Below are positions 1 to 64,000 of a stretch of 64,000 bases of DNA, piece by piece. The stretch lies in contig OY253686.1 in the NCBI GenBank assembly GCA_958009085.1, positions 558,001-622,000 on the forward strand. The letters are read 5' to 3'. The translations under genes and the position numbers were made by a program. The notes under the pieces are model-generated. The model was not told where the DNA came from. It saw nothing but the letters and a program-made list of their open reading frames with translations, and made no database searches. The first letter of the stretch is position 1; each line of letters opens with the position of its first letter. This stretch comes from Protoeuglena noctilucae. Its lineage: Eukaryota.

Positions 1-3000
1 GGAGGAAGCGGGATTCGAACGCAGACTCGATCTCGTGCCACGCCAGAGACGCTTCGGCGGGGTAGGCATCCGATGGGTAAAAGTCCAAGCAGACGCGGTA
101 CAGGCTGCGATTGAGGGGGAGGGAGGTGGATAATGATAAATGTTGCAATATTACAACAATAATTACAATGTTACAGTAGTAATAACGTTAGTTTTTATAA
201 AAATATAAATATTATCAAAATAACAATAATATTGCAATTTAATTATTATTACAGATTCTCTTAAAAAACCCCCCCATTTATCAGCCCCCAACACATCTCT
301 CACCGGCTCCTCAGTCCCCCCGCGTCGTTTCTGGCGTCGGCCGCCGGAAACTCCTCCACCCGCATCCCCGCCAGCACCTCGGCCAGCCTCAGCTTGCGCA
401 GCTGCGTTGCCAGCGCCGTCGCCTCCGTTATTCCCATGTTATGTCTCACGGGGAGTGTCATGACGGGGGTCTTGCATGTCATGGCCGCTGTCATGAGGAT
501 CTCGCGCAATCGGGGGATGCCCAGCGTCACGTTGGCCTCGCCACGGCCGGCCATGTGGAAACTGGGAAGGGAAAAAGAATAAGGGTTGTTGTTAAAGCGC
601 TAGTTGGTGTTCGTGCTGTTTGTTGTGAGAGGTGCCTGGAGGGTGGGGGGCGTTGTTTGCGTAACTGGCTGTCCCCAACGACTGCCCGGCAATCACCATC
701 AATGCATCGTCGATACAACTTGTCAATTATCACTATCACATATCATATATCACCCCTCACTCACGTGTTGAGAGTCATCTGCGTGGACGGCTCCCCCAGC
801 GACTGCCCGGCAATGACGCCCACGGCCTCTCCTGGGTCTGCCATCCCCGTCAGGTACTTCAAATCCATGAGATGGGAGAAGGAGGAAGGGGCTGGGGGGG
901 AAGGGTGGGGTGAGGGGTTGAGGGTGGGTGGGGGTGGCAGTGGGGGGGGTAGCTACACAACACAAGCAAACATCACCAGCCAGCAAATCAACCAACCACA
1001 ACACCAATTCCATCCCCATTCCCAATCCCAATACTCACTCATGACCCCCCCATCAACCCCCCCGCCCCTCGCCCCCTTCCCCTCCGATGCCTGCTTGAAA
1101 CGCCCCCCCTCCTTTGTCAGAAACTCGGCCACCGCGTCCCCGTAGCTTTCTGGCACGCATCCCAGCGCCGTGGGCGGATACTGGCACTGCACTGGCAGGG
1201 CCCGGTCGACTGACTCGGGGCCGTTTCTGGCGAGGGCCTTCTGGCGGCGGCGGCGGGCGTGGGAGACCTGGGAAGGGGGGGATATGATGGGGGATAAGTG
1301 AGTTAGGGAGAGTGGGTGCAGGTAATTTAAAAGATAGGGGAGTGAGAGGGGGGTGATTGGGTGGAGACAATGCATGGACAGCCAAGCACCATTCGCACCC
1401 CTCTCCACACTATTAACAATCAACATGTTTTGGATAAACACGTTGACATTCACTCACACTCTCACACCCATCTCTCTCACCTGCCCCTCAACGACCCCCC
1501 CCTCCCCCCCCACCCTCCCCGCCCCCAGCTGCTGCGCCACTCTGGCGGCGTTGTCTGCCAGAAAGTCGAATCGCCTCGCGTAGGAAGCGCGCATGACATC
1601 CGATCCGTCCTCGCCATACACGAATTGCACGATGGAGCCATCGGAGGCGTCGCGGACTGAGTTAGGGGGGGTGGGGAATCGTAATTTAATAAGGTATAAG
1701 GGTTGGTGGTTGCTTGATAGTTATGGCTAATGGAGCTATCGGATGCGTCGCGGACTGAAGGGGGCGGAGTAGAAGGTGGGTGAGGGTGGTGGTGGTGGTG
1801 AGGGTGGGTGTGGATGGCCGTGAGCGCCTCCAGGTTCTTAATCAGTCACAATCGCTGCATATCATGCATTGCATATCTATAATATACCATAATCTATTAA
1901 ACACCTATAACATCTATAACTAATAACTCACCCGTCGCGTCGTAGGCCACCGTGAGCGCCTCGAGGTTCTTGATCAGGCACCGCTGCAGGTACCCCGACC
2001 TCGCAGTTTTCACAGCCGTGTCCACCAACCCGTCCCTCCCCGCCATGCAGTGGAAGTAGTACTCCTGGGGGCGCAGGCCCGTTAGGAAACGGTCGCCGAT
2101 GAAGCTGCGGGGGAAAAGATGAAATGAAAGTTAAATATTACCAATGTTATCACTAATAGGTAATAATTATGGGTAAAAATGGAATAAATGATATCAAAAC
2201 AGTAACAGTAATGATAGAGATATAGTAAAAGAAGTAACAGTGATATTCATAACAAGCAATCATATAGATTGTAATAAAACATAATTATATAATCACATTC
2301 TCCAAAATTCACTTCCTCTCACCCCCCCGCCCTGGCCCCCGCGTCAAAGGGCCGGAAGCACGGCAGTGTTTTGCCCGATGCCATCCGCGGGGTACGCCTG
2401 CCCTCCAGCTCCTGCTGGCCCAACAAACAGCTGATCTGGGAGAAGTTGACCAATGAGCCCTTGGCGCCCGTCACTGCGAGTGGGGGAGACAAGTATGATT
2501 GCAATCGATAAAACTATATTTTACCCCCACTGCCACCCCCACTCCCGCACCCGCCCATCCCCCCTCACCCGTCATGAGCGACAGCATGTTGGTGCGGAAG
2601 GGCTTCCTCTGCCCGTCCGGCAAACACGCCTTGATCACTTCCGAAGACAGCGGGTGCATCGCGCCAGAAACCTTAGCGTCCAGCGCCGCCCCCGTCCCCT
2701 GGAAATTGGCGCGGAACATGTGGGACAGGCGGGAGCGAGCCTGGGCCTCGGCCCGGCGCACCGCGCCCTCGTCGAACAGGGGGGCGGATTTATTCGAGGG
2801 GGAGGTGCCGGGGTTCGAACCCGCGGCGGAAAGGGACGAGGCGGTGACGGCGGCGTCGCCCGCGAACTGGCACGAGGCCGAGACGGCGGCGGGCTGAGGG
2901 TGGGGGGGGTAGGGAGGGTTCGGGTTCGGGTGCGTGAGTGTGGGGGTGGCGTTGAGGGTAGCAATGAGGATAACAACGAAAATGACCAACATCTGCGCTC

Positions 3001-6000
3001 ACACCAACCACCCCACCCGCACCCGCACCCGCTGCCCTGCTTCCCCACCCCTCTCCCTCACCTCCGCCCCCTGCAGCACCCACATCCTACCCCCTTTACT
3101 ATCAATTCAACCCCCCTCCGCCCCACCCACCCCATAACCCCTCACCTCCGCCCCCTGCAGCAGCTGGGCCCTCCTGCCCTCTGCCTCCCCCACCAACAGC
3201 GCGTCGTCTATCCCGCAAGTGAACCCGAACGTCTGCAAATATCCCGTAAATAGTCGAGAGAAACAAGCGAGGAGCTTGCCAGCTGCCTCGTCACCATAAA
3301 GCTCATGCACGGCGTGCACAAGACCGTTTTTGCCGAACTGTGCTTTATCGATCACCCCAGCCAGCACGTCGTTACCCCGCACGATGAGCGTCGCCTCGTG
3401 GTTCCCCTTTCCCCAATACGCGGCCGGCACCTTGCCCCCGCATTGCATGGTCATCGGGGGCATGCCGCGCGTGAGCCACCCCAGCACCGCGCCCACCACC
3501 TGCTTGCCCGTCCACATCGGCCGGGGTTTGAGGACCGCCGGGGGTGGCAGCGGGGATTTGAATGCGTCTGCAGCCACCGCGCGCGTGGGTGCGCACGCCA
3601 GATACACCAGGTGCGTGAACTGGGCTCTTGTCAGAAACGCGTCGCGGCGCGTCAGAAGGGTAGCACCGAACACGTGGTCCTGGATGAGACCGCGGATGGG
3701 CTTGCCGTCTGTCGGAACGATGTATTGGTGGTCGGCGTGGACGATGTGGTAGCCCTCGGCGCGAGCCAAGTGATCCTGGGGGAGGTGGAGGTTGATCTCG
3801 TCCCCGTCAAAATCTGCGGGTGTGATTAGAGAGGGGATGAATTTTATAATAATAGTAGTAATAATTATAATATAAAAATAACAAAAAAAAATCAACCACG
3901 ATAAATTGCCATAAAATAAACAAAGAAGAAACAAAGAAGAAAGAAGCTAACCGTGTCCGGGCTCATACGAAGAGATTCAAATGTCAATAGGTCCTCATCG
4001 CCCTTTGGCTCGGAACCCAGTGCTTTTAATGGTGTAATCACGGCCCGGACACGCAAGTGGGGATGCGAAGGGGTGCACACAGACAGTGATGAATGCATGC
4101 GGATGGAAGTACATACAGCACAGTACAATGCATTAATATTCATTATCATTATCACCATCACGCACTCACCGGCGTTGAAGGTGGAGCAGTTGGCGTAGTG
4201 CATGCGGATGGTGCGTTCCCCCCTCAGCACCCGCGCCCGGTGCGCCATCAGGCCCGGCTTGTGCAGCGTGGGCTGGCGATTGGTGAGCATCAAATCACCG
4301 TCCATCAAGTGACGATACACCACCTGGGGGGCATAGGGACGGGGCATTAGAGAGTACTAGGGATGGTAAGTTGATAGTATGTTCATATTAACATGTGTTA
4401 ACCAATCGCTCGCCAGTGACCAACCACTCTACCCTTTATGAACACAAGCAGACACATTTACACCACCCATTCACCACACACCATCCAACCACCAATCATC
4501 CCATCAACACCCACCCCCACCCCTTCACCTGCGTCCTCCCCCTATCCGCCCTCGCCCCCCCCACCGCCCCCGCCTCCGTGGCTCCCCTCAGCAGCCCCTT
4601 GGCCAGCGCCTCTCTCTTATCTTTGCTCATCCTTTCCAACAACACCACCCGGCCCCTATCATCCTCGACCGCCACTGCGCCCGGATGCTCCTCCGCACCC
4701 CGCACCACCAACGCACGCAGCCGCTCCACGTTGTGTGGCGTCACGCGCTCCGGGAATGACAGCTTCTTGGCGAAATAGGGCGGCACGCCTATCTCCCCGG
4801 GGCTCAGGTACACGTCGGGGGAGATGACGGAGCGGGCGGCAAAGTTGACGCGCTTCCCCATCATGTGCATGCGGAACATGCCCTCCTGGGGGGTGAGGGA
4901 GAGTTGGGTTAGAATTGTTACAAGTAGTACTAATTTGTAATCATATAGATATACTATAATCAAATCATAAAGCCCCCTCATCCTTCTCGCCTTCTTCTCC
5001 AGCCTCTGCCGAATCCCCGGCGGCGCGGCCTTGTCCCCCTTCCCCGCCGTCTTTGAATCGATCAGCGCGTTGACCGCCCCCTGCAGCTCCAGCCACCGCT
5101 GCACCGACCGCCCCAGCCCCTCGCTCCCCATCGCCAGCAGGTCCAGCGACGTGGTGATGGCGCGCTGCAGCGAGGTGTTCTGTGCGTGTTCAAACACCTG
5201 GTCGCCGATGCGCGAGACGGGGCGGAACTTGTTGGGGGCCACGGGGAGGGTGCGCAGGAAGAAGAGGCGATAACCATGGGGGGCCTGGGTGGGGAAAGGA
5301 GAGAGGGGTTATATACCATATATATAATACTATAACTGATAGCCCACAACCAATACTTGCCTCGGCAGCGGTCGCGCGCCCGTTGGTGAAGGCCCCGAAC
5401 AGGTACCGCAGTGTGCGCCACTCCTTGGACCAGAGGAGCTTGAGCATCTCCTCCGCCTGGGGGTGGGCGAATGAGGGATTACTATAATTACTATGCATGG
5501 TGTTGTATGCTGCGTGGATATAGTGACGAGAACCAGTAATGGCCAGTACAAGGACATGATGCTAGGTAAATTTACAAACAACACTCATCAAGTATTGCTG
5601 AAATGAATCGGCACTTTAACAGCAATCGCAACGGCAATCACGCCCACCCCCCGCACCTCCGACGGCGTGACGTACTTGGGCCTCCGTTTCTCCACCCCGC
5701 CCTTCCCGCCATCCGCGCCCCCCGCACCATCCTCGCCGCTGCCCCCCATCTCTCGCGATCCCGTCTTTTTCGACGATATGCCGCTCTTCGCTGCGTCAAA
5801 TCCCTCGATGCCCCCCTTGTGGTCCGAACCCTCGGTCTGGGGATGCATGGGGAGGGTAGGTTGTGAGCGGAGCCGGACCCCTAGTCCTAGGCTAGAACTG
5901 GCGAGCAATAGGCCTGAGGCCTAAGCTGTGTGCCCTTTGAAGCGAGTCAGTCAGTCAGTAGGTTGTGAGCGGAGAGTTGAGGAATGTGCTGTCGGTGATG

Positions 6001-8138
6001 TGTGTAAAAACTCGCGCACCCTCCAGGCCATCTCCGCGCGCTTTCTATACTACCTACTCCCACACCCACTCCCCCTCACATCTCACCCGCACCCACTCTA
6101 CCCACTCTCACTCCCGCCCCCCCTCACTCCCACACCAACTCCCACCCCCACACCCGCCCCTCACCTCCCCTTCACCCCCACACCCCCTCTCACCCCCTCC
6201 CGCCCCTCACCTCCCCCTCACTCCCGCTCCCCTCGTTCTCCCTCGTCCCTTCCGATGACCCATTCCCATCACTTTCGCTCCCCTCCTCCCCACTCATGTC
6301 ATCCCCGCTCCCCTCCCCCTTCACGCCACCGCCATCATTTGCGTTTTTCGATTTCCCCTTCGTTGGCTTCTTGCGGGACGCCTTTGGCTTCGACAGCTCC
6401 TCTGCCGCCTGGTCTTCGATCGCCTGCAAGGGGTTTTGTAACGAAAATGTTCATTAACATGGACGGTCAAGTGAGATGCAACAGCCAGATGTGCAATCGT
6501 CCACATGTTACCATAACTGCCACCTTATGTGCCGGCTAACATACCAACCCCACTGCCACCCCCACACCCCACCCCCACACCCCACCCCACACAACACCGC
6601 ACGCAACACCCCAACCCCACCCCCAACCCTCGCCTGCGTTGCCTCCGCCGCACTCGACCTCAGAATCTCCAACACGCTGTGCACCACCGTCCCCCGCACT
6701 TTGTTCGCAGCTTCCCGATTGGCCGCCAACGGCATGAGGAACAGCTTGGCGTATCCGTCCTTGCGCAATTGGGGACTGTGCGCGCCACAGTTGGCGCACT
6801 TGCCGGCCGGAGCGGACGCCAGCAACTCTCCCGCGAGCGCCCGCATCGATCCCTGTGCGTGCGTGCACAGCCGCGCCCTCCCCAGCGCCGCCGCCATCTC
6901 TGGCGCCTCCTCGTCAGAAACGTCCTCCCGCTCCACCACGCCGTCCGCCAGGCCCAGGTCCTCCCCGAATAGTTTCTTGCCCATGGCGGAGCGGGCGGAG
7001 GAGCGGGGGAGCTCCATGGCCGTGGAGACTGGGTGGGGTGGTGTGAGGGGTGGGGTGGGGTGGTGAGTGATGTGAGGGGTGGTGGTAGGGATGAAAGCGG
7101 GGGTGAGTGATGTGAGAAGGGAGTAGTAGTGGGGAGGTGTCTTGGCGTCATAATGCTTACTGCTTGAGAGCAGAGTCGTGGGATGATGCGAAACAACCCA
7201 ACTGTTCATCACACCCCACATCCCACCGAATCCAATCCAACCCTCATCCCACTCCACCCCATCTCATCTCAGCGCATCTCTCACCTTCCCCCAGCATCAG
7301 CGCGCGTGCCCGTCTCCGGTAGTGGTCTACCTCCGGCCCTGCCGTGCGGAAGTGGAAGCAGTGGAGGCACGTGGCGCGGAGGAGCTTGTACAGGAACGGG
7401 AACACGAGAGGGTTGTACACTGCGGCGATGGGGGGAAGGAGAGAGGGTAATACACTGCGGCAATGTGGAGCTCCGAGGTTGTTAGTAATCTCTATATAGG
7501 GCCTATAGAGACGAAGTGCTTGGCGTGGGCAAGCCAAGCGGCCCATGGAAACAAGGCTGGGCCCTGCGTACGGGAAAGCTCCTCGCACCTGGGACGGGCA
7601 GCTCGATGTGGCCGAAGTGACCCGGGCACTGCATGTAGCCCAGGTTGCACGTGGCTGCGAGCGCGCAGGGTGGGTGAGGTCGCGGCGCGGCAGCCGTGCG
7701 CAGCTGCCGCTTTACGGGGCCAGCAACCGCGGGTTATCGTAGCTATCATGATATTCGATCGAGAACAAGAGCGCGCCGGCGGCAAGCAGGCACTTGGAGG
7801 CCGCGCGAGGCCGGGCCGCTCACTGCACGTGCCGAGCGACTCGAGGGGCCCCAGCGCGGGGTCGTACAGGCCACTGGGAACCGGGTTGTTTTGGCTGTCG
7901 AATATGATGGGCGAACTGATGCGCTTGACGCTCAGCTTGCGCACCTGCGGCGCGCGGCGACGCGGGCTGGTCAGCCGGCAGCCGGTCGTGGGCCTCGGCG
8001 CGCCGGGGAAGCGCGGCGGGGCGGCGTCCGGCACTGGCAATCCGCTCTTAAGCAACACACCTCGTCGTCCGTGTAGAAGCTGAACGTGACGCCCTGCACG
8101 GAGGTCGTGACGACCTCCGGGCGCGCGCTCGGCGCCAT
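1..8138 (-). CDS. RPA1: RNA polymerase I largest subunit, about 20 exons, 3' end runs off the window
   Basis: ATG at 8138 ([35 protein letters not shown]). Spliced exons give [62 protein letters not shown], catalytic [60 protein letters not shown] and [34 protein letters not shown]. These are Pol I-type variants of the motifs. Confidence 0.96.
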
Positions 8139-8563
8139 TTCCGCGGTCCCAGCGCGAGAGCAGGGGCTCTGCGGGTCCCTTCAGCGCGATATCTACGAGT
8201 ACTTCTACGCCAAGCTCACGTCATGGCCCAGAAGGGGCCCGCGCGGAGGAAGCTGCTCGGGCCCTAGCCGCCGCCCTGAGAGGCCCCGACGCTGGGCGAC
8301 GACGGCGACGATGGACCCAGCGCGCCCTGCCCCTGGGTACCGAGACACGAAATGAGCTCGTAGAAAGCGTCGGGAGCGAAGAATTGCCGAGGCTCCCGAG
8401 CCAGGGGTTGAGTCATGGTCAGACTGGCGCAGCAACCCGCCCAGCCCCGATGAGGCGGTCCCGGTCGCCGTCCCCTGTGTATTATTCGAAGGCATATCTG
8501 TGGCGTGCGCTCCTCGCGCGTAAGGAGTGACTTTGCACGCGGTCGCCGCCTGCTCCCTGCGAG

Positions 8564-10811
8564 ATGAGGCCCGATGAGATCCTGTCCTCCTTCTTCGCGC
8601 TGCTGCGCACCTACCCTGCCATCGCGGCCCTCCTCGCCCTCTGCGCCGTGGCGGGGGCCGTAGCCTTCGTCGCGCTCCCATCCGGTTCTCAGGACGACGG
8701 TGAGAGCCGCGGATTTCTTTTGGTTTACGCGAGCCACACTATGTCGCTCGTAAGGTCGCCGGTGGCGGGGTTTGGGCGGGCGGCGGCCTCTCCGCGCGCG
8801 CGCCCGAGGGAACACATTGTCGACACCCAACGCAGCGCCGGCGCGCCCGCGCCGAGTCCCGCGCGCGTCTGTTGCGCCAGCATGGGTTTCCGTGTCCGTG
8901 CCCGGTGCCGGCGGTGCACCCAGCAAGCTCCCTCAGCCCGTCGGAGCGCCCCTGCGAGCCCTCGCCGCTGCCCCCGCTGTGGTCCTGCAGGCCCCGTGAC
9001 GCCCGCGCTGACCGGCTCCTGGATCAAGGTCAAGCTCGCGAAGCGCGTGGACTTGACGCACAACACAGGTGAGCCGGCGCGCGGCGCGCGATGGTGCGGC
9101 GCGGCGCGGATCCATTCCAGCGAACGCCGGCCGTCCCTTTGACTCCACGTAGCCCTCTTCCGATTCGCGCTGCCGGGCGGCCCGAAGCAGCCGCTGGGTC
9201 TTCCGATCGGTCACCACATCCGCTTCCGGTGAGCATCGCTCGCGCCCTGCGCGGCGTCGAAAGCCCTCGGCCTTGCCGTGGCATCGGTGAGTCCGCCGCG
9301 CGCCTCCGCCCGCAGCGCGATCGACGCGAACGGCGACAGCATCAAGCACAACGACACCGTTTTGTCGCGCTCCTACACCCCGGTGTCCACCCAGGACACC
9401 AAGGGCTACGTCGACTTTGGTGAGCGCCGGCAAATGCCGCCGCGCGCCGATCCCGCCGTTGCCGCGGCGATCGGCCTGACAGGCGCGGTGCATTCGATCA
9501 CAATAGCGCGATCTGCCCCTCGCTGGCCGCTGTCTGCGTGCTGCGGCGCGGGCGTGTGGGTGCAACTGCCGGCACCGCATGCGCACCCTTGCCCAGACCC
9601 ACCCTTGCCCTCCCACGCTCGATGCCTTACCTCACTATTTGCAGTGATCAAGATCTACCCCGATGGCGCCTTCACCCAGTGGCTCAACAAGCTCCCCCAG
9701 GGTGGCTACGTGATGTTTTACGGTCCCATGGGTCGCTTCGCCTATACGCCCAACCAGCACCGGGAGGTCGGCATGATTGCCGGCGGCACCGGTGCGTCTT
9801 AGCTTGTGTTGTCATCCGGCTTTCATGCGTTGATGTATATGCATTAATGCATCCGTGTATATCGCAGCCTGTGCGCATGCGTCGCCGCCGCACCACGCGC
9901 ATCGCTGGAACGTATGACTTTACCATGGCCCTGTGCTTTTCGTGCTTTCAGGCATCACGCCCATGTTCCAGATCATCCAGGCGGTGCTGACGGACCCCGA
10001 GGACAGGACGGTGCTGTCCCTGGTGTTCGCCAACGTGTCGGGTGAGCGGTGACTGGGTGTTGACGAGAGATGGTGGCTGTAGACAATTGTTCTCTGTGTC
10101 GGGCTTGCCACCGTGGACCATGTCGATAAGTCACGACTCATGTAGCTCCCCCCTCCTGCACCTCCACCCACACCCCACATGTGTCTGTTTCTGACACGCA
10201 GAGGAGGACATCCTTCTGCGCAAGGAGCTCGAGGCATTCGCGGAGAGCCACCCGGGTCGGTTCCGCATGCACCACGTCCTGAACAGGCCACCGGAGGTGA
10301 GGGGGTGGCAGTGGGTGTAACGCATGAGTGGGGTAGGTGATGAGTGAGGAAGCGATGTGTGGCGCATGATGGGTGGGTCGATGCCCGCGTCTTGTCCCAT
10401 GGGCCATCACATCACATCGCCTCCCTTGCTCTTGCGCGATCGCCGGTCCACATCACGCCCCCACTCCCACCGCCGCGCAGGGCTGGCAGGGCAGCACAGG
10501 GTTCGTGACAGCTGACATCATCAAGGCGCACCTGCCGGCGCCGGGGGAGGACGTCAAGGTGCTGAGGTGAGAGGACAGTGAAGGGGTGATATGGATATGA
10601 CGAGGGCGCTGTGGTGAGAGCCGTGATGAGTTAACAGGCGTGATGAGAGTGGCAACGACATTCCCACACTCTTGACCCCATCCCTCACCCCACCCCATAC
10701 CCCTGTCCAACCCCACACCCCCCCAGATGCGGCCCCCTCCCCATGATGCAAGCGATGAAGAAGGCACTCGACGGACTCGGATACGCAGCCGAGTCGCAGT
10801 TCGAGTTCTGA
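8564..10811 (+). CDS. CBR: NADH-cytochrome b5 reductase with N-terminal membrane anchor, about 9 exons
   Basis: Hydrophobic N-terminus, then [64 protein letters not shown] and CGPPPM...FEF, stop at 10809-10811. Confidence 0.93.
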
Positions 10812-12021
10812 CGATGCCACTCCGGACACCGCCAGAACACGCGTGACAAGAGGCATGCGTGTGTCAGCATCGATTTTATCGATGCACGGCGTGCCTCAAC
10901 GAGTGTTTGCACGATCGCACGCCACGACTGCCACCCAGGCCCACGGCACCCCCCGCCAGTCTGGCAACCACCCCCTGCCCCGCGCGCTTCAGGCTGCGAT
11001 GCATGTGGTCCCAGGATCGATTCCCGTTATCTCCTGTTTCCCTGCAAAACCCCACGTGCTTAACTGCCTGGGTGGTGCCTCGGACCCCTCCCTGCCTAGG
11101 CCCCCCCAGCACAGCTTGCCCCGTTTGCACTGCTGCCCTGGCCCGTTTCGCCGGCTGCACGCCCGTGCTACCGGACTCGCACCCACGTGCGCTGCCTCAC
11201 CTTTGCTGTCTGGCTTGCAACCTCCTGCGCCGCTCAGCTTTCACCTGCGCACTCGCCCTGCATGCCTCCCACCCGTGTCGTCGGCCCACCCAACCCCACC
11301 TCAGCCCGCGGACACCGCCAGAGCACGCGCCAGAGTGCCAGAGTGCCACAGCTGGCTGGCCCCCGCCAGCGCAAGGGAACCCTAAGCTAGTGCGTCGTGT
11401 TTTTCACCTCACCCCTAACCCCACTCCCCCCTCCCTTGCTGCTCCCTCCCCTCTAACTTGCCACCCTCCCATGGCAGGCGCAGCGTTTGACCAGCTTGGT
11501 AGCCCCTCCCCCCCCCCCCCCTCAATGCCTCCTCAGTGCACCTCTTTTCCTGTGCCGCACCGCAACACGCGTGTTTGAACGCGACGACCCATCCTATGCC
11601 GTTCTTCGAATCGCCCACCGCGCGAGAGAAGAGAAGAGAAGCAGGAGTCGGGCTTCCGATAACGCACACCGGTGGTGGTCGTGGTCTTCGCAAACGAACC
11701 GGCTAGATGCAAGCTGCTGTGCGGCTCTGTGTGTGCGCTTGTGCCAGTCTGTCATTGGGGCGCATGGCACTGTGGCAGTGCCAGGTCTAAGGGGCGAGCG
11801 AGCCTGGCACACCGCACCTCACGAAGACCTTCGCCTTCATGTTCAACAAAGCTGCCACCGTTATCAACTACCCTCACGATTTCTAGAGAGAGGGAAATGT
11901 CACGCGACCCATTTATTACAGAATGGAGTGCCGCTCTACACCCCGCCCCCTGCAACCCTCCTCAACCACTCCACTCCCCACCACCCACACCCAACTCCTC
12001 ACCACCCCACCCGTCACCCCA

Positions 12022-14852
12022 TCACCCCTCCTCCCCCTTCCCCTCCCCCGCCAGTCCCGATACCCCGCCCGCACCCCCTACCCCTGACGCTCCACCCGCG
12101 TCCCCCACCCCTCTCCTAGCGTTGGCCATACCGTGCAAGAGCAAGTCGGTGGGTAGGTGCCATCGTGACCTCGCCCCCGCCCTGTCAACAAATCGCCACT
12201 CCAGCGCCGCCGGGATGTGAAACGGCGGCTCGTCGTCCTGAAAAAGGTTCGAGTCCGGCGGGGGGTCGTAACCCCCTTCTGGAAAAGGCGCGCCGGCGGG
12301 ATTCGATCCGTGACCTCGGGGAGGGGCCGGCGGTGGAAGATCCGAGGACGGCCCGGGTCCCATTGCGGTGCTCTGCGAGACACGCAGATTAGAGGGCGTG
12401 GAATCGGGTGGGCAGGTGTGATCTTTGCTGTGGCACAATCGCAGAATGGTGAGCGGCACATGGAGGTGCTGTCGAGCAATAAAGGTCACGATTACAACAG
12501 CCAAGCCGCATCCCACTGCGCCCCGACAGCTGACGCCTCACCGGCGCCCCGCCCCTCGTCGCCCCCGTCGCCCATGCCACCCACGCCCCCACATCCCACA
12601 CCCCACCGACCCCAGCTGTGGCACTCCCCACCCCCATCCCAGTCGCTGCCTGGGCTCTTTGCAGTCTCCCCACCCCCCCAACCCCGGACTGCATCGACGC
12701 ATGCCCCCCCTGGTTTGTCCCAGTCGCGACGTTGGCTGTCGCTGTCGTGCCAATGGCATTGTCGCTGTTCGCACTGTCGGCGTTTGGAACTCCGTCGGGC
12801 TTGTTGCGATGCAATGCGTCGCTGAGGAGGTGCCAGTCCCAGGGGAGGCCTCTGAGATGGCAAGGAAAGGAGGGTGTGGTGTTAATAGGTGTCAGTGGAC
12901 AGTGATACTACTCCGTAGTACCACTAGTATAACAATAAGTATTGATATAAGGTGAGCAAAACTGCAACACCTCGCGCCGCTCCCTAAGCACCGATCCCAC
13001 GCCCCACCCCGCTCACCTTGGTTGCTGCTCCAGTGGGGGCTTGTACGTCTTTGATTTCAAAAGGAGGTCCAGGTATTTAAATTGGAGCAGGAACCACAGG
13101 AAATCGAGCACCACAACCAGGTAAGCCAGGCAGACCCAGCCCACGTTGCTGCGTGGGGGAGGAGGGGGTGGCAGTGGGGGTGGCAGTGGGGGTGGCACTG
13201 AGGGTGTGTGCAAGCAGGAGATGCCTTGTGAACTATACATAAACGGTACATACTTTACAAACAATGACACATGCATCAAATCACAGCACATGCAAGTCTC
13301 ACTTCTGCGAGAAGGACATGACGCACGAGAACCCGAGCATGGCGAAGGAGCAGGGCACTCCGAGGGTGAAACACCAGAGGGCGAAGTGCCAGTCGGATTC
13401 AAATCGACTGGTCCAGACGATGTGGATGGGGGACTGGAGGGGAGGGGGGGCGTCCCCTTTCTGCAATGGTAAGGGTGGGGAGGGGTGGTGAGGGTGGTGC
13501 GAGGGTGATGCGACGGCAGTGAGGGTGAGGGTGAGGGTGATGCGATGGTGAGGGTGGCGAGGGTGAAGCGAAGAGGGTGAGTGTCATGGAATGGCAGTGA
13601 GAACAAGGGAATGGCAGTAAGGGTGAGTGGTGCAACAGAGAGGGCCGTGTTACGCAGCCTAGCATGTGCGAATCATCGCCACGGCCCCGCCACGACATCG
13701 CCCGCCTCGCCTTGTAGTGCTGCACGAACAGGAAGCACTTCTCCATGAACTTGGCCTCCATGTTTGGCGACACGAAGTGCCTCCCCACGCGCTGCATGCA
13801 CGCCGATATGAGCGTGCACGTGACCACGCTCGCCGTCATCAGCGACACCGTCAGGGCCACGGACGTGACGAAAAGGCCCTTGACCCACTGCGGGCGAGGG
13901 AGTTAAGGTAAATGGTTAGACAAACATGAGAAAATGTTGTGACAATGAGATGTGTCGAAACAATGTAACGAGACAGCTGATGCACAGACTGCAAGGCAGC
14001 ATATACACAGAAGATGTGCACTATATCTTTTACAAAGACAGAATCAAAGTGAGCGCGGATATCCATGTCAAACTTTGCAGCGCAGTGTGCAATGCTGGAC
14101 AGAAAGCGCGCCCCGCACCATGTATGCGTTGGGCGGGATGGCGAGGTTGACCATGCTCGTGACGGAGAAGATGCCAAGGAAGGCCCCGACGTGCGCGATG
14201 CCGGAGAGAATGTTGGTCTTCTCGTCAATGATGGTCCGGACGTGGGCGACGTAGCGGTCCCAAAGGTACCGCGCGTTCTCCACGGTGCGCTGCGCTGCGG
14301 GGATCGCGTCAACCAATAATTTAGTATACATGCTACCATTTGATTATCACAAGCGCGACTCGCGTGCAGCCTCTCACCGATCTCGGCCTCTACCCAGAGG
14401 CGCTCGTTGACGTACCGCTCCCTCTCGACCTTTCGCCAATCCATCTCGATCCTCCGCCTGCGCGGGTGACGCGTCAAACGGTTCTCAAGACGTCAGCATA
14501 AAAGGCGAGGCGTCCTCGCAATCCGGGCACCGCGGGGCCGCGGCCTTGTGGAAGCTCCGTCGTCGAGGGCCGTCCGCGCACTCATGCAAGCGCCCTCAAG
14601 CCTTTCCATCCCTCCCCTCACCCGTCCCTCTCGAATTCTCTCGCTTGGCTTGCATCCCACGCCTCGAGGCCTGCGAGGGGCCGCGCGGGCGGGTTGTTGA
14701 GAGCCAACGATGATGCACTGGGAATCCGCATCCGCCGATGGCTATAACCGCGAATGCCTGCGCGACGAGGTTCGTGGATTCAGATCGCAGCTCTCACCCT
14801 CCAGAAGAGACTGGAGGGCCTCGAAGGTGTGCTCCGCGATGCCCCCGGTCAT
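12022..14852 (-). CDS. Orai/CRAC-channel-like four-TM protein, paralog A (N at the selectivity-filter position)
   Basis: Assembled exons: MTGGIAEHTFEALQSLLEG|LEAWDASQAREFERDG|RRIEMDWRKVERERYVNERLWVEAEI|QRTVENARYLWDRYVAHVRTIIDEKTNILSGIAHVGAFLGIFSVTSMVNLAIP|TM2|RFESDWHFALWCFTLGVPCSFAMLG|TM4|GLPWDWHL. Exon structure is collinear with the two neighbouring paralogs. Confidence 0.75.
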
Positions 14853-15341
14853 TGCTCACGATGGCCGCGCCCGCCGGGCGCGCAGAGCGCGGCCGCAGCT
14901 TCTCCACCGCGCCCAGGGCGAGAAGCGGACTGACGCGGTAGTGCGCCCGCAGCACATCTCTTCGCGTTGTTTCAACACCCCTGCTACAAACATGGCACTG
15001 ACGCAGCAAGTTTCCCTGTGTCCCTATCGCATTCCTATGTCGCATGGCAGAATCACATCCCCGACGACGCCTGGTACAGCTCCCTGTGCCTTTGGCGAAG
15101 CGCAGAGGCAGCGTGCGGGAGCCTCGCAGTGCCCGGGAGACTCCACGCGAACGGCAGCCTGCGACACAGCATGTACAAATTGCAAGGGTCACAATCCTCG
15201 TTGCGCGCATTGCTTGACATAGCCATGTGCTCAAAGCTCGTGTGTTCTTGTCACTGCACACATGGTCAGCAGAATTACCCGCACACGCTGCGGCTCATCT
15301 CGACTTGCCCACACCACGACAGCACCGTCACCCCCCCAACC

Positions 15342-17098
15342 TCACCTCGTCTGCGTGTTCGCGTCGGAGTCCCGATACATCCGCCCGCGGCCCCCTCCGA
15401 TCCCCGCATACGCAGCCCCGTCCGCATCGCTCGACATCGCCCGCCCCAGCCCGGTCGGGTCCAACAAACACGACAGCCCTGCGCCCAGTTGCTTGAACAC
15501 CGCAAAGCATGCACCAATCAGCACGACCAGCTCCAAAGTCATCCACTGGCCGAGGCTGCGGGGGCATGGGAGGAAGGAAAGCGGTTAATCGGGTGATCCC
15601 GTAATGAGCGTACCTCAGCCCACTACACTGCCGGCTACGTTGCTCCCAGCCCCCTGGTTGCTAATAGAACCCATACTATATACGTTACATACAGCAACAT
15701 AGCATCACCACACAGCCCCGCCCCTCAAACTCACCCCCCCGGGAACTGCAGGATGCCGATGGCCCCGACGTACAGCATGCACGACGTGACAGCCGCATGA
15801 AACAGCAGGGTCGCCAGGCGGGCCGGGTTCCGGAAATGCGTCTCCCAGACAGTCTCGAAGGTCGGGGAGGGCCGCGGGGGCCTGTCACCCCTCTGCAGGG
15901 GTGAGGGAAGGGGGAGCGGTGGGGAGGCATGCAAGGGGTGGGGTAGGGTGGGTCCACGAGCGCACTGCAGGGACCGCCTGCCAGCATAGCCATGGGCGTC
16001 GCCGACCAGCCACGCTCGTGCCATCCCTCCCACACATGTTGCGCCCTGGTTGCGCTCCCTCACAGCAATGCGTGCCCCCTGCCCCGCATCACTCTCACCT
16101 GGTACTGCGTGACGAAATCGTGGCAATGGCCGAGGAAGGCCGCCTCCGGCTCCTGCGACACCAGCTTCTGGCACATGAGCTGCATGCCGGTGGCGATGTG
16201 CATGCTCAGCCCCATTGCGAGGATCGAGAATGTCGCGCCCGCCATCACCGCCACGCCGTACATGATCTGCTGCCACTGCAAATGCGCAGAGGAGGTAGCA
16301 ACATCGCATAGATAGTTTGTGTACAACATGGCTCAGCAAGCGACGGCCAGCTTTGCTAATGGCAGCCCATGGTCGTCATAGGTGTGGGTTCATTGGTATC
16401 GGCATCGCAGCAGACAGCGACTAGCTCCGGGCGGTGTCTCACCATCGGGGCGGTCGTGGGGACCTGGTACTGCATCGTGCCAGTGGTGGTGAACCCGGCA
16501 AGCAAGGCCGACAGACGAGAGATGAGCATCAGGCCCAACACGCGCTCCTTCACGAGCGTCTCCGTGCGGTCCACGAAACGCAGCCACAGGTACCGGGCGT
16601 TATCCAAAGCGCGCTGCTCTGCGAATGTTACGAATTATGTGACGCGTTCAGGAGCCCGCCAGCCGCGGCGGGACGCGCGCCGCGCAGGACGGGGCACGAC
16701 GCACCGACTTCCGCTTCCCACCACTGCTCCGACAGCGTGTGGATCCGGCGCTGGCGATCCCGCCAATTCAGATCCTCTTTACGCCTGCGAGCGCGGCATC
16801 CTCGCGGTCCGCGAGTCCCCGGCGCGACGCGGGTGGGCAGCATTGTCCACAAGGCAGGCCACGCAGCGCCGGGGCAGCAACCGCGCTATCCGCTTCCCAC
16901 GCGGGACACACCATTTCCTCTCCTCCTCCCAGAATCTCCTCTCGACATAATCGCCAAAAGCTGCGGGGAACGGCGCATATGTAAAAGCGCAGCCCACGCT
17001 CCTCTCTCTGCGCTCCATGCACGACGCACGCCTCTCTTACCCTCCTGGACAGCTCTGCCACTGGACAGGTCGGAAAATGGCCCCCATGGTCCCGGCAT
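15342..17098 (-). CDS. Orai/CRAC-channel-like four-TM protein, paralog B (Q at the selectivity-filter position)
   Basis: TM1 ISRLSALLAGFTTTGTMQYQVP aligns with human Orai1 [21 protein letters not shown]. It is preceded by EQRALDNARYLWLRFVDRTETLVKERV. Later exons: WQQIMYGVAVMAG..., RGDRPPRPSPTFETVWETHFRN..., and a last exon ending at the stop at 15342. Confidence 0.8.
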
Positions 17099-17310
17099 CG
17101 TCCCGGAATCGCGGACAACAGCGCAGTGGAGCTACATGGCCCCTTCGCCTGCCTGGGTGGCTCTCGCTTTCTTCGCAAGCTCCCAATCTCAACCTTGACA
17201 CGCAAACTAGCCAGCAGACCTAGTGCTGCCCGCACAAATGCATCCAGCGATGGCCCATTCCTGCGCAGGCTGCAGCACAGTAACTCTAACAACAACAACC
17301 ATGCCCCCCA

Positions 17311-19832
17311 TCACGGCTGCGAGTCTCTCCATCCGACGATCTCCGCCCGACCAGGGGACTGCGTCGATGCGGACGGCGCCCGCCAGTCCTCCCTACTCCG
17401 CCTCCCCATCGCACCTATGCCAGTCCCACCCCCACCACCTCCGGTTTCACTCCCACTCCCACCACCGTCCATTGCTCCATCCATCCCCCGCCCGGCCCCC
17501 GACACCGCCGCACCCCTCGCCCCGCCCCCATCCCCACCACCCACCCCTGCACCACTCCTATGCCCACCGCCCACCCCAGCCACCCTCTCCCTCGACACCC
17601 CAGCCGTCTCCGTTTCTCCCAAACCATCCAGCCCCGCCCCCTCTCGGAAACTCGTCCGCAGGCTAGTCACGCTCCCACTCCTGGCAGTGCGGAGCGTGGT
17701 GAGGGGGCTGGGTCGGTCCAGCCGCCCACCGGCATCGCTACCATCGCCATCGTTATCGCCATCGCCTCTCTCGCGGTACCCCTCGTCTCCGTCCAGGTAT
17801 GCGTCCGGCTTGAATGGCTCGTGGGGGTTGCGCGTGAGGTGCCAGTCATAGGGGAAGCCCCTGGGGTGGGGATAGGGGGGGTGAGGGTAGTGGTGGGGGT
17901 CGTGTGTGAGTTGTGGGGGTGCGTGGGGTTGTGTGGGGGTGAGTGGGGATGGTGAGGGTCGAGGGGATAACGACGGGCGATGAGAAGCTAGAGAGGGAGA
18001 AAGGTGGGTGCGCACCTGATCTCTGGCACGCCCTCCTGCTCACAGCCTACCCTCCTCACCTGATCTCAGGCACGCCCTCCTGCTCCCTGCCTAACTCGCG
18101 CTCCAGCACCGTGGAGATGTCCCTGGTCAGCAGCAGCCGCACCAATCGGAAGTGGCGCACGGCCATGACGACATATGCCACAAACAGCACGATCTCCATG
18201 TAGATCCACTCGTGGATGCTGGGGACAAGGCAGGCATGGATTGTGAGAACTATGACTTACAATTAAAAACAAGAAGATGACCGTCGTCTGTTTGATTCAA
18301 TCACTCATAACTCGCAGTCCGCCCCGCCTCGCCTGTTGGGGAACTTGATGGCGGCGATGAGCCCCAGCATGGCGAAGCAGCAGGGGATGCCGGCCATGAA
18401 GAGCAGCAGCGCGCGGTTCCAGTCTCGCTCGAACGACGTCGCCCACATCTTGTCAAAGGTGCGGGCGGGGCGGGGAGGGGCCACCGCGGCACCTGCCTGC
18501 GTGGAGGAGAGGCGGGGTGTGGCGCGTCGATCGCGACGACTATCAGTTGCCGATCGAGCTACGCAATGGTACTTGGTAAGTACCATTGCCATTATAAGGT
18601 GATAATGGCAATTAAGCACAGCGAAGACAGTCGGCAATTGGGTCCTCACCAACTCCACCCCTACTAACCCCCCTCTCCCCCACCACCCCCACTCCTCACC
18701 AGGTCGACCCCCCCCGTCCCCTTCTCCTTCGCCAGCGCCTCCTCCGCCAGCACTGCATCGTGCTGTGCTGCGTACTCCAGGCAAGCGTCGATGAACGCTG
18801 ACTCCGCCACCTCGTCCGTCAAATCCCTCCCCACACGTAGCACGCTCGCGGCCATGAGTGAAGATATGAGCATGGAAAGCATGAAACACGTGATGGCCAT
18901 GGCCACGGTCGCAGCCAATGCGGACTTGAGGTTCTGAGGTGGGGGAGACGGGGGAGAGATGGGGGTGGAGGGAGTGGTTGGTGATGGCGGTAGTGACGGT
19001 GGGGAGAAGGGTGAAACGGATGGCAGGAGGGATTGGCGGCGCGGGGGATGGAGTGGAAGGGCAGGAAAGAGACGGTGCCCGCAGGCTTGGGAGAGGGGCG
19101 CAAGGGTGCGTGCCATGCATGCGCTGCAGATGGTTGCGGGCCGCTCACCGGCAGCGCGTCGGCGGGGATGCCAAACTCGACGAGTCCGACGATGGAGAAT
19201 CCGCCGAACAGCACGGCCGTCCCGGCGAACAAAGTCAGCAGCTCCACTTTCTCCTCAATCATCGTCCGCGTATGGTCCACGAAACGCTTCCATATGTGGC
19301 GCGCGTTGTCCAGCAACCTCTGCTCTGCGAAGTGAAATCGCGCGCAGAAACTCCGGCGATGCGGGCGCGCGGGGAACTGCAACAAATCGCACTTGCACCC
19401 TGCCGAGCTGCTCGCAGCGTCCTCACCCGCTTCCGCGTTCCGCCAGTTGCGCTCCAGATGAACTCTGCTGAGCTCGTTATCGCGCCACTCCAGGTCCTCG
19501 ACGCGCCTGCGAGTTTGGAAGCAAACATTTGCATCGTGGGCAGCTGCTCAGGCTTGAAGAGCGACGAAGGGCTCGCGGCAATGCGACCTGCCGCTCACCA
19601 GTGACGATTCTCAGCCATGCGACGCCGCTTGACCGCGATATTCAGGCCTGCGGGCGGCGTGGTTTGGGAACCGGGCTTGCCAAAGACAATTGTAAGCGAG
19701 ACAGGTGGACCCTGCACACCCCGGCCCCGGCCAAGTTGCGTCGGCGAGTCTTTCACACACTCTTAGTCTATCGACATCGGCCTCACCCTCGAAGAGGGCC
19801 TGCGCGGCCTCGGAAAGCACAACAAAACTCAT
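17311..19832 (-). CDS. Orai/CRAC-channel-like four-TM protein, paralog C (keeps the E selectivity-filter residue)
   Basis: MSFVVLSEAAQALFEG|LNIAVKRRRMAENRHW|RVEDLEWRDNELSRVHLERNWRNAEA|EQRLLDNARHIWKRFVDHTRTMIEEKVELLTLFAGTAVLFGGFSIVGLVEFGIP|TM2|PPRPARTFDKMWATSFERDWNRALLLFMAGIP|TM4|GFPYDWHL. Confidence 0.8.
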
Positions 19833-20220
19833 GGTGTCGCCCTCCGCCCGCTCCCCGCGCAGCTACGCGCCAGCCCAGCCCATCCCACGTGCGCGTGCAC
19901 GAGATGCCCGCAAGTCGCACTCGGGCGCCTATGTTCAGCAGAAAGAGCGTGTGAAAGGGCGGGAAACACTTGTCATCCTTTGTCAACGGTCGTTGTTCAG
20001 ACAGGCGATGCTGGACGCGGCAGTTCGCATGCGGGACGGCGAGAGCATGACACTCGCCGTAGCGCAGAGGTGAGGGTGGGCTGCAAATCCCCCAGCGGCT
20101 CGCACACCTGCGTTTCGACACCTGCGTTTCGGCGCTCGCACTGAAAGCACAGGCCAGCGGCCTGCAGCACTCGCAGGCCCATGCAGGTAGCGCAGATGAT
20201 TGCGGGTGCCTTGCGGCACG

Positions 20221-21412
20221 ATGCTTGCCGCCATTCTGCTCGCTGCGCTCGCTGCGTTTGCGTTGGCCGGGAGGATCCTTCCCCCGGGGAGCACTCCCGA
20301 TGGCGTTGACAGCTGCGCCCATGGAGACCTGCGCTTGGCTCTCCAAATTCCACAAGGCGACATGACGTTCGCGCTGTGGCCCGACGTAGCGCCTAAAACC
20401 GTTGCCCACATCGTCGCGCTGGCCTCCATGGGCGCCTACGACACTAATCACATATTCCGGGTCGAGAAGGGCTTCGTTGCGCAAATCGCCGACGTCGTGG
20501 GCGGGCGGGAGCGCCCGTTGCACCGCGCGCAGCGGGCCGCGAAACACGTCCCCGCGGAATTCACAACCCGCTACTCCCACCAGGCGAGGGCGATGCGATG
20601 CTATGAGTGCTTACGAAGCATGCGCTGCACTGGAGCACGCGCTGGACTGCAGTGGCTGCAACGTCGCCCCTCCGCAGCGCGGCACGCTTTCCATGGCCCG
20701 CTTCGACGACCCGGACAGCGGCACGTCGTCTTTCAGCATTCTTCTGGGCAACGCGACTCATTTAAACAGCAAGTACACCATTTTCGGCGCCATGTTGGAC
20801 GGGGACGACGTGCTTGACAAGGCAAGCAATGAATTGACGATGGCGATGACAATGGCGCCGTGCATAGGCCCAGCGTGCATGTGCATCTCAGCATGCGTTC
20901 ATAGCACCCATCCCTGCTCATGAAGGTGGCTCATAGAGAGAGAGCGTGTCATGACAAGCGTATCTCCAGCTCGTCGATCAACCCTTGCCCCTTCCACAAC
21001 CACACGCACGCAGGTTGAGAGGGTGGAGGTCGTGGAGGGACCCTGGCACAACGGCATGAAAACGCCCAAGGATCGAATCCCGATCCTCTCGGCCTTCACA
21101 TACCGGGACCCCGAGTGCCCGCCAATCGTCACGCCCGCACCCCACGATGCACGAGATTCCATCATTGCGCCAGTCCAGCCGGTGTTGCCGGTGGCTATTC
21201 CCCCAATGCAGGGGAGTGTGGGGGGCAGTGGCTACGATGCCGCTGCACATGCGAGGCGTGGGGAGGCGAGCCCAGCGCACGTGTCGCTGTGTGCTGTGGC
21301 CGGGGCCACTCCGGCAGACGTCGATGTGCTTCTGAAACGGATCAACGCGCAGGCGTTGCTGCTGGAGACGCTGCGGGACAAGTGCCCCGCTCTCCTTCTC
21401 GACGCGTCGTAG
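20221..21412 (+). CDS. CYP23: Cyclophilin-type peptidyl-prolyl isomerase, CYP23-like, with signal peptide; 3 exons
   Basis: MLAAILLAALAAFALAG signal, then VAPKTVAHI, HIFRVEKGFVAQIADV and HQ|RGTLSMARFDDPDSGTSSFSILLGNATHLNSKYTIFG. Both introns (20584-20677, 20822-21013) have GC donors. Confidence 0.9.
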
Positions 21413-21829
21413 GCGCATTGTCGCTCAGTCTCGCAGATGGTAGTGCGGTGCCACGCATAGACCACGTCGATGGGTTAGTCGAACTAACATTGGTCTCTTT
21501 CAGCGCATGGCATGTAGCATCGCCATGCGTCCTGCTACCCTACCCTCTGCCATTGCGTCGCTGTGACTGGGTTTTAAGTCCCGGCATTATTGCGTGCCAC
21601 GTACGTATTCTTATCGTGGCGCGTTCTTAGCAGCTTGTGCCCGCGCACCCCATTCGGTGTTATAGTTGAATCGATATCGCTTTCAACAAACCTTGTGGGC
21701 CCCACGCGCCCCAACATCATCCGTCCAACCGCCCTCACGGCACCATCCCATTCCCCACCACCAAGTCACGCCTGTCGACACCCCTACCCCTTGCTTCCTC
21801 CAAAACCCTTCCCCGTCTCTCACCGCCCT

Positions 21830-24719
21830 TCACCGCCCCTCCTCAGTCGCCGCCCCGGGGGTGTCCCACACAAACACGCCGCCCTCCTCCCCCACAGAAA
21901 CCACCCGCGACCGGTCGGGGGCCACGAGGACGCGCGTGACGGTGCCAGAGTGGCCCTGGCCCTTGTGAGTGCACGTGCCGTCATCGTAGTGCCACACCCG
22001 CACCAACTTGTCCCCGCCGCCCGTCACGAGCAACACGCCCTGGGCGTCCGTGCAGATGCTGGTGACTTCGGAGGAGTCGGAACCGTCGATGATGCGGATG
22101 GGCTGGCCGTCGAAGTTGTCCCAGTACGTGACCTTGCGGTCCGTGCCGCACGTGACGAGCTGCGAGTCGTCGGGGTGGTACGCCACGCCACGGAAGACCG
22201 TGTTGGCCTGCAGCGCGATGCGGCGCTTCATGGTGGCCAGGTCCCAGATGATGCAGGAGCCGTCGGCGGCCGCGGACGCGCACTCTTCGTCGCTCGAGTT
22301 GCGCATGGCGATGGACATGACCGCGCCCTTGTGCTCCTTCATCGAAGCCACCAGCGAGCGCTTGTCCTTGCCCAGGGACCACACCCTGGGGATAGGATGG
22401 GGGGGTTGTGGGGGGGTGGTGGTGGATCGATGAAAGCGTGATGTGGCGTGATGTGTTGTGTTGGGCAAAAAACAGCAGGAACAGGTCGCATGAGGAATAT
22501 AATGCAGTGAGTCCCGTAGCGATGCGTTGCACCATCTCAGCACCCACTCCCCAGTGCACCCACTGCCCACTCACCGCACGTTGCCCACCCTCACTCCACA
22601 CCAACCCACCGCCGTAGCTCACCTCACGGTGCCCTCCTCCCCCCCGCTGATGGCGAACTTGGAGTCGGAGGTGCTGGTGATGGCACTGACGCCCTTGGTG
22701 TGAGCATCGTGGATGGTCCAGAGCAAACGCCCCGTCTGGGGACCGAAGGCCCGGATGCGGCCGTCGGACCATCCCGACAGGAGGAGCTTGCCGTCGTCGG
22801 TGAAGGCCACACACTTGCAGTCCAGGTTGGGCACCACGATGCGCAGGAGCTCGCGGCACGTGTCGAGGTGCCAGATGCGGATCTCCTCGGTGGCCGCTGC
22901 GGGTGGGGAAAGGTGGGATGCGGTGGGGGTGGAGATGGCAGATGGGCCGACCATGACCGATGCGAAGACAGATGCAATATAACAACGCAGGTAGGATCTG
23001 CAGTCATTTACGTAACTATGATGCGATTCTTTGTCGCTGTAGGTAGGCTCTACTGTTGCCGTCAAGCGTCTCATCCAACGTGCCCTCACCGGTGGCAAAG
23101 CACTCCGAGTACTCGTAGGGGAAGGCCAGGTCGTTGATGGGGCCGCGGTGGGCCGTCTGCACGATCTCGCTGGCCATCTTGCCGGAGGCGCTGTCGACCA
23201 CCATGCGGTAGATGTCCGAGGAGGCGCACCCGACAAACACCGTGTACCGCCGGCCGTCCCAGCTGCCCGCGTCCACGGCGAGCGAGGTGATGGGCGAGGA
23301 CCCGACCTGCTCCGCGCTCTTGATCGGGATCTTGGAGCCCCGGGCGCCGTCGTCGTCCGCCCCCGCCGCGATGCACAGCAGCCCCGTGCCCCCGCCCACC
23401 AGGAGCGACCCGTCGGGGGCGGTGGCCATCGTCTGCGCCCCCAGCTCGATCAGGCCCTTCGCGGGACCCTGCTTCTGCATCAACTTCATCGCCAGGGACA
23501 CGCGCATGATGTCGCCTGCGGGCACAGAAGCACACGGTGACACCGTATGGGGGTGGCTTGGGGTGGCTTGGTGCAGTGGGTAGCTGGTGCCACTCTGCAG
23601 CATGCCTGTCCCGACTCACTCCCTTGCACAGCACCAGTGCCGTGGCCAACAGCATCGGGTAAACGTGTATCAGACACCAATTTCCCACCACCGCCCCTCA
23701 CCGGTCTTGGAGCCCACGTAGGCGAAGGTGTCGGTGTCATCGACTGTGACGGACAGGAACACGCGGGAGAGGGAGCCCAGGTTGACCGGGTGCGGCCGGA
23801 GCTTGTTGTTGACCTCGTCGTACTCCCACACGCACAGGTTGTAGTTGCCGCACGTGATCATGTGCATGGGCGAGCGCGCGAAGTAGCGCAGGTTGAGCGT
23901 GAAGTCGTTGCTGGTCGGCGAGCCGCACAGCGCCTGGCCCGTCGCCACGTCCCAGAGAACGAGGGAGTTGTCGTCCTGGCCGCCGAGAGACGCGAGGAAC
24001 CGGGGCTGGCCGATGGTGGCGTCATCGGGGGAGAAGGCCAGCGCCTGAACCTTCACCTTGTGCAGGCTCATCTGCGGGGGGAAGCAGACGCGTGCTTATC
24101 TGCCACTGCTGGCACAGACTCGTTTGAGGGGTTTTGTCAAGCGGTATGAGTCAGTCTTAGTACGACTGAGTGACGCTAAGCGACACACTGCGTGCGATGG
24201 CACTGTCGACCCAGCGCTGTGCTGCGCTGCCAGGGCTGGGTGACAGGCCCGCGCCGCCCCACCTTGTGCACGATTTCGAGCGTCTCGAGGTCCCAGAGGA
24301 TGATGGGCGCGGTGAAGCCCGTGTAGGTGACCTGGCCGGACGCGAGGTACTTGCCGCTACGGGACAGCGCCACGCACGACACCTGCGAGGGTGCCATAGG
24401 GGCACGAAGTTTGCGAACTGTGATTGGCATTGTTCATTGTTATGGCTGTTATGTTCAGTGGAGCCAGTGGAGAGCTGCAGGGCGTCGCAGGGGCTAAGGT
24501 TGACGAGGGCCGACATGCAGCAGGGTGCGTCTGTGTGTCCCTCACCTTGTCGGAGTGGCCCCTGAGGAACTTCTGGTCCGAGGGATCGTCACGACGGCGC
24601 ACGACGATCGTGGAACCGAGGGGGTAGATGACGTGGATGCCATCGGGGTGGCAGATGAGGCCGTCGGGGACGTCACCCGCAAAGCCTATCACCGAGCACA
24701 GGCCGAGTTCGTGCGACAT
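21830..24719 (-). CDS. CFAP52: Cilia- and flagella-associated WD40 protein 52 (FAP52/WDR16), 6 exons
   Basis: LCSVIGFAGDVPDGLICHPDGIHVIYPLGSTIVVR, FLRGHSDKVSCVALSRSGKYLASGQ, LASLGGQDDNSLVLWD, ELLRIVVPNLDC, SGWSDGRIRAFGPQTGRLL, QLVTCGTDRKVTYWD. Confidence 0.93.
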
Positions 24720-25827
24720 GGCCGCCCGCCGTCAGCGCCGATGCCCGAAAGGGCGGCGAGGGGCTGCGAGACAGCGCTGCGGGGGGATTGAGGGCCGCGG
24801 GTGAGCGAGGGGAGGGGCGGAAGACTGGGCCCGCGAATGTCGTGATGGCATGGCTCGGAAGGGGCGACGCACGGTGCGCGTGGGCACGACGACTGAGTTG
24901 ACATTGCATTTGACGTACTGAGGCAGCGCGCGGCGGGGCGGGGCAGGCGAGCGCTGGCCCACCTCGGCAGATGCAACACGCGGAGGGTGCCACCGACTCT
25001 CGCTTAACCGCGCCAGGTACGCTCTGCACGTGGAAGGCGTATGGATTAGTGAGCACTCGGACAGCGATGCGGGCGACGGTCTGGCGAACCCCCAGGCGCG
25101 GGAACATGGCCCCGCGATGGCGCGGCATGTCATGGCCAGGACTGCCCAGGATGGGCACGCAACGCAGGTAACACCACCGCATTCACTCAATGCATAGACA
25201 AATGTCAGCGTGGGTCAGTCAAGACGCCCCGGGGCCCTGCCCTCAGTCCCTCGCGGGCCTCAAAAAAATGAAAGCGGCACTAGGGGGGGGGCATCTCCTG
25301 TGCCACTACCGTGAGACATGTGCTCGTGAAATAAACATCGTCAGCCAAGCATCTCACCGCGGGGTGGGGATTTGCGACCCGAGCGTCGGACCGGCGCCAG
25401 CTAGACGCGCAAAACTCGATGGGGATGATTGCCTCGCACCAGCAGCGGTAATTTGCGACGTATGGAGCGCTGGGCAGAGCACTGGGCGAGACATCGAGCG
25501 CCCGAAAGTCGTGTGTCGTCGCCAGCGAGCTTGTTTCGCTGGATGCGGCCGTCATAAGGAGAGCTGCCGTCCGTTGGCGGGCGCTGTTTGCATCTCTGCG
25601 ACGCGATGAAGGCGAAAAACAAGGGTGCACCGCCCAAGTCGGCCAAGGCCGCCAGGTACCGCGCACGGCAGGCGTCTGCATCCCGGGGAGGCCGGCGGAT
25701 GCTTGACGGGCTAGTATATACACTCCCAACGTTTCTTTTGCTATCATTCTAGCTTTCCAGCTCATCACGGCTTGCGCAATTGAGCGGTGCACGCCAGGGG
25801 CTCCCTCGGGCTGCAGCCCTGCACGTC

Positions 25828-28800
25828 ATGGCCCCGCGCGACGCCCGGTGCCACACGTTCGACCCCCGCAGGCCGTCCGACATCGGGTCGAAAGGGAAGA
25901 AGCCGGCAGCGAAGGGTTTCACCGACGAGAACGCCAGCTGGCTGAAGCCGAGCAAGGCGAGTGCAGCCGCCGCTGCGCCTGGGGACTAGGGAAGCCCGCC
26001 GCCCCCCGCGCGGCCGCGCCGTCGCCGGGCAGCGGCTCCGGAGCTGATTGACGTGTCAAACTACAGATCGCGGACGGTACCCGGGCCCCGCGACGCCCGC
26101 GCCGGCCGCGGCGGAGGGTGCAGCACGGCGCGCGCTCGCGGCGCCTTCCCGCGACGCGTCCGGCCGCCTCGCGCAGAAACGGCGGGCGGAGGAGATCGCC
26201 GCGGAGGAGTCGGAGTCGGAATTGGAGGATGCGGATGACGGGGACGCGTTTGCGGGGTCGGGGTCGGGTGAGAGCGGGTCGCAGGGCGGCGGCGACGTGG
26301 GTGGGGGTGCCGAGAGCGACAGCGATGGGTCGGACGGCGCCATGGACGACGAGTTTGGGTCCGAGGGTGAGCTAGATGGACGCGATGGGGCTATCTTGTA
26401 TGCTTGGACATCAGCGTGCATGTTGTGCACGGGCGTGAGTGTTTACTTTGTTCTTGCGAACTGTTGTGGGATTCGTGGTTTCGCAGACATGGCCGGGTCG
26501 AGCAGCGACGAGGAGGGAGGGTCGGATGCGAGTGATTTGGATGATGGGGCCTCCAGTGGGGGCGAGGAGAGCGGTGGGGATGACGACGATGGGGATGATG
26601 ACGAGGATGAGGATGGGGATAGGGAGGGTGACACCGATGGTGACGATGATGACGGTGCTCCATTGACGGCGTTCGAGCGGAGGGCTCGTGACTTGGACCG
26701 CAAGCTGAGGAGGGAGAAGGAGGACGCGGAGAGGGAGGCGGAGGAGATGGCCGATGGGATGGAGGTGAGGGGTGGAGATGGGTGAGGGTGAGGTTGTTGT
26801 TGTTGCGATAGTGGGTATGAGTGAGGGTGAGGGTAGCAGTGAGGGTGGCAGTGGGGGTGGCAGTGGCAGTAAGGGTGGGGGTGAGGGTGAGGGTAAGGGT
26901 GGGGTTGGTACAGTTACCACCACCTACCGCTGTGTGCGTGGCGCCACCGTGCGCCTGCTGGCCTCATCTACACACCGCAACCATATGGCCCTTTGGTAGA
27001 TGTAAACACATGATGCATGTGCTCTTATCCGCAGACCAACATTGCGGACGGTCACCACGTGGCCCTGGCCGACGAGGAGGGCGGCCCATCCACGGCGGAC
27101 CTGGCCCTGGTGCAGCGGCGCATCAAGGAGGTGGTACGGGTGCTAGACAACTTCACCAAGCTCAGGTGAGGGGGGCAGAGGGGGTGACATTGGTAGGGGT
27201 GGTGCGGGTGCTGGACAACTTCACTATATTTATGACATCGTTCTATAGTACTATTGCTAATTGCACTTCACATCACCCGCCAATCTGCCCCACTCCCAGG
27301 GAGCCCGGCCGTTCTCGCAATGACTACCTGTCCTCCCTCAAAAAGGACCTGGCCACCTATTATGGATACAATGCATTCATGGTCGACTACATTCTCAACC
27401 TGTTCCCAGTCGCTGAGGCCATCGAGGTGAGACGAGTGACGCGTGTGTGGGTTTGCATATTAGTATAGGTGGTATGCATCGTGAGTTTTGGGATATATTT
27501 TATGAGTATGGGGAGGGATATGCGGTATTCATGATATCACGAGCGCGTAGTGCTGCACGAGTAATAAAATTGTTACTATCCGTTACGACATCAGCACTGT
27601 AGCATGACCAGTACTATTAACTATTCATAACCGCAACCACACCTATCTACCTCCATCTGAATCCCAGTTTATCGAGTCCAACGAGGTCAAGCGCCCCATT
27701 ACCCTCCGCACCAACACGCTCAAGACGCGGAGGCGTGAATTGGCGGCCGCGCTGATCAACCGGGGCGTGAACCTGGACCCGATCGGCAAGTGGTCGAAAG
27801 TGGGACTGGTGGTGTACGACTCCAAAGTGCCCGTGGGCGCTACTCCAGAATACATGGCGGGCCATTACATGCTGCAGGGCGCGTCGTCCTTTCTGCCGTG
27901 CCTGGCCCTCGCGCCGCAGCCGGGGGAGGTGAGGGGAGGGAGTTGGTGTTGCATTCCTCTGATATATGATGGTGTAGATTATAAATGATTATCTGCTTGT
28001 ACTGTTCAGAAAATGGATGGTCAAAGCCGTAAATGGCAGACTTTTGTATTATAGTTTATAGACTAATGTAATAATTACTCGTTTGACTAGTGCTATTTTA
28101 TAACAATACCCATCCCCATTAACCCCCTTCGCAGACGGTGGTGGACATGGCGGCTGCCCCGGGCGGCAAGACGACCTACGTGGCCTCTCTGATGCGCAAC
28201 ACCGGGACCGTCTTTGCCAACGACCCCAGCCGCGACCGGATGCGCGCCGTGGCCGCCAACGTGCAGCGGATGGGCGTCACCAACGCCATCTGCTGCTGCT
28301 ACCCTGGCCAGGAGCTGGTGAAAGTGGTGGGGCCCCATTCGGTGGACCGTGTGTTGCTGGACGCCCCCTGCAGCGGCACGGGCGTGATTGCCAAGGACCC
28401 CTCGGTCAAGATAAACAAGACCCAGCAGGATATCTACGATAACTGCTCCCGCCAGAAACAGCTGATACTGGCGGCGATTGACATGGTGGATCCCGTGTCC
28501 AAGACGGGGGGGTACGTGGTGTATTCCACCTGTTCGGTGTGCGTGGAGGAGAACGAGAATGTCATCAACTACGCGCTCAGGAAGAGGGACGTGAAGGTCG
28601 TGGAGTGCGGTGAGTGAGCGAGGGGTGGGGTGTGAGATGAGTGGGGTGTGTGGTGGGGTGTTAGATGTGTGGGGTGTGGGGTATCGTTGGGGTGGCATGG
28701 GGAATGGACTGCACTCCAGATGTCTTCTAACAACAAATGACTTCAAAACGTGCTATGATAATGTGCTTCTACTCCCTCCCCAGGCCTGGAGTTCGGCCGC

Positions 28801-30292
28801 CCCGGCTTGACGCGTTACCGGGAGTTCCGCTTCCACCCCTCGCTGTCCAAGGCGAGGCGCTTCTACCCCCACGCCCACAACCTGGACGGCTTCTTCGTAT
28901 GCAAGCTCAAGAAGATCAGGTGAGGGATGGAAACACAGAGACAAATGGTTGTAGTACATGCAAGCTCATGAAGATCAGGTGAGGGAGTGCGAGTGCGGTA
29001 TAAGAGAGAGGCAGGGTGGCGATACATGTGGCAATGGGTGCGGCGGGCAGTGAGGCTGGGAACAGATGACAATTACGATCGACAGCTAGGCTATCTACAT
29101 TTATGTTGATTCTATCTCGTCGCAGCAACAAGGTCAAGACGGACAAGGAACGCGGGGCGGGGGCGGGGGTGCGTGCGGGGGCTGACAATGATGGCCATGG
29201 GGGCAGCGACGGTGGGGGGAGTGAGAGTGAGATTGATGATGGTGATATGGGGGAGGGCAGGAGGGGGCAGCGGCCGGACAGCGACGAGGATGGACCGGGT
29301 GAGTGGGGGCCTGTGTGTGTGTGTGTGTGTGTGTATGTGTGTGTGTGCCTGCCTGCCCGCCTGGTTGGTGACCATGGGAGATGGGAGCTGCGCCATATGA
29401 CTTTACGTGTATGGTGTCAATATGGTTGATAATCGATGTCAAATCGTCGTTGCGGCTGCAGGGTCGAGCGACGGGGAGGCGGCGGCGGGGGCGGTGGGGA
29501 AGCGCAAGGGCGGGGAGGGTAACAAGGGTGGGAAGGGTGGCAAAGCTGCCAAAGCTGGCAAGGGTGGCAAGGGCGCTGGGGCGGTGGGGGAGGGGGCTGG
29601 CAGCGAGGGTGGTGTCAGTGTTGCGAAGGCCAAGAAGGTGCCGAAGATTGTGAGGGAGGCGCTGGCGGAGATCGAGGCGGAGAAGGCGAGTGGAGTGGAT
29701 GAGCGTGGGGCAGCTGTTTGTGGGTGCGTGGCGTGATGACATATTGACAGCAAAAATGTCTCTGCTGTGCGCTGGATGACAGCACGTTTGTAGCTGCAAG
29801 ATGCGATGCGATGTTCATCTCACCCCTCGTGCTCTGCAGCGCGCAAAGGCCGGGGCCGCGGGGGCAGGCAAGGGCGGTGTCTCTGGCAAGGGTTCTGGCG
29901 GGCAGGTGCCAGGGAAGGGTGGCAAGGGGGCGGAGGGGGCAGGGGCTGGGAAGGGCAAGGGGGTAAGCGAGGGCAAGGGCGCTGCGAAGGCTGTGGAGAC
30001 GGGGAATGGGAAGGGGAAGGGGAGTGGCGAGGGCAAGGGTGATAAGGGTGGCAAGGCGGTGGGCATCAGTGGGGCTGGGAAGGGTGGTAATGAGGGCAAG
30101 GGCGATAAGAGTGCTTCTAAGGTTGTGGAGGCAGGGAGTGGGATGAAGAAGGGTGGCAGTGAGGGGAAGGGCGGGAAGGGTGCGGGGATGGGGGCTGCGG
30201 GTGGGGTGGCGAAAGCTGGGAACGGGGGTCAGGGGGTGCGTAAGCAGGATGGGCCTGTGGCGAAGAAAGCTAAGAGGGCTGTGAAGGGGTGA
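25828..30292 (+). CDS. NOP2: 25S rRNA cytosine-C5 methyltransferase NOP2/NSUN1 with acidic N-terminus and G/K-rich tail
   Basis: [121 protein letters not shown]. Confidence 0.95.
29313..29347. repeat. (TG)n microsatellite in a NOP2 intron
   Basis: TG run with one interruption. Confidence 0.85.
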
Positions 30293-30614
30293 TGGGTTGG
30301 GTTTGGGAGGTGGTGGGGAAGGGTTAAGGCTTGGAGGGCTGTTGAAATCGTGGCTGGGGTGGTTTGGGAGTTGGTTCGGTGGTATGGAAGCTTACCGCTA
30401 GCTGTAGTCGCGGATTGGATCCGCGGGTTCTATGGTTAGCATTGCGGCAGCTGAGAGACTGCGATTGAAGCGGACGCTCGCGATGGCAGCGCATGCCGCC
30501 AACGACGGCTGGCAACGACGGCGCTCCTCGCATCACTACATGAGGATAGCAGAGCGCTCGACCATTCGACCATTCATACCAGCCATAGTATCGCTCCGCT
30601 CACTAAGCAACCCT

Positions 30615-33600
30615 TTACCGCCCGTAGTGCCGCTCCCTTGACCGACTTCGCACCCGCCCATCCCTGCCCCTCTCCCTGTCCCTCTCCCTATCTCTGTCTC
30701 TCTCATAGCCCCTCCCGCTCCTCTCCCTCTCCCTCTCCCTGTCATCCCGCCCCCTATCCCTATCCCTCCCACTCTCACGCTCCCTCTCCCTCTCCCTCCT
30801 ACCATCCCTATCCCTCTCCCTCTCCCTTTCCCTCCCCCTCCCGCCATCCCTCTCTTTGCCCTCACCCGCACCCCGCCCCTGCCCCTCCCCCCCACGCCCC
30901 TCCCCCATCTCCACATCCCCATCCCCACCCCCCCGCTCCCCGAACCCCACCTCCCCCTCCTCCCCGCCAGCGCCAGCGGCATTGCCAGAATCCGCCAGTC
31001 CAACCGTGTCGCCATTGGCACCCGGCTCCTGTGGCAGCCCACGATCGACGGAAATTGAACCGCAACAATTGCATCATCGGCCACAGTGGGTGTCCATATC
31101 AACTGGTGTCCGCAGGTGTCAATACATGCGCACATAACGTCGGCGGTGCCATCCATGATGAGCCCCTCCACCCACCCCCCTTTCCACCCACCTCGTTCCC
31201 CCCACCCCCCGCCTCCGCCGCCGCCTCCACCCTGGCCAGTCCCTCCATCATGTCCATGTCAGCACCCAGCGATTCGAGAAGTGAAGCAATGAACTTGCGC
31301 TGAGTGGACTGGGCATCCCGGCCGTCCGCGTCGCCCACTTGGCTGTGCATCTGCGGCAATTGGGTGGTGGGGTTGGGTTACAATAAGTGTAAGGTTGGAA
31401 GGTCCATCTGCATCGCCCACTTGGCTGTGCATCTGGGGGAAGAGTGGTGGGGTAGTCGGGTAGGGTGACAATCACAGACAAAGAGCGATTATTGGAGATA
31501 ATTGGAGTCCCCCACCACACTCCCTCCCCACTCCCCACCATCTCTCTCACATCCGCCAGCGTCACCCCATTGCTCTGCCAACACACACCCCACTATTCCC
31601 CCTCCCCCCCTTCCCTCTCACCTCCGCCAGCGTCACCCGCACCGCCTGCAGCGGCAGCTTGTTCTGGTGGAGCAGCTTGATGAGGCGCGTGCGAAGGGGT
31701 CCGTCCGCCGCTTGAAACAGCGCCGCCAGGGACAGGCACAGCTGCTGGAGGGACAGCAGGCCCGCATCCACTCTGGCGAGCAAGGGTGCGAGGAACAATA
31801 ACAACATCAAAAGCATTTGAATTAGGTGAAGGGAGTGGGACGTGGAGACATGCATGAAAACACCCCCACTCTCTCACAACCCCACCCACACCCACACCCA
31901 CCTGGCCAGCTGCCGCATCTCCTCCTCCTCCCCCTCCTCGTCCCCCTCATCGCCGTTTGCCCTCCCCGCATCGAACCTGGCCTGGGCAGCGCGGTCCTTC
32001 TCCAGATACCCCACCACCAGCTCCACCAGCCGGTCGCACTTCTCGTACTCGTTCTCCACGAACTTGGAACTGAGAAAGGGAGATATAAGAAAAAAGAGAT
32101 AACGAAAAGGAGATATTATGACGAAGTTTGACATAGTTTTACGAAGCATGTGGTTAACGAAGCATGGGTTGAGGGGATGGCAGGGTGGGTGGTGGGTCCA
32201 CAGGGTCACCCACCCAGCCATGCGTGCACAACAGCTGCTACACCGCCGCTCCCACTCGCTTCCCGCCCCGTCCCTCACCACAGCCGCTCCTTCTCCGCTC
32301 CCTCCGGCAGCTGCGAGAAGAGGTGGCCGAGCAGAGACACGGCCCGGGCCTCCAGCTCCCGCATCTGCAGCTCGCCCTCGCGGCCCCTCTCGCGGTCCAC
32401 CTTGGGCTTGCCCATGAAGGCGCCGAACTGCGAATGGGCGAGGAAAGAGAGGCGTGTTATTGTTAGAACAGAGTGCTGAGAGGCAGCTGCGGGGAGGCAG
32501 CAGCAAGCTCGGTGACAGCTGCAGCGGCAATGGCCGAGTGCCACTGCGAAGTTGTCAACCGGCGCCCAATTCTCGGATTCTGTACGCACTTGTAACATTT
32601 GCCTTGATCGGATCCCCACGTCTGTCCTCACCAGGGTCTTGAGCCCGAAGATGGTGACGAACTTGGTGCAGGCGGCGGGCGACCGCGTTAGGGCGAAGTC
32701 GATGGCCCGGAAGGCCCCGAACCCGGCCTTGCGCTTCGTCCGCAGAATAAGAAGCATCAGCTCGAGGCCTTCGGCCGCCAGGAAACGCTCCCGGTTCTGC
32801 AATGGCAGGGAGCAGACATGAGCTTAGCGCGTTGGTGTCCACAAGAAGCGAGCCGAGATACGAGTACCTGGCGCTGTCAAACTAATAGAAAATCGTGAAA
32901 TTTGCATTTGCCATCGCGCATCTCGCGCAGCGTGGCTCGAGCAACTGCACACACGCCCCTCACCTCCTGCACCATGAGCATCGAGCAGAGGGCGTCAAAG
33001 AGGTTCAGCATGTACTCCGTCTCCTCCTCCGACTTCGGGTCCTCTTTCCGGTACGCAGAGATGCTCTTGAGCAGCACGAACACGCCGTCCATCTCCCCGG
33101 CCTTGCGGCGGACGTCGTCGCTGCGGGAGAGGGACAGGGAGCGGTGAGATGACATGAAATGGTATGCTGCAAAGAATGGAGGCCACGAAACAGCTGTGTT
33201 CATGGAACAAAAGAGATGTACCCCGCGCAAAGGCATCAATCAAGTCCACAGGATGCCCCGTGACTGCACGACGCATGCTGCTCTCATCCACTCTCCGCGT
33301 GCACCCCACCTCTGCTGGAGGAGCACGGCGAGGATCTCCGAGGCGTACTGCTTGTTGGGGTCGAACCGCTTGGGCTTGAGGCGGCCCAGGATCCACGACA
33401 GGAGGTCCGTGCGCTGCACGAGATGCTCGCCCATCTGGGGCGCCAAGTCCAGGAAATTCTGCAAATGGAAACAGATGTTACATCGACACATGTTCACACG
33501 TGCCAAAGCACGTCACACGTGCCGCCAGACGCAACCCATCCACACCGCCGCTTCCGCGTTCGCATCGCCATGCCCCCGCCCCCGCCTGCCTGCACCGCCC

Positions 33601-34600
33601 TCCCTCACCTCGATCGCCGCCAAAATGTTCTGCACCCCGAGTGCCTCCTCCTCAACCGTCTCGTCGAAGCCGTTGAGCCTCGACGCGAGCGCCTCGAGCC
33701 CCGCCTCCTCGGCAAACCCCGCCACCAGGATCAGCGCGTCGTCGCGGGACATCCCGCCCGCGTCGTCCTCCGCATCCGCGTCCGTCAGCTCCCGCAACAA
33801 GTCCGCCGCGTCCCCCGCGATGTCGCCGTTGTCGTGGCCCAGTAGGCGGACCAGGAGCCGCACGCCGCCCGCCTCGCAAAAGTCGACGTACAGGTCCGGC
33901 ACGCTCGCGACCGCGTGCATCCGGCGGATCTCCTGGAAGCGCGGGACGTTCACGCGGAAAGGTAGGCGGAAGGAGTGAAATTGCGCGCGGGGCGTCTGAC
34001 ACTCCGCGCCCCCAGTCCACGTGCCTGGTCGAGGCTGATCTCCGACTCCATGAACTTGGCCGGCTCGTCCGGGTACTTGGCGCGCATCTCCATGTTCTGC
34101 TCGAGCTTCCGCTCCAGCTGCGCCACGAGGCGCCGCAGGTCCTTGCCATCGGCGATCTCGGCAAGCAGCGCATCGTCGGCGGCCTTCTCCGCCTCGCGAA
34201 GCAAGTCCTCTGCGGCAACAGTGGAGCGAGGGGATAGAGATAACGACAAACAACCGTTGCACGCCCCGAGGCGGGAAGGCGAGGCGGGCTGAGGCGCGGG
34301 TTGGGAATAAAACGTTGCGAGCGCGAACGAGCGGAAAAGCGCGTGCTGCCTGGGTGGATGCGCTTGGCGATGCCCTCACCCTTGTTGTCGGGGATCTCAG
34401 CTTCGGGGTCCGGGTAGTACCTGTGAAGGGAGGCAGCACGGGGTTCATTCAAGCGCATCGCGAAGTGCAACGCGCCGGGACGCCTCCCTGCGCCGTCTCC
34501 GTCATTTGATGCCAGGCTCGCTACTTCCCCGCCTCACCCTGTGCCGGAGGGTCCCGTCCCGAAGAAGTATCCCGGGCGGGGGCCCGTGAATGTCGCCGCC
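30615..34600 (-). CDS. CTNNBL1: Beta-catenin-like protein 1 (Prp19 complex). Start codon not resolved (possibly ATG at 34791). RE/RD-rich C-terminal tail.
   Basis: LERKLEQNMEMRAKYPDEPAKFMESEISLDQ|EIRRMHAVASVPDLY, LLGHDNGDIA, FDPNKQYASEILAVLLQ, EETEYMLNLFDALCS, NRERFLAAEGLELMLLI, KFVENEYEKCDRLVEL, RVDAGLLSLQ. Confidence 0.92.
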
Positions 34601-34886
34601 CTGACAAACTGCATCACGACGATCCCATCCGGCCCACCCAGTGCTCCCCACAACCGAGGAGAGTTTCGGAGTGGCCAGCCCGCTCACCAGCTTCAGCGGC
34701 CGACGGGTTGCAGTGGCACGCTGGCGACTGGCGGTAGGGCCCTCCCGAACCCGAACGGCAGGGGACTGTTCGCGCGCATGCGGCACCTCATCTGCGTCAG
34801 TCGACTGTGAGGAACACTGTTTGCTTCGTATCCTCTCCAACAGCGCGTTCGGGAGACAGCGGCGGGGCAGCAGCCAGAGCCCGGGC

Positions 34887-35576
34887 ATGGCGTCGACCGC
34901 GGCGGGCGAGGGGGACCGGGACGGGGGTGGCAAGGTGAGGATACGGACTTGATGTCTCGCTGTCGCTGCACTGCGCGCGCGAAGGGGAGAGCTGGCGGCG
35001 GCCTTTCTTGTGCAAACCCGGCCGCCTCCATCTGCCCCCAGCCCGACGTGCAGTTTGGCTCCGGGGCTACTTTCCAGCTCAAGGGAGAGGACCACACGCT
35101 GGCGAATGCGGGCGAGTGCCGGCAGCCGTGCCTGGCTGCTCTTGTGAGGCACGCGGGAGGGAAACGAGGCTGTTTCGCGACATTTCCCACAGCGACACGC
35201 GGTCTTTCTGTCGCAGTGCGCTTTATGCTGAACAAGGACCCAAACGTGGAGTTCACTGGCTACAGCATACCTCACCCGTCGGAGCAGGTCGTCAACGTCC
35301 GCGTGCAGGTGACACGTCTGGGCGCAGCAGAGGCCCTGGGCTTGCTATCTCTGCTCTCAGCCTACTCCTGTCAGAGAGAACTTTGCTACGTAAGCAGGAC
35401 GCGAGCATTGATTCGATGCTTCGCCGCAGACCACGGGGCAGGTGTCGGCCCAGCAAGCCCTGCGGCAAGCCCTGCTCAACATCAAGGACGCGTGCGCTGA
35501 GATCAAAGAGCGGTACCAAGAAGCGGTGCAGGAGGCGGAGAGGGCGAAGAATCAAGAGAAAATGGACGAGGATTAG
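34887..35576 (+). CDS. RPAC2: RNA polymerase I/III shared subunit AC19 (RPAC2/POLR1D), 4 exons
   Basis: ATFQLKGEDHTLANA|VRFMLNKDPNVEFTGYSIPHPSEQVVNVRVQ|TTGQ...ALRQAL, stop at 35574-35576. Confidence 0.92.
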
Positions 35577-35604
35577 GCAGTAGAGTCGGTGCTTCCTGTG
35601 TGTT

Positions 35605-35609
35605 TGTAA
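35605..35609 (+). promoter_or_regulatory. Putative green-algal polyadenylation signal TGTAA
   Basis: TGTAA about 30 nt after the RPAC2 stop. Similar TGTAA motifs follow CFAP74 (50933), the ankyrin gene (60163) and Orai paralog A (11920-11916, minus strand). Confidence 0.5.
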
Positions 35610-35869
35610 GCTTGTAGCTATGGCGTGGTCAGTGCCCCCATTCGGGCAGCAATCGGACGCTGGAAGACCCTGTGAATGTGGTGCGTCGATGGCTTTCAGC
35701 CCACACTATTTATGTCGTTGAAACTCGTAGCGACACCCCGCCTGGCCTGTCAGATGCTGTAAGACACACCGACTCCCCACGTAGGCGCGGATCGGCTGGA
35801 TACACGGACACTTCCGCACGCAACTGCACCGCAGACGACGCTCCCTGCGCTCGCCTGCTTGCCCCTGTC

Positions 35870-37752
35870 ATGGCAGCAGCCCTTTACGCCCAGGCCCGCC
35901 CCCTGGGGCGTCTCTCCTCGCGCGAAGAGGCGGCTCCGGGGTGCAGCTACCAGCCTGATGTCAAGGATGTGCGATTGAAGCACCCTTGTTGGCCGCATCG
36001 GGCGCCGCGCGGGTGCAGGGGGACAATGCTTCGGGCCGCCGCGGTCGTGGAGGACGCTGGCCCATCTCTGCTCTCTGCGAGGGACCTTGGGACGAGCGTC
36101 ACGCTCAAAAACGTCAGGAAGGAGTTTGTGATGCGGGGAAACAGGGTGGTGAAGGCCATCGACGACGTGAGCCTGCAGATTAAGCCGGGGGAGTTTGTCG
36201 CCCTTCTGGGGCCTTCGGGTGAGGCTCTCGCAGGGCGCCCAGGCGCCGATGTGTCAATTGGCGCATTTAGTTATGACTGGTATCCCGGGACCGCCTAGCC
36301 GAGGACGCCGCGCTACCGCGAGGGCCCGGCCGCCACGCGCAGGGTCGGGGAAGACGACGCTGCTCCGCATGATTGCCGGGCTGGAGTCTTGCACGGGTGG
36401 ACAAGTGTATTACGGGGACACGGACGTCACGGACATGCCCGTGCAGCAGCGCAACATCGGCTTCTGCTTCCAGTCCTATGCGCTCTTCAAGCACATGACC
36501 GTCGCCGACAACATCGCGTTTGGGCCGCGCGTCAAGGTGACTGCCATGTCATGTCGATGAACTATGCACCGGCGCCATGCATGCGGTGTATCATCCCCCG
36601 CATCCGCGGCGGCGCGGCACAGCAGTCGTGATGCTCTGCTCGCAGGGCCAGCTGAAGGGCCAGGACAAGGAGAAGCTCGTGACGGAGCTTCTGGAGCTCA
36701 TTCAGCTTCCAGAGATCAAGGACCGCTTCCCCGCGCAGCTTTCTGGGGGCCAGCGGCAGCGCGTGGCCCTGGCCCGTGCCCTGGCCCTCCGCCCGCAGCT
36801 GCTCCTGGTGACGCCCGCGGCTCCGGGGAGCGCTTAGTGTGCCCCTTCGCAAACATATTATTGCCAGTGACTGACTAGCAAACCTGCTTTCGCGGCCGCA
36901 GTTGGATGAGCCCTTTGGGGCGCTCGACGCCTTGGTGCGAGGGCAGCTGCGGACGCAGACGCGCGAGTTGCTCCGGAACCTCGGAATCACGACGCTCATC
37001 GTCACTCACGATCAGAGCGAGGCGTTTGAGCTCGCGGACCGCGTCGTGGTGATTAACAGGGGGCGCATTGAGCAAGTCGACACGCCTGCCGAGCTCATCC
37101 GCAATCCCAAGACGCCCTTCGTCACCAACTTCGTCGGCGCCGTGACCCAGGCGAGTCTGCAGCCGAGCGCACGCGTGCACGCGCGTGCAGCGCGGCCTGC
37201 AACACGCGCTGCGGGTCCTCACTGCGCCTGCCACGTACCCTGGCCCCAGGTACCCAGCGACTGCATCCTCGTGCGCCGCATGAACTTCCGCACCTCGAAG
37301 CCACTCGTGCTGGTCCGTCCCGGCGACGTGGAGGTGTTCAGCGGGGTCCCCACCTCGGTGCCCACGGCGGCGGCACAGGTCGAGGACCGGTTAGTCGCGG
37401 GACCCACCGTGCTTTACAGGTGAGGGGCGGTGGAGTTGAACTGCGGCATTGTTCGACATATGACATATCGTTCATGCTGCTCTGCTGTAGCTCAGTTGTG
37501 CTAAGCCGCTGTCATTGTTGAGAAGCTGGGGTCGTGTTGGCCAGGCGTGTGAGCATCTCAACCTCTGGAGTGTTCATGCGGGGCCGCCTGCTTGCCCGCA
37601 GCTTCCGCTTCGACGACGGCGTGGAGATGGAGGTCCCCTTCTCGCGCAACGCGGACCCCATGGTGGAGGTGCAGCAGCGCGTCTACATCCACGTGGCGCC
37701 TCTCACGCTCATGGGCGCCACCAAAGACGAGATCTCCTACTCCTTGAGCTGA
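35870..37752 (+). CDS. cysA: Plastid-targeted sulfate ABC transporter ATP-binding subunit (CysA/Sabc-like), 6 exons
   Basis: Transit-peptide-like N-terminus, Walker [101 protein letters not shown]. Confidence 0.9.
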
Positions 37753-37857
37753 AAACTGATCGCTTGAATACTACAGATACCATACTCGCATGCAGACAAA
37801 ATGCCCTTGTCGGCAGATTGTCGGCACAGGGCACGCGAAATGGTTAGCACCTGAAGA

Positions 37858-40133
37858 CTAGCGCCCGCCACGTGCAGGAGCGCCCTGCCCTGCACCCTCT
37901 CCCGAAGCCTCCGCGCCGTCTGCTGCAGAACCCGTGAAGAACCGCAGAGCTGACCACAGCGTCTCCAGAACAGAGTCCCACAGGGCTCCGAGGAACCCAG
38001 CGGTGGCCCGCGTGTCGTGTTTCGGTGACCCCTCCGCCCGGCCTTCTCTCCACAACGATCCTCGCCTCCCCTGCACCACCCGCTCCCGGATCGTGCTGTG
38101 CAGCTCCCCGCTCAGCGTGGAGATGCCAGACGGCCCGCTTGCTGCCGCATCGTCCCCCGACCTCTCCTGCGACACCAGGCACTGAGCGCAGTTGCTTTGA
38201 CAAGCCATTGCGAACGAACAAGAGGTCGATTCTGCTCAAGCAAGTCTCGCGCTCTTTGCAAGTTCCACTGTCGACCCAGTATAGCATGCAGGCTCGTGTC
38301 ATGCCACGTTCATCCGCACGCTCGCCTTGTCCATGGGCCGCAGTTCGTGGTCCTCCGGCCGTCGCTGGTTCTGAAACCCGAGGCCCTTCTCGAACTTCCC
38401 CCGGAACAACCCCGCCGACGCCCGCTCCGTGTCCCTCTGCTCCGCCTGCACCTTGGCCAGCTCCGACGCCACTGCGCGGTCCTTGGGGTCCAGCGAAAGC
38501 GCCTTCTCCAAATCCTCCTTTGCACCCTGCAGGTGTTTTGTATTTATTTGTGAGTACAATTATCACGCAAATGAGGTCGGTGATCGCTTGAGACGTCGCC
38601 GTGGGCACGGTGAGACCCGACGGACGTGCAATGCTTTCTGAAGAAGATCCCCGCTTGATCCCGCGCACCTGCAGCTGGCCGAGGTGTCTCCGAGCAACTC
38701 CGCGTCGGAAGAATGCCTTGACGGACTTGATATCGTGCTTCAGGACCTCGGAAGCGTGGCTGATGGCGTCATTCCAGCCCTCCCGTGTCCCCACCGCCAG
38801 CCCACACGCAGCCAGGTTGAGGTGCACCGGGTTCCACACCGCCAGCGCTTGCTCGTAGTACTGCGGACGGTGAAAAAATCTGCCCCATTGGCGCCCTCAA
38901 CATCTCAACCCAGGTGGTTCAGCTGGTGTCGCAAGCAGAGAGGGACGGGGACCATCACGCAGTGATCAATAGCCCCGCTCAATTCCGCTCGACTCGCCTT
39001 GTCCGCCAGCTGCTGCACCTCGAGCATCAGGTCTTCCGTCACAAACATGAGGGCGCGACGATACATGTCCGCTGCCCTAGCATAGTCGCCCGCCTTGAAG
39101 AAGTCATTACCCGTCAATCGACGCTTCTGTGGATAGCAAAGTGCATGGTCATGAGTCTAGATTATTGACCCTCAGTAATGATACTGAGGGCCACCAGCTC
39201 ACCGCCCCGCCGCCCCTCACCTCCGCGGCCTTCAGCCTTTCCTCGAAAATCATGGACCCCGGCGACGCCTCCTCCTCGTCAAGCGTCTCGTAGTCGAGGA
39301 GCTCGACTTCGTAGTCCAAGTCAGCGCACGGGGGCACCGATGGGAACGAGAAGGACCCTTCCTCACCGTATGCGTACTGATGAGAGATGCGGAACCAGGA
39401 TCGCTCGCCCTTGCGCATGTGCTGCACCGCCAGAGCGAGGCCGCGGTCCCTGGGGGGGGCAGATGGGGGCTTGTGATGGGTGCTTGTGAGGTAGCTGGTG
39501 CGGGGGGGCGCGGCGAGGAGTGACGGGGCAACTCGGCCACTCACGTGGGCACTTCCGGGACACCGGCAGTGACTCGCTTCGGCTCCAGGCTCTCCTGACG
39601 CGTGTCCATGACCGGAGCGGAGGATGACGCGGCCTCCAACTCGCCTGCAATGTGCAAGAGATGTAAACGCGTATCACTGTCGTGCGAGCGCATGGTCTCG
39701 CTAGCTGGCTCGACGATTGCTATCGCACGTGCGAATGCAAGCTTCTCGCCTTCGCTGGCGGGCTCCTTTGGCACCAGGCGGGCGACGTAGTGGACTTGGC
39801 ACTGCGCACCACGCGGCGGGCACTCCCCCTGGCCCTCCTGGAGCACGGTTGTCCTGACGACGCCACCATCACCTGAATTAAAAGGTGAACTTGACAAACG
39901 TCAAACCCTTCGTGCTTTTACGCGCGCATTGACGGCCACAAACGCGTCAACCAATATGGGCGCAGTCCGGCTCAACCATGTTTGAGATGCCCGTTCTGAT
40001 GCCATGCATGCATCATAACGTCACCGATAGATTCGGGAAGCGAATAAAGCTTCCCTCCAGCCCTGCGACCGCGACGCTCCACACCTGTCACGTCATGCGG
40101 CGCGGGGGGCGATTGGCCCTCGGCAGAGGCCAT
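37858..40133 (-). CDS. FKBP42: FKBP-TPR immunophilin, FKBP42/TWISTED DWARF1-like
   Basis: HDVT|GDGGVVRTTVLQEG, QVHY, YAYGEEGSFSFPSVPPCADLDYEVELL, EERLKAAE|KRRLTGNDFFK, YYEQALAVWNPVHLNLAAC, VKAFFRRGVAR. The inferred last exon 38168-37858 carries an amphipathic helix GFLGALWDSVLETLWSALRFF. If that last intron is not spliced, the stop is at 38299. Confidence 0.85.
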
Positions 40134-40857
40134 GGCGGTCCCGATGCAACGCGCAGTCGCTTCAGGAGCGCCAGAAGAAGCCAGAACTCAGGCAGAGTGG
40201 CCGTCGCCGATGCTGTGCGCGAGGGGGCATGGAAGAGTCTGGTTGCAATGGAGTGCCTGGCCTCCCTGGTCGTCTGCTCGCTCAAGATGTCACCGGATCA
40301 TGCACAAAGGGTTGCTATGCGAATAAGCGCTCCCCGCATCAGCGGCAAAGCTTTCCTTCCCAGGCGACGCGAGCGAGCGGCTCATGCGTGTCACGACACG
40401 CCAGGGAGCGAGAGGGTGGACGTGATGGCAGCAGCATCTGCGCATACCGCGCAATACTTTGATCAATTTGGAGGCCGGGCGCGCACACGCGGGCCCCGCA
40501 CTTGCCTCCTTTGTATCGGTAGCCGGAATAATCTCGCGACACATGCCACGCCCTTCCCCCGGCATGCTGCGCGCGTAAGCCCGGTGTTCACCCGGCCCGG
40601 TCATACTAGACATCGAGGAGAACTGCGGGAGGCAGGCCGGCGATAGGACGGGGCCGAAGTCCAGGTCCGTCGCCCGCCCTTTCGTTTCAACTCGGCGAGC
40701 CTCTCCGCCGCGCTTGGTCTCGGGCTAGTTTGATCCCGTCCGCTGCATCTTTGTATACATACGTCATCGCTGGTCTTGCATTGCGTCAAGTAGTCGCATG
40801 GCCATCAAAGCGCTTCGGCATCCGTGTTTGCAGCGTGCGGAGGTCCCCGCGGCGGCC

Positions 40858-43800
40858 ATGTCGGACGCGGAGGACGCGGGCCTGGACGCCCCGATCGACG
40901 GAGATTTTGACAACGCGCGGGCGGACTACGGCGACCAGGATGAGCCGCAGCTGGGCGAGGACGGGGACGACAGCCCCGCCGGCAGCGACGACGACCCGGT
41001 GAGCGCGCGCGGCGCTTCCCCGGCCCCGGAAACCCGCAGCGGAATGAGTTTACGCTTACATTTTTGGGTTCTTGACTCGCAGGACGCCGGGGAGTCGGGA
41101 GACGGCGGCGAGAGGGGTGGCCAGGGGAGCGCAGGAGATGGGAATGCCGCAGCAGAGGAGGGCGACACGCAGTTTCGCGTGCAGTTGGCGGTGAAGGAAG
41201 ACGGCGCCGTGGGCGTGGGCATCCGCACGGTGGCGGAGGTGGAGGAGGAGGAGCGGCTGAGCGCGGAGTTGGCGGCCAAGCTCGCGTGGCTAGACGAGGT
41301 GTGGGGCATGGAGGATGAGGCGGAGGGTGACATCAACCAGGCCGCCGCGGCGTCGGATGACGAGAGGGCCACGAGGGTCGACCGAGGTGAGGCCTGGTGG
41401 GGAGCTTCCCTGTTGTGTAAGGCGGCTAGCTGACTCCCAAGCATGGTGTGTTGTGTGTGGGGGGTGGCTACCTTCAGAGCTACCCTCTGCACTGTGTGTA
41501 TAGCCAGCTACCCACCCCAGAGCCCTACATGCAAATAACCTACCCCACCCCCCGCCCCTCGCCCCTCCCGCAGGGCCCCAGCCGGGCGCGAGCACCTCCG
41601 GGCGCACGCTCCCCGCCGCCGGCGCTCCGCTGAGCAAGGTCCGCGCCCGCCACGAGGCCGCTGCCAAGTACGACCGTCAGCTGGCGCGCGGGCGCCTGTT
41701 GAAGAAACTGGAGGAGGTCCGAGAGAGGGAGGGGCGCATCCGGGCCACGAGGGACGAGATGGAGGCCAAGGAGGTGAGGGGGGAAGGGAGTGGATAAGGG
41801 GATTGAATATCATGTCTGTATGCTATCTTGGTGGTGTTAGCAGTGCGGAGATGGAGGCCACGGAGGTTAGTGATTGAGTGGAGGAGGGGGTAAGGGATTG
41901 AGCATGTTTACAGATAGATACATAGATATATGTAGATTGACTGAGTAAGGATATGAGTTGCGTTGACATGGGTGTCCAGAGTATCCGATATCTCTCCTCT
42001 CTCCGCAGCGCATGATGAAGGACCTGCAGAGCCAGGTTGAGGCCTTGGAGGCGGAGGCGGACCGGCAGGCGACGGTGCAGGGGTCCCGGGACGGCCCCGC
42101 CACGCAGACGAGGCGCGACCGGATGATGCGTGCGGTGGACGATGCGTATGACAAGCTCGACGAGGCCATGGGGAGGCTGCAGGTGGGAGTGGATGGGTGG
42201 TGGGGGGTGGTATTACACTTGCGATATGCTGGTGAGAGGTGAGGCTGTGACAGGATTTGTCATGAATCGATCGCATGCCATCCAGCCAGCCAGCATCGCT
42301 CCTCCCGACACTCATCCCCTCTCACGCCCCCTCTCCCCCCCCCGCAGCAACTGCAAGAGATCCACTACGGGGAAGTCCTGGCCCGCAACGAGGCGGAAGT
42401 GGAGCTGGCGGCGTTAGAAGCCGACGCAGCAGATATCAGTGCCGACGACCCCGGCGTCACACGGGGGGGCTTACCCACAGGCAGCGTGGGGGGTGGCACC
42501 CAGGGCGCTCCGAGTGTGGGGGACGGCGTGCGTGGTTCGCACAGCGCGGTGGAGCTGGAGCTGAGCCGGGCGGACGTGGCGGTGCGGGCGTTCCACACCC
42601 GGCGCGACCGGGCGATGGCGCTGAGGAGGGGCGCGGAGAGGGAGGCGGAGGAGCAACGGTGAGGAGAATGTGGGGTTTGGTAGTGAGTGAGTTAGTGAGG
42701 GTGGCATGCGGAGAGGGAGGCGGAGGAGCAGCGGTGAGGGGGATGGGGGTGGCAGTGGAGTTGGGTGTGTGGGTGGCACAGTGAGGGTAGCAGTCACCCT
42801 AGTACCCTCACCCTCACCCTCATAACCACGTTTGCTCCCTGCAGCAAGCGCGCCGTCAACGCTGCCTGCTCCATCCCCCCTTTTTAAACCGTGCATCATC
42901 TGACGTTACCCCCCATCCCATCCCATCCCCGCAGCAAGCGCGCCGTCAACGCCGCCCGCTCCGTGCTCTCTTCTTTGATCATACACTATCCCACCTCCCT
43001 TGATCCGCCCCCCGCCACAGCAAGCGCGCCGTCAACGCCGCCCGCGCCGGCCGCCTGAAGGCCATTTTGCGCATCCGCGAGAAGGTGGCGGAGTTGAACG
43101 AGCGTCAGCTGCCGATCAACGCTCTGAGGAACGAGCTGAAGGAGAAGCGCATCCAGGGGCTGGTCCGGCTCAAGAAGAGGTGAGTGGGGTTAATAAGTGA
43201 TGGTGGATGGAGTGATGAGTGTTGATTGATGAGTGGTGAGAATGGATTGATGAGCTGAAGGAGAAGCGCATCCAGGGCTGGTCAGGCTATGCATCTGCGT
43301 CAATGCAGTCGATGCGGTTGAGACTGCATCGCGAGTGACACAATGTAACTAACGCCGGTCACCACGTCGCCTCTCCCCTCGTCGCTCATCATCATCGCTT
43401 ATTGCTTCGTCACCAATCGCCCTCTCACCTTCACCACTCCCATCGCTCACCTCCCTCATCTCCCCGCAGCGTGGACCAGGCCTTCAGCGAGGTGCTCCGC
43501 CGCAACGAGATGCGGGAGAGGCGCCTGAGGGACCGGCTGCACCGGCAGAAGGAGGAGTTCGACGCCATGGCCGAGGGCGGGCTGAACCCTTACGAGGTGA
43601 GATGAGAGAGAGAGAGGTGGTGTGTGAATGGGAATGGTAATAGAGTGTTATTGCGGAGAGCGGGCTTAAACATAACCCATTACTAATAAATGCGTAAGCC
43701 CTCATCTGTCGATATGCTTTTCGCCCCCCCAGGTGTTCCGTCAGCGTGACATTGAGCAGAGGCTGGCTAGGAAGCAGAAGGCACTCGAGTCGAGGATCAA

Positions 43801-44899
43801 GAGGGCAGAGATGGTGCTGATGGAGCGAATGGTGAGGGGTGGTGGATGGTGATTGCAATGGATGGCCCTGAGGGAGAGCGTGGTGATCACCTAACACAGT
43901 AACACTATCCTGACTACAATACTACTTCGTAATATTGCTATGTTTCCCCCAGATCCGCGAGGACGAGATCTACAACCGCGAGACGGCTGCCAAGCGTGTC
44001 GAGGAGGAGTACAAGGAGAAGTTTCAGAAGGAGATGGGCAGGGAGGCCAAGGAGAGGAAGCTGAGGAAGTGGATGATGACGCACAACCGGACGGGTGAGA
44101 GAGGAGGTGGTGGTGGGGAAGGACAGGATGGGATGCAAAGCACAGCTGTTTACATGATCCTCTCTTTCACTTCACCCCTCGCCCTTCCCTCACCCTCTCA
44201 CCCCACCCTCACCCTCACCCTACCCCCCCCAGGCAAGGAGCTCTTGGACCCCACGGGCCGCGTCCCCGTGCACCCCTCGGAGGTTGCCATGGTCAAACCC
44301 AGCGGCTTCGGCCTGGGGGTGGCCGACGAGTACGCGCTGGAGCACGTTCGCAAGGCACACGGCCGGAACGTGCCACTGGTGGACGTGCTGCTGCCCCGGT
44401 CGTACCAGCAGCCCAAAGAGGCCGAGGAGGTCGCGGAGCTGCCGGACGACGCCGGGCCGGGCAGCCCGCGGAAACTGGCGGCGTCCGCGGCGGCGCTAGA
44501 ATCGACGTTCGGGGCGGCGGCGGCGGCGGCGGCCAAGGGCGCCAAGGGCGGGGATGCTTCGGAAAGTGACAGATTGGGACGGGATACCCTCGCGCAGCCC
44601 GAGTTCGCGCCGCTGTGGGTGGAGGAGGAGAGCCGGGAGACAAGGCGGCTGTATAAGCCCAAGCTGAGCCGGGCGGAGGTCATGAAACTGGAGGCGTTGA
44701 AGAGGCAGCACAAGGAGATGGTGCCGTCGGGGGGGAGGGCGCCGGGGGAGGTGAGGGGGTGGGCGGGGGGTTGGTGGGGTGGGAGGTGAGGGGGGCGACA
44801 CGGGTGCGGTGATGAGGTGAGGTGAGGTGGATGGCGTGGTGACGACGACCCAAGTGACGATCGTGATGGAGGGAACGGTTGCCATCTGCCTTCAGTATA

Positions 44900-44994
<95 letters not shown>

Positions 44995-47900
44995 CCAATC
45001 ACTCATCATCACTCCCATCACTCCCGTTCCCACTTACCAACCCAGGTGACGATCGTGATGAACCGGGAGTTCAAGGGCGCGGGCTTCTTGGTGACCCCCA
45101 AGGAGGTGGTCTTCCGCGACTTCGAGGTGGGCGAGACCTATCGCCAGAAGATCACTCTGACGAACGTCTTTTGGACCAAGAACACCTTTAAAGTCATGGA
45201 GATGCCGCCGGAGGTTCGAAACTTCTTTGACGTCGAGTACAGCTTCCCCGGATTGGTGTCTGCGGGCATCACCTGCGACGTCTACGTCAACTTCGAGCCG
45301 AAAAGGAACGAGGACATCGCGACGCACATCCCGATTATCACCCAAACGGGACCGGTCACCGTGCCCGTGCGATGCCTGCGCAAGCGCGCCACTTTGTCCC
45401 TGTCCGCTCCCATCGTCTATTTCCAGAAGATCACCATCGGAGAGGCGAAAGAGCAGCAGGCGCAGATCATCAACAACGGGGCATTGGCGGTGGATTTCAA
45501 ATGGGAGGTCGTGTCGATCGAATCGGCGCTCAAGGAGCCCCCGGCGGAGCAGGTGAGGGGGGGTGGGGGAGGGTTAGGTTGGGTGCATGTGGGTACGGGG
45601 GTTGTATGTATGTATGTATGTTTGTTTGTTTGTTTGTTTGCCTCACACCCCCCAAAGCGCCTGATGGAGCTCAAAGAGCCCATCATCCACCCCCTCTCAC
45701 CCCCACTCACCTTCACTCACCCCTCACCCCCTTCAGAAGAGCCTGATGGAGCTCAAAGAGCCCATCACTCACACCCTCTCACCTTCACTCACCCCCACTC
45801 ATTATCACCCTCACACCCCCTCTCACCAACATTCACCTCCACTCACCCCCCCAGAAGCGCCTGATGGAGCTCAAAGAGCGCGGCGCGGACGACTGGGCTT
45901 TAGAACGGCTCTTCAAGGAGAACATGAGCGCCGCTCGACTGAAAGAGCTTGGATTTTTACTGTCGGAATGGAAGGGGTCCGTCAAGCCCTACAGCCGCAC
46001 CTCCTTCAGCGTCAGCTTCCAGCCCCCCGGCATCGGCATTTGCACGGCCAAGCTCCGTGCTGCCTTCACGGTGCACGATGATGTCAAGGAATATATCCCC
46101 GAAGTGGAGTTGGAGCTGCGGGGCGACGCGGGGGACTTGCCGGTGGTGTGCGAGAGCCAAGTGATCGATTTGCAGTGTATGATACGGGGGCAGGCGTATA
46201 CCGTGCCATTGCGCATGGTCAATCGCAGCAGCGTGGCCATCAAGTGTTTCCTGCAGCGAAACCAGGTCATGCAGAAGTATCTGCAAGTGTACCCGGGGGT
46301 GGGGTACGTGCAAGCACACGACACGTTCGCCTTCAGCCTCAAGTTCAAGGCGAGTGGTTGTGGTGTGGGATTAACTATAAGATTGATATGATTGTTTCAC
46401 CATGTTATGTATATAGCATGATTGTTTCACCATGTTATGTATATAGCATGTCAGCCTCAAGTTCAAGGCGAGTTGGGTGGGGTGGCTGGGGTGTGTGGGA
46501 TGAGATGGAAGTACAATGATGCACTAAAGCTAGCTATATGATTATCCAGCGATGCATGAATTGTAACACTATCAGTGATGCATTCGCGGTCTCCCTGATC
46601 GACTCCCACCAACACCGTATCATTACTATGTTCCCCACCCACTACCCGCAGCCGACGTCGGAGATGCTGGACGAGATCAAGGGATTCGCCAAAGTGTCGC
46701 GTGACGGTGACGACGGTGACTTTGAGATCCCCATGCGCGTGGCGGTGCCGGACCAGGCGCTGCCGGCCACCTTCACGCTCAAGGGGAGCCTGGTGAGTGA
46801 ATGGATGATGAGAGAAGAAATAAGGTTGCTATAACTGTGATTGCTATGGCCACCTCCACGCTCAAGGGGAGCCTGGTGCGTGGGAGATGGGGGATGAGAG
46901 ATGAGACAAGGAGTAACAGTGATATAACTGTGAAGGGTATGGTTACCTTCAAGCTCACTGTTCTCTCGCTATCAACATCAATTATCATCATCGCTTACTC
47001 CCTCACCCCAGACCACCTCCGACATCCGCCTGGAGCCCACTTCGTTGGACTTTGGCGACTGCGCGCTGGGCGAGGCCACCGGCCTGCACCTGACGATGAC
47101 CAACCTGGCGCGGCTGCCCCAGAAATACGGATTCTGCAATCTGAGGAGGGGGCTGCAGGTGCAGCCCAACGACGGGTTCGGGACGCTGCTGCCGGGGCAG
47201 ACCGTGTCGTGCGTGGTGTCCTATACACCGGACATATCGGGTGAGTGATTAGGGGATTATTAATGTAGATATGTTAGATGTTGACGACGCTTGCCGTGTC
47301 GTGCGCGGTGTCCTATACACCGGACATATCGGGTGAGTTTATACAGTAGTTATAAACGGATCGATTCATAACAAACAGGCACTGTGTCGTGCGTGGTGTC
47401 GTACACGCCAGACATATCGGGTGAGACAGCGACTGGGGGAGGGTGGATATGAGTAACCATTACTCAACTTATACACTGTCTCTTGCCCCATTCCCCTCAC
47501 TCCTCACCTCTCACCCCCCCCAGGCACCCACCACTTCCCCTTGGACCTCCGCACCCTCACACCCCACCTCACCTCACACCCCCACTCAGCCCACCTCCCC
47601 GCTCACTCTCATATTTGAACCCCCCCCCCCCCCCCCCCAGGCACCCACCACTTCCCCTTAGACCTCCGCACCCTCCTGGGCCGTCACTTCGTCATCCCCT
47701 GTCGCGCCGTGGTGACTCCGTTACCCGTGCTATTCGACAAGAATAGAGTCACCATGCCCGTCACCGAAGTGGGGAGGAGCTCGCAGACATCCGTGAGATT
47801 GAGGAACCAGAGCGCCACGCACTGCTACACATTCCAGGCGAGTGTGTGGAAGAGTAGTTGTGGCTAGTATATGAATGGTTATGGAGTAGAGGTGAGGGTT

Positions 47901-50745
47901 ACAGCTGAGTACCACGCACTGCTACTCATCCCAGGCGAGGGCAGATGCAGGGGTTGTGTTGTTCTTGCTGTTGTGTAGGTTAAGAAGAGAGAGTATGCAA
48001 CTGCTACCTCACAGCCTCACCCTCACCCGCACCCCCACCCTCACCCCCACCCCTCACTTTCCCCCACCACAGTTCACCGTCCCGCTGTCTTCCCGCATCA
48101 AGGTCTCCCCCAATGTCGGCCGCCTGTCAGTCAACTCCACCATAAGAGTGGAGGTTTCCTACAGTCCTAAAGAAGAGGACTTTGGGGAGCTGGGGGAGGC
48201 GGGGATCATGAAACCTGGGGGGGAAATGAGGGGTGAGGGTGGGGGCGAGGGTGGGGATGGGGTTGGGATAGAAATGACTAAGGGGTTGGACTGTGTAGTA
48301 CTGCTGTGTTGAGTTGTTTTTAGACCAAACACATCACTGCACTGCAGCAAAGCACATCAAACACCACACCACACTCCACCCACACCCACCCCTGAACCCC
48401 TCCAGACGCCGGCAGCGAGGTGGCCCCCGGCACGGAGGACGCCCACCTGTGGGTGCAGCGGGGCGACTGGACGGTATCGTGCTTTCTGCGGGAGGAGGAG
48501 TACGTGCCCGAGGGACCCAGGCTGTCGATCAAGCCCAGCGCGGCACGGGAGATGGAGAGCTTGAAGCAGGACGCCAAGGACGCACCGGGGGTGGAGGTCA
48601 TGCCCATACACCTGCAGGTGAGGGTGGGGAGAGGGGTGGGATGGGGGTATGGGCATGCGCTTGCAGGTTAGGGGTGGGTGATGGTGGGGTGATGGTGCGG
48701 TAAGTGTCAAGGTCATGCCCAGTTACTCTCACAATTACTTCACTACTGCGGCAGCTCTTGCGCTTAGCCATTACCCTCACTGCCACCCCCACTGCCACCC
48801 TTACCCCCACCCCCACACATCCCCACCCCCTCCCCCATTCACCCCTCAGGTCGTCACGGCCGCCAAGCTCCCCGAGCTGGTCTTGGACGGCCCCGTGGAG
48901 TGGCGCCCCGAGATCGCCAGCTACCAAATGAACTTCGGGGAAGTGGCATTGGGACAACGAGTCCTCAAGAACCTCACCGTGTTCAACAACGGGCCGCGCA
49001 AGACGTTCCCAGTGTTATCGGCCCTCAATCACCGCGAGACATTCTCGGTGGTCAATCCAGCCCAGGAAATCGCCCCATTGACCGGGCACGGCCTGCTGGT
49101 GGCTTACTGCCCTGAGAAGGCGGGCAAGCACAGGGAGTTGCTGACGCTGTCCAGCAGGCACACGTCGGTGAAAGTGGCGCTGGTGGGGACGGGCATATCG
49201 CCGTCGTTCGAAGTCGACAAGGACCGGTGAGGGTGGCATGGTATGTGAGATAAGACTGTATGTGAGATGAGAGCTGTTGGTATATGTAGCAAACAAGGAC
49301 CGGTGAGGGATTGTGGGAAGTGGGTTGGGATTTATATGGTATGCGACTGAAGCCACACCTACGCCATCCATTCCACTACCGCTGCCCTCACCCTCCGCCC
49401 CTCGCAGCCCCACCACCCCTCACACCCCCTCACCACCCCACCCCTCACACCCCTTCACCCCTCACCCCACCCCTCACACCCCCTCACCACCCCCCAACCC
49501 CTCACCCCTTCCCCCCCCAGCCTGGACCTGGGCGATGTGTACCGCGGAGAGACCGCCACGGAGTCCTTCACCATCGAAAACACCTCTCCGTTCCCGCTCA
49601 AATACAAGCTGCAACTGAAGGAGGGCGCGCACACCAACATCGGCGGCACGCCCGTGTTTGTGGTGAAGCCCAGTGAGGGAACGATTCCCAGCGAGGGGGC
49701 GCAGGAGGTGGAGGTCACGTTCCTGCCGGACCATGAGTACCTGTACTTCGAGAACGTGCTGGTGAGGATGGGCGGAATGTGATGTGGTGTGATGTGCTGG
49801 TGAGGGTTTGAGTACCTGTACTTCGAGAACGTGCTGGTGAGTGGACTATGTGATGTGGTGAGGTGATGCAAGGGAGTTGACTATGAAGGGCCGTCGTGTG
49901 CGAGCGTGCTGATGAGAGAACGGTGCTGCGTGCATGTGACTAACATCGCATAACAGCCAACGTGCTCCTGTAGTCCACAAACAATCCTAACAACACTCAC
50001 CCACCTCTTCCCCCTCACTCGTCCCCCAGAGTGTGTTGGTTCCCAATCAGGAGGAGGACGTGACCGTGAGCCTGCAGGGGCGGTGCTGGGAGAAGGGCAT
50101 GTACATTATTGGGGGGGACCGAGTCACGGCGATCGAGGACCCGTTCAAGTCCAAGCAACTCGCCAAGGTGAGGGGGGGGTGGGGGTGCGGGTGGTGGTAA
50201 TCTCCAGCCCGCGATCAACCCCAGTGATATCACCCCTCACCCCTCATCTCACCACCTCACTTACCACAACCCCTCACCCCTCTCCCTCATCCCCCTCCTT
50301 GCAGTTCGAGGGCCTCAAGCCCGCCATCAACCTGACCCTCACCTTCCCGAACGAAGTCTTCCCGGGCGAAGTTTCCAAGGGGACGCTCGAAGTGGGCAAC
50401 TTGAACGCCCTAGCCGGCAAGGAGAAAGGGGACTTCCAAGTGGTCGAACTGAGCCACGCCAACAAGGAAGCGGGATGGTCCGTGTCGCCCGAAAAGGGCA
50501 CGGTCGACCCCGGCCGGCGCGTGCCCCTCACCTTCAGCTTCCGCTGCCCCGACGACCCCGGCCGGCTCAACCTGGCCTATCTGGACATGGGCGGGTGGAT
50601 CGAGGCGTCGATCGACGTGGTGTTGAAGGGAGGGTTCCCGGCACCTAAGGACGCGGGGGGTACGGTGTACCGCATCCGGGCCAGGTGCTACATCAAGCCG
50701 GCGAGGAAGAAGGCGGCCAAGAAGGGGCTCAGGTTCAAGGGGTGA
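40858..50745 (+). CDS. CFAP74: Cilia- and flagella-associated protein 74 (central pair), about 20 exons
   Basis: Coiled-coil N-terminus with GLNPYE|VFRQR, then the ASH-type domain PKEVVFRDFEVGETYRQKITLTNV...FPGLVSAGITCDVYVNFEPKRNEDI...QTGPVTVPVRC, LPQKYGF, VQPNDGFGTLLPG, and VTFLPDH. Confidence 0.88.
44904..44993. repeat. (TAA)30 microsatellite in a CFAP74 intron
   Basis: Perfect trinucleotide run. It produces the spurious poly-N/Y/I ORFs. Confidence 0.97.
46388..46450. repeat. 30-bp perfect tandem duplication in a CFAP74 intron
   Basis: ATGATTGTTTCACCATGTTATGTATATAGC occurs twice in tandem. Confidence 0.9.
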
Positions 50746-51143
50746 TGGAGTTGGGGGTGTGGTATATCAAGCCGGGCAGGGAGGGGCTCAGGTTCAAGGG
50801 GTGATAAGAGTTGGGGGGCTGGATTGCTACGTCAAGCGAGTTGAGGAGGGGTGATGTGTGTGCGGTGACTGGGGAGCGAGGGGTAGCGGTGGGTGTGGGG
50901 TTGGTATTAGGGGTGGATGTGGGGTACCGTGTTGTAACGAGCCAGGCTTTGGGTCTTTCTATAACTGGGTACCTGTGTGTTTCTCCTGCTTGCACTGTGT
51001 CGCGGGGACGAGTGCAACACACGTTTGCCATGCAGCGGCTGCCCTGCTGCACCTCGTCTCAACGAGTGCAGCCGGAACGCAGTACTAGTGCGATAGTCCG
51101 TGCTGCTCCAAAGCGTTCAAATATGATATGATCACGTCAAGGT

Positions 51144-52334
51144 TCAAATCATGTCGACGTCGACGCCGAGCCTCCACAGTCGCACCGTGCCGTCGTCCCC
51201 GCACGTCGCGAGCACGCCATCGCCGCCAGGACGCCACTGCACGCAATTCACGTCCCCGGGAGGGTGCGCTTCTGGCACGGTCGCTAGAACCTCATACCCA
51301 CCCCCGCCACTGTCCCCATCCCAGTCGCCATTGCGCCCAAACACCTTGACGCTGTTGTCCCGCGAGCACGCCGCGATGCGCCCCTTCTCGTCCATATCCA
51401 CGGCGTACACGGGGCCCCCGAAGTAGCCCTGCAAGGTAGCTGCATGGCGCCACACCCCCGCCCCGTCCGGCCGCCACACCTTCACATCCCCAGCCTCCGA
51501 ACACGTCGCCATCTCCGATCCGTCCGGACGAAAAGAAACCATCCATACCGTCGACGCGTGGCCCCCCGACGCCTGACTCAGCTCTTGCATGCGTTCCCAT
51601 CGGTCGGGCCCCGCCTCTCGCCAAAGGCTCGCGGTGTCGTCGTAGCTGCACGACGCGAGGATCTCTCCGCCCGGATGCCATTTCACGCATTTCACGTCCT
51701 GCGCGTGCGCGCCCTGCTTCACGTCGACGGCCTCATACTCCCCGCCCCCGGCGTCCTCCCAAACCCACACTGCGCGCGGAGACGCTGCGGCATGCTCGTA
51801 GTCGGTCACCGCGCGATTTAATATATGTATTCGCATCGTTACGCGCCGCTCGCCTGACTTGTCGCGGCTGCAGGTGGCCACCAGGTCGTTGCGCGGGTTG
51901 CACGCCACGCCCTTGACCTCGTTCTCGTGGCCCTCGAGCAGCCCGACCTGTTCCCACACGTCCCCGGACTGCTCCCAGACCGCCACCGTCGCATCGAAGC
52001 TCCCGGACAGCAGCCGCCGCCCGTCGCGCGTCCAGCTCACCGCCCGGACCGTCCGCGCGTGGCACTTCTCCAGCACCGCCGCGCAAGCCCACCGCCCGAA
52101 CTGCGCGTTGAAGCTCCACACGCGCACGGTTTTGTCCGCGCCGCAACTCGCCAGCTGCGACCCGTCCGGCGACCACGCCACCGCCCACACTGCAAAGAGG
52201 GTCGACGCGGGTCGATGCGCGCTGGGAGCCGTTCGCTTTGACACGCATCGCGCCGGCGATGAAAGCATCTCCGACGCACCGCAGCCCTCGTGGCCCTCCA
52301 GCGCCTGCACGAGCTCCAGCCCGCCCGCCGGCAT
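51144..52334 (-). CDS. CIAO1: Cytosolic iron-sulfur assembly WD40 protein CIA1/CIAO1, 3 exons
   Basis: LEGHEGC|VWAVAWSP, LASCGADKTVRVW, HARTVRAVSW, SFDATVAVW, LEGHENEVK, ATCSRDKS|VWVWE, HAQDVKCVKWHP, LASCSYDD, GHASTVW, AH..DVNCVQW. Confidence 0.95.
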   Translation of the reverse strand: MPAGGLELVQALEGHEGCGASEMLSSPARCVSKRTAPSAHRPASTLFAVWAVAWSPDGSQLASCGADKTVRVWSFNAQFGRWACAAVLEKCHARTVRAVSWTRDGRRLLSGSFDATVAVWEQSGDVWEQVGLLEGHENEVKGVACNPRNDLVATCSRDKSGERRVTMRIHILNRAVTDYEHAAASPRAVWVWEDAGGGEYEAVDVKQGAHAQDVKCVKWHPGGEILASCSYDDTASLWREAGPDRWERMQELSQASGGHASTVWMVSFRPDGSEMATCSEAGDVKVWRPDGAGVWRHAATLQGYFGGPVYAVDMDEKGRIAACSRDNSVKVFGRNGDWDGDSGGGGYEVLATVPEAHPPGDVNCVQWRPGGDGVLATCGDDGTVRLWRLGVDVDMI

Positions 52335-52822
52335 GTGCGCTCCCCGGCGCTGCCCCGAGGAGTCTCTCGGCGGAAACACCAATCTCCACCGCCAGTCGCG
52401 ATGGCATAGGGTGGTTTCACATGCCCGCGTTGGCGAGCATGTCTTCCCTATAGCGATGCACTCGTGTCTGACCACCGGCACTCTGCCACTGGCGATCCCA
52501 GACGTGGCCTTGAGGGCCCGCGCGCTGTCACCGCACTCGGACAGTCACGTGGTAGTCGTCACAGCCGGCATCGAGGAGATCGCCTCTTCGCACGACCGCA
52601 CCGGGTGAGCGTGCCTTGGCTCCCGCATTTCAGCCGCGCGCGCGCCTTTCGTTCGTCGATACAGAGTCCCTCGTTTGCGTCGGAGTTATTTGTGGCCGGT
52701 GCGGTACTTGGAACTCCCCGAGATCCCCTCCACGCGCGCGCTGCGGGCTCGTCGTCTCAACGGCCCTCGTCGCAGCGCAGGCGGCCATCCCCGCGCGCGC
52801 TCCCGGCATCCTCGCGGCGGTC

Positions 52823-53586
52823 GGCACGCTTGTGATTGCTTGTTCCCGCGCGCAACGTGCTCGCGGCCGCGAGAGGCTCGCGCGGCTCGCTGGTGTGCCG
52901 GGACCGGTCGAGACCCTGAACGGCTGGCCGCGCGCCCATCGTACGGCGGAATGCCCGTCGCCATTGGCTGCCGCGTCGTTTCTGTCATTCAAGGCCCGTC
53001 GACGGTCCTTTAGCCGATAGAGTCCGGGCGCGTCGGCCCGGGGACCCCCTTTTCCCCCACCCGCTGTGACCGTGCGTCCCCGCCGCGTTTCTTTTCCAAT
53101 TCGAGCCTCGTACGCTCTTTCGCTGTACGTGCCCTCGTGGCGGGGGCGCAGAGTCCCGGAGGCGCAGAGCCCGATCCCTTTCCCTCCCCTCGCGCAGGGC
53201 AGGCACGCTTGTGATTGCTTGTTCCCGCGCGCAACGTGCTCGCGGCCGCGAGAGGCTCGCGCGGCTCGCTGGTGTGCCGGGACCGGTCGAGACCCTGAAC
53301 GGCTGGCCGCGCGCCCATCGTACGGCGGAATGCCCGTCGCCATTGGCTGCCGCGTCGTTTCTGTCATTCAAGGCCCGTCGACGGTCCTTTAGCCGATAGA
53401 GTCCGGGCGCGTCGGCCCGGGGACCCCCTTTTCCCCCACCCGCTGTGACCGTGCGTCCCCGCCGCGTTTCTTTTCCAATTCGAGCCTCGTACGCTCTTTC
53501 GCTGTACGTGCCCTCGTGGCGGGGGCGCAGAGTCCCGGAGGCGCAGAGCCCGATCCCTTTCCCTCCCCTCGCGCAGGGCAGGCACG
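52823..53586. repeat. 379-bp direct tandem duplication (2 copies) in the CIAO1/invertase divergent intergenic region
   Basis: 52823-53201 repeats at 53202-53580 and looks identical by eye. GGCACG occurs at 52823, 53202 and 53581. Confidence 0.93.
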
Positions 53587-53687
53587 GAGGACCCGCCCAG
53601 GGGCACGCCGGGCGGACCCTGCGCCCTCGCGCCGGACCCGCCGTATTCTTAGCATTGATCGCGTCGCCGGGAGCTGGAGCTTCGGCC

Positions 53688-56600
53688 ATGGACGACGGCG
53701 CGGTCGTGGAGGCGCCTGCTGCGCCCTTTGGCCCAGGTGCGGCAGGCCCCGCGCGCCCTCGCGCGCAGCCCCGCCCTCGCGCACGCGGCTTGGTCATAGC
53801 TACAACCTGAAACGTCCCGTTGCGATCCTCTCTGGCCTGCAGGGACCGAGGCGGACGCCGTGATCGCGACCCAAGTCCTGCAGGACCAATTCGCGGGCTT
53901 CTCGATTAAACAGAAGGAGCACGAGCCCGACATCTCCGACTCGGACCGACCCATATTCCACGTCCACGTGAGTGCCATCGCCGGGAGACTCTCAGCAAGC
54001 ACCGCACAGCCCCACAAGCGTGGCCCGGAGATGCGCTGCTGGTGCCCGGCCCCACATCGCCCACCTTGCTCCGCCCCGCTTGCTCACCCCGCAGGCCAAG
54101 AAGGGCTGGATCAACGACCCGAACGGCCCCTTGTATTTCAACGGCCAGTACCACATCTTCTACCAGCACGTGCCTCACACCGCCAAATGGGACTTCGGCA
54201 TCGTGTGGGGTCACGCCGTGTCGAATGACCTCGTGCACTGGCGCCACCTCCCCGCGGCCATCGCCCCGACGGCGGGGTGGCTCGACCAAGACGGCTGCTT
54301 CTCGGGTGCGTGTGTGGGGGTTGTGCATTAAGAGAGAGTTATGGTGGGCGCATGTCGTGTTGCGGGGCTCGTCAGGCAGTCGGAGTGCAACACGACCCCT
54401 CCCCCATCTAGCATCACCATCCATCCACCCCATTCCCTCCACCCCTGCCCCCCCAGGCTGCGCGGTGGAGTACGAGGGTGAACCGCTGCTGCTCTACACG
54501 GGCGTGCAGCTGAAGACGCGGCTGGGCGGACATTTCGTCCACGGCAACGAGGGCGTACCCAACCAGCCCTTTATCGAGTATCAGTGTGCGGCACGGCCCA
54601 AGTGCCGGGGGACCAGCAGGGACCTGCCAGAATGGGACAAGTCGCAAGAGCCGTTCCTGCCCGCGCCCCCCGCGGACCTGCCCATCGTGGGGTGGAGGGA
54701 CCCGTTCATCGTCAAGAGGGGTGAGCTGAAGGATACGGGGTGGATGGTTACAGATGGCAGGGCGCAGTTGATTGGCAGTTGATCCAAGCAAAGCAAACGC
54801 TCGCTTTGTTGCTTCACCACCAATGCCGTCTTTGTCAGCAATGCCCCTCCCATCGCCTTGCCCCCAGGCGAGGGCGAGGAGCCCTGGGTGATGGTGCTGG
54901 GGTCGGGCCTGCAGGGCCAGGGTGGCACGGTGATGGTCTACCACAGCCGGCACCCCTTAGGGCCGTGGAAGTACGAGGGGCTGCTGTGCCTGGGGAGCCT
55001 GGAGCACGGGGCCATGTGGGAGTGCCCGCTGCTGCTGGAGCTCAAGCCACATCCCAGGTGAGACGAGAGAGGGCGATGATGTGAGGACTTATCGTCGCAC
55101 ATTTAATGGTGGGTGAAGCGGACGGCGGGTGATGGTGGGTGACTGGGACGTGCTCATAGCATAGCTGAGGTGAGGGTGGGCATCTGCAGCGCAACCGCGA
55201 AGCGTTTGTAGTGTTTGTAGTATCTGTAGCACGTTCAATTGTGACACTACCCACGACCCTTTCCCCACAGGAGCGTGGCCGGCAAGTACGCCAGGGCCCG
55301 CACCCTGGGCCCCCGCACCCCCACCACCGGCCGCGTCATCGTCGCCCCCGGTTCTTTCGGCCTCGCCAGCGCCTCGCAGAGCTCCCTCGCGCCCACGGCG
55401 TCGGGAGGCGGGCTCGCAGTCAGCGGTGGCGGCGGTGGCGGTGGGGGGGGCTTGGCAGGCAGGGGCTCTATGACGGACCTGTCGGGCCTGGGCCGAGCGT
55501 TTATGGGGCACCCCTCGATTGTGGTCCCTTCTGATCCGGAGGACTCCGCGGCGCCTAGCGAGTCCGAGAGCGAAGATGCGGGGCGCGGGGGTCGTGGGGG
55601 CGGCATGGGCATCCCCGGCGGGGCGGGGCGGGGTGGGGCGATGCGACGGTCGGCGTCGGTGGCGTCGAGGGGGGATAGCATGTCGGTGCGGGGGGAGGGC
55701 GACGCGATCGGGTTTACGTACTCATCTTCCCGGGTGTCGCTGGCGAACCTGGCGGGGATGGCGCGGCAGCTGGCGAGGGGCGGGGCGGCCGAGGGTGGCG
55801 GGGCGGTGGGGGCGGGGGCGGGGACGCCGGCGGCTGCGATGCGCCGCGTGTCGTCGTTTAAGTACTCTGGGGCGAGCGGGGTGGACATCGCTGCGACGCC
55901 CAGGAGGGACAGCGACCGGTGAGGGGGGCGACGGGGTGGTGGTTGAGTGTGGGGGTGGGAGTGGGAGAGAGCGCATGGTGACAAGGGGGGTGGCTGAATG
56001 TGCACTGGACAGCGTTGTATGGTGACATGGCATCCATCGTCACTCTCACACTATTCCCTTTGCCAATACACCCTCACCCTCAGTGCCACCCTCACTGCTA
56101 CCCCCACCTCCACCCCTACCCATACCATCCCCACCCCCCGCATCCCCCCCAGTGGCACCCGCGTGAGTGAGGACCAGCCCGACCGCCCCGTCCACCTCCT
56201 CTGCGTCTCTCCGGACGCCCCCACCAACCCCGTCCTGTACTTCCTGGGTCCTTACATCGACGGTCGCTTTCTGCTGGAAGAGGCCACCGGCCCTCACCGG
56301 CTGGATCTGGGGGATACCCTCTACGCCCCCAACACCTTCGTGGACGCCAAGGGGCGGCAGGTGTTGTGGGGGTGGCTGCAGGAGAAGAGAGATGGGACGG
56401 GTGAGGGGGGGAGTGGGTGGGGAGTGGGGTGGGGCATGGGATGAGTGATGAGGTATGGGTGGGAAGTGGCAGTGATGCATATCATGAACTCCTGACAAAC
56501 GCACTCACTTTGCTACAAATACCACTGCACGACTGCACGGCACACTCACGGCTTCCCCATCACCTCACCAACTCCCCATGCCCCCTACCTTCCCCCCCCT

Positions 56601-57823
56601 TCAGAGGTGGGCTACGCGGGGTGCCTCTCCGTGCCTCGTGTCGTGACGGTGCTGGACGGCAGACTTCACCAGGAGCCACTGCCAGAACTGAAGCGGCTGA
56701 GGAGGGGGCAGGGGTGGTACGCGTCGTGGGTGGACGTCAGCCCGGAGCAGCCCGTGGTGAGTTGTAAGGGTGGGCGGATGTGATCAGAGATAGTGAATGC
56801 GCGTGATGAGGGATGGGGGTGGTTGATGCGTGTCGTTCAGTGCACCCCAGCACAACTGTCTTCCCCTGCCACGTCCCTCCCCATCGAGCGCGACTCTGTA
56901 TTGCTAGCATCCCGTCCAGCATCGCCTCTACAACCACGTCACTTCCTTTCCCTACCCTCCACCGCAGCCCGTGGAGCGTGTCTCCGGCCGTGCCTTAGAC
57001 ATCGAAGTCATCATCGACCGGGGCCAGGCGTCCGCGGCGGGGCTGCTGTTCAACTCTTTCAGGCGAGCACGCGTGGGACAATGTCACCGAGGCACCATGC
57101 AACGCTGTGCAGTGGCACGGCAGCACGGCATCCGTGGGTCATATCGAGTGGGTCATACCGAGGGTTATACCGAGCAACCGTCATGGTCACGCATCGCATC
57201 CTTTGACCACGCCCATTGCACGTCTTTCATCCGCCACCGCTTCCCTCCTGTCCTTCGTGTCCCTCCCATCCCATCCCCGCTGCCCTGGTCTCCCCGCTCG
57301 CAGTGACGACTGCGGCAGTGCCGTGGTGGTCTACGATTGGGACCGAGCGATGCTGGAAGTCATATTCGAGGTGCCGCCGAGAGATGCCGAGGCACCGGGG
57401 CAGATCGCCAAGAGGGTGGGGGGACCGGTGGAAGGTGAGAGACGCTGCATTGGGCGGTGAGCATGTGGGCCGGTGGAAGGTGAGAGGTGCTCCTGGGGTG
57501 GTTGTTGACTGGCTGTCGAGCACTGGGGCAGATAGCGACCAAAGGTTGTGGTTCGCTCAACCCTGCGCCCCACCCACCCACTCATCGCCCCCACCCCTCC
57601 AGTGGGAGAGGACGAGCCAGTCAAGCTGCGCGTGCTGATCGACCACTCCTGCGTGGAGATCTACGAGAGCGCGGGACACGTGCTCTCCACGCGCATCTAC
57701 CGGGGCCGCCAGGGGCCCCTGGAGCCAGGAGCGGCCTTGGGCATCGAGTTCGTGGCCTACGGCGGCACGGCGCATCTCGTGCGCGTCGAGGCGTGGGAGA
57801 TGGGCACGTCGTGGGAGAACTGA
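53688..57823 (+). CDS. Glycoside hydrolase family 32 beta-fructofuranosidase (invertase), about 11 exons, no signal peptide
   Basis: [63 protein letters not shown]...[34 protein letters not shown]. Confidence 0.93.
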
Positions 57824-58333
57824 GGGGCTTTTGGGAGATGGGAGATACGCACATGGGCAGGGAACCCGCCCGCCCAGCACAGCCCGCGCCGGGCTGCGTC
57901 CCACGTTGAAACGCGAACTCAATGTGTGTTTTCAATGACAGCAGTGACGTGTTGAAAACTTTTGGGAGGTAAAAATCAAGCGTGTTGATCGCGCTGGCTG
58001 TGGCACTGCCGGATGGTCCTCCCCCACGCCGCGCGTGTGATCGACCGTGTACTGGCACCCACCGCATCGTACAGACTAGGTGGTGCGTAGCTGAGCTTCC
58101 GGCCGTGTGCGCACAATCCGGACGAGGCCCTGAAAGCACGAGCTAACAACGAGTTACAATCGAGGCCTCGCAGCGTGCAAGGCCTTGACAAGCAGCGCAA
58201 CGACACGTGAGTATCAATCGTGTTTGCGTGGCAGTCGACGGTGGCCAGAGGACCTCGATCGCCGCGCCTGCGCTCACTGGATGGGCAGCGGACGCGCTGG
58301 CCGTTTCCGCCCGTGCCCGCAGGCGAGGCGGCA

Positions 58334-60029
58334 ATGTCGGAAGCTATGAGTCTGGTGACGATGTCAGAGACCCAGCGGATGGCTCCACGCATCGGTGAGG
58401 CGAGCGACGAGGGCGGGCTGAGTGACCGCACGCAGGGTGCACGCCCGCGTCGTCGCAACGCGCATGTGTTGCTCGTTCTCGCAGGGTGGGGCGACCTGCC
58501 CGGGGAGCTGCATCGCGAGATCCTGCGGCTAGTGCCCCTGCGCGACGCGACGGCGGCGCGGGGGTTGTCGCAGGAGATGCGCGACGAGGTGGACGAAGTG
58601 TGGAGGGCGTGGGGCATCCGAGCGTCCGCGGCGGACTTGCGGACGAAGATCCGGTCGGACTTCATCGAGGATACGAAGAGCAACACCTGTAGCCCTCGAC
58701 CTGAGGTCGACGGAGGCCCGCTTGCGGTGTACGCGTCCGGCGGGTCCCACGCGCACCACCTGGCGAGCATGGGGCTCGGGTGGCTGGCGCTGGTGGTGGT
58801 GCGGGAGGCGGGGGAAGCTGACCAGCTCGTGGGGCTGGTCGGATCCCGCGCAGTCCCCGCTAACATTGCTGGGGCGGGCGCGGAGGCCGGTGGGGCGCGG
58901 GGCGGACAGCAAGGTGGCGTGGGCGTACGCGCTGGGGGACGAGGAGTTGGCGCGGCTGGTGCGGGTGGCGGCGGGGATGGGGGCTGACGTGAGCCGTCAG
59001 CTGGGCGAGGCGTGGTCTCCGTTGTCGATCTGCGCGGCGCGGGGGTTCCTGGCCGCTGTCAAGACATGCCTGGCGGTGGGGGCGGGTGTGGAATTGCGTC
59101 GGGCCAGGGGGTGGCGAGCGCTCATGTCCGCCGCGCACGGGGGTTACGAGGCGGTGGTGGAGGCGCTGCTGGAGGCGGGGCCGTCGGCCCAGGCTCCCCG
59201 TCTGCTGGCTACAGCATGCAGGGGAATTACGACCCCGGGCATCGTGAGGCGGCTGGTGAAGGCGCGGGCGAACGTCAATGACCGTCACGAGTCTGGGACG
59301 GCGCTGTATCACGCCACGCTCCGCAACAACCTTGCCGTGATGGAGGCCCTGGTGGATCTGGGGGCCGACGTGGTGGGTGCGGGCAAGGGGGGGTCGACGC
59401 CGCTGCACGTGGCGGCGGATGGGGAGGCGGTGCGATGGCTGGTAGCGCGCGGGGCGAGCATCCAGGGCAACGGGGTTGATGAGTCCCCTCTGCTCCGTGC
59501 CTGCCGTGAGGGGCGCATCGACGCCGTCCGCGCTCTGGTGGAGCTGGGTGCGGACCCCCGTGACAGGGACTGGTTCAGTTGCACGCCTCTCCACAAGGCG
59601 GTGTGCCTGGCGGATGAGCGGGTGGCTGTGGAGCTGACGCGGCTGCTGCTGGCGGCAGGGGCCGACCCCAATGCCGTGGATGCGGAGGGCCGCACGCCCC
59701 TGCACTGCGTGCAGCACGGTGCATGCGCGGACCTGCTGCTGGACGCCGGGGCAGACGCAGAGGAGCGGGACAGGGACGGCAAGACTGCCATCTGCGCTGC
59801 TGCGACGGAGGATCGGCGGGAGGCGGCGCTGCAGTTGGCCAGCCGGGGCGCAGAGCACGCCGACAGTGACGCGCTGCTGTGGGTCGTGGACAGCGTCGTG
59901 CAATCTCTGCGGGCCAACGGCAGCGGGCAGCCGGCTGGGAGCTGTCTGGGGCGGACGGCAAAGGCCATGGCGAGGTTTAAGGCTCTCAGGAAACGGCGTG
60001 CCAGGGAACAACACGGTGCCAATCGCTGA
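58334..60029 (+). CDS. F-box-like domain plus ankyrin-repeat protein. Frame discontinuity near 58730-58850 (cryptic intron or frameshift).
   Basis: WGDLPGELHREILRLVPLRDA is F-box-like and follows an intron at about 58396-58484. Ankyrin repeats GTALYHA, STPLHVAA, SPLLRAC, TPLHKAV and RTPLHCV lie in a different frame (58722-60029). Confidence 0.7.
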
Positions 60030-60259
60030 CGCGGCAGGGCATACCTGGGGCGCCTAGCTCGCATCGCAGACGTCCTTGCGAGCCGCGCGGCTGCACCTGT
60101 GTTCGTGTCAAGCCCCCATGCTTTGCAGTGGCTGTGCCACTACGCGCTTGTTGAACGACAGCTGTAACGTTACAGTGTCTGTGTTTCCTGCCTGTGTCCG
60201 TCATCCACACGGCATAGGCTCGGCCACAGGGCTAGACCGATGCATGCCTAGTGGTAGTG

Positions 60260-60678
60260 TGGTCCGCCAAACGCCCCTGCACTGTGCTCGGAACGCTGCT
60301 TGCATGGAACAGCTGTTGGTGGCGGGGGCGGATGCCCGGGTTGTTGATGCGGAAGGCTGCACGCCCCTGCACGGTGTTCTCGATGTTGCTTGCGTGGACA
60401 TGCTGCTGGATGCTGGGACGGATCTGGAGGCGCGGGACACGGAAGACATGACTGCTATCTGCGTCGCAGCCTGTGATTTGCTTGGTATACCAGAGGCGGT
60501 GCTGCGGCTGGCCGACCGCGGTGTGGACCTATTCGACACGGGCGGGGAGCCGGGGTTGGTGGAGCGGCGGGTAGAGAGGCTGCGGGCGCTCCGTGCCAGC
60601 GGGCAACGGGAGCCGGACGTCTTCGACCGCATGGTTGCGCTTCTTGACGACGAAAGCAACAGCAGCGAGGGAGACTAA
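60260..60678 (+). pseudogene. Diverged ankyrin-repeat fragment paralogous to the C-terminus of the upstream gene
   Basis: QTPLHCARNAACMEQLLVAGAD...DAEGCTPLHGVLDVACVDMLLDAGTDLEARDTEDMTAICVAA parallels DAEGRTPLHCVQHGACADLLLDAGADAEERDRDGKTAICAAA upstream. No N-terminal part is present. Confidence 0.6.
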
Positions 60679-61344
60679 CATGCACGCCAGGTGCCAGGTG
60701 CAGGTGACTGAGCGCGCTGGTGCATGCGCAGTCCGCGGCGTCACGATGCAGCGCGCAGCTGGGTGCGGGAGGTGCCGGCGGCAAGGCATCGGCTAAGACG
60801 TCGGTGTCTGCATGACGCTTGCGTGTGGCTTAGCAGCTTTAAGCGCATTGGCGCCCAGTCCAGCTCCTGGCTTTTACACCTCTGCCTTATCCTCAAGCCT
60901 TCATGGCCTGACCCGCTCCCAGGGCACGCCACAGCTCTGCCGGTGCAGGCGTGCCCTCACCTGCCAGGGCACAACCGGGGTCTGCAGAGCCCCTGCAGCG
61001 GGCGTGGCGGCGCGAGGTTGGGGCCTCGCCGCAGCAAGCGACACGGGCGTCCCAGCAGCGCCGCGAGCGCTTGCATGCATGTACATGTGCGCTGGATGGG
61101 CAGTGTGAGCCGCGGGCAACTCGACTTCTCTGCAAAGCACAGCTATGCGCAATATGGAAGCCAGGTTATGAGAGCAGCACCTGTATGCTGTACCGCTTCT
61201 GTCGCTGTGCGTCTCGTTCCTGCTCAGCCATTGCAATCGCTCGCTTCAATAACACGCCTTCTGCCGCTGTCGCATGCGCTCTCGCGCACGCCTCTGGTCG
61301 GGCGGCTCGTTTCAAGCAAAGGCCAGTCTCCTGGTTGCTGGCGC

Positions 61345-63007
61345 TCAGACATAGATGGCGGCGCAGGGCCCCCCCTGCGGCACCCCGGCATCGCACGGCC
61401 AGGGCAAACCCCACATGCCCTCCATGAAGACCCGGTCCAGCCACGCGGTGCGCCGCGCCGTGGACCCGATGCACGCGTGGAGCAGCCCGGGCGGCGCGGC
61501 CAGGCCCAGGATCGTGCTGCACTGCCGGCGGCGCCAGGAAGACGCTGCGAGGGCAGGGGCGTCGACGAACAGTGATGGATGTGTCATAAGGACCAGTAGG
61601 CATCGGGCAAACATGGTTGCTCAGTGGAGAGGAGCTGATGAGCCACGTGAGAAGTCATTGAGCTTTATCGCCGTCATGTTGCGTTGCCACGGCCCCTGGA
61701 TGTCACCTGCAAGGATGGCCCAGCGCAGGGGCAGGGCGACGAGTGCGTTGGTGGCGATCCAGCCAATGACGACCCCAAAGGGACCCCGAGTCTGCAGCCA
61801 CCGCACTCCCTGGCGCATGAAACCCACGACCGTGACGGCGTACCACGCCAGGGTCAGCACCCCCTCCACTGCGTCCGCGGCCGCGTCTGCAAAACAGAAC
61901 GCTGGTTGCGCTGCGTTAGGTACAACAGTCAGATGGGTGAGTTGTGACTATTAGGGCAGATGAACGGCAGGTGCTGGCGATGGGTCACGGGTACACGCAT
62001 GGCGTGCTTATTAGATAGCACACAGTTTCATGCATTCACATCTCGGTCCGCTGGCTCACCGGGGTCGTGCAGGAGCCCGTAGGTGAGGAAGGGCAGGGCC
62101 AGGGGCAGCCCCAGCAGCGCTGCGACACCGAGCGACTCCCGCAGAGCCGTGCTGCCTGCGAGTGCCAATGTGTGGGACATCTCTGCTCGTGCTGATAAAA
62201 ACGACAGCAAAGATTCGAAGATTAACAACCATGGATGGTCGTGCCGTAGCTGCTAGTCGTTACTGGTAGTACCAGTATCTCTTCTGGCACGCGACGCACA
62301 CCTGGGTTGTCGTGGGCGGAGGCGGGGATGCGGAGGGGCGTGGAGACAAACACGAGCATGCGCCAAATCCAGCACAGGAAGGGGAGCAGCAGCCCAGGGT
62401 CCTCCATGGGACGGGGCCGGGGACCCCGGGGGTCGCGAAGGGCAGGGTTCGCTTTCCGCGCCTGCTCAATCCTCGCCCGCAGCTTCTCCGGCAGCCCCGT
62501 GACCTCCGCGCCGCAGACCTCACACGTGGCGTCCACTCTGCGGCAGAGCCGGAATGTGACGGCATGCGGAAACGGGAGCACGGGGTCACGCCCCGCAACC
62601 ACCGGGGCTCTTCGGACGCTCACCGCGTGTCGCCAAACCAGCGCTCCGCGCACTTCCGATGCATAAACTCGTCGCCGTGGCTGCATCCGCAGCCCAGGCG
62701 CACGCAGCCGTCTCTCCGAGACCGCACCTCCCCCAGACAAATCCTGCGCGGAGTGCGAAAGCGCGAGCGGCGTTCGCGCCGCCACCGGAAACAAGTGTAA
62801 ATGCTCCGTCCATCGCAATGGCTTGCTGGGGCATCGGAGCCCGACGTCGCTGGCGGGGTCAACACCAGCCAAGAAAGCACCAGCACTCCGCGTCCACCTG
62901 CATTCCCGGCCGCGGGTCGGGGGCCCGGCATCGTCCTTGGATCCACCCATTGCGAGGCACTCGCGGAGGACCCTGGCTTTTCTCCTCCACGCGAGGATCA
63001 GCGGCAT
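61345..63007 (-). CDS. RING-CH (RINGv/MARCH-type) membrane E3 ubiquitin ligase
   Basis: Spliced ECR|ICLGE...LGCGCSHGDEFMHRKCAERWFGDTR|VDATCEVC matches the C4HC3 pattern and is followed by hydrophobic exons. Start (63007 or 62950) and last exon are tentative. Confidence 0.75.
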
Positions 63008-63182
63008 CTTGGGCCGCCGCGAGGCCGGGCCCTCGGAAGCCGCGCGCTCTCCACTGGCCGTTTGCCTCGCATTCACAAACCACACGAATTCATCGCAACG
63101 AGATGTTCTGCGCAACGACCGGCACCTGTGGGGTTCTACAAGCGTGCTACTGACGCCTGCAACGAGTCAGGCAGACGCTAAG

Positions 63183-64000
63183 CTAGCTCCCCGCGACGCT
63201 CCCGCCGGCGCTCCATCCCTCCCGCGCCTTGCTCGCCCCGCGCTCGCCGCCGCGTCCTGCAGCCTCGCCACCGTCGCTGCGTCGAGCTTGCTCTCGCGCA
63301 AAACAAGGTCCAGGGGCACAGGACGGGCCCTGCAGGAGAGAGAACAGTTTAAGAAGACTTGGCGAAGAAAGGCAGGAGCGCGTCCGCATTCTGCCGCGCG
63401 CCCGGGCGAGGGCATCACGAGCGTCGCCATGCAGCTCGCACCGGAGGGCCGCCTCGAGGAATCGGGCGCCGTCCGCGCCGAAGGTATTGCCGGAGATGTC
63501 GAGGCGAGCGAGCCCCGCGTTGTCGCGCACCGCCTTGGCCAGCGCGGCCACGTCCCGGTCGCCCAGTTTGTTGCGCGCCAGTGACAGCGAACGCAGCGCC
63601 CGGTCCTCCGCCAGCGACGGCAGCAGCGCGGTTAGGCCCTCCGAGCGCAGCCGGCACCTGTCCAGCACCAGTTCCCGCAAGCACCCGCCCCCCAGCGCCT
63701 TGGCCAGCGCCCGCGCCCCATCCGCGCCCAAGTGATTGCGGCTCAGGTCCAACACCGCCAGCCGCGGGGGCGCAGACGCTGCGGGGGCACTCTCCGCCCC
63801 AGATCGCGTCGCCGATCCCGCTCCCTTGCCCCCCAGCGACCCCTCTCCCACGCCTGACCCTGCCCTGACCGCCCCCGCCCCGCCCTCGCCTGCCTCCCCT
63901 TCCGCCGGCACCAGGAGGGGCCACAGGGCCCGCACGCCCTCCCCCGCGATGTTGTAGTGGTCGGCGAGGTCCAGGGAGGTCAGCCGCGGCATCCACTTGG
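63183..64000 (-). CDS. Leucine-rich-repeat (RNI-like) protein, 3' part only
   Basis: LTSLDLADHYNIAGEG, LAVLDLSRNHLGADGARALAKAL, LRELVLDRCRL, LRSLSLARNKLGD, LARLDISGNTFGADGARFL. Confidence 0.82.
   Translation of the reverse strand, partial: KWMPRLTSLDLADHYNIAGEGVRALWPLLVPAEGEAGEGGAGAVRAGSGVGEGSLGGKGAGSATRSGAESAPAASAPPRLAVLDLSRNHLGADGARALAKALGGGCLRELVLDRCRLRSEGLTALLPSLAEDRALRSLSLARNKLGDRDVAALAKAVRDNAGLARLDISGNTFGADGARFLEAALRCELHGDARDALARARGRMRTRSCLSSPSLLKLFSLLQGPSCAPGPCFAREQARRSDGGEAAGRGGERGASKAREGWSAGGSVAGS

What the first reader, a model, noticed from the sequence alone, without database searches (positions are those of the whole stretch)
4989..57064. Unusually high frequency of GC-AG introns (19 found, roughly 15%)
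GC donors are needed to keep frame and homology at: 4990, 5360, 6633 (RPA1); 13710, 18332 (Orai A, C); 20584, 20822 (both CYP23 introns); 25957, 29686 (NOP2); 34024 (CTNNBL1); 35112 (RPAC2); 37151 (CysA); 38325, 38997, 39749 (FKBP42); 46350, 47838 (CFAP74); 51853 (CIAO1); 57063 (invertase). Nearly all read AG|GC(G/A)AG. Several are fixed by conserved motifs (LEKK|EG, SRDKS|VWVW, HTLANA|VRF, SHQ|RGTLSM). My rough total is about 130 introns, whereas GC-AG is typically about 1% in model eukaryotes. This suggests relaxed or altered 5' splice-site recognition, and standard gene predictors would mis-model these genes.
Basis: partly seen in the sequence, partly recalled or inferred. Interest (0 to 1): 0.7.

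Follow-up and report, generated by a model that had tools for sequence, protein, structure and literature searches.

The report
Many real GC-AG introns, green alga
About one intron in six in this stretch of a marine green alga starts with GC instead of the usual GT. This is real, and matters mostly for gene annotation, because other GC-rich algae are already known to do the same.

Summary
All 19 sites read G|GC on the claimed strand, and 17 of 19 read AG|GC(G/A)AG.

Evidence per site:
- RNA contigs from marine metatranscriptomes, with zero mismatches, splice exactly at 5 sites, and no GT placement is possible there.
- A sixth site (37151) fits contig lengths exactly.
- Six more sites are backed by unbroken alignment to homologues.
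- Two are backed by intron positions shared among three tandem paralogues.
- Five rest only on my own gene model.
- None is refuted.

The GC share is 19 of about 101-130 introns (15-19%), and 5 of 18 RNA-shown junctions. Plants average 1.2%.

In a control that allowed GA or GG donors instead of GC, 0 and 1 high-confidence introns appeared, against 10 for GC.

These are ordinary U2-type introns. GC donors match the rest of the donor consensus better than GT donors do (A at -2 in 17/18 against 45/81), which is the known compensation for the +2 mismatch. None looks U12-type.

The organism is a core chlorophyte with no close sequenced relative.

High GC-AG shares are published for Emiliania (56%), pelagophytes (14-17%), Symbiodinium and Chlorellaceae (6-7%). 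This is a new member of a known kind. Nothing here shows an altered spliceosome, and no genome was available to inspect U1.

The parts
4886..4990 (-). GC-AG intron, 105 nt, RNA polymerase I largest subunit gene (aag|GCGAGA). In frame and stop-free.
   Evidence: In a profile of 28 RPA1 homologues the GC model beats all 304 in-frame GT alternatives by at least 18.8 bits, and beats retention by 25.7 bits. Also predicted by the finder.
5285..5360 (-). GC-AG intron, 76 nt, RPA1 gene (gag|GCAAGT)
   Evidence: Model only (26 nats better than the best GT alternative). The homologue profile cannot decide: GT alternatives score +4.1 bits, but they have donor scores of -10 and -13 and lengths of 46-52 nt.
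6424..6633 (-). GC-AG intron, 210 nt, RPA1 gene (cag|GCGAGG)
   Evidence: Model only. It lies in a variable region where the profile cannot decide: the best GT alternative scores +1.7 bits but has poor signals.
13434..13710 (-). GC-AG intron, 277 nt, Orai-like paralogue A (aag|GCGAGG)
   Evidence: The two tandem paralogues have a phase-0 GT intron at nearby columns (163 and 171 against 176) of a gapped stretch of the alignment. Weak Pfam Orai-1 hit on the flanking exon.
18219..18332 (-). GC-AG intron, 114 nt, Orai-like paralogue C (cag|GCGAGG)
   Evidence: It falls in the same alignment column (225) and phase (2) as GT introns of paralogues A and B.
20584..20677 (+). GC-AG intron, 94 nt, cyclophilin gene (cag|GCGAGG)
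   Evidence: Skipped in RNA contigs of X1, X2 and X4. No GT placement is possible. Pfam Pro_isomerase runs 12-86 | 88-136.
20822..21013 (+). GC-AG intron, 192 nt, cyclophilin gene (aag|GCAAGC)
   Evidence: Skipped in RNA contigs of X1, X2 and X4.
25957..26176 (+). GC-AG intron, 220 nt, NOP2 gene, low-complexity N-terminal part (aag|GCGAGT)
   Evidence: Model only. One low-depth X3 contig (25889-26207) runs through it unspliced, but X3 also holds unspliced GT introns.
29686..29839 (+). GC-AG intron, 154 nt, NOP2 gene, low-complexity C-terminal part (aag|GCGAGT)
   Evidence: Model only (12.4 nats better than the best of 418 GT alternatives).
33933..34024 (-). GC-AG intron, 92 nt, CTNNBL1-like gene (cag|GCACGT)
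   Evidence: Pfam CTNNBL profile runs 9-61 to the last residue of the upstream exon and 62-164 from the first residue of the downstream exon. An RNA contig piece ends at 33931.
35112..35216 (+). GC-AG intron, 105 nt, RPAC2/AC19-like gene (cgg|GCGAGT). In frame and stop-free.
   Evidence: Skipped in RNA contigs of X1, X2 and X4. Pfam RNA_pol_L_2 runs 2-16 | 18-47.
37151..37249 (+). GC-AG intron, 99 nt, ABC-ATPase (CysA-like) gene (cag|GCGAGT)
   Evidence: Indirect RNA support. The piece left of joint 37416->37599 is 172 letters. With the 5-nt repeat CCCAG this puts the exon at 37250-37419. The X2 record 9 length of 1247 equals 394+194+162+249+170+78. My finder missed it.
38167..38325 (-). GC-AG intron, 159 nt, FKBP42-like gene (aag|GCGAGC)
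   Evidence: Skipped in RNA contigs of X1, X2 and X4.
38861..38997 (-). GC-AG intron, 137 nt, FKBP42-like gene (aag|GCGAGT)
   Evidence: Skipped in RNA contigs of X1, X2 and X4. The homologue profile favours it by at least 10.3 bits.
39645..39749 (-). GC-AG intron, 105 nt, FKBP42-like gene (aag|GCGAGA). In frame and stop-free.
   Evidence: Model only. Retention scores -8.7 bits. One GT alternative scores +6.2 bits by removing a lineage-specific insertion, but its donor scores -1.4 and its acceptor -5.3, against +5.4 and +3.5 for the GC model.
46350..46651 (+). GC-AG intron, 302 nt, CFAP74 gene (aag|GCGAGT)
   Evidence: Against Chlamydomonas FAP74 (7n6g_3H), the upstream exon aligns 27-165 to 823-961, up to its last residue. 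The downstream exon aligns 22-45 to 981-1004, so it starts near 960. Pfam agrees.
47838..48072 (+). GC-AG intron, 235 nt, CFAP74 gene (cag|GCGAGT)
   Evidence: Against FAP74, the upstream exon aligns 4-57 to 1087-1140. It is 65 aa long, so it ends near 1148. The downstream exon aligns 1-39 to 1148-1186.
51770..51853 (-). GC-AG intron, 84 nt, CIAO1 gene (cag|GCGAGC). In frame and stop-free, and hidden inside a 466-codon open frame.
   Evidence: Against human CIAO1 (3fm0_A), the upstream exon aligns 49-165 to 14-128. In the unspliced frame the match resumes at residue 258 with chain position 128, so the 27 to 28 residues encoded by the 84-nt intron have no counterpart.
57063..57303 (+). GC-AG intron, 241 nt, GH32 invertase-like gene (cag|GCGAGC)
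   Evidence: In a profile of 15 GH32 homologues the GC model beats all 92 in-frame GT alternatives by at least 12.5 bits. The alignment is gapless across the junction. Retention shifts the frame.

Best explanation
These are ordinary major-spliceosome (U2-type) introns whose donor is GC instead of GT. They make up roughly 15-20% of the introns in this window.

Shown: the GC introns are removed from mRNA, and GC donors carry a stronger match to the rest of the donor consensus (AG|GCGAGT).

Inferred:
- U1 snRNA recognises them in the normal way, and the extra pairing at -2, -1 and +3 to +6 makes up for the C:A mismatch at +2.
- The high share is a lineage trait of this GC-rich marine core chlorophyte. 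T-to-C changes at +2 are tolerated and drift back and forth, as the GT/GC differences at shared intron positions of the three tandem Orai-like paralogues suggest.
- The share holds genome-wide. Only 64 kb was seen.
For: - RNA contigs with 0 mismatches skip 5 GC-AG introns with no possible GT placement, beside 13 GT-AG introns. A sixth GC intron fits the contig lengths exactly.
- Homologue collinearity or profile scores support 6 more. Paralogue intron positions support 2 more.
- A gene finder blind to T/C at +2 independently of the 19. Each of those beats its best in-frame GT alternative by 6-26 nats.
- Control with signals trained on GT introns only: allowing GC adds 266 nats and 10 high-confidence introns; GA adds 61 nats and 0; GG adds 118 nats and 1.
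- Consensus, GC against GT donors: A at -2 in 17/18 against 45/81 (p=0.002); AG at the exon end in 17/18 against 41/81 (p=0.0004); T at +6 in 8/18 against 15/81 (p=0.03).
- None of 101 introns has a U12-like donor.
- Literature: compensation in GC-AG donors (PMC1557818); high GC-AG shares in GC-rich algae (PMC4028052; bioRxiv 10.1101/2024.10.30.620910; PMC6310983 supplement file 8).
Against: - Five sites (5360, 6633, 25957, 29686, 39749) have no evidence independent of my own model.
- At 39749, 5360 and 6633 some GT alternatives score slightly higher in homologue profiles (+6.2, +4.1, +1.7 bits). The same test also gives +2.4 bits to a wrong GT model at the RNA-proven 38325 junction, so such margins are noise.
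- The consensus comparison is biased. In the RNA-only subset (-2A in 4/5 against 9/13) the difference is not significant.
- RNA comes from contigs of one study (at most 3 samples), and contigs drop minor isoforms.
- One X3 contig is unspliced across the 25957 intron.
- My blind finder over-calls GC: 37183 is wrong by RNA, and 892-1065 is probably a GT donor at 1038.
- The genome-wide share is extrapolated from one window.
Confidence: 0.85

Rival explanations
1. The splicing machinery itself is altered, for example through a changed U1 5' end, U6 ACAGAGA box, U5 loop or Prp8. In that case C at +2 would be read as well as T.
For: - The GC share (15-19%) is two to three times that of green algae with equal or higher genomic GC: Micractinium 7.0%, Chlorella sorokiniana 5.7%, Micromonas pusilla 5.6% (PMC6310983 supplement file 8). 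Base composition alone therefore does not set the level.
- Intron interiors are only about 54% GC.
Against: - GT is still about five times more frequent than GC, although C is as common as T inside introns.
- GC donors need a better surrounding consensus, as expected if the +2 mismatch still costs something.
- The annotation-based figures for other algae are likely underestimates (PMC4028052 shows predictors under-call GC).
- No snRNA could be examined.
Confidence: 0.07
2. The window is a local fluctuation, and genome-wide the share is only the 5-7% seen in other GC-rich green algae.
For: Only 64 kb and about 13 intron-containing genes were seen. GC donors cluster in some genes: both cyclophilin introns, 3 of 6 in FKBP42 and 3 in RPA1.
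Against: - 19 of 130 against 7% gives p=0.002, and 19 of 101 gives p=7e-5.
- GC donors occur in 12 different genes spread over 52 kb.
Confidence: 0.1
3. Many of the unverified GC sites are modelling errors, with true GT donors nearby or no intron at all, so the real share is well under 10%.
For: - My finder makes false GC calls (37183; probably 892-1065; several weak ones at 8-12 kb and 58-61 kb).
- Four claimed introns are in frame and stop-free, so retention would not break the frame.
Against: - 14 of 19 sites have support independent of the model, and none failed.
- Even counting only these 14 over 130 gives 11%.
- Retention lowers homologue scores at 4990 (-25.7 bits) and 39749 (-8.7 bits). 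It leaves 27 to 28 residues (the 84-nt intron) without a counterpart in CIAO1.
Confidence: 0.05
4. They are U12-type (minor spliceosome) introns, or copies of a mobile intron family that happens to carry GC.
For: blastn among introns gives 260 short hits.
Against: - No donor among 101 introns matches RTATCC. All GC donors are GC(G/A)AG or GCACG.
- The blastn hits are 20-116 nt stretches of G-rich or C-rich simple repeats shared equally with GT introns, not full-length copies.
Confidence: 0.01

Closest known systems
U2-type GC-AG introns of model eukaryotes (0.4-0.9% of introns in human, mouse, fly, worm and Arabidopsis; 1.2% mean in 121 plants): PMC1557818, PMC6310983 (passages read)
   Same: GC..AG ends, a U2-type donor consensus, and a stronger match at the other donor positions than in GT donors. 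GT/GC switching between homologous introns is also seen.
   Different: The frequency here is 10-15 times higher (15-19% of the window's introns).
Emiliania huxleyi (haptophyte, 65% GC): 56% GC-AG among 241 hand-curated junctions, 9 GC junctions verified by RT-PCR (PMC4028052, passages read)
   Same: A GC-rich marine alga in which GC donors are common, acceptors stay AG, and gene predictors mis-model genes.
   Different: There GC is the majority donor; here GT still dominates about 5:1. The lineage is also unrelated: the window is a green alga by its NOP2 and RPA1 relatives.
Pelagophytes Aureococcus anophagefferens (14-17%) and Pelagomonas calceolata (about 14%) (bioRxiv 10.1101/2024.10.30.620910, passages read)
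   Same: Almost the same GC-AG share. Those authors also attribute it to high genomic GC.
   Different: Those genomes have 0.2-0.9 introns per gene. This window has roughly 2 introns per kb and up to about 20 per gene. They are stramenopiles, not green algae.
GC-rich green algae in published annotation counts: Micractinium conductrix 8057 major non-canonical against 106289 canonical, Chlorella sorokiniana 7090 against 117336, Micromonas pusilla 496 against 8087 (PMC6310983, supplement file 8 rows seen)
   Same: The same phylum and the same direction of effect: shares of 5.6-7.0% against the 1.2% plant mean.
   Different: The share here is two to three times higher. Those counts include AT-AC and come from annotations, not from my own check. 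The paper's text does not discuss them.
Symbiodinium minutum (dinoflagellate): GC and GA donors beside GT, with GC nearly as frequent as GT (PMC4083563, passages read)
   Same: Widespread non-GT donors in an intron-rich alga.
   Different: Here GA donors are not used (0 high-confidence in the control). There is no G preference after the acceptor (7 of 18, read). The donor signal is strong, not weak.

Membership tests
U2-type GC-AG introns | The intron begins with GC, ends with AG, and is absent from mature RNA. | tested here: met
   5 of 19 are skipped in RNA contigs with only the GC..AG placement valid. One more fits contig lengths. The other 13 have GC..AG in the sequence and a frame-keeping model.
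U2-type GC-AG introns | The rest of the donor follows the U2-type consensus, matched better than in GT donors. | tested here: met
   A at -2 in 17/18 against 45/81. Mean matches 5.33 against 4.42 of 6 (Mann-Whitney p=1.5e-6). The GC set was chosen partly by consensus, so the effect is inflated.
U2-type GC-AG introns | Removal by the U1/U2/U4/U5/U6 spliceosome. | not testable with these tools
   No genome is held, no snRNA is in the window, and no experiment is possible.
U12-type introns | Donor RTATCCTT (or GCATCC for the rare U12-type GC-AG) and a TCCTTRAC branch site close to the acceptor. | tested here: not met
   None of 101 filtered introns starts with [AG]TATCC, and no GC donor reads GCATCC. 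The branch-site motif was not searched.
Genomes where GC is the majority donor (Emiliania, Symbiodinium type) | GC donors about as frequent as GT donors, or more frequent. | tested here: not met
   19 of 101-130 in the window, and 5 of 18 among RNA-shown junctions.
Introner-like mobile introns | Introns are near-full-length copies of one another. | tested here: not met
   blastn among 101 introns gives only short (about 20-116 nt) G-rich or C-rich repeat matches, shared by GC and GT introns.

The most novel reading that the evidence does not exclude
This lineage may depend less on U1 pairing at +2 because its introns carry a second definition signal. That signal is a G-rich repeat arm after the donor and a complementary C-rich arm before the acceptor, which can pair and bring the two splice sites together. 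T/C at +2 would then drift almost freely, as between the Orai paralogues. It would be a structural aid to splice-site pairing in a green alga, with a GC-AG share beyond that of any plant-lineage genome whose count I saw (passages; six supplement rows).
Probability: 0.12. Interest if true: 0.65.

Novelty: new member of a known kind. Interest (0 to 1): 0.4.

Why it matters
Gene finders that assume GT donors would break or shift a large share of genes in this genome. 12 genes in this 64-kb window have at least one GC intron. Four of these introns are in frame and stop-free, so they would be silently read as coding.

For intron evolution, the window adds a green-algal data point at 15-20%. That lies between Chlorellaceae (6-7%) and Emiliania (56%), at only about 62% genomic GC and about 54% intronic GC. 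Base composition alone therefore does not set the level.

The Orai paralogues show GT/GC flips at shared intron positions within one gene family.

Tried and rejected
- The whole genome is not held, so there was no U1/U6 inspection and no genome-wide count. The window has no Rfam match.
- Read laying allows one call and hid 27 joints, so 25957, 29686, 34024 and 39749 could not be read from RNA.
- Six loose-end beginnings were looked for in the window as 12-mers. None matched, so they come from other organisms or chimeras.
- A scan of metagenome contigs for relatives of the RPA1 exon returned 40 loci. Full-length matches reached at most 55% identity, so no related genome was available to compare donors.
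- PDB and Pfam searches with the short exons flanking 39749 and 57063 gave nothing. 57063 was then settled with a homologue profile; 39749 was not.
- NOP2 homologues were fetched and a profile built. Both NOP2 GC sites lie in low-complexity tails, so no alternative test was run.
- The first tree run did not finish; FastTree was used instead.
- Earlier notes of this scan held nothing on this genome. The word search returned only Ostreococcus intron notes, which do not bear on this.
- Six literature searches found no paper in the held library that describes a high GC-AG share in a green alga in its text. Subscription journals are not covered.
- Rejected: U12-type introns, introner copies and GA/GG donors.
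Full report
**What is in the sequence.** The window is 57-68% GC in 4-kb steps. It is densely packed with short exons and introns on both strands. At all 19 coordinates the stated strand reads G|GC. 17 of 19 read AG|GC(G/A)AG; the exceptions are cag|GCACG at 34024 and cgg|GCGAG at 35112. AGGCRAG occurs 36 times on the two strands against 20.8 +/- 4.5 in 100 dinucleotide shuffles (1 shuffle reaches 36). 17 of the 36 are the claimed donors.

**RNA evidence.** No genome is held for the window. One search for sequencing runs found four marine metatranscriptome runs from one study that hold 16-25% of the sampled words of 25000-34999. I laid their contigs on 20400-40000, the 19.6 kb with the most claimed sites (10 of 19).
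- Long pieces match with zero differences, so the organism itself is in those samples.
- The tool showed 15 joints and withheld 27.
- I tried every sequence-equivalent placement of each joint. Five can only be GC..AG: 20584-20677, 20822-21013 and 35112-35216 on +; 38167-38325 and 38861-38997 on -. Ten are GT..AG.
- Three more GT-AG introns (22386-22622, 22897-23089, 23516-23701, minus strand) follow from the piece boundaries and record coordinates of X1 record 2.
- RNA therefore shows 5 GC among 18 junctions.

**The 37151 site.** It is not among the listed joints, but two numbers fix it.
- The shorter side of joint 37416->37599 in X1 is 172 letters, that is a piece at 37245-37416.
- The five letters CCCAG stand both before 37151 and before 37250. 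The joint can therefore slide to 37151..37249, and that is the only placement with splice-like ends (GC..AG).
- The full length of X2 record 9 (1247) equals the exon sum 394+194+162+249+170+78 under this model.
- I count this as indirect RNA support.
- Run X3 holds low-depth contigs that run unspliced through both GC and GT intron borders (for example 25889-26207, 27608-27824, 36620-36830). It therefore says nothing either way.

**Homology evidence, exon by exon.** Exons were passed only as unaltered window references.
- 34024: Pfam CTNNBL covers profile 9-61 up to the last residue of exon 34025-34207, and 62-164 from the first residue of exon 33609-33932.
- 51853: the 84-nt intron is in frame and stop-free inside a 466-codon open frame. 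Against human CIAO1 (3fm0_A) the upstream exon aligns 49-165 to 14-128. In the unspliced frame the match resumes at residue 258 with chain position 128. The Drosophila chain behaves the same way.
- 47838 and 46350: against Chlamydomonas FAP74 (7n6g_3H) the flanking exons are collinear to within one or two residues.
- 4990: in a profile of 28 RPA1 homologues the GC model beats 304 in-frame, stop-free GT alternatives by at least 18.8 bits, and beats retention by 25.7 bits.
- 57063: in a profile of 15 GH32 homologues it beats 92 GT alternatives by at least 12.5 bits, and the alignment is gapless across the junction.
- 13710 and 18332: the window holds three tandem Orai-like paralogues with shared intron positions. 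At alignment column 225, phase 2, copy C has the GC donor (18332) while A and B have GT. Near alignment columns 163-176, a gapped stretch, all three copies have a phase-0 intron; copy A has the GC donor (13710) while B and C have GT.

**Sites that remain model-only.** These are 5360, 6633, 25957, 29686 and 39749.
- The two NOP2 sites lie in low-complexity tails.
- At 5360, 6633 and 39749, homologue profiles give small advantages to some GT alternatives (+4.1, +1.7, +6.2 bits). Those alternatives have very poor splice signals or lengths of 46-52 nt.
- The same test gives +2.4 bits to a wrong model at the RNA-proven 38325 junction, so margins of this size are noise.
- No site was refuted.

**An independent model and controls.** I wrote a two-strand Viterbi gene finder. 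It was first trained on Pfam-matched frames and the RNA-shown introns, then self-trained, with T and C at +2 scored alike.
- It introns (106 GT, 40 GC).
- It recovers 17 of 18 RNA-shown introns.
- It of the 19 claimed GC donors. It misses 37151 because a false antisense exon masked the true one.
- It also over-calls GC. 37183 is wrong by RNA. 892-1065 is probably a GT donor at 1038. Many weak GC calls sit in poorly modelled stretches (8-12 kb, 52-53 kb, 58-61 kb).
- Each of the 18 GC models beats its best in-frame GT alternative by 6.0-26.0 nats. The five RNA-proven ones span 6.0-14.6.
- With signal matrices trained on 64 GT introns only: allowing GC raises the total score by 266 nats and gives 10 high-confidence GC introns; GA gives +61 and 0; GG gives +118 and 1.

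**Share of GC donors.** There are 19 GC against 81 filtered GT introns, plus the RNA-shown 37420 intron. That is 19 of 101 (19%, 95% CI 12-28%). Both exceed 1.2% (p below 1e-14) and 7% (p at most 0.002).

**What kind of intron.**
- None of 101 introns has a U12-like donor.
- GC donors match the remaining consensus better than GT donors:
  - A at -2 in 17/18 against 45/81.
  - AG at the exon end in 17/18 against 41/81.
  - T at +6 in 8/18 against 15/81.
  - A at +3 in 3/18 against 1/81.
- This is the published signature of U2-type GC-AG introns, where extra U1 pairing offsets the +2 mismatch (PMC1557818, passages).
- The comparison is inflated because GC donors were chosen partly by consensus. 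It is not significant in the RNA-only subset.
- GC introns are somewhat shorter (median 137 against 190 nt, p=0.03).
- Intron interiors are about 54% GC, with C 0.27 and T 0.24. A free +2 position would give about half GC donors, so T is still selected, only less strictly than elsewhere.
- The introns are not copies of one another. The 260 blastn hits among them are short G-rich or C-rich repeats, shared by both classes.

**Organism.**
- The best named relatives of the NOP2 exon are Pedinophyceae sp. YPF-701 (78%) and Trebouxia (74%).
- For the RPA1 exon they are Myrmecia bisecta (65%) and Tetraselmis striata (59%).
- A FastTree of RPA1 puts the window beside the pedinophyte inside core Chlorophyta (SH-like support 99). 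This is one gene with long branches, so it is a lead only.
- No near-identical protein was in the collection. The metagenome scan found no full-length relative above 55%.
- I did not try to name the record.

**Comparison with what is known.**

| Organism or group | GC-AG share | Source |
|---|---|---|
| Five model species | 0.4-0.9% | PMC1557818 |
| 121 plants (mean) | 1.2% | PMC6310983 |
| Micractinium conductrix | 7.0% | PMC6310983, supplement file 8 |
| Chlorella sorokiniana | 5.7% | same |
| Micromonas pusilla | 5.6% | same |
| Tetrabaena socialis | 3.2% | same |
| Pelagophytes | 14-17% | bioRxiv 10.1101/2024.10.30.620910 |
| Emiliania huxleyi | 56% | PMC4028052 |
| Symbiodinium minutum | GC nearly equal to GT, plus GA | PMC4083563 |

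- The four green-algal rows are my ratios from counts of 'major non-canonical' sites, which include AT-AC. Several other algal annotations in that file show almost none, which looks like GT-only prediction.
- Six searches of the held library found no text describing a high GC-AG share in a green alga. Subscription journals are not covered.
- The finding is therefore a new member of a known kind. Its share is higher than in the six green-algal annotations whose rows I read in that file.

**Limits.**
- Only one window was seen.
- The RNA comes from assembled contigs of one study.
- Five sites are unverified.
- No snRNA was seen.
- The mechanism (normal U1 recognition with compensation, and neutral T/C drift at +2) is inferred, not shown.

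Noticed in passing
all introns of the window, e.g. 48618-48849 (+), 26765-27034 (+), 49227-49520 (+): Introns are G-rich in their 5' half and C-rich in their 3' half. GC skew is +0.28 against -0.38 over 101 introns, and +0.44 against -0.53 for the first and last 40 nt (p=2e-17). (GGGTGA/GGGGTG)n-like repeats follow the donor, and their reverse complement precedes the acceptor. Intron 48618-48849 folds end to end (z=-4.3); 13434-13710 does not (z=-1.0). A third of 96 introns have z below -2 against mononucleotide shuffles.
   Followed up: partly
13017-14457, 15346-16784, 17492-19506 (all minus strand): There are three tandem Orai-like paralogues with shared intron positions. Two shared positions carry GC in one copy and GT in the other two, which shows GT/GC switching within a young gene family.
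   Followed up: yes
4886-4990, 35112-35216, 39645-39749, 51770-51853: Four of the 18 GC introns tested are multiples of three without a stop codon, so retention would keep the reading frame. The CIAO1 intron is hidden inside a 466-codon open frame.
   Followed up: partly
37599-38165: One RNA contig (X1 record 4, 2560 nt) runs across the last exon of the plus-strand ABC-ATPase gene and the last exon of the minus-strand FKBP42-like gene. The two convergent genes therefore overlap or abut at their 3' ends.
   Followed up: no
55271-55918 (+): The GH32 invertase-like gene has a 216-residue glycine/serine/alanine-rich exon with no Pfam match. It sits between profile positions 196 and 197 of the N-terminal domain. 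It could be a real insertion or a mis-modelled stretch.
   Followed up: no
The third is doubtful, because the Pfam match ends 21 residues before that donor.
   Followed up: partly
25889-26207, 27608-27824, 36620-36830: Run X3 holds low-depth contigs that are colinear with the genome across intron borders. They are either unspliced RNA or DNA carried over in an RNA library.
   Followed up: no

Follow-up and report, generated by a model that had tools for sequence, protein, structure and literature searches.

Three tandem Orai-family genes with glutamate, glutamine and asparagine at the pore-ring position in the green alga Protoeuglena noctilucae

We analyzed a window of 64,000 nt from Protoeuglena noctilucae (OY253686.1, positions 558,001-622,000; all coordinates below are window positions) and found what are almost certainly three tandem Orai-family genes, A, B, and C, of this marine green alga, with a Glu (C), Gln (B), or Asn (A) residue in the predicted pore ring. 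Our data directly support the assignment to the family, the gene models, the transcription and splicing of the genes, the residues in the pore columns, and how common Gln is. At the site of the Glu on which the Ca2+ selectivity of the animal channel depends, Gln is present in about half of the green-lineage Orai proteins and in all streptophyte sequences of the main type that were seen. If this holds true, the "Orai" of plants and algae might be something other than a store-operated channel selective for Ca2+. The window represents a compact natural experiment, with three transcribed paralogs (B in its 3' half) from one clade and three different rings. As they form one recent clade, differ in the ring residue, and are transcribed, this question becomes directly testable. 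The locus is otherwise ordinary: a known family gains members, and there is no new fold or system.

Gene structures and transcription

The three genes are located on the minus strand in the order C (19832-17311), B (17098-15053), and A (14852-12389, or to 12022). They are separated by short spacers of 212 nt between the C stop and the B ATG (17099-17310) and 200 nt between the B stop and the A ATG (14853-15052). A first-pass annotation had placed three same-strand paralogs at these positions, with shared intron positions and phases and highly diverged proteins, and our models bear this out, with the C ATG at 19832. A, B, and C have a common plan of 8 exons, with 7 intron positions in phases 1, 2, 1, 0, 0, 2, and 2, open frames, and canonical splice sites. 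Pairwise protein identity is 28%, 29%, and 32%. Exons 2-4 have the same length in all three genes (49, 80, and 176 nt). The 49-nt second exon, which the annotation had not spotted, is seen in RNA for A and predicted for B and C; it is required because the reading frame is otherwise not kept.

Gene C (17311-19832), modeled with support from RNA joints and its profile score, encodes an E-type paralog of 485 amino acids. Its exons 1-4 map to 19832-19787, 19647-19599, 19506-19427, and 19324-19149, and exons 5-8 to 18933-18700, 18496-18333, 18218-18060, and 17860-17311. Exon 4 (19149-19324) encodes the pre-TM1 helix and TM1, with the filter codon GAG (Glu) at 19178-19176. Gene B (15053-17098), a Q-type paralog of 337 amino acids, was modeled by homology to A and C, with exons 1-4 at 17098-17041, 16960-16912, 16784-16705, and 16618-16443, and exons 5-8 at 16275-16099, 15892-15735, 15555-15346, and 15158-15053. 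Its TM1 exon 4 (16443-16618) carries the filter codon CAG (Gln) at 16472-16470. Gene A (12389-14852) encodes an N-type paralog of 429 amino acids in exons 1-4 (14852-14798, 14670-14622, 14457-14378, 14294-14119) and exons 5-8 (13887-13711, 13460-13303, 13148-13017, 12851-12389); its filter codon AAC (Asn) is found at 14148-14146 in TM1 exon 4 (14119-14294). A motif following TM4, with the consensus GLPFDWH in a 16-member family alignment, reads GLPWDWHL at the start of the last exon of A (12827-12851) and GFPYDWHL in C (17836-17860), and the equivalent segment in B is LPFAWSLP (15134-15158). No further Orai-like exons were found in the 64-kb window, where a TM1 profile matches 3 of the 1009 ORFs only. 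A Pfam scan of 90 flanking ORFs yielded RNA polymerase I large subunit, FAD-binding domain, cyclophilin, WD40, and NOP2/Sun methyltransferase matches and no partner or sensor gene.

We traced transcription in three marine metatranscriptome runs from one study (X1-X3), together with a DNA run (X5). There are 24 joints, and the details given here come from the 15 listed. Twelve of these are RNA-only splice joints (A 7, B 2, C 3), which read GT-AG or GC-AG on the minus strand and are absent from X5, and the other 3 are DNA-run joints at a repeat. Spliced RNA contigs fully cover A and C, and the 3' half of B in three runs. Of the annotated paralogs, A and C are thus transcribed and spliced, and for B this holds in the 3' half. 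All 7 introns of A are present as RNA joints. In C, joints 18933/19149, 18496/18700, and 18218/18333 occur in X1-X3, and the remaining exons are consistent with the piece arithmetic of a 1232-nt X1 contig. Exon 4 is spanned by RNA contigs in A and, over its whole length, in C, with no differing letters listed, and in B it lies inside an X3 contig (16378-16618) with 0 differing letters. The last two introns of B are the only ones seen spliced among the listed joints, in three runs. Its 5' half has no spliced joint among the 15 of 24 listed, and cover is low or absent in some bins, with contigs being unable to show absence. Two B contigs enter introns, namely intron 4 (X2, 15735-16082) and intron 3 (X3, 16378-16618).

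Downstream of A, RNA contigs (12115-12377 in X1, 12119-12356 in X2) and an open frame point to a candidate extra 3' exon or 3' UTR at 12022-12388. Use of an intron at 12541-12373 (donor 12541, acceptor 12373), for which no joint is shown, would yield a protein of 495 amino acids with its stop at 12022; A without this intron stops at 12389. In each of X1-X3, an RNA contig lies across the spacer between C and B or within it (X1 16932-17379, X2 16932-17219, X3 16875-17153). At the spacer between B and A, an X1 contig of B extends to 14924, and the X1 contig of A starts near 14938 by piece arithmetic.

Family membership and origin of the three copies

Unspliced exon ORFs score 15.8, 12.7, and 16.5 bits against Pfam PF07856 (Orai-1), all below the cut-off of 25, and PF07856 membership of the spliced proteins is transitive, through Pfam-positive relatives. 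A profile of the TM1 exons of the three paralogs retrieved 157 proteins (E ≤ 1e-3) among 1.84 billion. Of the 150 relatives listed, 60 were scanned, and 58 passed the PF07856 cut-off with 31-181 bits; the other two are exon ORFs from the window itself. When compared end to end with a profile built from 16 Pfam-positive green-lineage Orai proteins, A reaches 218.5 bits, B 169.7, and C 212.5, and BLASTP to green-lineage relatives gives E values of 1e-35 to 5e-45. All 6 PDB matches of the 16-member profile are Drosophila Orai chains (E 8e-17 to 5e-16), with alignments extending over TM1-TM2 and TM3-TM4, in line with the annotation's assignment to Orai. Only profiles reach fly Orai: the Selaginella protein P0005, used as a single query, has no match in the PDB. 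A, B, and C each contain four hydrophobic segments, collinear with TM1-TM2 and TM3-TM4 of fly Orai via the profile. They keep 16, 19, and 17 of 25 near-invariant family columns, respectively. Of the TM1 G-F pair (human G98-F99), which in the family stands in a conserved A-L-L/I-A-G-F context, C and B have both residues; A reads I-F here, and its Gly precedes this pair by one position. Sequence comparison thus assigns A, B, and C to the Orai family PF07856.

A quick tree groups A, B, and C in one clade with an SH-aLRT value of 99, which could partly reflect long-branch attraction. Because they form a single clade, the locus appears to be a lineage-specific tandem triplication, with pore divergence, of a green-lineage Orai gene in a chlorophyte alga. 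A metagenome scan with the 16-member alignment returned 80 loci, many of them short, 79 of which have a TM1-like match; none contains a tandem pair, and in 7 loci with two matches these are two exon pieces of one gene each. The same kind of scan with the TM1-exon alignment gave 155 pattern matches, 0 of them confirmed, and a word-indexed search with the C TM1 exon gave 80 candidates, 0 of them significant.

In the tree, B sits on the longest branch (1.96); it also scores lowest against the profile, lacks two invariant residues, an Arg and a Trp, and has a degenerate post-TM4 motif. Together with its intron-entering contigs and the missing spliced joints in its 5' half, these features could indicate that B, or with lower likelihood A, is a duplicate decaying toward a pseudogene, with Gln and Asn reflecting relaxed constraint. 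However, the B frame is open over 8 exons with canonical splice sites and exons 2-4 of the same length as in A and C, B keeps the most near-invariant columns of the three, and three runs show splicing of its last two introns. A has the top family-profile score of the three and is fully spliced. We thus regard decay as very unlikely.

The pore ring and glutamine in the green lineage

The TM1 strings reported in the annotation are exact (C GFSIVGLVE, B GFTTTGTMQ, A IFSVTSMVN), and their anchoring on Orai1 TM1 is supported by a gapless profile-to-Drosophila Orai alignment, which places Glu, Gln, and Asn on the selectivity glutamate (human E106, fly E178). C thus has a CRAC-type glutamate ring residue, which is replaced by Gln in B and Asn in A. 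For the other columns, we use human numbers that we take to follow from the fly chain by an offset; they include the hydrophobic gate (V102, F99, L95) and the basic residues of the inner pore (R91, K87) of CRAC-type channels. Column 102 is Val in C and Thr in A and B, column 99 is Phe in all three proteins, and column 98 is Gly in C and B and Ile in A. Further inward, C, B, and A have Leu, Leu, and Phe at column 95, Gly, Arg, and His at column 91, and Thr, Met, and Ser at column 87; basic inner-pore residues are thus mostly absent (columns 91 and 87). A TM3 acidic residue of fly Orai corresponds to Met or Tyr in A, B, and C and to Asn in the family consensus. A and B have no acid at the filter or elsewhere in TM1 and the following loop, and reading of the sequences shows no Asp or Glu from the pre-TM1 helix through the TM1-TM2 loop to TM2.

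We next compared the filter column across the family. Among 281 aligned domains, 135 have Glu, 129 Gln, 3 Asn, 3 Asp, and 1 Ser, and the filter state switches at least 5-10 times on the family tree. Gln is found in 33 of the 39 named rows, including Chara, Closterium, Sphagnum, Ceratodon, Selaginella, Diphasiastrum, Chlorella, Coccomyxa, and Tetradesmus. It is the sole state among the listed rows of Closterium (n = 7), Coccomyxa (n = 4), and Selaginella (n = 3), as judged from the best 120 of 170 matches, which are protein matches rather than whole genomes, so that these species may have an E-type partner as well. In streptophytes, the Gln stands in a TM1 that is otherwise invariant (GFAVVTLTQF). 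Asn is rare, with one other representative (P0148). Since the Gln form is widespread among green algae and early land plants, it appears to be a natural channel variant of these organisms and not a broken copy, and Q-type subunits probably do not need an E-type partner to function because in several named lineages no other state was seen. The earlier notion that Gln is an oddity of this cluster, implying an obligate heteromer or a dominant-negative subunit, is not borne out by these numbers. Both Q and E types are present in Sphagnum and Diphasiastrum, where mixed assemblies would be possible in principle.

We propose that the product of each copy would be a pore subunit with four helices, as in the hexameric Orai channels, and that the copies, once duplicated, diverged to about 30% identity with an altered outer pore ring. 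C is likely a Ca2+-binding, Ca2+-permeable form, as its glutamate is kept. B would represent the Gln state carried by about half of the green-lineage homologs, and A the rare Asn state. The A and B pores may differ from a CRAC channel in being weakly selective or non-selective for Ca2+ and in having a gate of higher polarity, because they contain no acid in TM1 or the TM1-TM2 loop and have a Thr at the hydrophobic-gate position 102. Gating would not be by STIM, as STIM is reported to be absent from green algae; candidate regulatory parts are the conserved, charged N-terminal W-R-x-E-D repeats and the post-TM4 GLPFDWH motif. The three genes may thus encode sub-functionalized channels able to work alone, neither dead nor obligately heteromeric. 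How A, B, and C would conduct, select ions, form homomers, and be gated is what we infer here from their sequences. That they are independent channels with different selectivity is a tentative proposal, and triplication with independent, diverged pores, taken as a whole, falls just short of an even bet, an estimate dominated by the inferred mechanism.

Alternatively, A, B, and C could assemble obligately or preferentially in one hexamer, in which a mixed Glu/Gln/Asn ring would tune Ca2+ affinity and selectivity through its count of acidic side chains. The genes are adjacent on one strand, and their tight spacing and the RNA contigs across both spacers, in the same three runs for all three genes, are consistent with coordinated expression, an arrangement suited to a heteromer too. 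Heteromerization has been reported for human Orai1-3, and Sphagnum and Diphasiastrum likewise have E and Q types. Yet the paralogs are only 28-32% identical, packing TM helices included, the lineages with Gln as the sole type seen would need no E partner, and 0 of 80 metagenome loci contain a tandem pair. We therefore do not favor this rather unlikely arrangement. A and/or B could also be non-conducting regulatory subunits, natural dominant negatives damping C in the manner of human Orai1 E106Q, and their lack of an acidic residue at the outer pore would agree with such a role. This seems improbable to us, since Gln has been conserved over hundreds of millions of years of streptophytes in an otherwise invariant TM1, the fact that several lineages show no other state is easier to reconcile with a working pore than with an inhibitor without a target, and A and B keep most family-invariant residues. 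Independent channels remain our preferred reading. A broader and distinctly speculative idea is that amide-ring (Gln/Asn) Orai proteins form a widespread non-CRAC class, that the possibly co-transcribed E/Q/N triplet forms mixed hexamers in which the acidic count sets selectivity as a natural graded filter, and that a W-R-x-E-D/GLPFDWH gate operates independently of STIM.

Comparison with known Orai proteins

A branch of the Orai fold, Jiraiya/TMEM221 (PF15038), is said to lack Ca2+-binding residues (PMC7016017), and our Pfam scan gave weak Jiraiya matches in some relatives. Jiraiya is animal-restricted, whereas A, B, and C fall in the PF07856-type green-lineage Orai. Animal Orai/CRAC channels (human Orai1-3, Drosophila Orai; PDB 4HKR, 6BBF, 6AKI) share the Pfam family, the four TM helices, and the TM1 G-F hinge/gate pair with the window proteins. 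The ring glutamate is shared with C only, since B has Gln and A has Asn instead. Most of the basic residues of the inner pore are missing in the window proteins, the N- and C-terminal motifs differ, and identity between animal Orai and the green-lineage homologs is too low for a single-sequence match.

In human Orai1, E106Q is described in a review as loss-of-function and E106D as losing selectivity. The former is the same side-chain change as found in B, and the Asn in A is the amide of the E106D residue. Read literally, E106Q predicts B to be non-conducting, which counts against our explanation. The human mutations were engineered in a Ca2+-tuned pore, whereas the amide in the window is natural and conserved in many species, and the TM1 that contains it differs in further respects, for example in having Thr at 102 and a low number of basic residues.

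In reviews, green algae and early land plants are credited with "Orai Ca2+ channels"; these papers report STIM to be missing there and ask how these channels are gated without it. We found no functional study of green-lineage Orai, electrophysiology included, in the literature searched, in agreement with the annotation's view of an uncharacterized algal channel system, nor a remark on Gln at the filter in the papers found; supplementary alignments of PMC11085791 may show it. The green-lineage relatives, among them Orai proteins from Chlamydomonas (Cre01.g025000; PMC8318260), Selaginella, Sphagnum, Chara, Chlorella, and Pedinophyceae (P0004, P0005, P0013, P0050), are annotated as hypothetical or by homology only. 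Their alignments with A, B, and C extend from end to end, and shared features are the N-terminal W-R-x-E-D repeats, a GDxPPxP...W motif before TM3, GLPFDWH after TM4, and the alternative of Glu or Gln at the filter column. The best identity to these relatives is only 33-35%, and the window differs from them in having three tandem copies of one clade with Glu, Gln, and Asn at this position.

Three tandem Orai genes and their transcripts

Models built from the sequence place three Orai-like genes at window positions 12022-19832, all on the minus strand: gene C (19832-17311, 485 aa), gene B (17098-15053, 337 aa) and gene A (14852-12389, 429 aa). In A, a possible alternative 3' end with an extra intron (12541-12373) would extend the frame to 12022 and give 495 aa. 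All three genes have eight coding exons and the same intron phases (1,2,1,0,0,2,2). Exons 2, 3 and 4 measure exactly 49, 80 and 176 nt in each, exons 5 and 6 measure 177/177/234 nt and 158/158/164 nt in A/B/C, and the frame is kept only with the 49-nt exon 2. On the minus strand, 212 nt separate the C stop from the B ATG (17099-17310) and 200 nt the B stop from the A ATG (14853-15052). Pairwise protein identity is 28% for A-B, 29% for A-C and 32% for B-C. The tandem triplet noticed in the first-pass annotation is real, and its assignment to the Orai family is right, as judged from profile scores, Pfam-positive relatives and fly Orai as the sole PDB match. Unspliced exon ORFs gave weak, collinear Pfam Orai-1 matches in three of nine cases (12.7-16.5 bits; cut-off 25), and a profile built from the TM1 exons of all three genes gave four PDB matches, each to Drosophila Orai, at E about 0.4. 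Searched against 1.84 billion representative proteins, this profile yielded 157 matches at E<=1e-3; when the top 60 among 150 listed relatives were scanned, 58 passed PF07856 (31-181 bits), the other two being the window's own exon ORFs. Spliced proteins, assembled by joining exon coordinates, match these relatives in BLASTP at E 1e-35 to 5e-45 with 33-35% identity. A second profile, from 16 Pfam-positive green-lineage relatives, aligns end to end with A (218.5 bits), C (212.5) and B (169.7), and all six of its PDB matches are fly Orai chains (E 8e-17 to 5e-16), covering TM1-TM2 and TM3-TM4. Each protein has four hydrophobic segments, near-invariant family columns are kept at 16/25 (A), 19/25 (B) and 17/25 (C), and the whole 64-kb window contains only these three TM1-type exons.

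We compared three marine metatranscriptome runs (X1-X3) and one DNA run (X5) with the region for splice joints. In the sequencing-run search, four RNA runs of one such study contained 26-44% of the region's words, and DNA runs contained all of them. Of 24 joints in total, 15 were listed. Twelve of those listed come from RNA alone and, read on the minus strand, have GT-AG or GC-AG ends; X5 contains none of the twelve. Seven account for all introns of A, two for the last introns of B, and three belong to C. The remaining three listed are DNA-run joints at a repeat. A intron 6 contains a short C/G-rich repeat (13164-13206) where many X5 contigs begin, end or join. DNA depth in the bin at this C/G-rich repeat is 1716 versus about 56 elsewhere, as would be expected if copies were dispersed through the genome. 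The full C and A models fit the piece arithmetic of RNA contigs of 1232 and 1037 nt, respectively. RNA joints confirm two GC-AG introns, with minus-strand donors at 13709-13710 (A) and 18331-18332 (C); these follow A exon 5 and C exon 6, so that the two paralogs do not have them at the same intron position. As no spliced joint among the 15 listed lies in the 5' half of B, its first five exons rest on homology. RNA contigs reach into two B introns, 15893-16098 and 16276-16442, entering intron 4 in X2 (15735-16082) and intron 3 in X3 (16378-16618), which could reflect intron retention, pre-mRNA or trace DNA. At the 3' end of A, RNA contigs lie over 12115-12377, no RNA cover was seen over the G-rich low-complexity coding sequence at 12382-12675, and none of the listed joints falls within 12022-12540. 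Taken together, A, B and C are three intact, transcribed Orai-family pore subunits that differ in ring chemistry, the ring being the TM1 position aligned to the Orai selectivity glutamate. That one copy, mainly B, is decaying is the least probable of the accounts considered.

RNA contigs also span both spacers, for example 16932-17379 in X1, unspliced across B intron 1; a B contig ends at 14924 and, by arithmetic, an A contig begins near 14938. This RNA could represent overlapping UTRs or read-through/polycistronic RNA, and the contigs fit both alike. Polycistronic RNA is known in green algae (PMC7896298). Pfam searches of raw ORFs identified as flanking genes the RNA polymerase I largest subunit (3110-5308, minus), an FAD-binding oxidoreductase domain (9233-9799, plus), a cyclophilin (20200-20920, plus), a WD40 protein (21833-24095, minus) and a NOP2/Sun RNA methyltransferase (27608-28614, plus). 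These are housekeeping genes, with no obvious Ca2+ sensor among the neighbors identified by Pfam. Among named sequences, the polymerase subunit matches core chlorophytes best, at no more than 62% identity, indicating that the organism is a chlorophyte to which no sequenced member of the collection is closely related. The low identity of A, B and C to all other sequences is consistent with this.

Ring residues and history of the triplet

In all alignments the fly selectivity glutamate falls, gap-free, on Glu in C (GAG, 19178-19176), Gln in B (CAG, 16472-16470) and Asn in A (AAC, 14148-14146), all on the minus strand. No letters differing between RNA and DNA were reported, and the three codons are thus identical in RNA where covered. 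The selectivity residue is E178 in the fly protein (PMC11085791) and E106 in the human one (PMC7765462). The spliced A and B proteins contain no Asp or Glu from the pre-TM1 helix to TM2, and therefore an alternative alignment cannot provide an acidic ring. In human numbering, which apart from E106 we take to be a constant offset from the fly chain, column 102 is Val in C and Thr in A and B, column 99 is Phe throughout, column 98 is Gly in C and B and Ile in A, and column 91 is Gly in C, Arg in B and His in A. The E, Q and N filter residues proposed earlier, and the other TM1 columns named with them, were borne out.

A quick tree built from 54 domain rows unites A, B and C in a single clade (SH-aLRT 99), and on it the ring state changes at least 10 times, at least five of these changes being forced by well-supported branches. 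Since C and the nearest row outside the clade both carry Glu, the simplest history would be an E-type ancestor that triplicated within this lineage; a single base change would have turned GAG into CAG in B, and two changes would have given AAC in A.

Glutamine rings across the green lineage

We next considered the ring column across the family. The 160 aligned domains of the first search carry Q in 80 cases, E in 64, N in 3, D in 3, S in 1 and a gap in 9. With the second search, which contributes 120 of its 170 matches, there are 281 domains, five of them the window's own: E 135, Q 129, N 3, D 3, S 1 and gap 10. Gln is thus not special to this locus, a point on which the initial reading is revised. 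Among named rows, 33 of 39 are Q-type: Chara, Closterium (7), Sphagnum, Ceratodon, Selaginella (3) and Diphasiastrum (2) among streptophytes, where GFAVVTLTQF is nearly invariant, together with Chlorella, Micractinium, Coccomyxa (4), Tetradesmus, Monoraphidium, Chromochloris, Myrmecia, one Gb_ record and three SM records. The six E-type rows are Bryopsis, Cymbomonas, Pedinophyceae, Polytomella and a second plant type in Sphagnum (P0257) and Diphasiastrum (P0265), whose TM1 ends in SFTMTSPVEF or SFTMTSPIEF; both species contain this type alongside GFAVVTLTQF. Marine metagenome loci are mostly E-type (66 of the 72 with a single TM1-like match). Predicted proteins of Chromochloris zofingiensis (P0002) and [Myrmecia] bisecta (P0003) each contain two tandem Orai domains, all four Q-type. 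Either these are genuine tandem-dimer genes, or the models may have fused two neighboring genes; under either reading, tandem duplication of the family recurs in chlorophytes.

Proposed working and relation to known Orai channels

C would be the Ca2+-binding, Ca2+-permeable form. A and B combine an amide ring with Thr in the hydrophobic-gate column, basic residues are few in their inner pore, and these pores probably have weak or no Ca2+ selectivity. Among the matches listed (120 of 170 in the second search), several lineages show Q alone, suggesting that Q-type proteins are probably self-sufficient; Sphagnum and Diphasiastrum carry both types. We tentatively favor sub-functionalized, separately working channels. 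Against this stands E106Q, a loss-of-function mutant in human Orai1 (PMC7765462); a natural dominant negative at this locus seems unlikely. The tight gene spacing and the RNA over both spacers would also suit co-expressed partners, and an obligate heteromer of A, B and C, although doubtful, comes next after separate channels in our estimate.

The alignment revealed three motifs that are family-wide but fall outside the core shared with animal Orai: charged repeats (W-R-x-E-D) ahead of TM1, GDxPPxP...TF..W ahead of TM3 and GLPFDWH directly after TM4. In the window they map to minus-strand exons at 19427-19647, 16705-16960 and 14378-14670 and to the last-exon starts; the GLPFDWH-type motif begins at a phase-2 intron in A, B and C alike. 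Candidate regulatory parts are the repeats before TM1 and the GLPFDWH motif. Green algae are reported to lack STIM, and alternative gating is expected (PMC11085791, PMC8318260).

The available portions of PMC11085791, PMC7016017, PMC7765462, PMC11894410 and PMC8318260 give no functional data on green-algal or plant Orai and do not mention Gln at the filter, which may be in print elsewhere; a literature search for plant Orai with E106Q, or for the Physcomitrella Orai selectivity filter, likewise found nothing on Gln at this position. That Orai proteins of the green lineage commonly carry an amide ring in nature is the wider result, and a more interesting one than the locus itself. Orai is listed for green algae and for plants up to gymnosperms, with STIM missing (PMC11085791, PMC7016017, PMC11894410, PMC8318260), and the locus adds to this known family a new E/Q/N set in compact form.

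Follow-up and report, generated by a model that had tools for sequence, protein, structure and literature searches.

Exon-end copies inside introns of the CFAP74 gene of Protoeuglena noctilucae: probable short local DNA duplications as a source of intron length and decoy splice sites

In the published excerpts considered here, intron 7 of the human F7 gene contains a 37-bp VNTR minisatellite, the first unit of which spans the boundary of exon 7 and intron 7. The authentic donor is followed by identical pseudo-donors that are not used, splicing taking the site farthest upstream (PMC1557585). Intron gain has been attributed to the tandem duplication of an exon segment with an AG/GT proto-splice site (PMC2891723; PMC3265369; PMC4974935). 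Known introners have target-site duplications of 3-9 bp at both ends of a repeated element (PMC9860276; PMC3879977). Introns of green algae show an excess of tandem repeats towards their ends (PMC3887541).

The window analyzed here is a stretch of 64,000 nucleotides from Protoeuglena noctilucae, with positions counted from its first letter. As far as the F7 excerpt reaches, the F7 intron-7 minisatellite is the closest precedent of the pattern in the CFAP74 gene of this window (PMC1557585). Both are direct repeats, the outer unit of which holds the exon end and the donor in F7 and in most donor-side cases here, and the RNA contigs seen for the present locus also appear to use authentic donors. 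The pseudo-sites of F7 match the authentic site; here, G[T/C]GAG survives in 11 of the 14 copied donors and CAG in 6 of the 8 copied acceptors. In F7, a uniform array of 37-bp units is confined to a single intron, whereas 13 of the 18 CFAP74 introns and others nearby are affected here. The units measure 44-132 nt and come with only one or two extra copies, and most of their spacers are no longer recognizable as related. Copies of this type are also seen at acceptors and at the stop codon. The initial annotation knew of no description at such density; F7 is one textbook case of the kind, and a literature search found no report of exon-end copies as dense as here. The study of green-algal introns shares tandem-repeat-rich introns, especially near junctions, with the present locus, where short-period repeats fill the intron arms too. 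In the excerpt available, it counted short motifs by region and position, and units with exon sequence or splice sites are not mentioned (PMC3887541).

The predicted coding region of CFAP74 on the plus strand (41582-50745) comprises 19 exons and 18 introns, and the gene extends upstream of 41582. The exon chain was obtained with a splice/codon dynamic program and then curated; part of the junctions is backed by RNA contigs. One exon shares 29-36% identity with proteins annotated as cilia- and flagella-associated protein 74. The host is a marine green-lineage alga, and CFAP74 is a flagellar gene. A relative, 78% identical, has CFAP74 as a single uninterrupted reading frame, without any of the 18 introns.

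Local direct repeats were scanned at offsets of 30-300, with a length of at least 18 nt, an 11-nt exact seed and a dinucleotide entropy of at least 2.7. The 64-kb window yielded 30 complex pairs, and the identical scan yielded none in each of ten block-shuffled copies of it. A chance origin of the exon-end copies is excluded. For larger offsets from 400, 700, 1000, 2000, 5000 and 10000, the window scan gave 3, 0, 0, 0, 1 and 0 direct pairs, respectively. Inverted repeats were absent from the window under the criteria of the direct scan. Self-BLAST of the window returned 19 near matches, none of them inverted, and only two distant matches, neither of which, over the 64 kb searched, touches the spacers or introns of CFAP74.

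In total, 28 exon-to-intron copies were tallied (18 donor-side, 9 acceptor-side, 1 at the stop codon), three of which are weaker and were seen by local alignment only. This agrees with an earlier count of at least 27, and all pairs of copy and original listed with that count were recovered, displaced by a few bases at most. The catalogued copies are 17-45 nt long, and adjacent copies lie 44-132 nt apart. A copied segment contains 10-39 exon nucleotides, mostly together with 2-8 intron nucleotides. The junction is included in 14 of the 18 donor-side copies and omitted from four, which sit 9-29 nt away from it. Distances divisible by three are not in excess (8/27), as expected of untranslated sequence.

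The donor-side copies of CFAP74, all on the plus strand, are located downstream of their originals. The segment 41756-41775 recurs 92 nt downstream at 41848-41867 (19/20), with the site weakened to GTTAG. The copy of 42633-42664 at 42708-42739 (31/32; 75 nt) has an intact donor, and its spacer is homologous too. GC donors are part of the copies of 46333-46355 at 46451-46473 (23/23; 118 nt) and of 47815-47842 at 47912-47939 (26/28; 97 nt). The site is weakened to GTGCG in the copy of 46765-46795 at 46848-46878 (30/31; 83 nt); the spacer is homologous (31/41), and a third, partial copy begins near 46941. Two copies of 47202-47246 were found, one at 47294-47338 (44/45) and a second at 47384-47425, which corresponds to 47204 onwards with an identity of 0.90 across 42 nt. 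They are spaced by 92 and 88 nt, so that the second lies 180 nt from the original, and both copied donors are intact. At 49293-49309, 76 nt downstream of 49217-49233, the copy is exact (17/17) and its donor equals the authentic one. Also exact is the copy of 49734-49766 at 49809-49841 (33/33; 75 nt), with a partly homologous spacer and a weak third copy at 49884 (64%). A decayed copy of 48588-48624 is located at 48638-48673 (28 of 37 columns, one gap; 50 nt). The series from 33/33 down to 28 of 37 columns indicates that copies do erode. Exon segments without the junction were copied in two further cases on the plus strand, from 43133-43158 to 43252-43277 (26/26; 119 nt downstream) and from 50314-50332 to 50202-50220 (17/19; 112 nt upstream).

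Acceptor-side copies of CFAP74 are on the plus strand as well. The acceptor and exon start at 43018-43045 are copied twice, at 42842-42872 (21/21) and 42932-42959 (28/28), with a spacing of 90 and 86 nt and CAG kept in both copies. The copy of 45040-45060 at 44848-44868 (20/21) has CAG changed to CAA and lies 192 nt away, a distance that includes an (AAT)n run. Two copies of 45842-45879 are located at 45642-45679 (0.92 identity over 38 nt) and 45734-45761 (27/28). Their units measure 82 and 118 nt, the spacers are homologous, and Tandem Repeats Finder describes 45641-45801 as 2.0 copies of period 82 with 85% matches. CAG is intact in the copy of 47631-47675 at 47514-47558 (44/45; 117 nt upstream). 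The last codons and the stop codon are copied on the plus strand into the 3' untranslated region (50759-50805): 50782-50805 equals 50723-50746 (24/24), and 50759-50783 resembles 50685-50709 (80%). Spacings are regular in the multi-copy arrays (75/75, 92/88, 90/86, 82/118 and 83/93 nt).

Copies occur elsewhere in the window. On the minus strand, the exon segment 794-814 is copied at 673-693 (20/21) within the predicted intron 562-764 of an RNA polymerase I large-subunit gene. The predicted intron 1657-1931, on the minus strand as well, contains an acceptor-side copy of 1632-1660 at 1730-1758 (27/29) and a donor-side exon copy of 1950-1977 at 1818-1845 (26/28). Likewise, the predicted minus-strand intron 31351-31621 contains an acceptor-side copy of 31331-31353 at 31413-31435 (23/23) and a donor-side copy of 31602-31638 at 31531-31567 (33/37). 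In a minus-strand gene, 3139-3162 is copied with an intact donor at 3055-3078 (24/24). The minus-strand copy of 18057-18085 at 18013-18041 (28/29) is only 44 nt away and weakened to GTGCG. On the plus strand, intact donors are present in the copies of 28899-28927 at 28958-28986 (28/29; 59 nt downstream) and of 57422-57441 at 57467-57486 (19/20; 45 nt downstream). The exon segment 27130-27156 recurs 68 nt downstream at 27198-27224 (25/27), the junction not being copied.

In 13 of the 18 CFAP74 introns, a copy of the intron's own flanking exon end was present that scored higher than any of the 306 mismatched exon/intron pairings compared for each side. CFAP74 introns without a copy are 121-173 nt long, those with a copy 219-400 nt. 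Window-wide, the median length is 204.5 nt without and 271 nt with a copy (Mann-Whitney p = 0.02). The proposal that a recurrent local duplication lengthens introns is supported by these lengths and by repeats that are strictly local and direct, and the seeding of decoy splice sites by the consensus retained in most copied sites.

The possibility that assembly or haplotype merging created the repeats was evaluated with independent contigs. Short-read contigs of X1 end and start at the longest exact repeats (46417/46421, 47244/47217-47336/47309 and 49763/49812), which shows that assembly is difficult at these places. The X5 contigs, which stem from a marine metagenome sequenced in another study than X1, share the ends 46417/46421, 47244 and 49812. 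However, they match 41500-44770, 45002-45594, 45651-46417, 46421-47244, 47637-48006, 48823-49411 and 49812-51100 with 0 differences and thereby reproduce most copies. One X1 contig (47217-47336) runs from a copy across the spacer into the next copy. Since the X5 metagenome carries identical sequence, the repeats are not an assembly artefact, and such an origin is scarcely conceivable. Unit-sized gains or losses were not seen between contigs of four runs, a kind of material ill-suited to reveal copy-number variation.

RNA contigs point to the authentic sites. Record 29 of X9 joins 48614 to 48847 and 49225 to 49520, and exits the next exon at 49760. Loose ends of RNA contigs were found at 42182>42348 and at the authentic acceptor 45045. 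Among the RNA contig matches listed, authentic junctions or ends were seen at introns 42183, 44751, 48618, 49227 and 49762; contigs drop rare variants, and minor use of decoys may go unseen in them. Decoy use, splice-site sliding and intron gain, suggested in the initial annotation, find no support here.

The model of intron gain by AG/GT duplication shares with the present case a local tandem duplication that makes a second splice site, with splicing at the outer sites restoring the message. In the parts of the reports at hand, it predicts an intron as long as one unit, with the upstream exon end repeated at its 3' end and the start of the downstream exon at its 5' end (PMC2891723; PMC3265369; PMC4974935). 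The present copies, in contrast, are on the side of their own source, within existing introns longer than one unit. Intron birth by this route was considered and rejected: the upstream-exon copies lie on the donor side at a distance of 44-132 nt from the donor, the second copy of the 47202 array at 180 nt. The pattern is one of intron growth, not of intron birth.

The spacers might also be inserted introner-like mobile elements, the exon-end copies being their target-site duplications. A copy-spacer-copy layout formally resembles an insert between duplicated target sites. Short direct repeats tied to introns in marine algae, with lineage-specific introns absent from a relative, are a likeness to introners as described in the excerpts, and the lack of all 18 introns in the relative is compatible with a lineage that gained many introns. 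The copies, however, measure 17-45 nt instead of the 3-9 bp given there (PMC9860276), are internal to the intron, and are not accompanied by any sequence family evident among spacers or introns within the window. The second copy is located 44-132 nt from the first and not at the far end of the intron. In four cases the spacer holds the last 9-29 coding bases, which are contiguous on the uninterrupted frame of the relative. Complementarity of the 5' and 3' arms of the same intron averages 8.7, compared with 9.0 between introns, and only 1 of 18 exceeds the 95th percentile. Introner-like insertion is largely refuted here and is regarded as highly improbable.

The spacers had been described as unrelated sequence. 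Homology above the 95th percentile of unrelated-intron comparisons was detected in 4 of 24 arrays (42633, 46765, 49734 and 45734), with 71-79% identity in alignable spacers. Against shuffles, values of at most 3/300 were obtained on the side predicted by whole-unit duplication in 8 of 25 arrays, by a reading of the results. Judged from these alignments, the whole unit appears to have been duplicated in some arrays. The description thus fails for at least four arrays, including the one with period 82 at 45641-45801, and the assertion that the copies are not simple tandem repeats cannot be upheld, several arrays being degenerate tandem repeats. In the other 20 of 24, the spacer is no more like its predicted copy than unrelated introns are, against an identity of 88-100% in the exon-derived part. 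The contrast is sharpest for 47202/47294, where 44 of 45 positions agree but the spacers, 47 and 43 nt long, cannot be aligned. Plain whole-unit duplication with uniform decay cannot explain non-homologous spacers next to near-identical exon parts.

This combination, in 20 of 24 arrays, would be accounted for by a boundary-associated break-and-repair process that copies the exon-end segment alone into the intron at a characteristic distance, the spacer being original intron or filler. Candidates are staggered-break fill-in with filler DNA or flank-templated synthesis, perhaps provoked by G-rich 5' and C-rich 3' arms. The composition of the CFAP74 intron arms is extreme (G 54% and C 2% in the first tenth; C 57% and G 9% in the last tenth). 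The exon contributes the larger share of the unit in only 2 of 18 donor-side cases, as against about half predicted by uniform placement, and the distance band of 44-132 nt is narrow. In the 47202 array, the two spacers (47 + 43 nt) together have the length of a single typical spacer, as would follow from insertion of the middle copy into it. Whole-unit duplication in at least four arrays and in the stop-codon case argues against such a process, and equal spacer lengths within arrays (47/43, 53/58, 42/42) favor unit duplication over independent insertions. Four donor-side copies sit 9-29 nt off the junction. Flank-templated repair synthesis of the polymerase theta type leaves both direct and inverted copies, with microhomology at their borders. 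Microhomology was not seen in the flanks of the scanned repeat pairs, and no inverted repeats face the 30 direct ones, a deficit that selection against exon-end hairpins could also produce. Copying of the exon end alone by repair is considered rather unlikely.

In three aligned donor arrays, the exon-derived part differs at 2 of 96 positions and the spacer at 27 of 108. By a rough estimate, this gap would exceed the twofold difference expected from one frozen copy. Active upkeep of the similarity may be invoked, either by short-tract gene conversion or by selection, e.g. for extra landing sites of the 5' splice-site recognition machinery. Conservation often stops a few bases beyond the splice consensus, consistent with upkeep. 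Decayed copies (48638, 28/37 columns; partial near 46941; 64% at 49884) speak against it, as do the absence of the junction from four copies and the loss of the consensus, which is gone from 3 of the 14 donors and 2 of the 8 acceptors that were copied. Gene conversion would have to act on homology tracts of 17-45 nt, which is short. We know of no function for an intronic copy of a gene's own exon. Active upkeep is judged distinctly unlikely.

The preferred reading, given a probability of roughly 0.55, is that recurrent short direct duplications, 44-132 nt apart, straddle the coding/non-coding boundary, with the outermost splice site still in use. A frequent short-range duplication in direct orientation would be at work throughout the short, repeat-rich introns. 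Where a unit straddles a donor, an acceptor or the stop codon, the outer copy would retain the frame and the authentic signal, and the inner copy would end up in non-coding sequence. Such an event may be nearly neutral and persist; within an exon, selection would remove it. The exon-derived part would stay recognizable as complex sequence with an exon partner frozen by selection, and the intron-derived spacer would decay fast in slippage-prone sequence. Each duplication would add one unit to the intron and leave a decoy splice site. The decoys may be silent if the splicing machinery picks the outermost site, a choice that would also account for the excess of donor-side over acceptor-side copies (18 vs 9).

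Under boundary-straddling duplication, much or most of the apparent junction specificity is probably a filter of selection and detectability and not the result of a junction-targeted mechanism. The stop codon is a boundary without splicing and yet has a like structure (50685-50746 vs 50759-50805). The introns are filled with tandem repeats: Tandem Repeats Finder gave 36 rows in 9.6 kb of CFAP74, where overlapping rows may describe one array. All but three rows were placed wholly in introns; 44513 and 50343 are exonic, and 44744-44795 spans the exon 8/intron 8 junction. Both observations suggest filtering, and, with the four of 18 donor-side copies that omit the junction, they show the specificity asserted in the initial annotation to be overstated. 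Among complex mid-intron or intergenic duplicates of similar unit size, none was seen except a 30-nt tandem (46388-46447), the short introns leaving little power.

CFAP74 had also been named a hotspot. Copy-bearing introns amount to 11 of 18 in CFAP74 and 8 of 47 elsewhere in the window (Fisher p = 0.0015), which agrees with that claim in a weak comparison, as the 47 introns outside CFAP74 are rough heuristic predictions. Such an enrichment over the neighbors is not predicted by a uniform neutral process. A more far-reaching, unlikely proposal is a directional copying tied to the boundary, which would place a copy of the exon end, splice site included, some 45-130 nt inside the intron and keep refreshing it from the exon. 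Breakage of the G-rich and C-rich arms in association with transcription or splicing is a candidate cause, and the process would be the main engine of lineage-specific intron growth. If true, it would supply ready-made in-frame mini-exons, 46447-46467 and 47379-47420 being spliceable without a frame break.

The window is a naturally occurring, dense example of introns that short local DNA duplications have probably made longer and seeded with decoy splice sites. For annotation and assembly of such genomes, systematic errors are to be expected at the copies: a simple exon finder placed 46447-46467 and 47379-47420 in frame as false exons, and short-read contigs break at the longest copies. Near-identical exon copies beside scrambled spacers could reveal either repair that leaves a characteristic footprint or conversion linking an exon and its intronic copy. 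Short introns appear to lengthen stepwise, by about 45-130 nt at a time, in a lineage whose relative has none of these introns. A single window presents dozens of decoys, both donors and acceptors, whose sequence and exon context match those of the authentic sites, and the locus offers a natural experiment on splice-site choice.

Copying of exon ends into the adjoining introns is real and unusually dense in this window. The initial annotation had described near-exact duplicates of exon ends in the introns flanking them, and every one of its pairs was recovered, with identities between 19/20 and 33/33. Complex local direct repeats, scanned for under uniform criteria, numbered 30 pairs in the window versus none in ten block-shuffled copies. 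Applied to offsets from 400, 700, 1000, 2000, 5000 and 10000 nt, the same scan returned 3, 0, 0, 0, 1 and 0 pairs, and under the same criteria no inverted repeats were detected in the window. A self-BLAST of the window gave 19 near matches, none inverted, and two unrelated distant matches. In the full-text literature searched, from which subscription journals and supplements are mostly absent, no report at this density was found for boundary-spanning duplications, duplicated splice sites, introners or templated insertions.

Of these 30 pairs, 19 fall in the 9 kb of the CFAP74 gene. The forward strand at 41582-50745 encodes the larger part of the CFAP74 protein, and exon 45046-45552 shares 29-36% identity with proteins named cilia- and flagella-associated protein 74. 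Its exon chain was obtained with a dynamic program on splice sites and codon usage and runs in a continuous frame to the stop codon at 50743-50745. Curation merged one doubtful split and dropped two false mini-exons, leaving 19 exons and 18 introns; G is the last base of all 18 upstream exons. The mini-exons, 46447-46467 (21 nt) and 47379-47420 (42 nt), are intronic copies lying between a usable AG and a donor. A simple exon finder splices them in-frame, and the preceding peptide is repeated; the RNA seen spoke neither for nor against such use. A chain computed over the whole window without gene boundaries was discarded: it formed one 195-exon 'gene' across the entire stretch. It was replaced by a heuristic intron list, in which some CFAP74 introns are mis-joined and 47 'other' introns are approximate.

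The window is GC-rich (55-70% in 2-kb steps), and its genes are interrupted by many short introns. The reverse strand at 1-7300 carries the gene for the largest subunit of RNA polymerase I, whose best named matches come from green algae and plants only, at no more than 62% identity. The source is placed as a marine green-lineage alga. A pelagophyte, Micromonas, Chloropicon and Pseudoscourfieldia were considered and set aside as poor matches for a gene carrying 18 introns in 9 kb: about 0.2-0.7 introns per gene are published for three of them, and few resident introns are described for Micromonas. The stretch is present in sequencing runs of one labelled organism and in marine metagenomes and metatranscriptomes. 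A 466-residue WD40-repeat open frame at 51144-52544 on the reverse strand, with THOC3/Prp19-like propellers as best named families, looks uninterrupted, in contrast to its intron-rich neighbours. A dispersed 152-nt repeat (59645-59796 and 60312-60463, 74% identity) in or near an ankyrin-repeat gene (58533-60029) probably represents repeated coding modules.

The genome-wide test suggested in the initial annotation was run within the 64-kb window. In CFAP74, each intron was aligned with the 3'-terminal 60 nt of all upstream exons and the 5'-terminal 60 nt of all downstream exons. The intron's own flank exceeded all 306 mismatched pairs per side in 13 of 18 introns; 11 introns surpassed the mismatched maximum on the donor side and five on the acceptor side. 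Weaker or decayed copies occur in two further introns (48638-48673 and 50202-50220). The tally comprises 28 copies: 18 donor-side, nine acceptor-side and one at the stop codon. Outside CFAP74, nine of 11 pairs read as exon-end copies at predicted introns of other genes on both strands. The pair 7406/7441 resembles them without an adjoining predicted intron. An internal 18-nt repeat (30029 versus 30092) is the sole one of the 30 inside a coding region and sits in a glycine/lysine-rich repetitive coding stretch at 29830-30290.

The copies are not an assembly artefact. Contigs from a marine metagenome (X5), which belongs to another study than run X1, show no differences over most of the region, most copies included. 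X1 contigs end or start at 46417/46421, 47244/47309 and 49763/49812, those of X5 at 46417/46421, 47244 and 49812; at these places exact repeats reach word length, the effect that genuine repeats have on word-graph assembly. One X1 contig (47217-47336) spans a copy, the spacer and the next copy. Midway through intron 10, where short-read contigs break, 30 nt are duplicated exactly in tandem (46388-46447); no other complex duplicate seen is free of exon sequence. Among the matches listed from four runs, no unit-sized gap or joint pointed to presence/absence alleles, of which contigs miss the rare ones. The listed joints are taken as spurious, since their sides are 18-27 nt in low-complexity arms.

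Adjacent copies lie 44-132 nt apart, and one copy distance of 192 nt takes in roughly 97 nt of (AAT)n repeat. At 44897-44993, intron 8 contains pure (AAT)n, some 32 units long; intron 9 has a (TTGT)n run at 45602-45640. The donor-side copied piece comprises 10-39 exon bases, joined in 14 of 18 cases by the first 2-20 intron bases; the other four copies end 9-29 nt before the junction. The motif G(T/C)GAG is retained in 11 of 14 copied donors and CAG in six of eight copied acceptors. Two introns have GC-AG boundaries with GCGAG donors (46350 and 47838), and the GC is kept in their copies. The copy distance is a multiple of three in eight of 27 cases and thus gives no sign of translation. Introns of CFAP74 measure 121-173 nt without a copy versus 219-400 nt with copies. 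Subtraction of the units leaves roughly 100-220 nt by the authors' own arithmetic, mostly in or near the range of the copy-free introns.

All 18 introns (41774-50304) are strongly polar, with 54% G and 2% C in the first tenth and 57% C and 9% G in the last. Tandem Repeats Finder (TRF) reported 36 rows of short-period repeats in 9.6 kb, all but three placed wholly inside introns; richness in tandem repeats near intron ends is described for green algae (PMC3887541). Intron folding is more stable than that of shuffled sequences in 14 of 18 introns (z about -2 to -5.5). Intron-specific hairpins were ruled out: no pairing is specific to an intron's own arms, and the greater stability arises only because the G-rich 5' arm of one intron can pair with the C-rich 3' arm of any other.

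Specificity of the copies for splice junctions is partial at best. The stop codon shows the same copy layout, the junction is absent from four copies on the donor side and one on the acceptor side, and local repetition is pervasive in CFAP74 introns. As base introns measure about 100-170 nt and copy distances about 45-130 nt, nearly every tolerated intronic destination would draw on either the neighbouring exon or a low-complexity intron arm; duplicates of arms would be hard to detect, and copies landing in exons would be purged by selection. Geometry, selection and detectability together can yield an apparent junction specificity. They leave two features unaccounted for. In 16 of 18 donor-side cases the exon side contributes the smaller share of the unit. 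Copy-bearing introns are also far more frequent in CFAP74 (11/18) than elsewhere (8/47; Fisher p = 0.0015, with mismatched pairs setting the threshold at their 99.9th percentile), a weak comparison, as the 47 introns are heuristic predictions. The mechanism put forward in the initial annotation is partly supported: the evidence shows local duplications by which introns grew and acquired decoy splice sites, and does not extend to the targeting of junctions, the use of decoys, splice-site sliding or intron gain.

Evidence on whether whole units were duplicated in tandem or exon pieces inserted is mixed. Even spacing in multi-copy arrays (75/75, 92/88, 90/86, 83/93 and 82/118 nt) and similar spacer lengths within arrays point to whole-unit duplication. 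Spacer homology is clear at 46765 (31/41), 49734, 42633 and 45734, TRF reads 45641-45801 as a period-82 repeat, and the stop-codon copy has homology on both flanks. Measured against comparable regions of other introns, a spacer exceeded the 95th percentile in similarity to its expected copy in four of 24 arrays, which speaks against whole-unit duplication as the sole process. A shuffle control had supported eight arrays, by the authors' own reading of 25 tested; this number was lowered, since shuffles overstate spacer homology and the other-intron control is fairer. At 47202-47425, three exon-end copies (44/45 and, over 42 nt, 0.90 identity to the exon) are separated by spacers of 47 and 43 nt that cannot be aligned.

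Alignable spacers are 71-79% identical; in their arrays, the parts copied from the exon differ at two of 96 positions. Selective freezing of one partner would halve the expected divergence, and a shortfall remains by this rough estimate. The erosion of copies (at 48638, for example, 28/37 columns match, near 46941 a third copy is only partial, and identity at 49884 is down to 64%) argues against strong selection on them. The contrast between copies and spacers could stem from low-complexity spacers turning over faster through slippage, or from error-prone repair within them. It could also derive from conversion by the exon or from a true insertion of the exon piece alone.

Use of the decoys, which the initial annotation had considered, was not seen: the RNA contigs seen join authentic sites, and minor use is possible, the evidence being contigs. 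Record 29 of the RNA contigs X9 joins 48614 to 48847 and 49225 to 49520. From the exon that follows it exits at 49760 and, 137 letters later, continues at 50303; this stretch fits the 138-nt exon 50030-50167. Two introns covered by those RNA contigs harbor intact decoy donors, at 49303 and 49837. Loose contig ends supplied a 42182 to 42348 junction and the authentic acceptor at 45045. RNA contigs of X10 that cross introns (e.g. 42560-42909) were excluded from the evidence; they may represent RNA before splicing or carried-over DNA. A single-gene precedent for silent duplicate donors is intron 7 of human F7, a 37-bp minisatellite whose first unit lies across the exon-intron boundary. Its pseudo-donors are reported to be identical and functional yet silent, the most upstream site being chosen (PMC1557585). 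The CFAP74 RNA contigs seen likewise use authentic donors. If such an outermost-site rule is valid here, downstream decoy donors (18) would be better tolerated than upstream decoy acceptors (nine), which may account for the asymmetry.

The metagenome contig L001 (69% GC) encodes the closest protein among those found, with 78% identity in the query exon and 39-87% from exon to exon. All 19 exons map head to tail and in one frame within a single open reading frame (L001:3389-8929), and none of the 18 introns is present. The 12 kb of L001 contain no local repeats by the same criteria; other long genes on this locus also look uninterrupted. A 1709-residue protein on another metagenome contig matches the query exon with equal identity and coverage and is probably the product of the same gene. 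The intron contrast reflects either gain in the window lineage or loss in the relative. General models of intron gain by tandem duplication are already published. Intron birth from a duplicated AG|GT exon segment was rejected, as the copies lack the geometry predicted for it (PMC2891723). An introner or transposon origin was likewise rejected: within the 64-kb window the introns share no dispersed repeats, and they have no inverted repeats of their own arms. Known introner duplications are given as 3-9 bp (PMC9860276), while the copies here are much longer and differently placed.

The finding can serve studies of how splice sites are chosen, as well as annotation. Near-identical copies beside diverged spacers leave room for a more novel mechanism.
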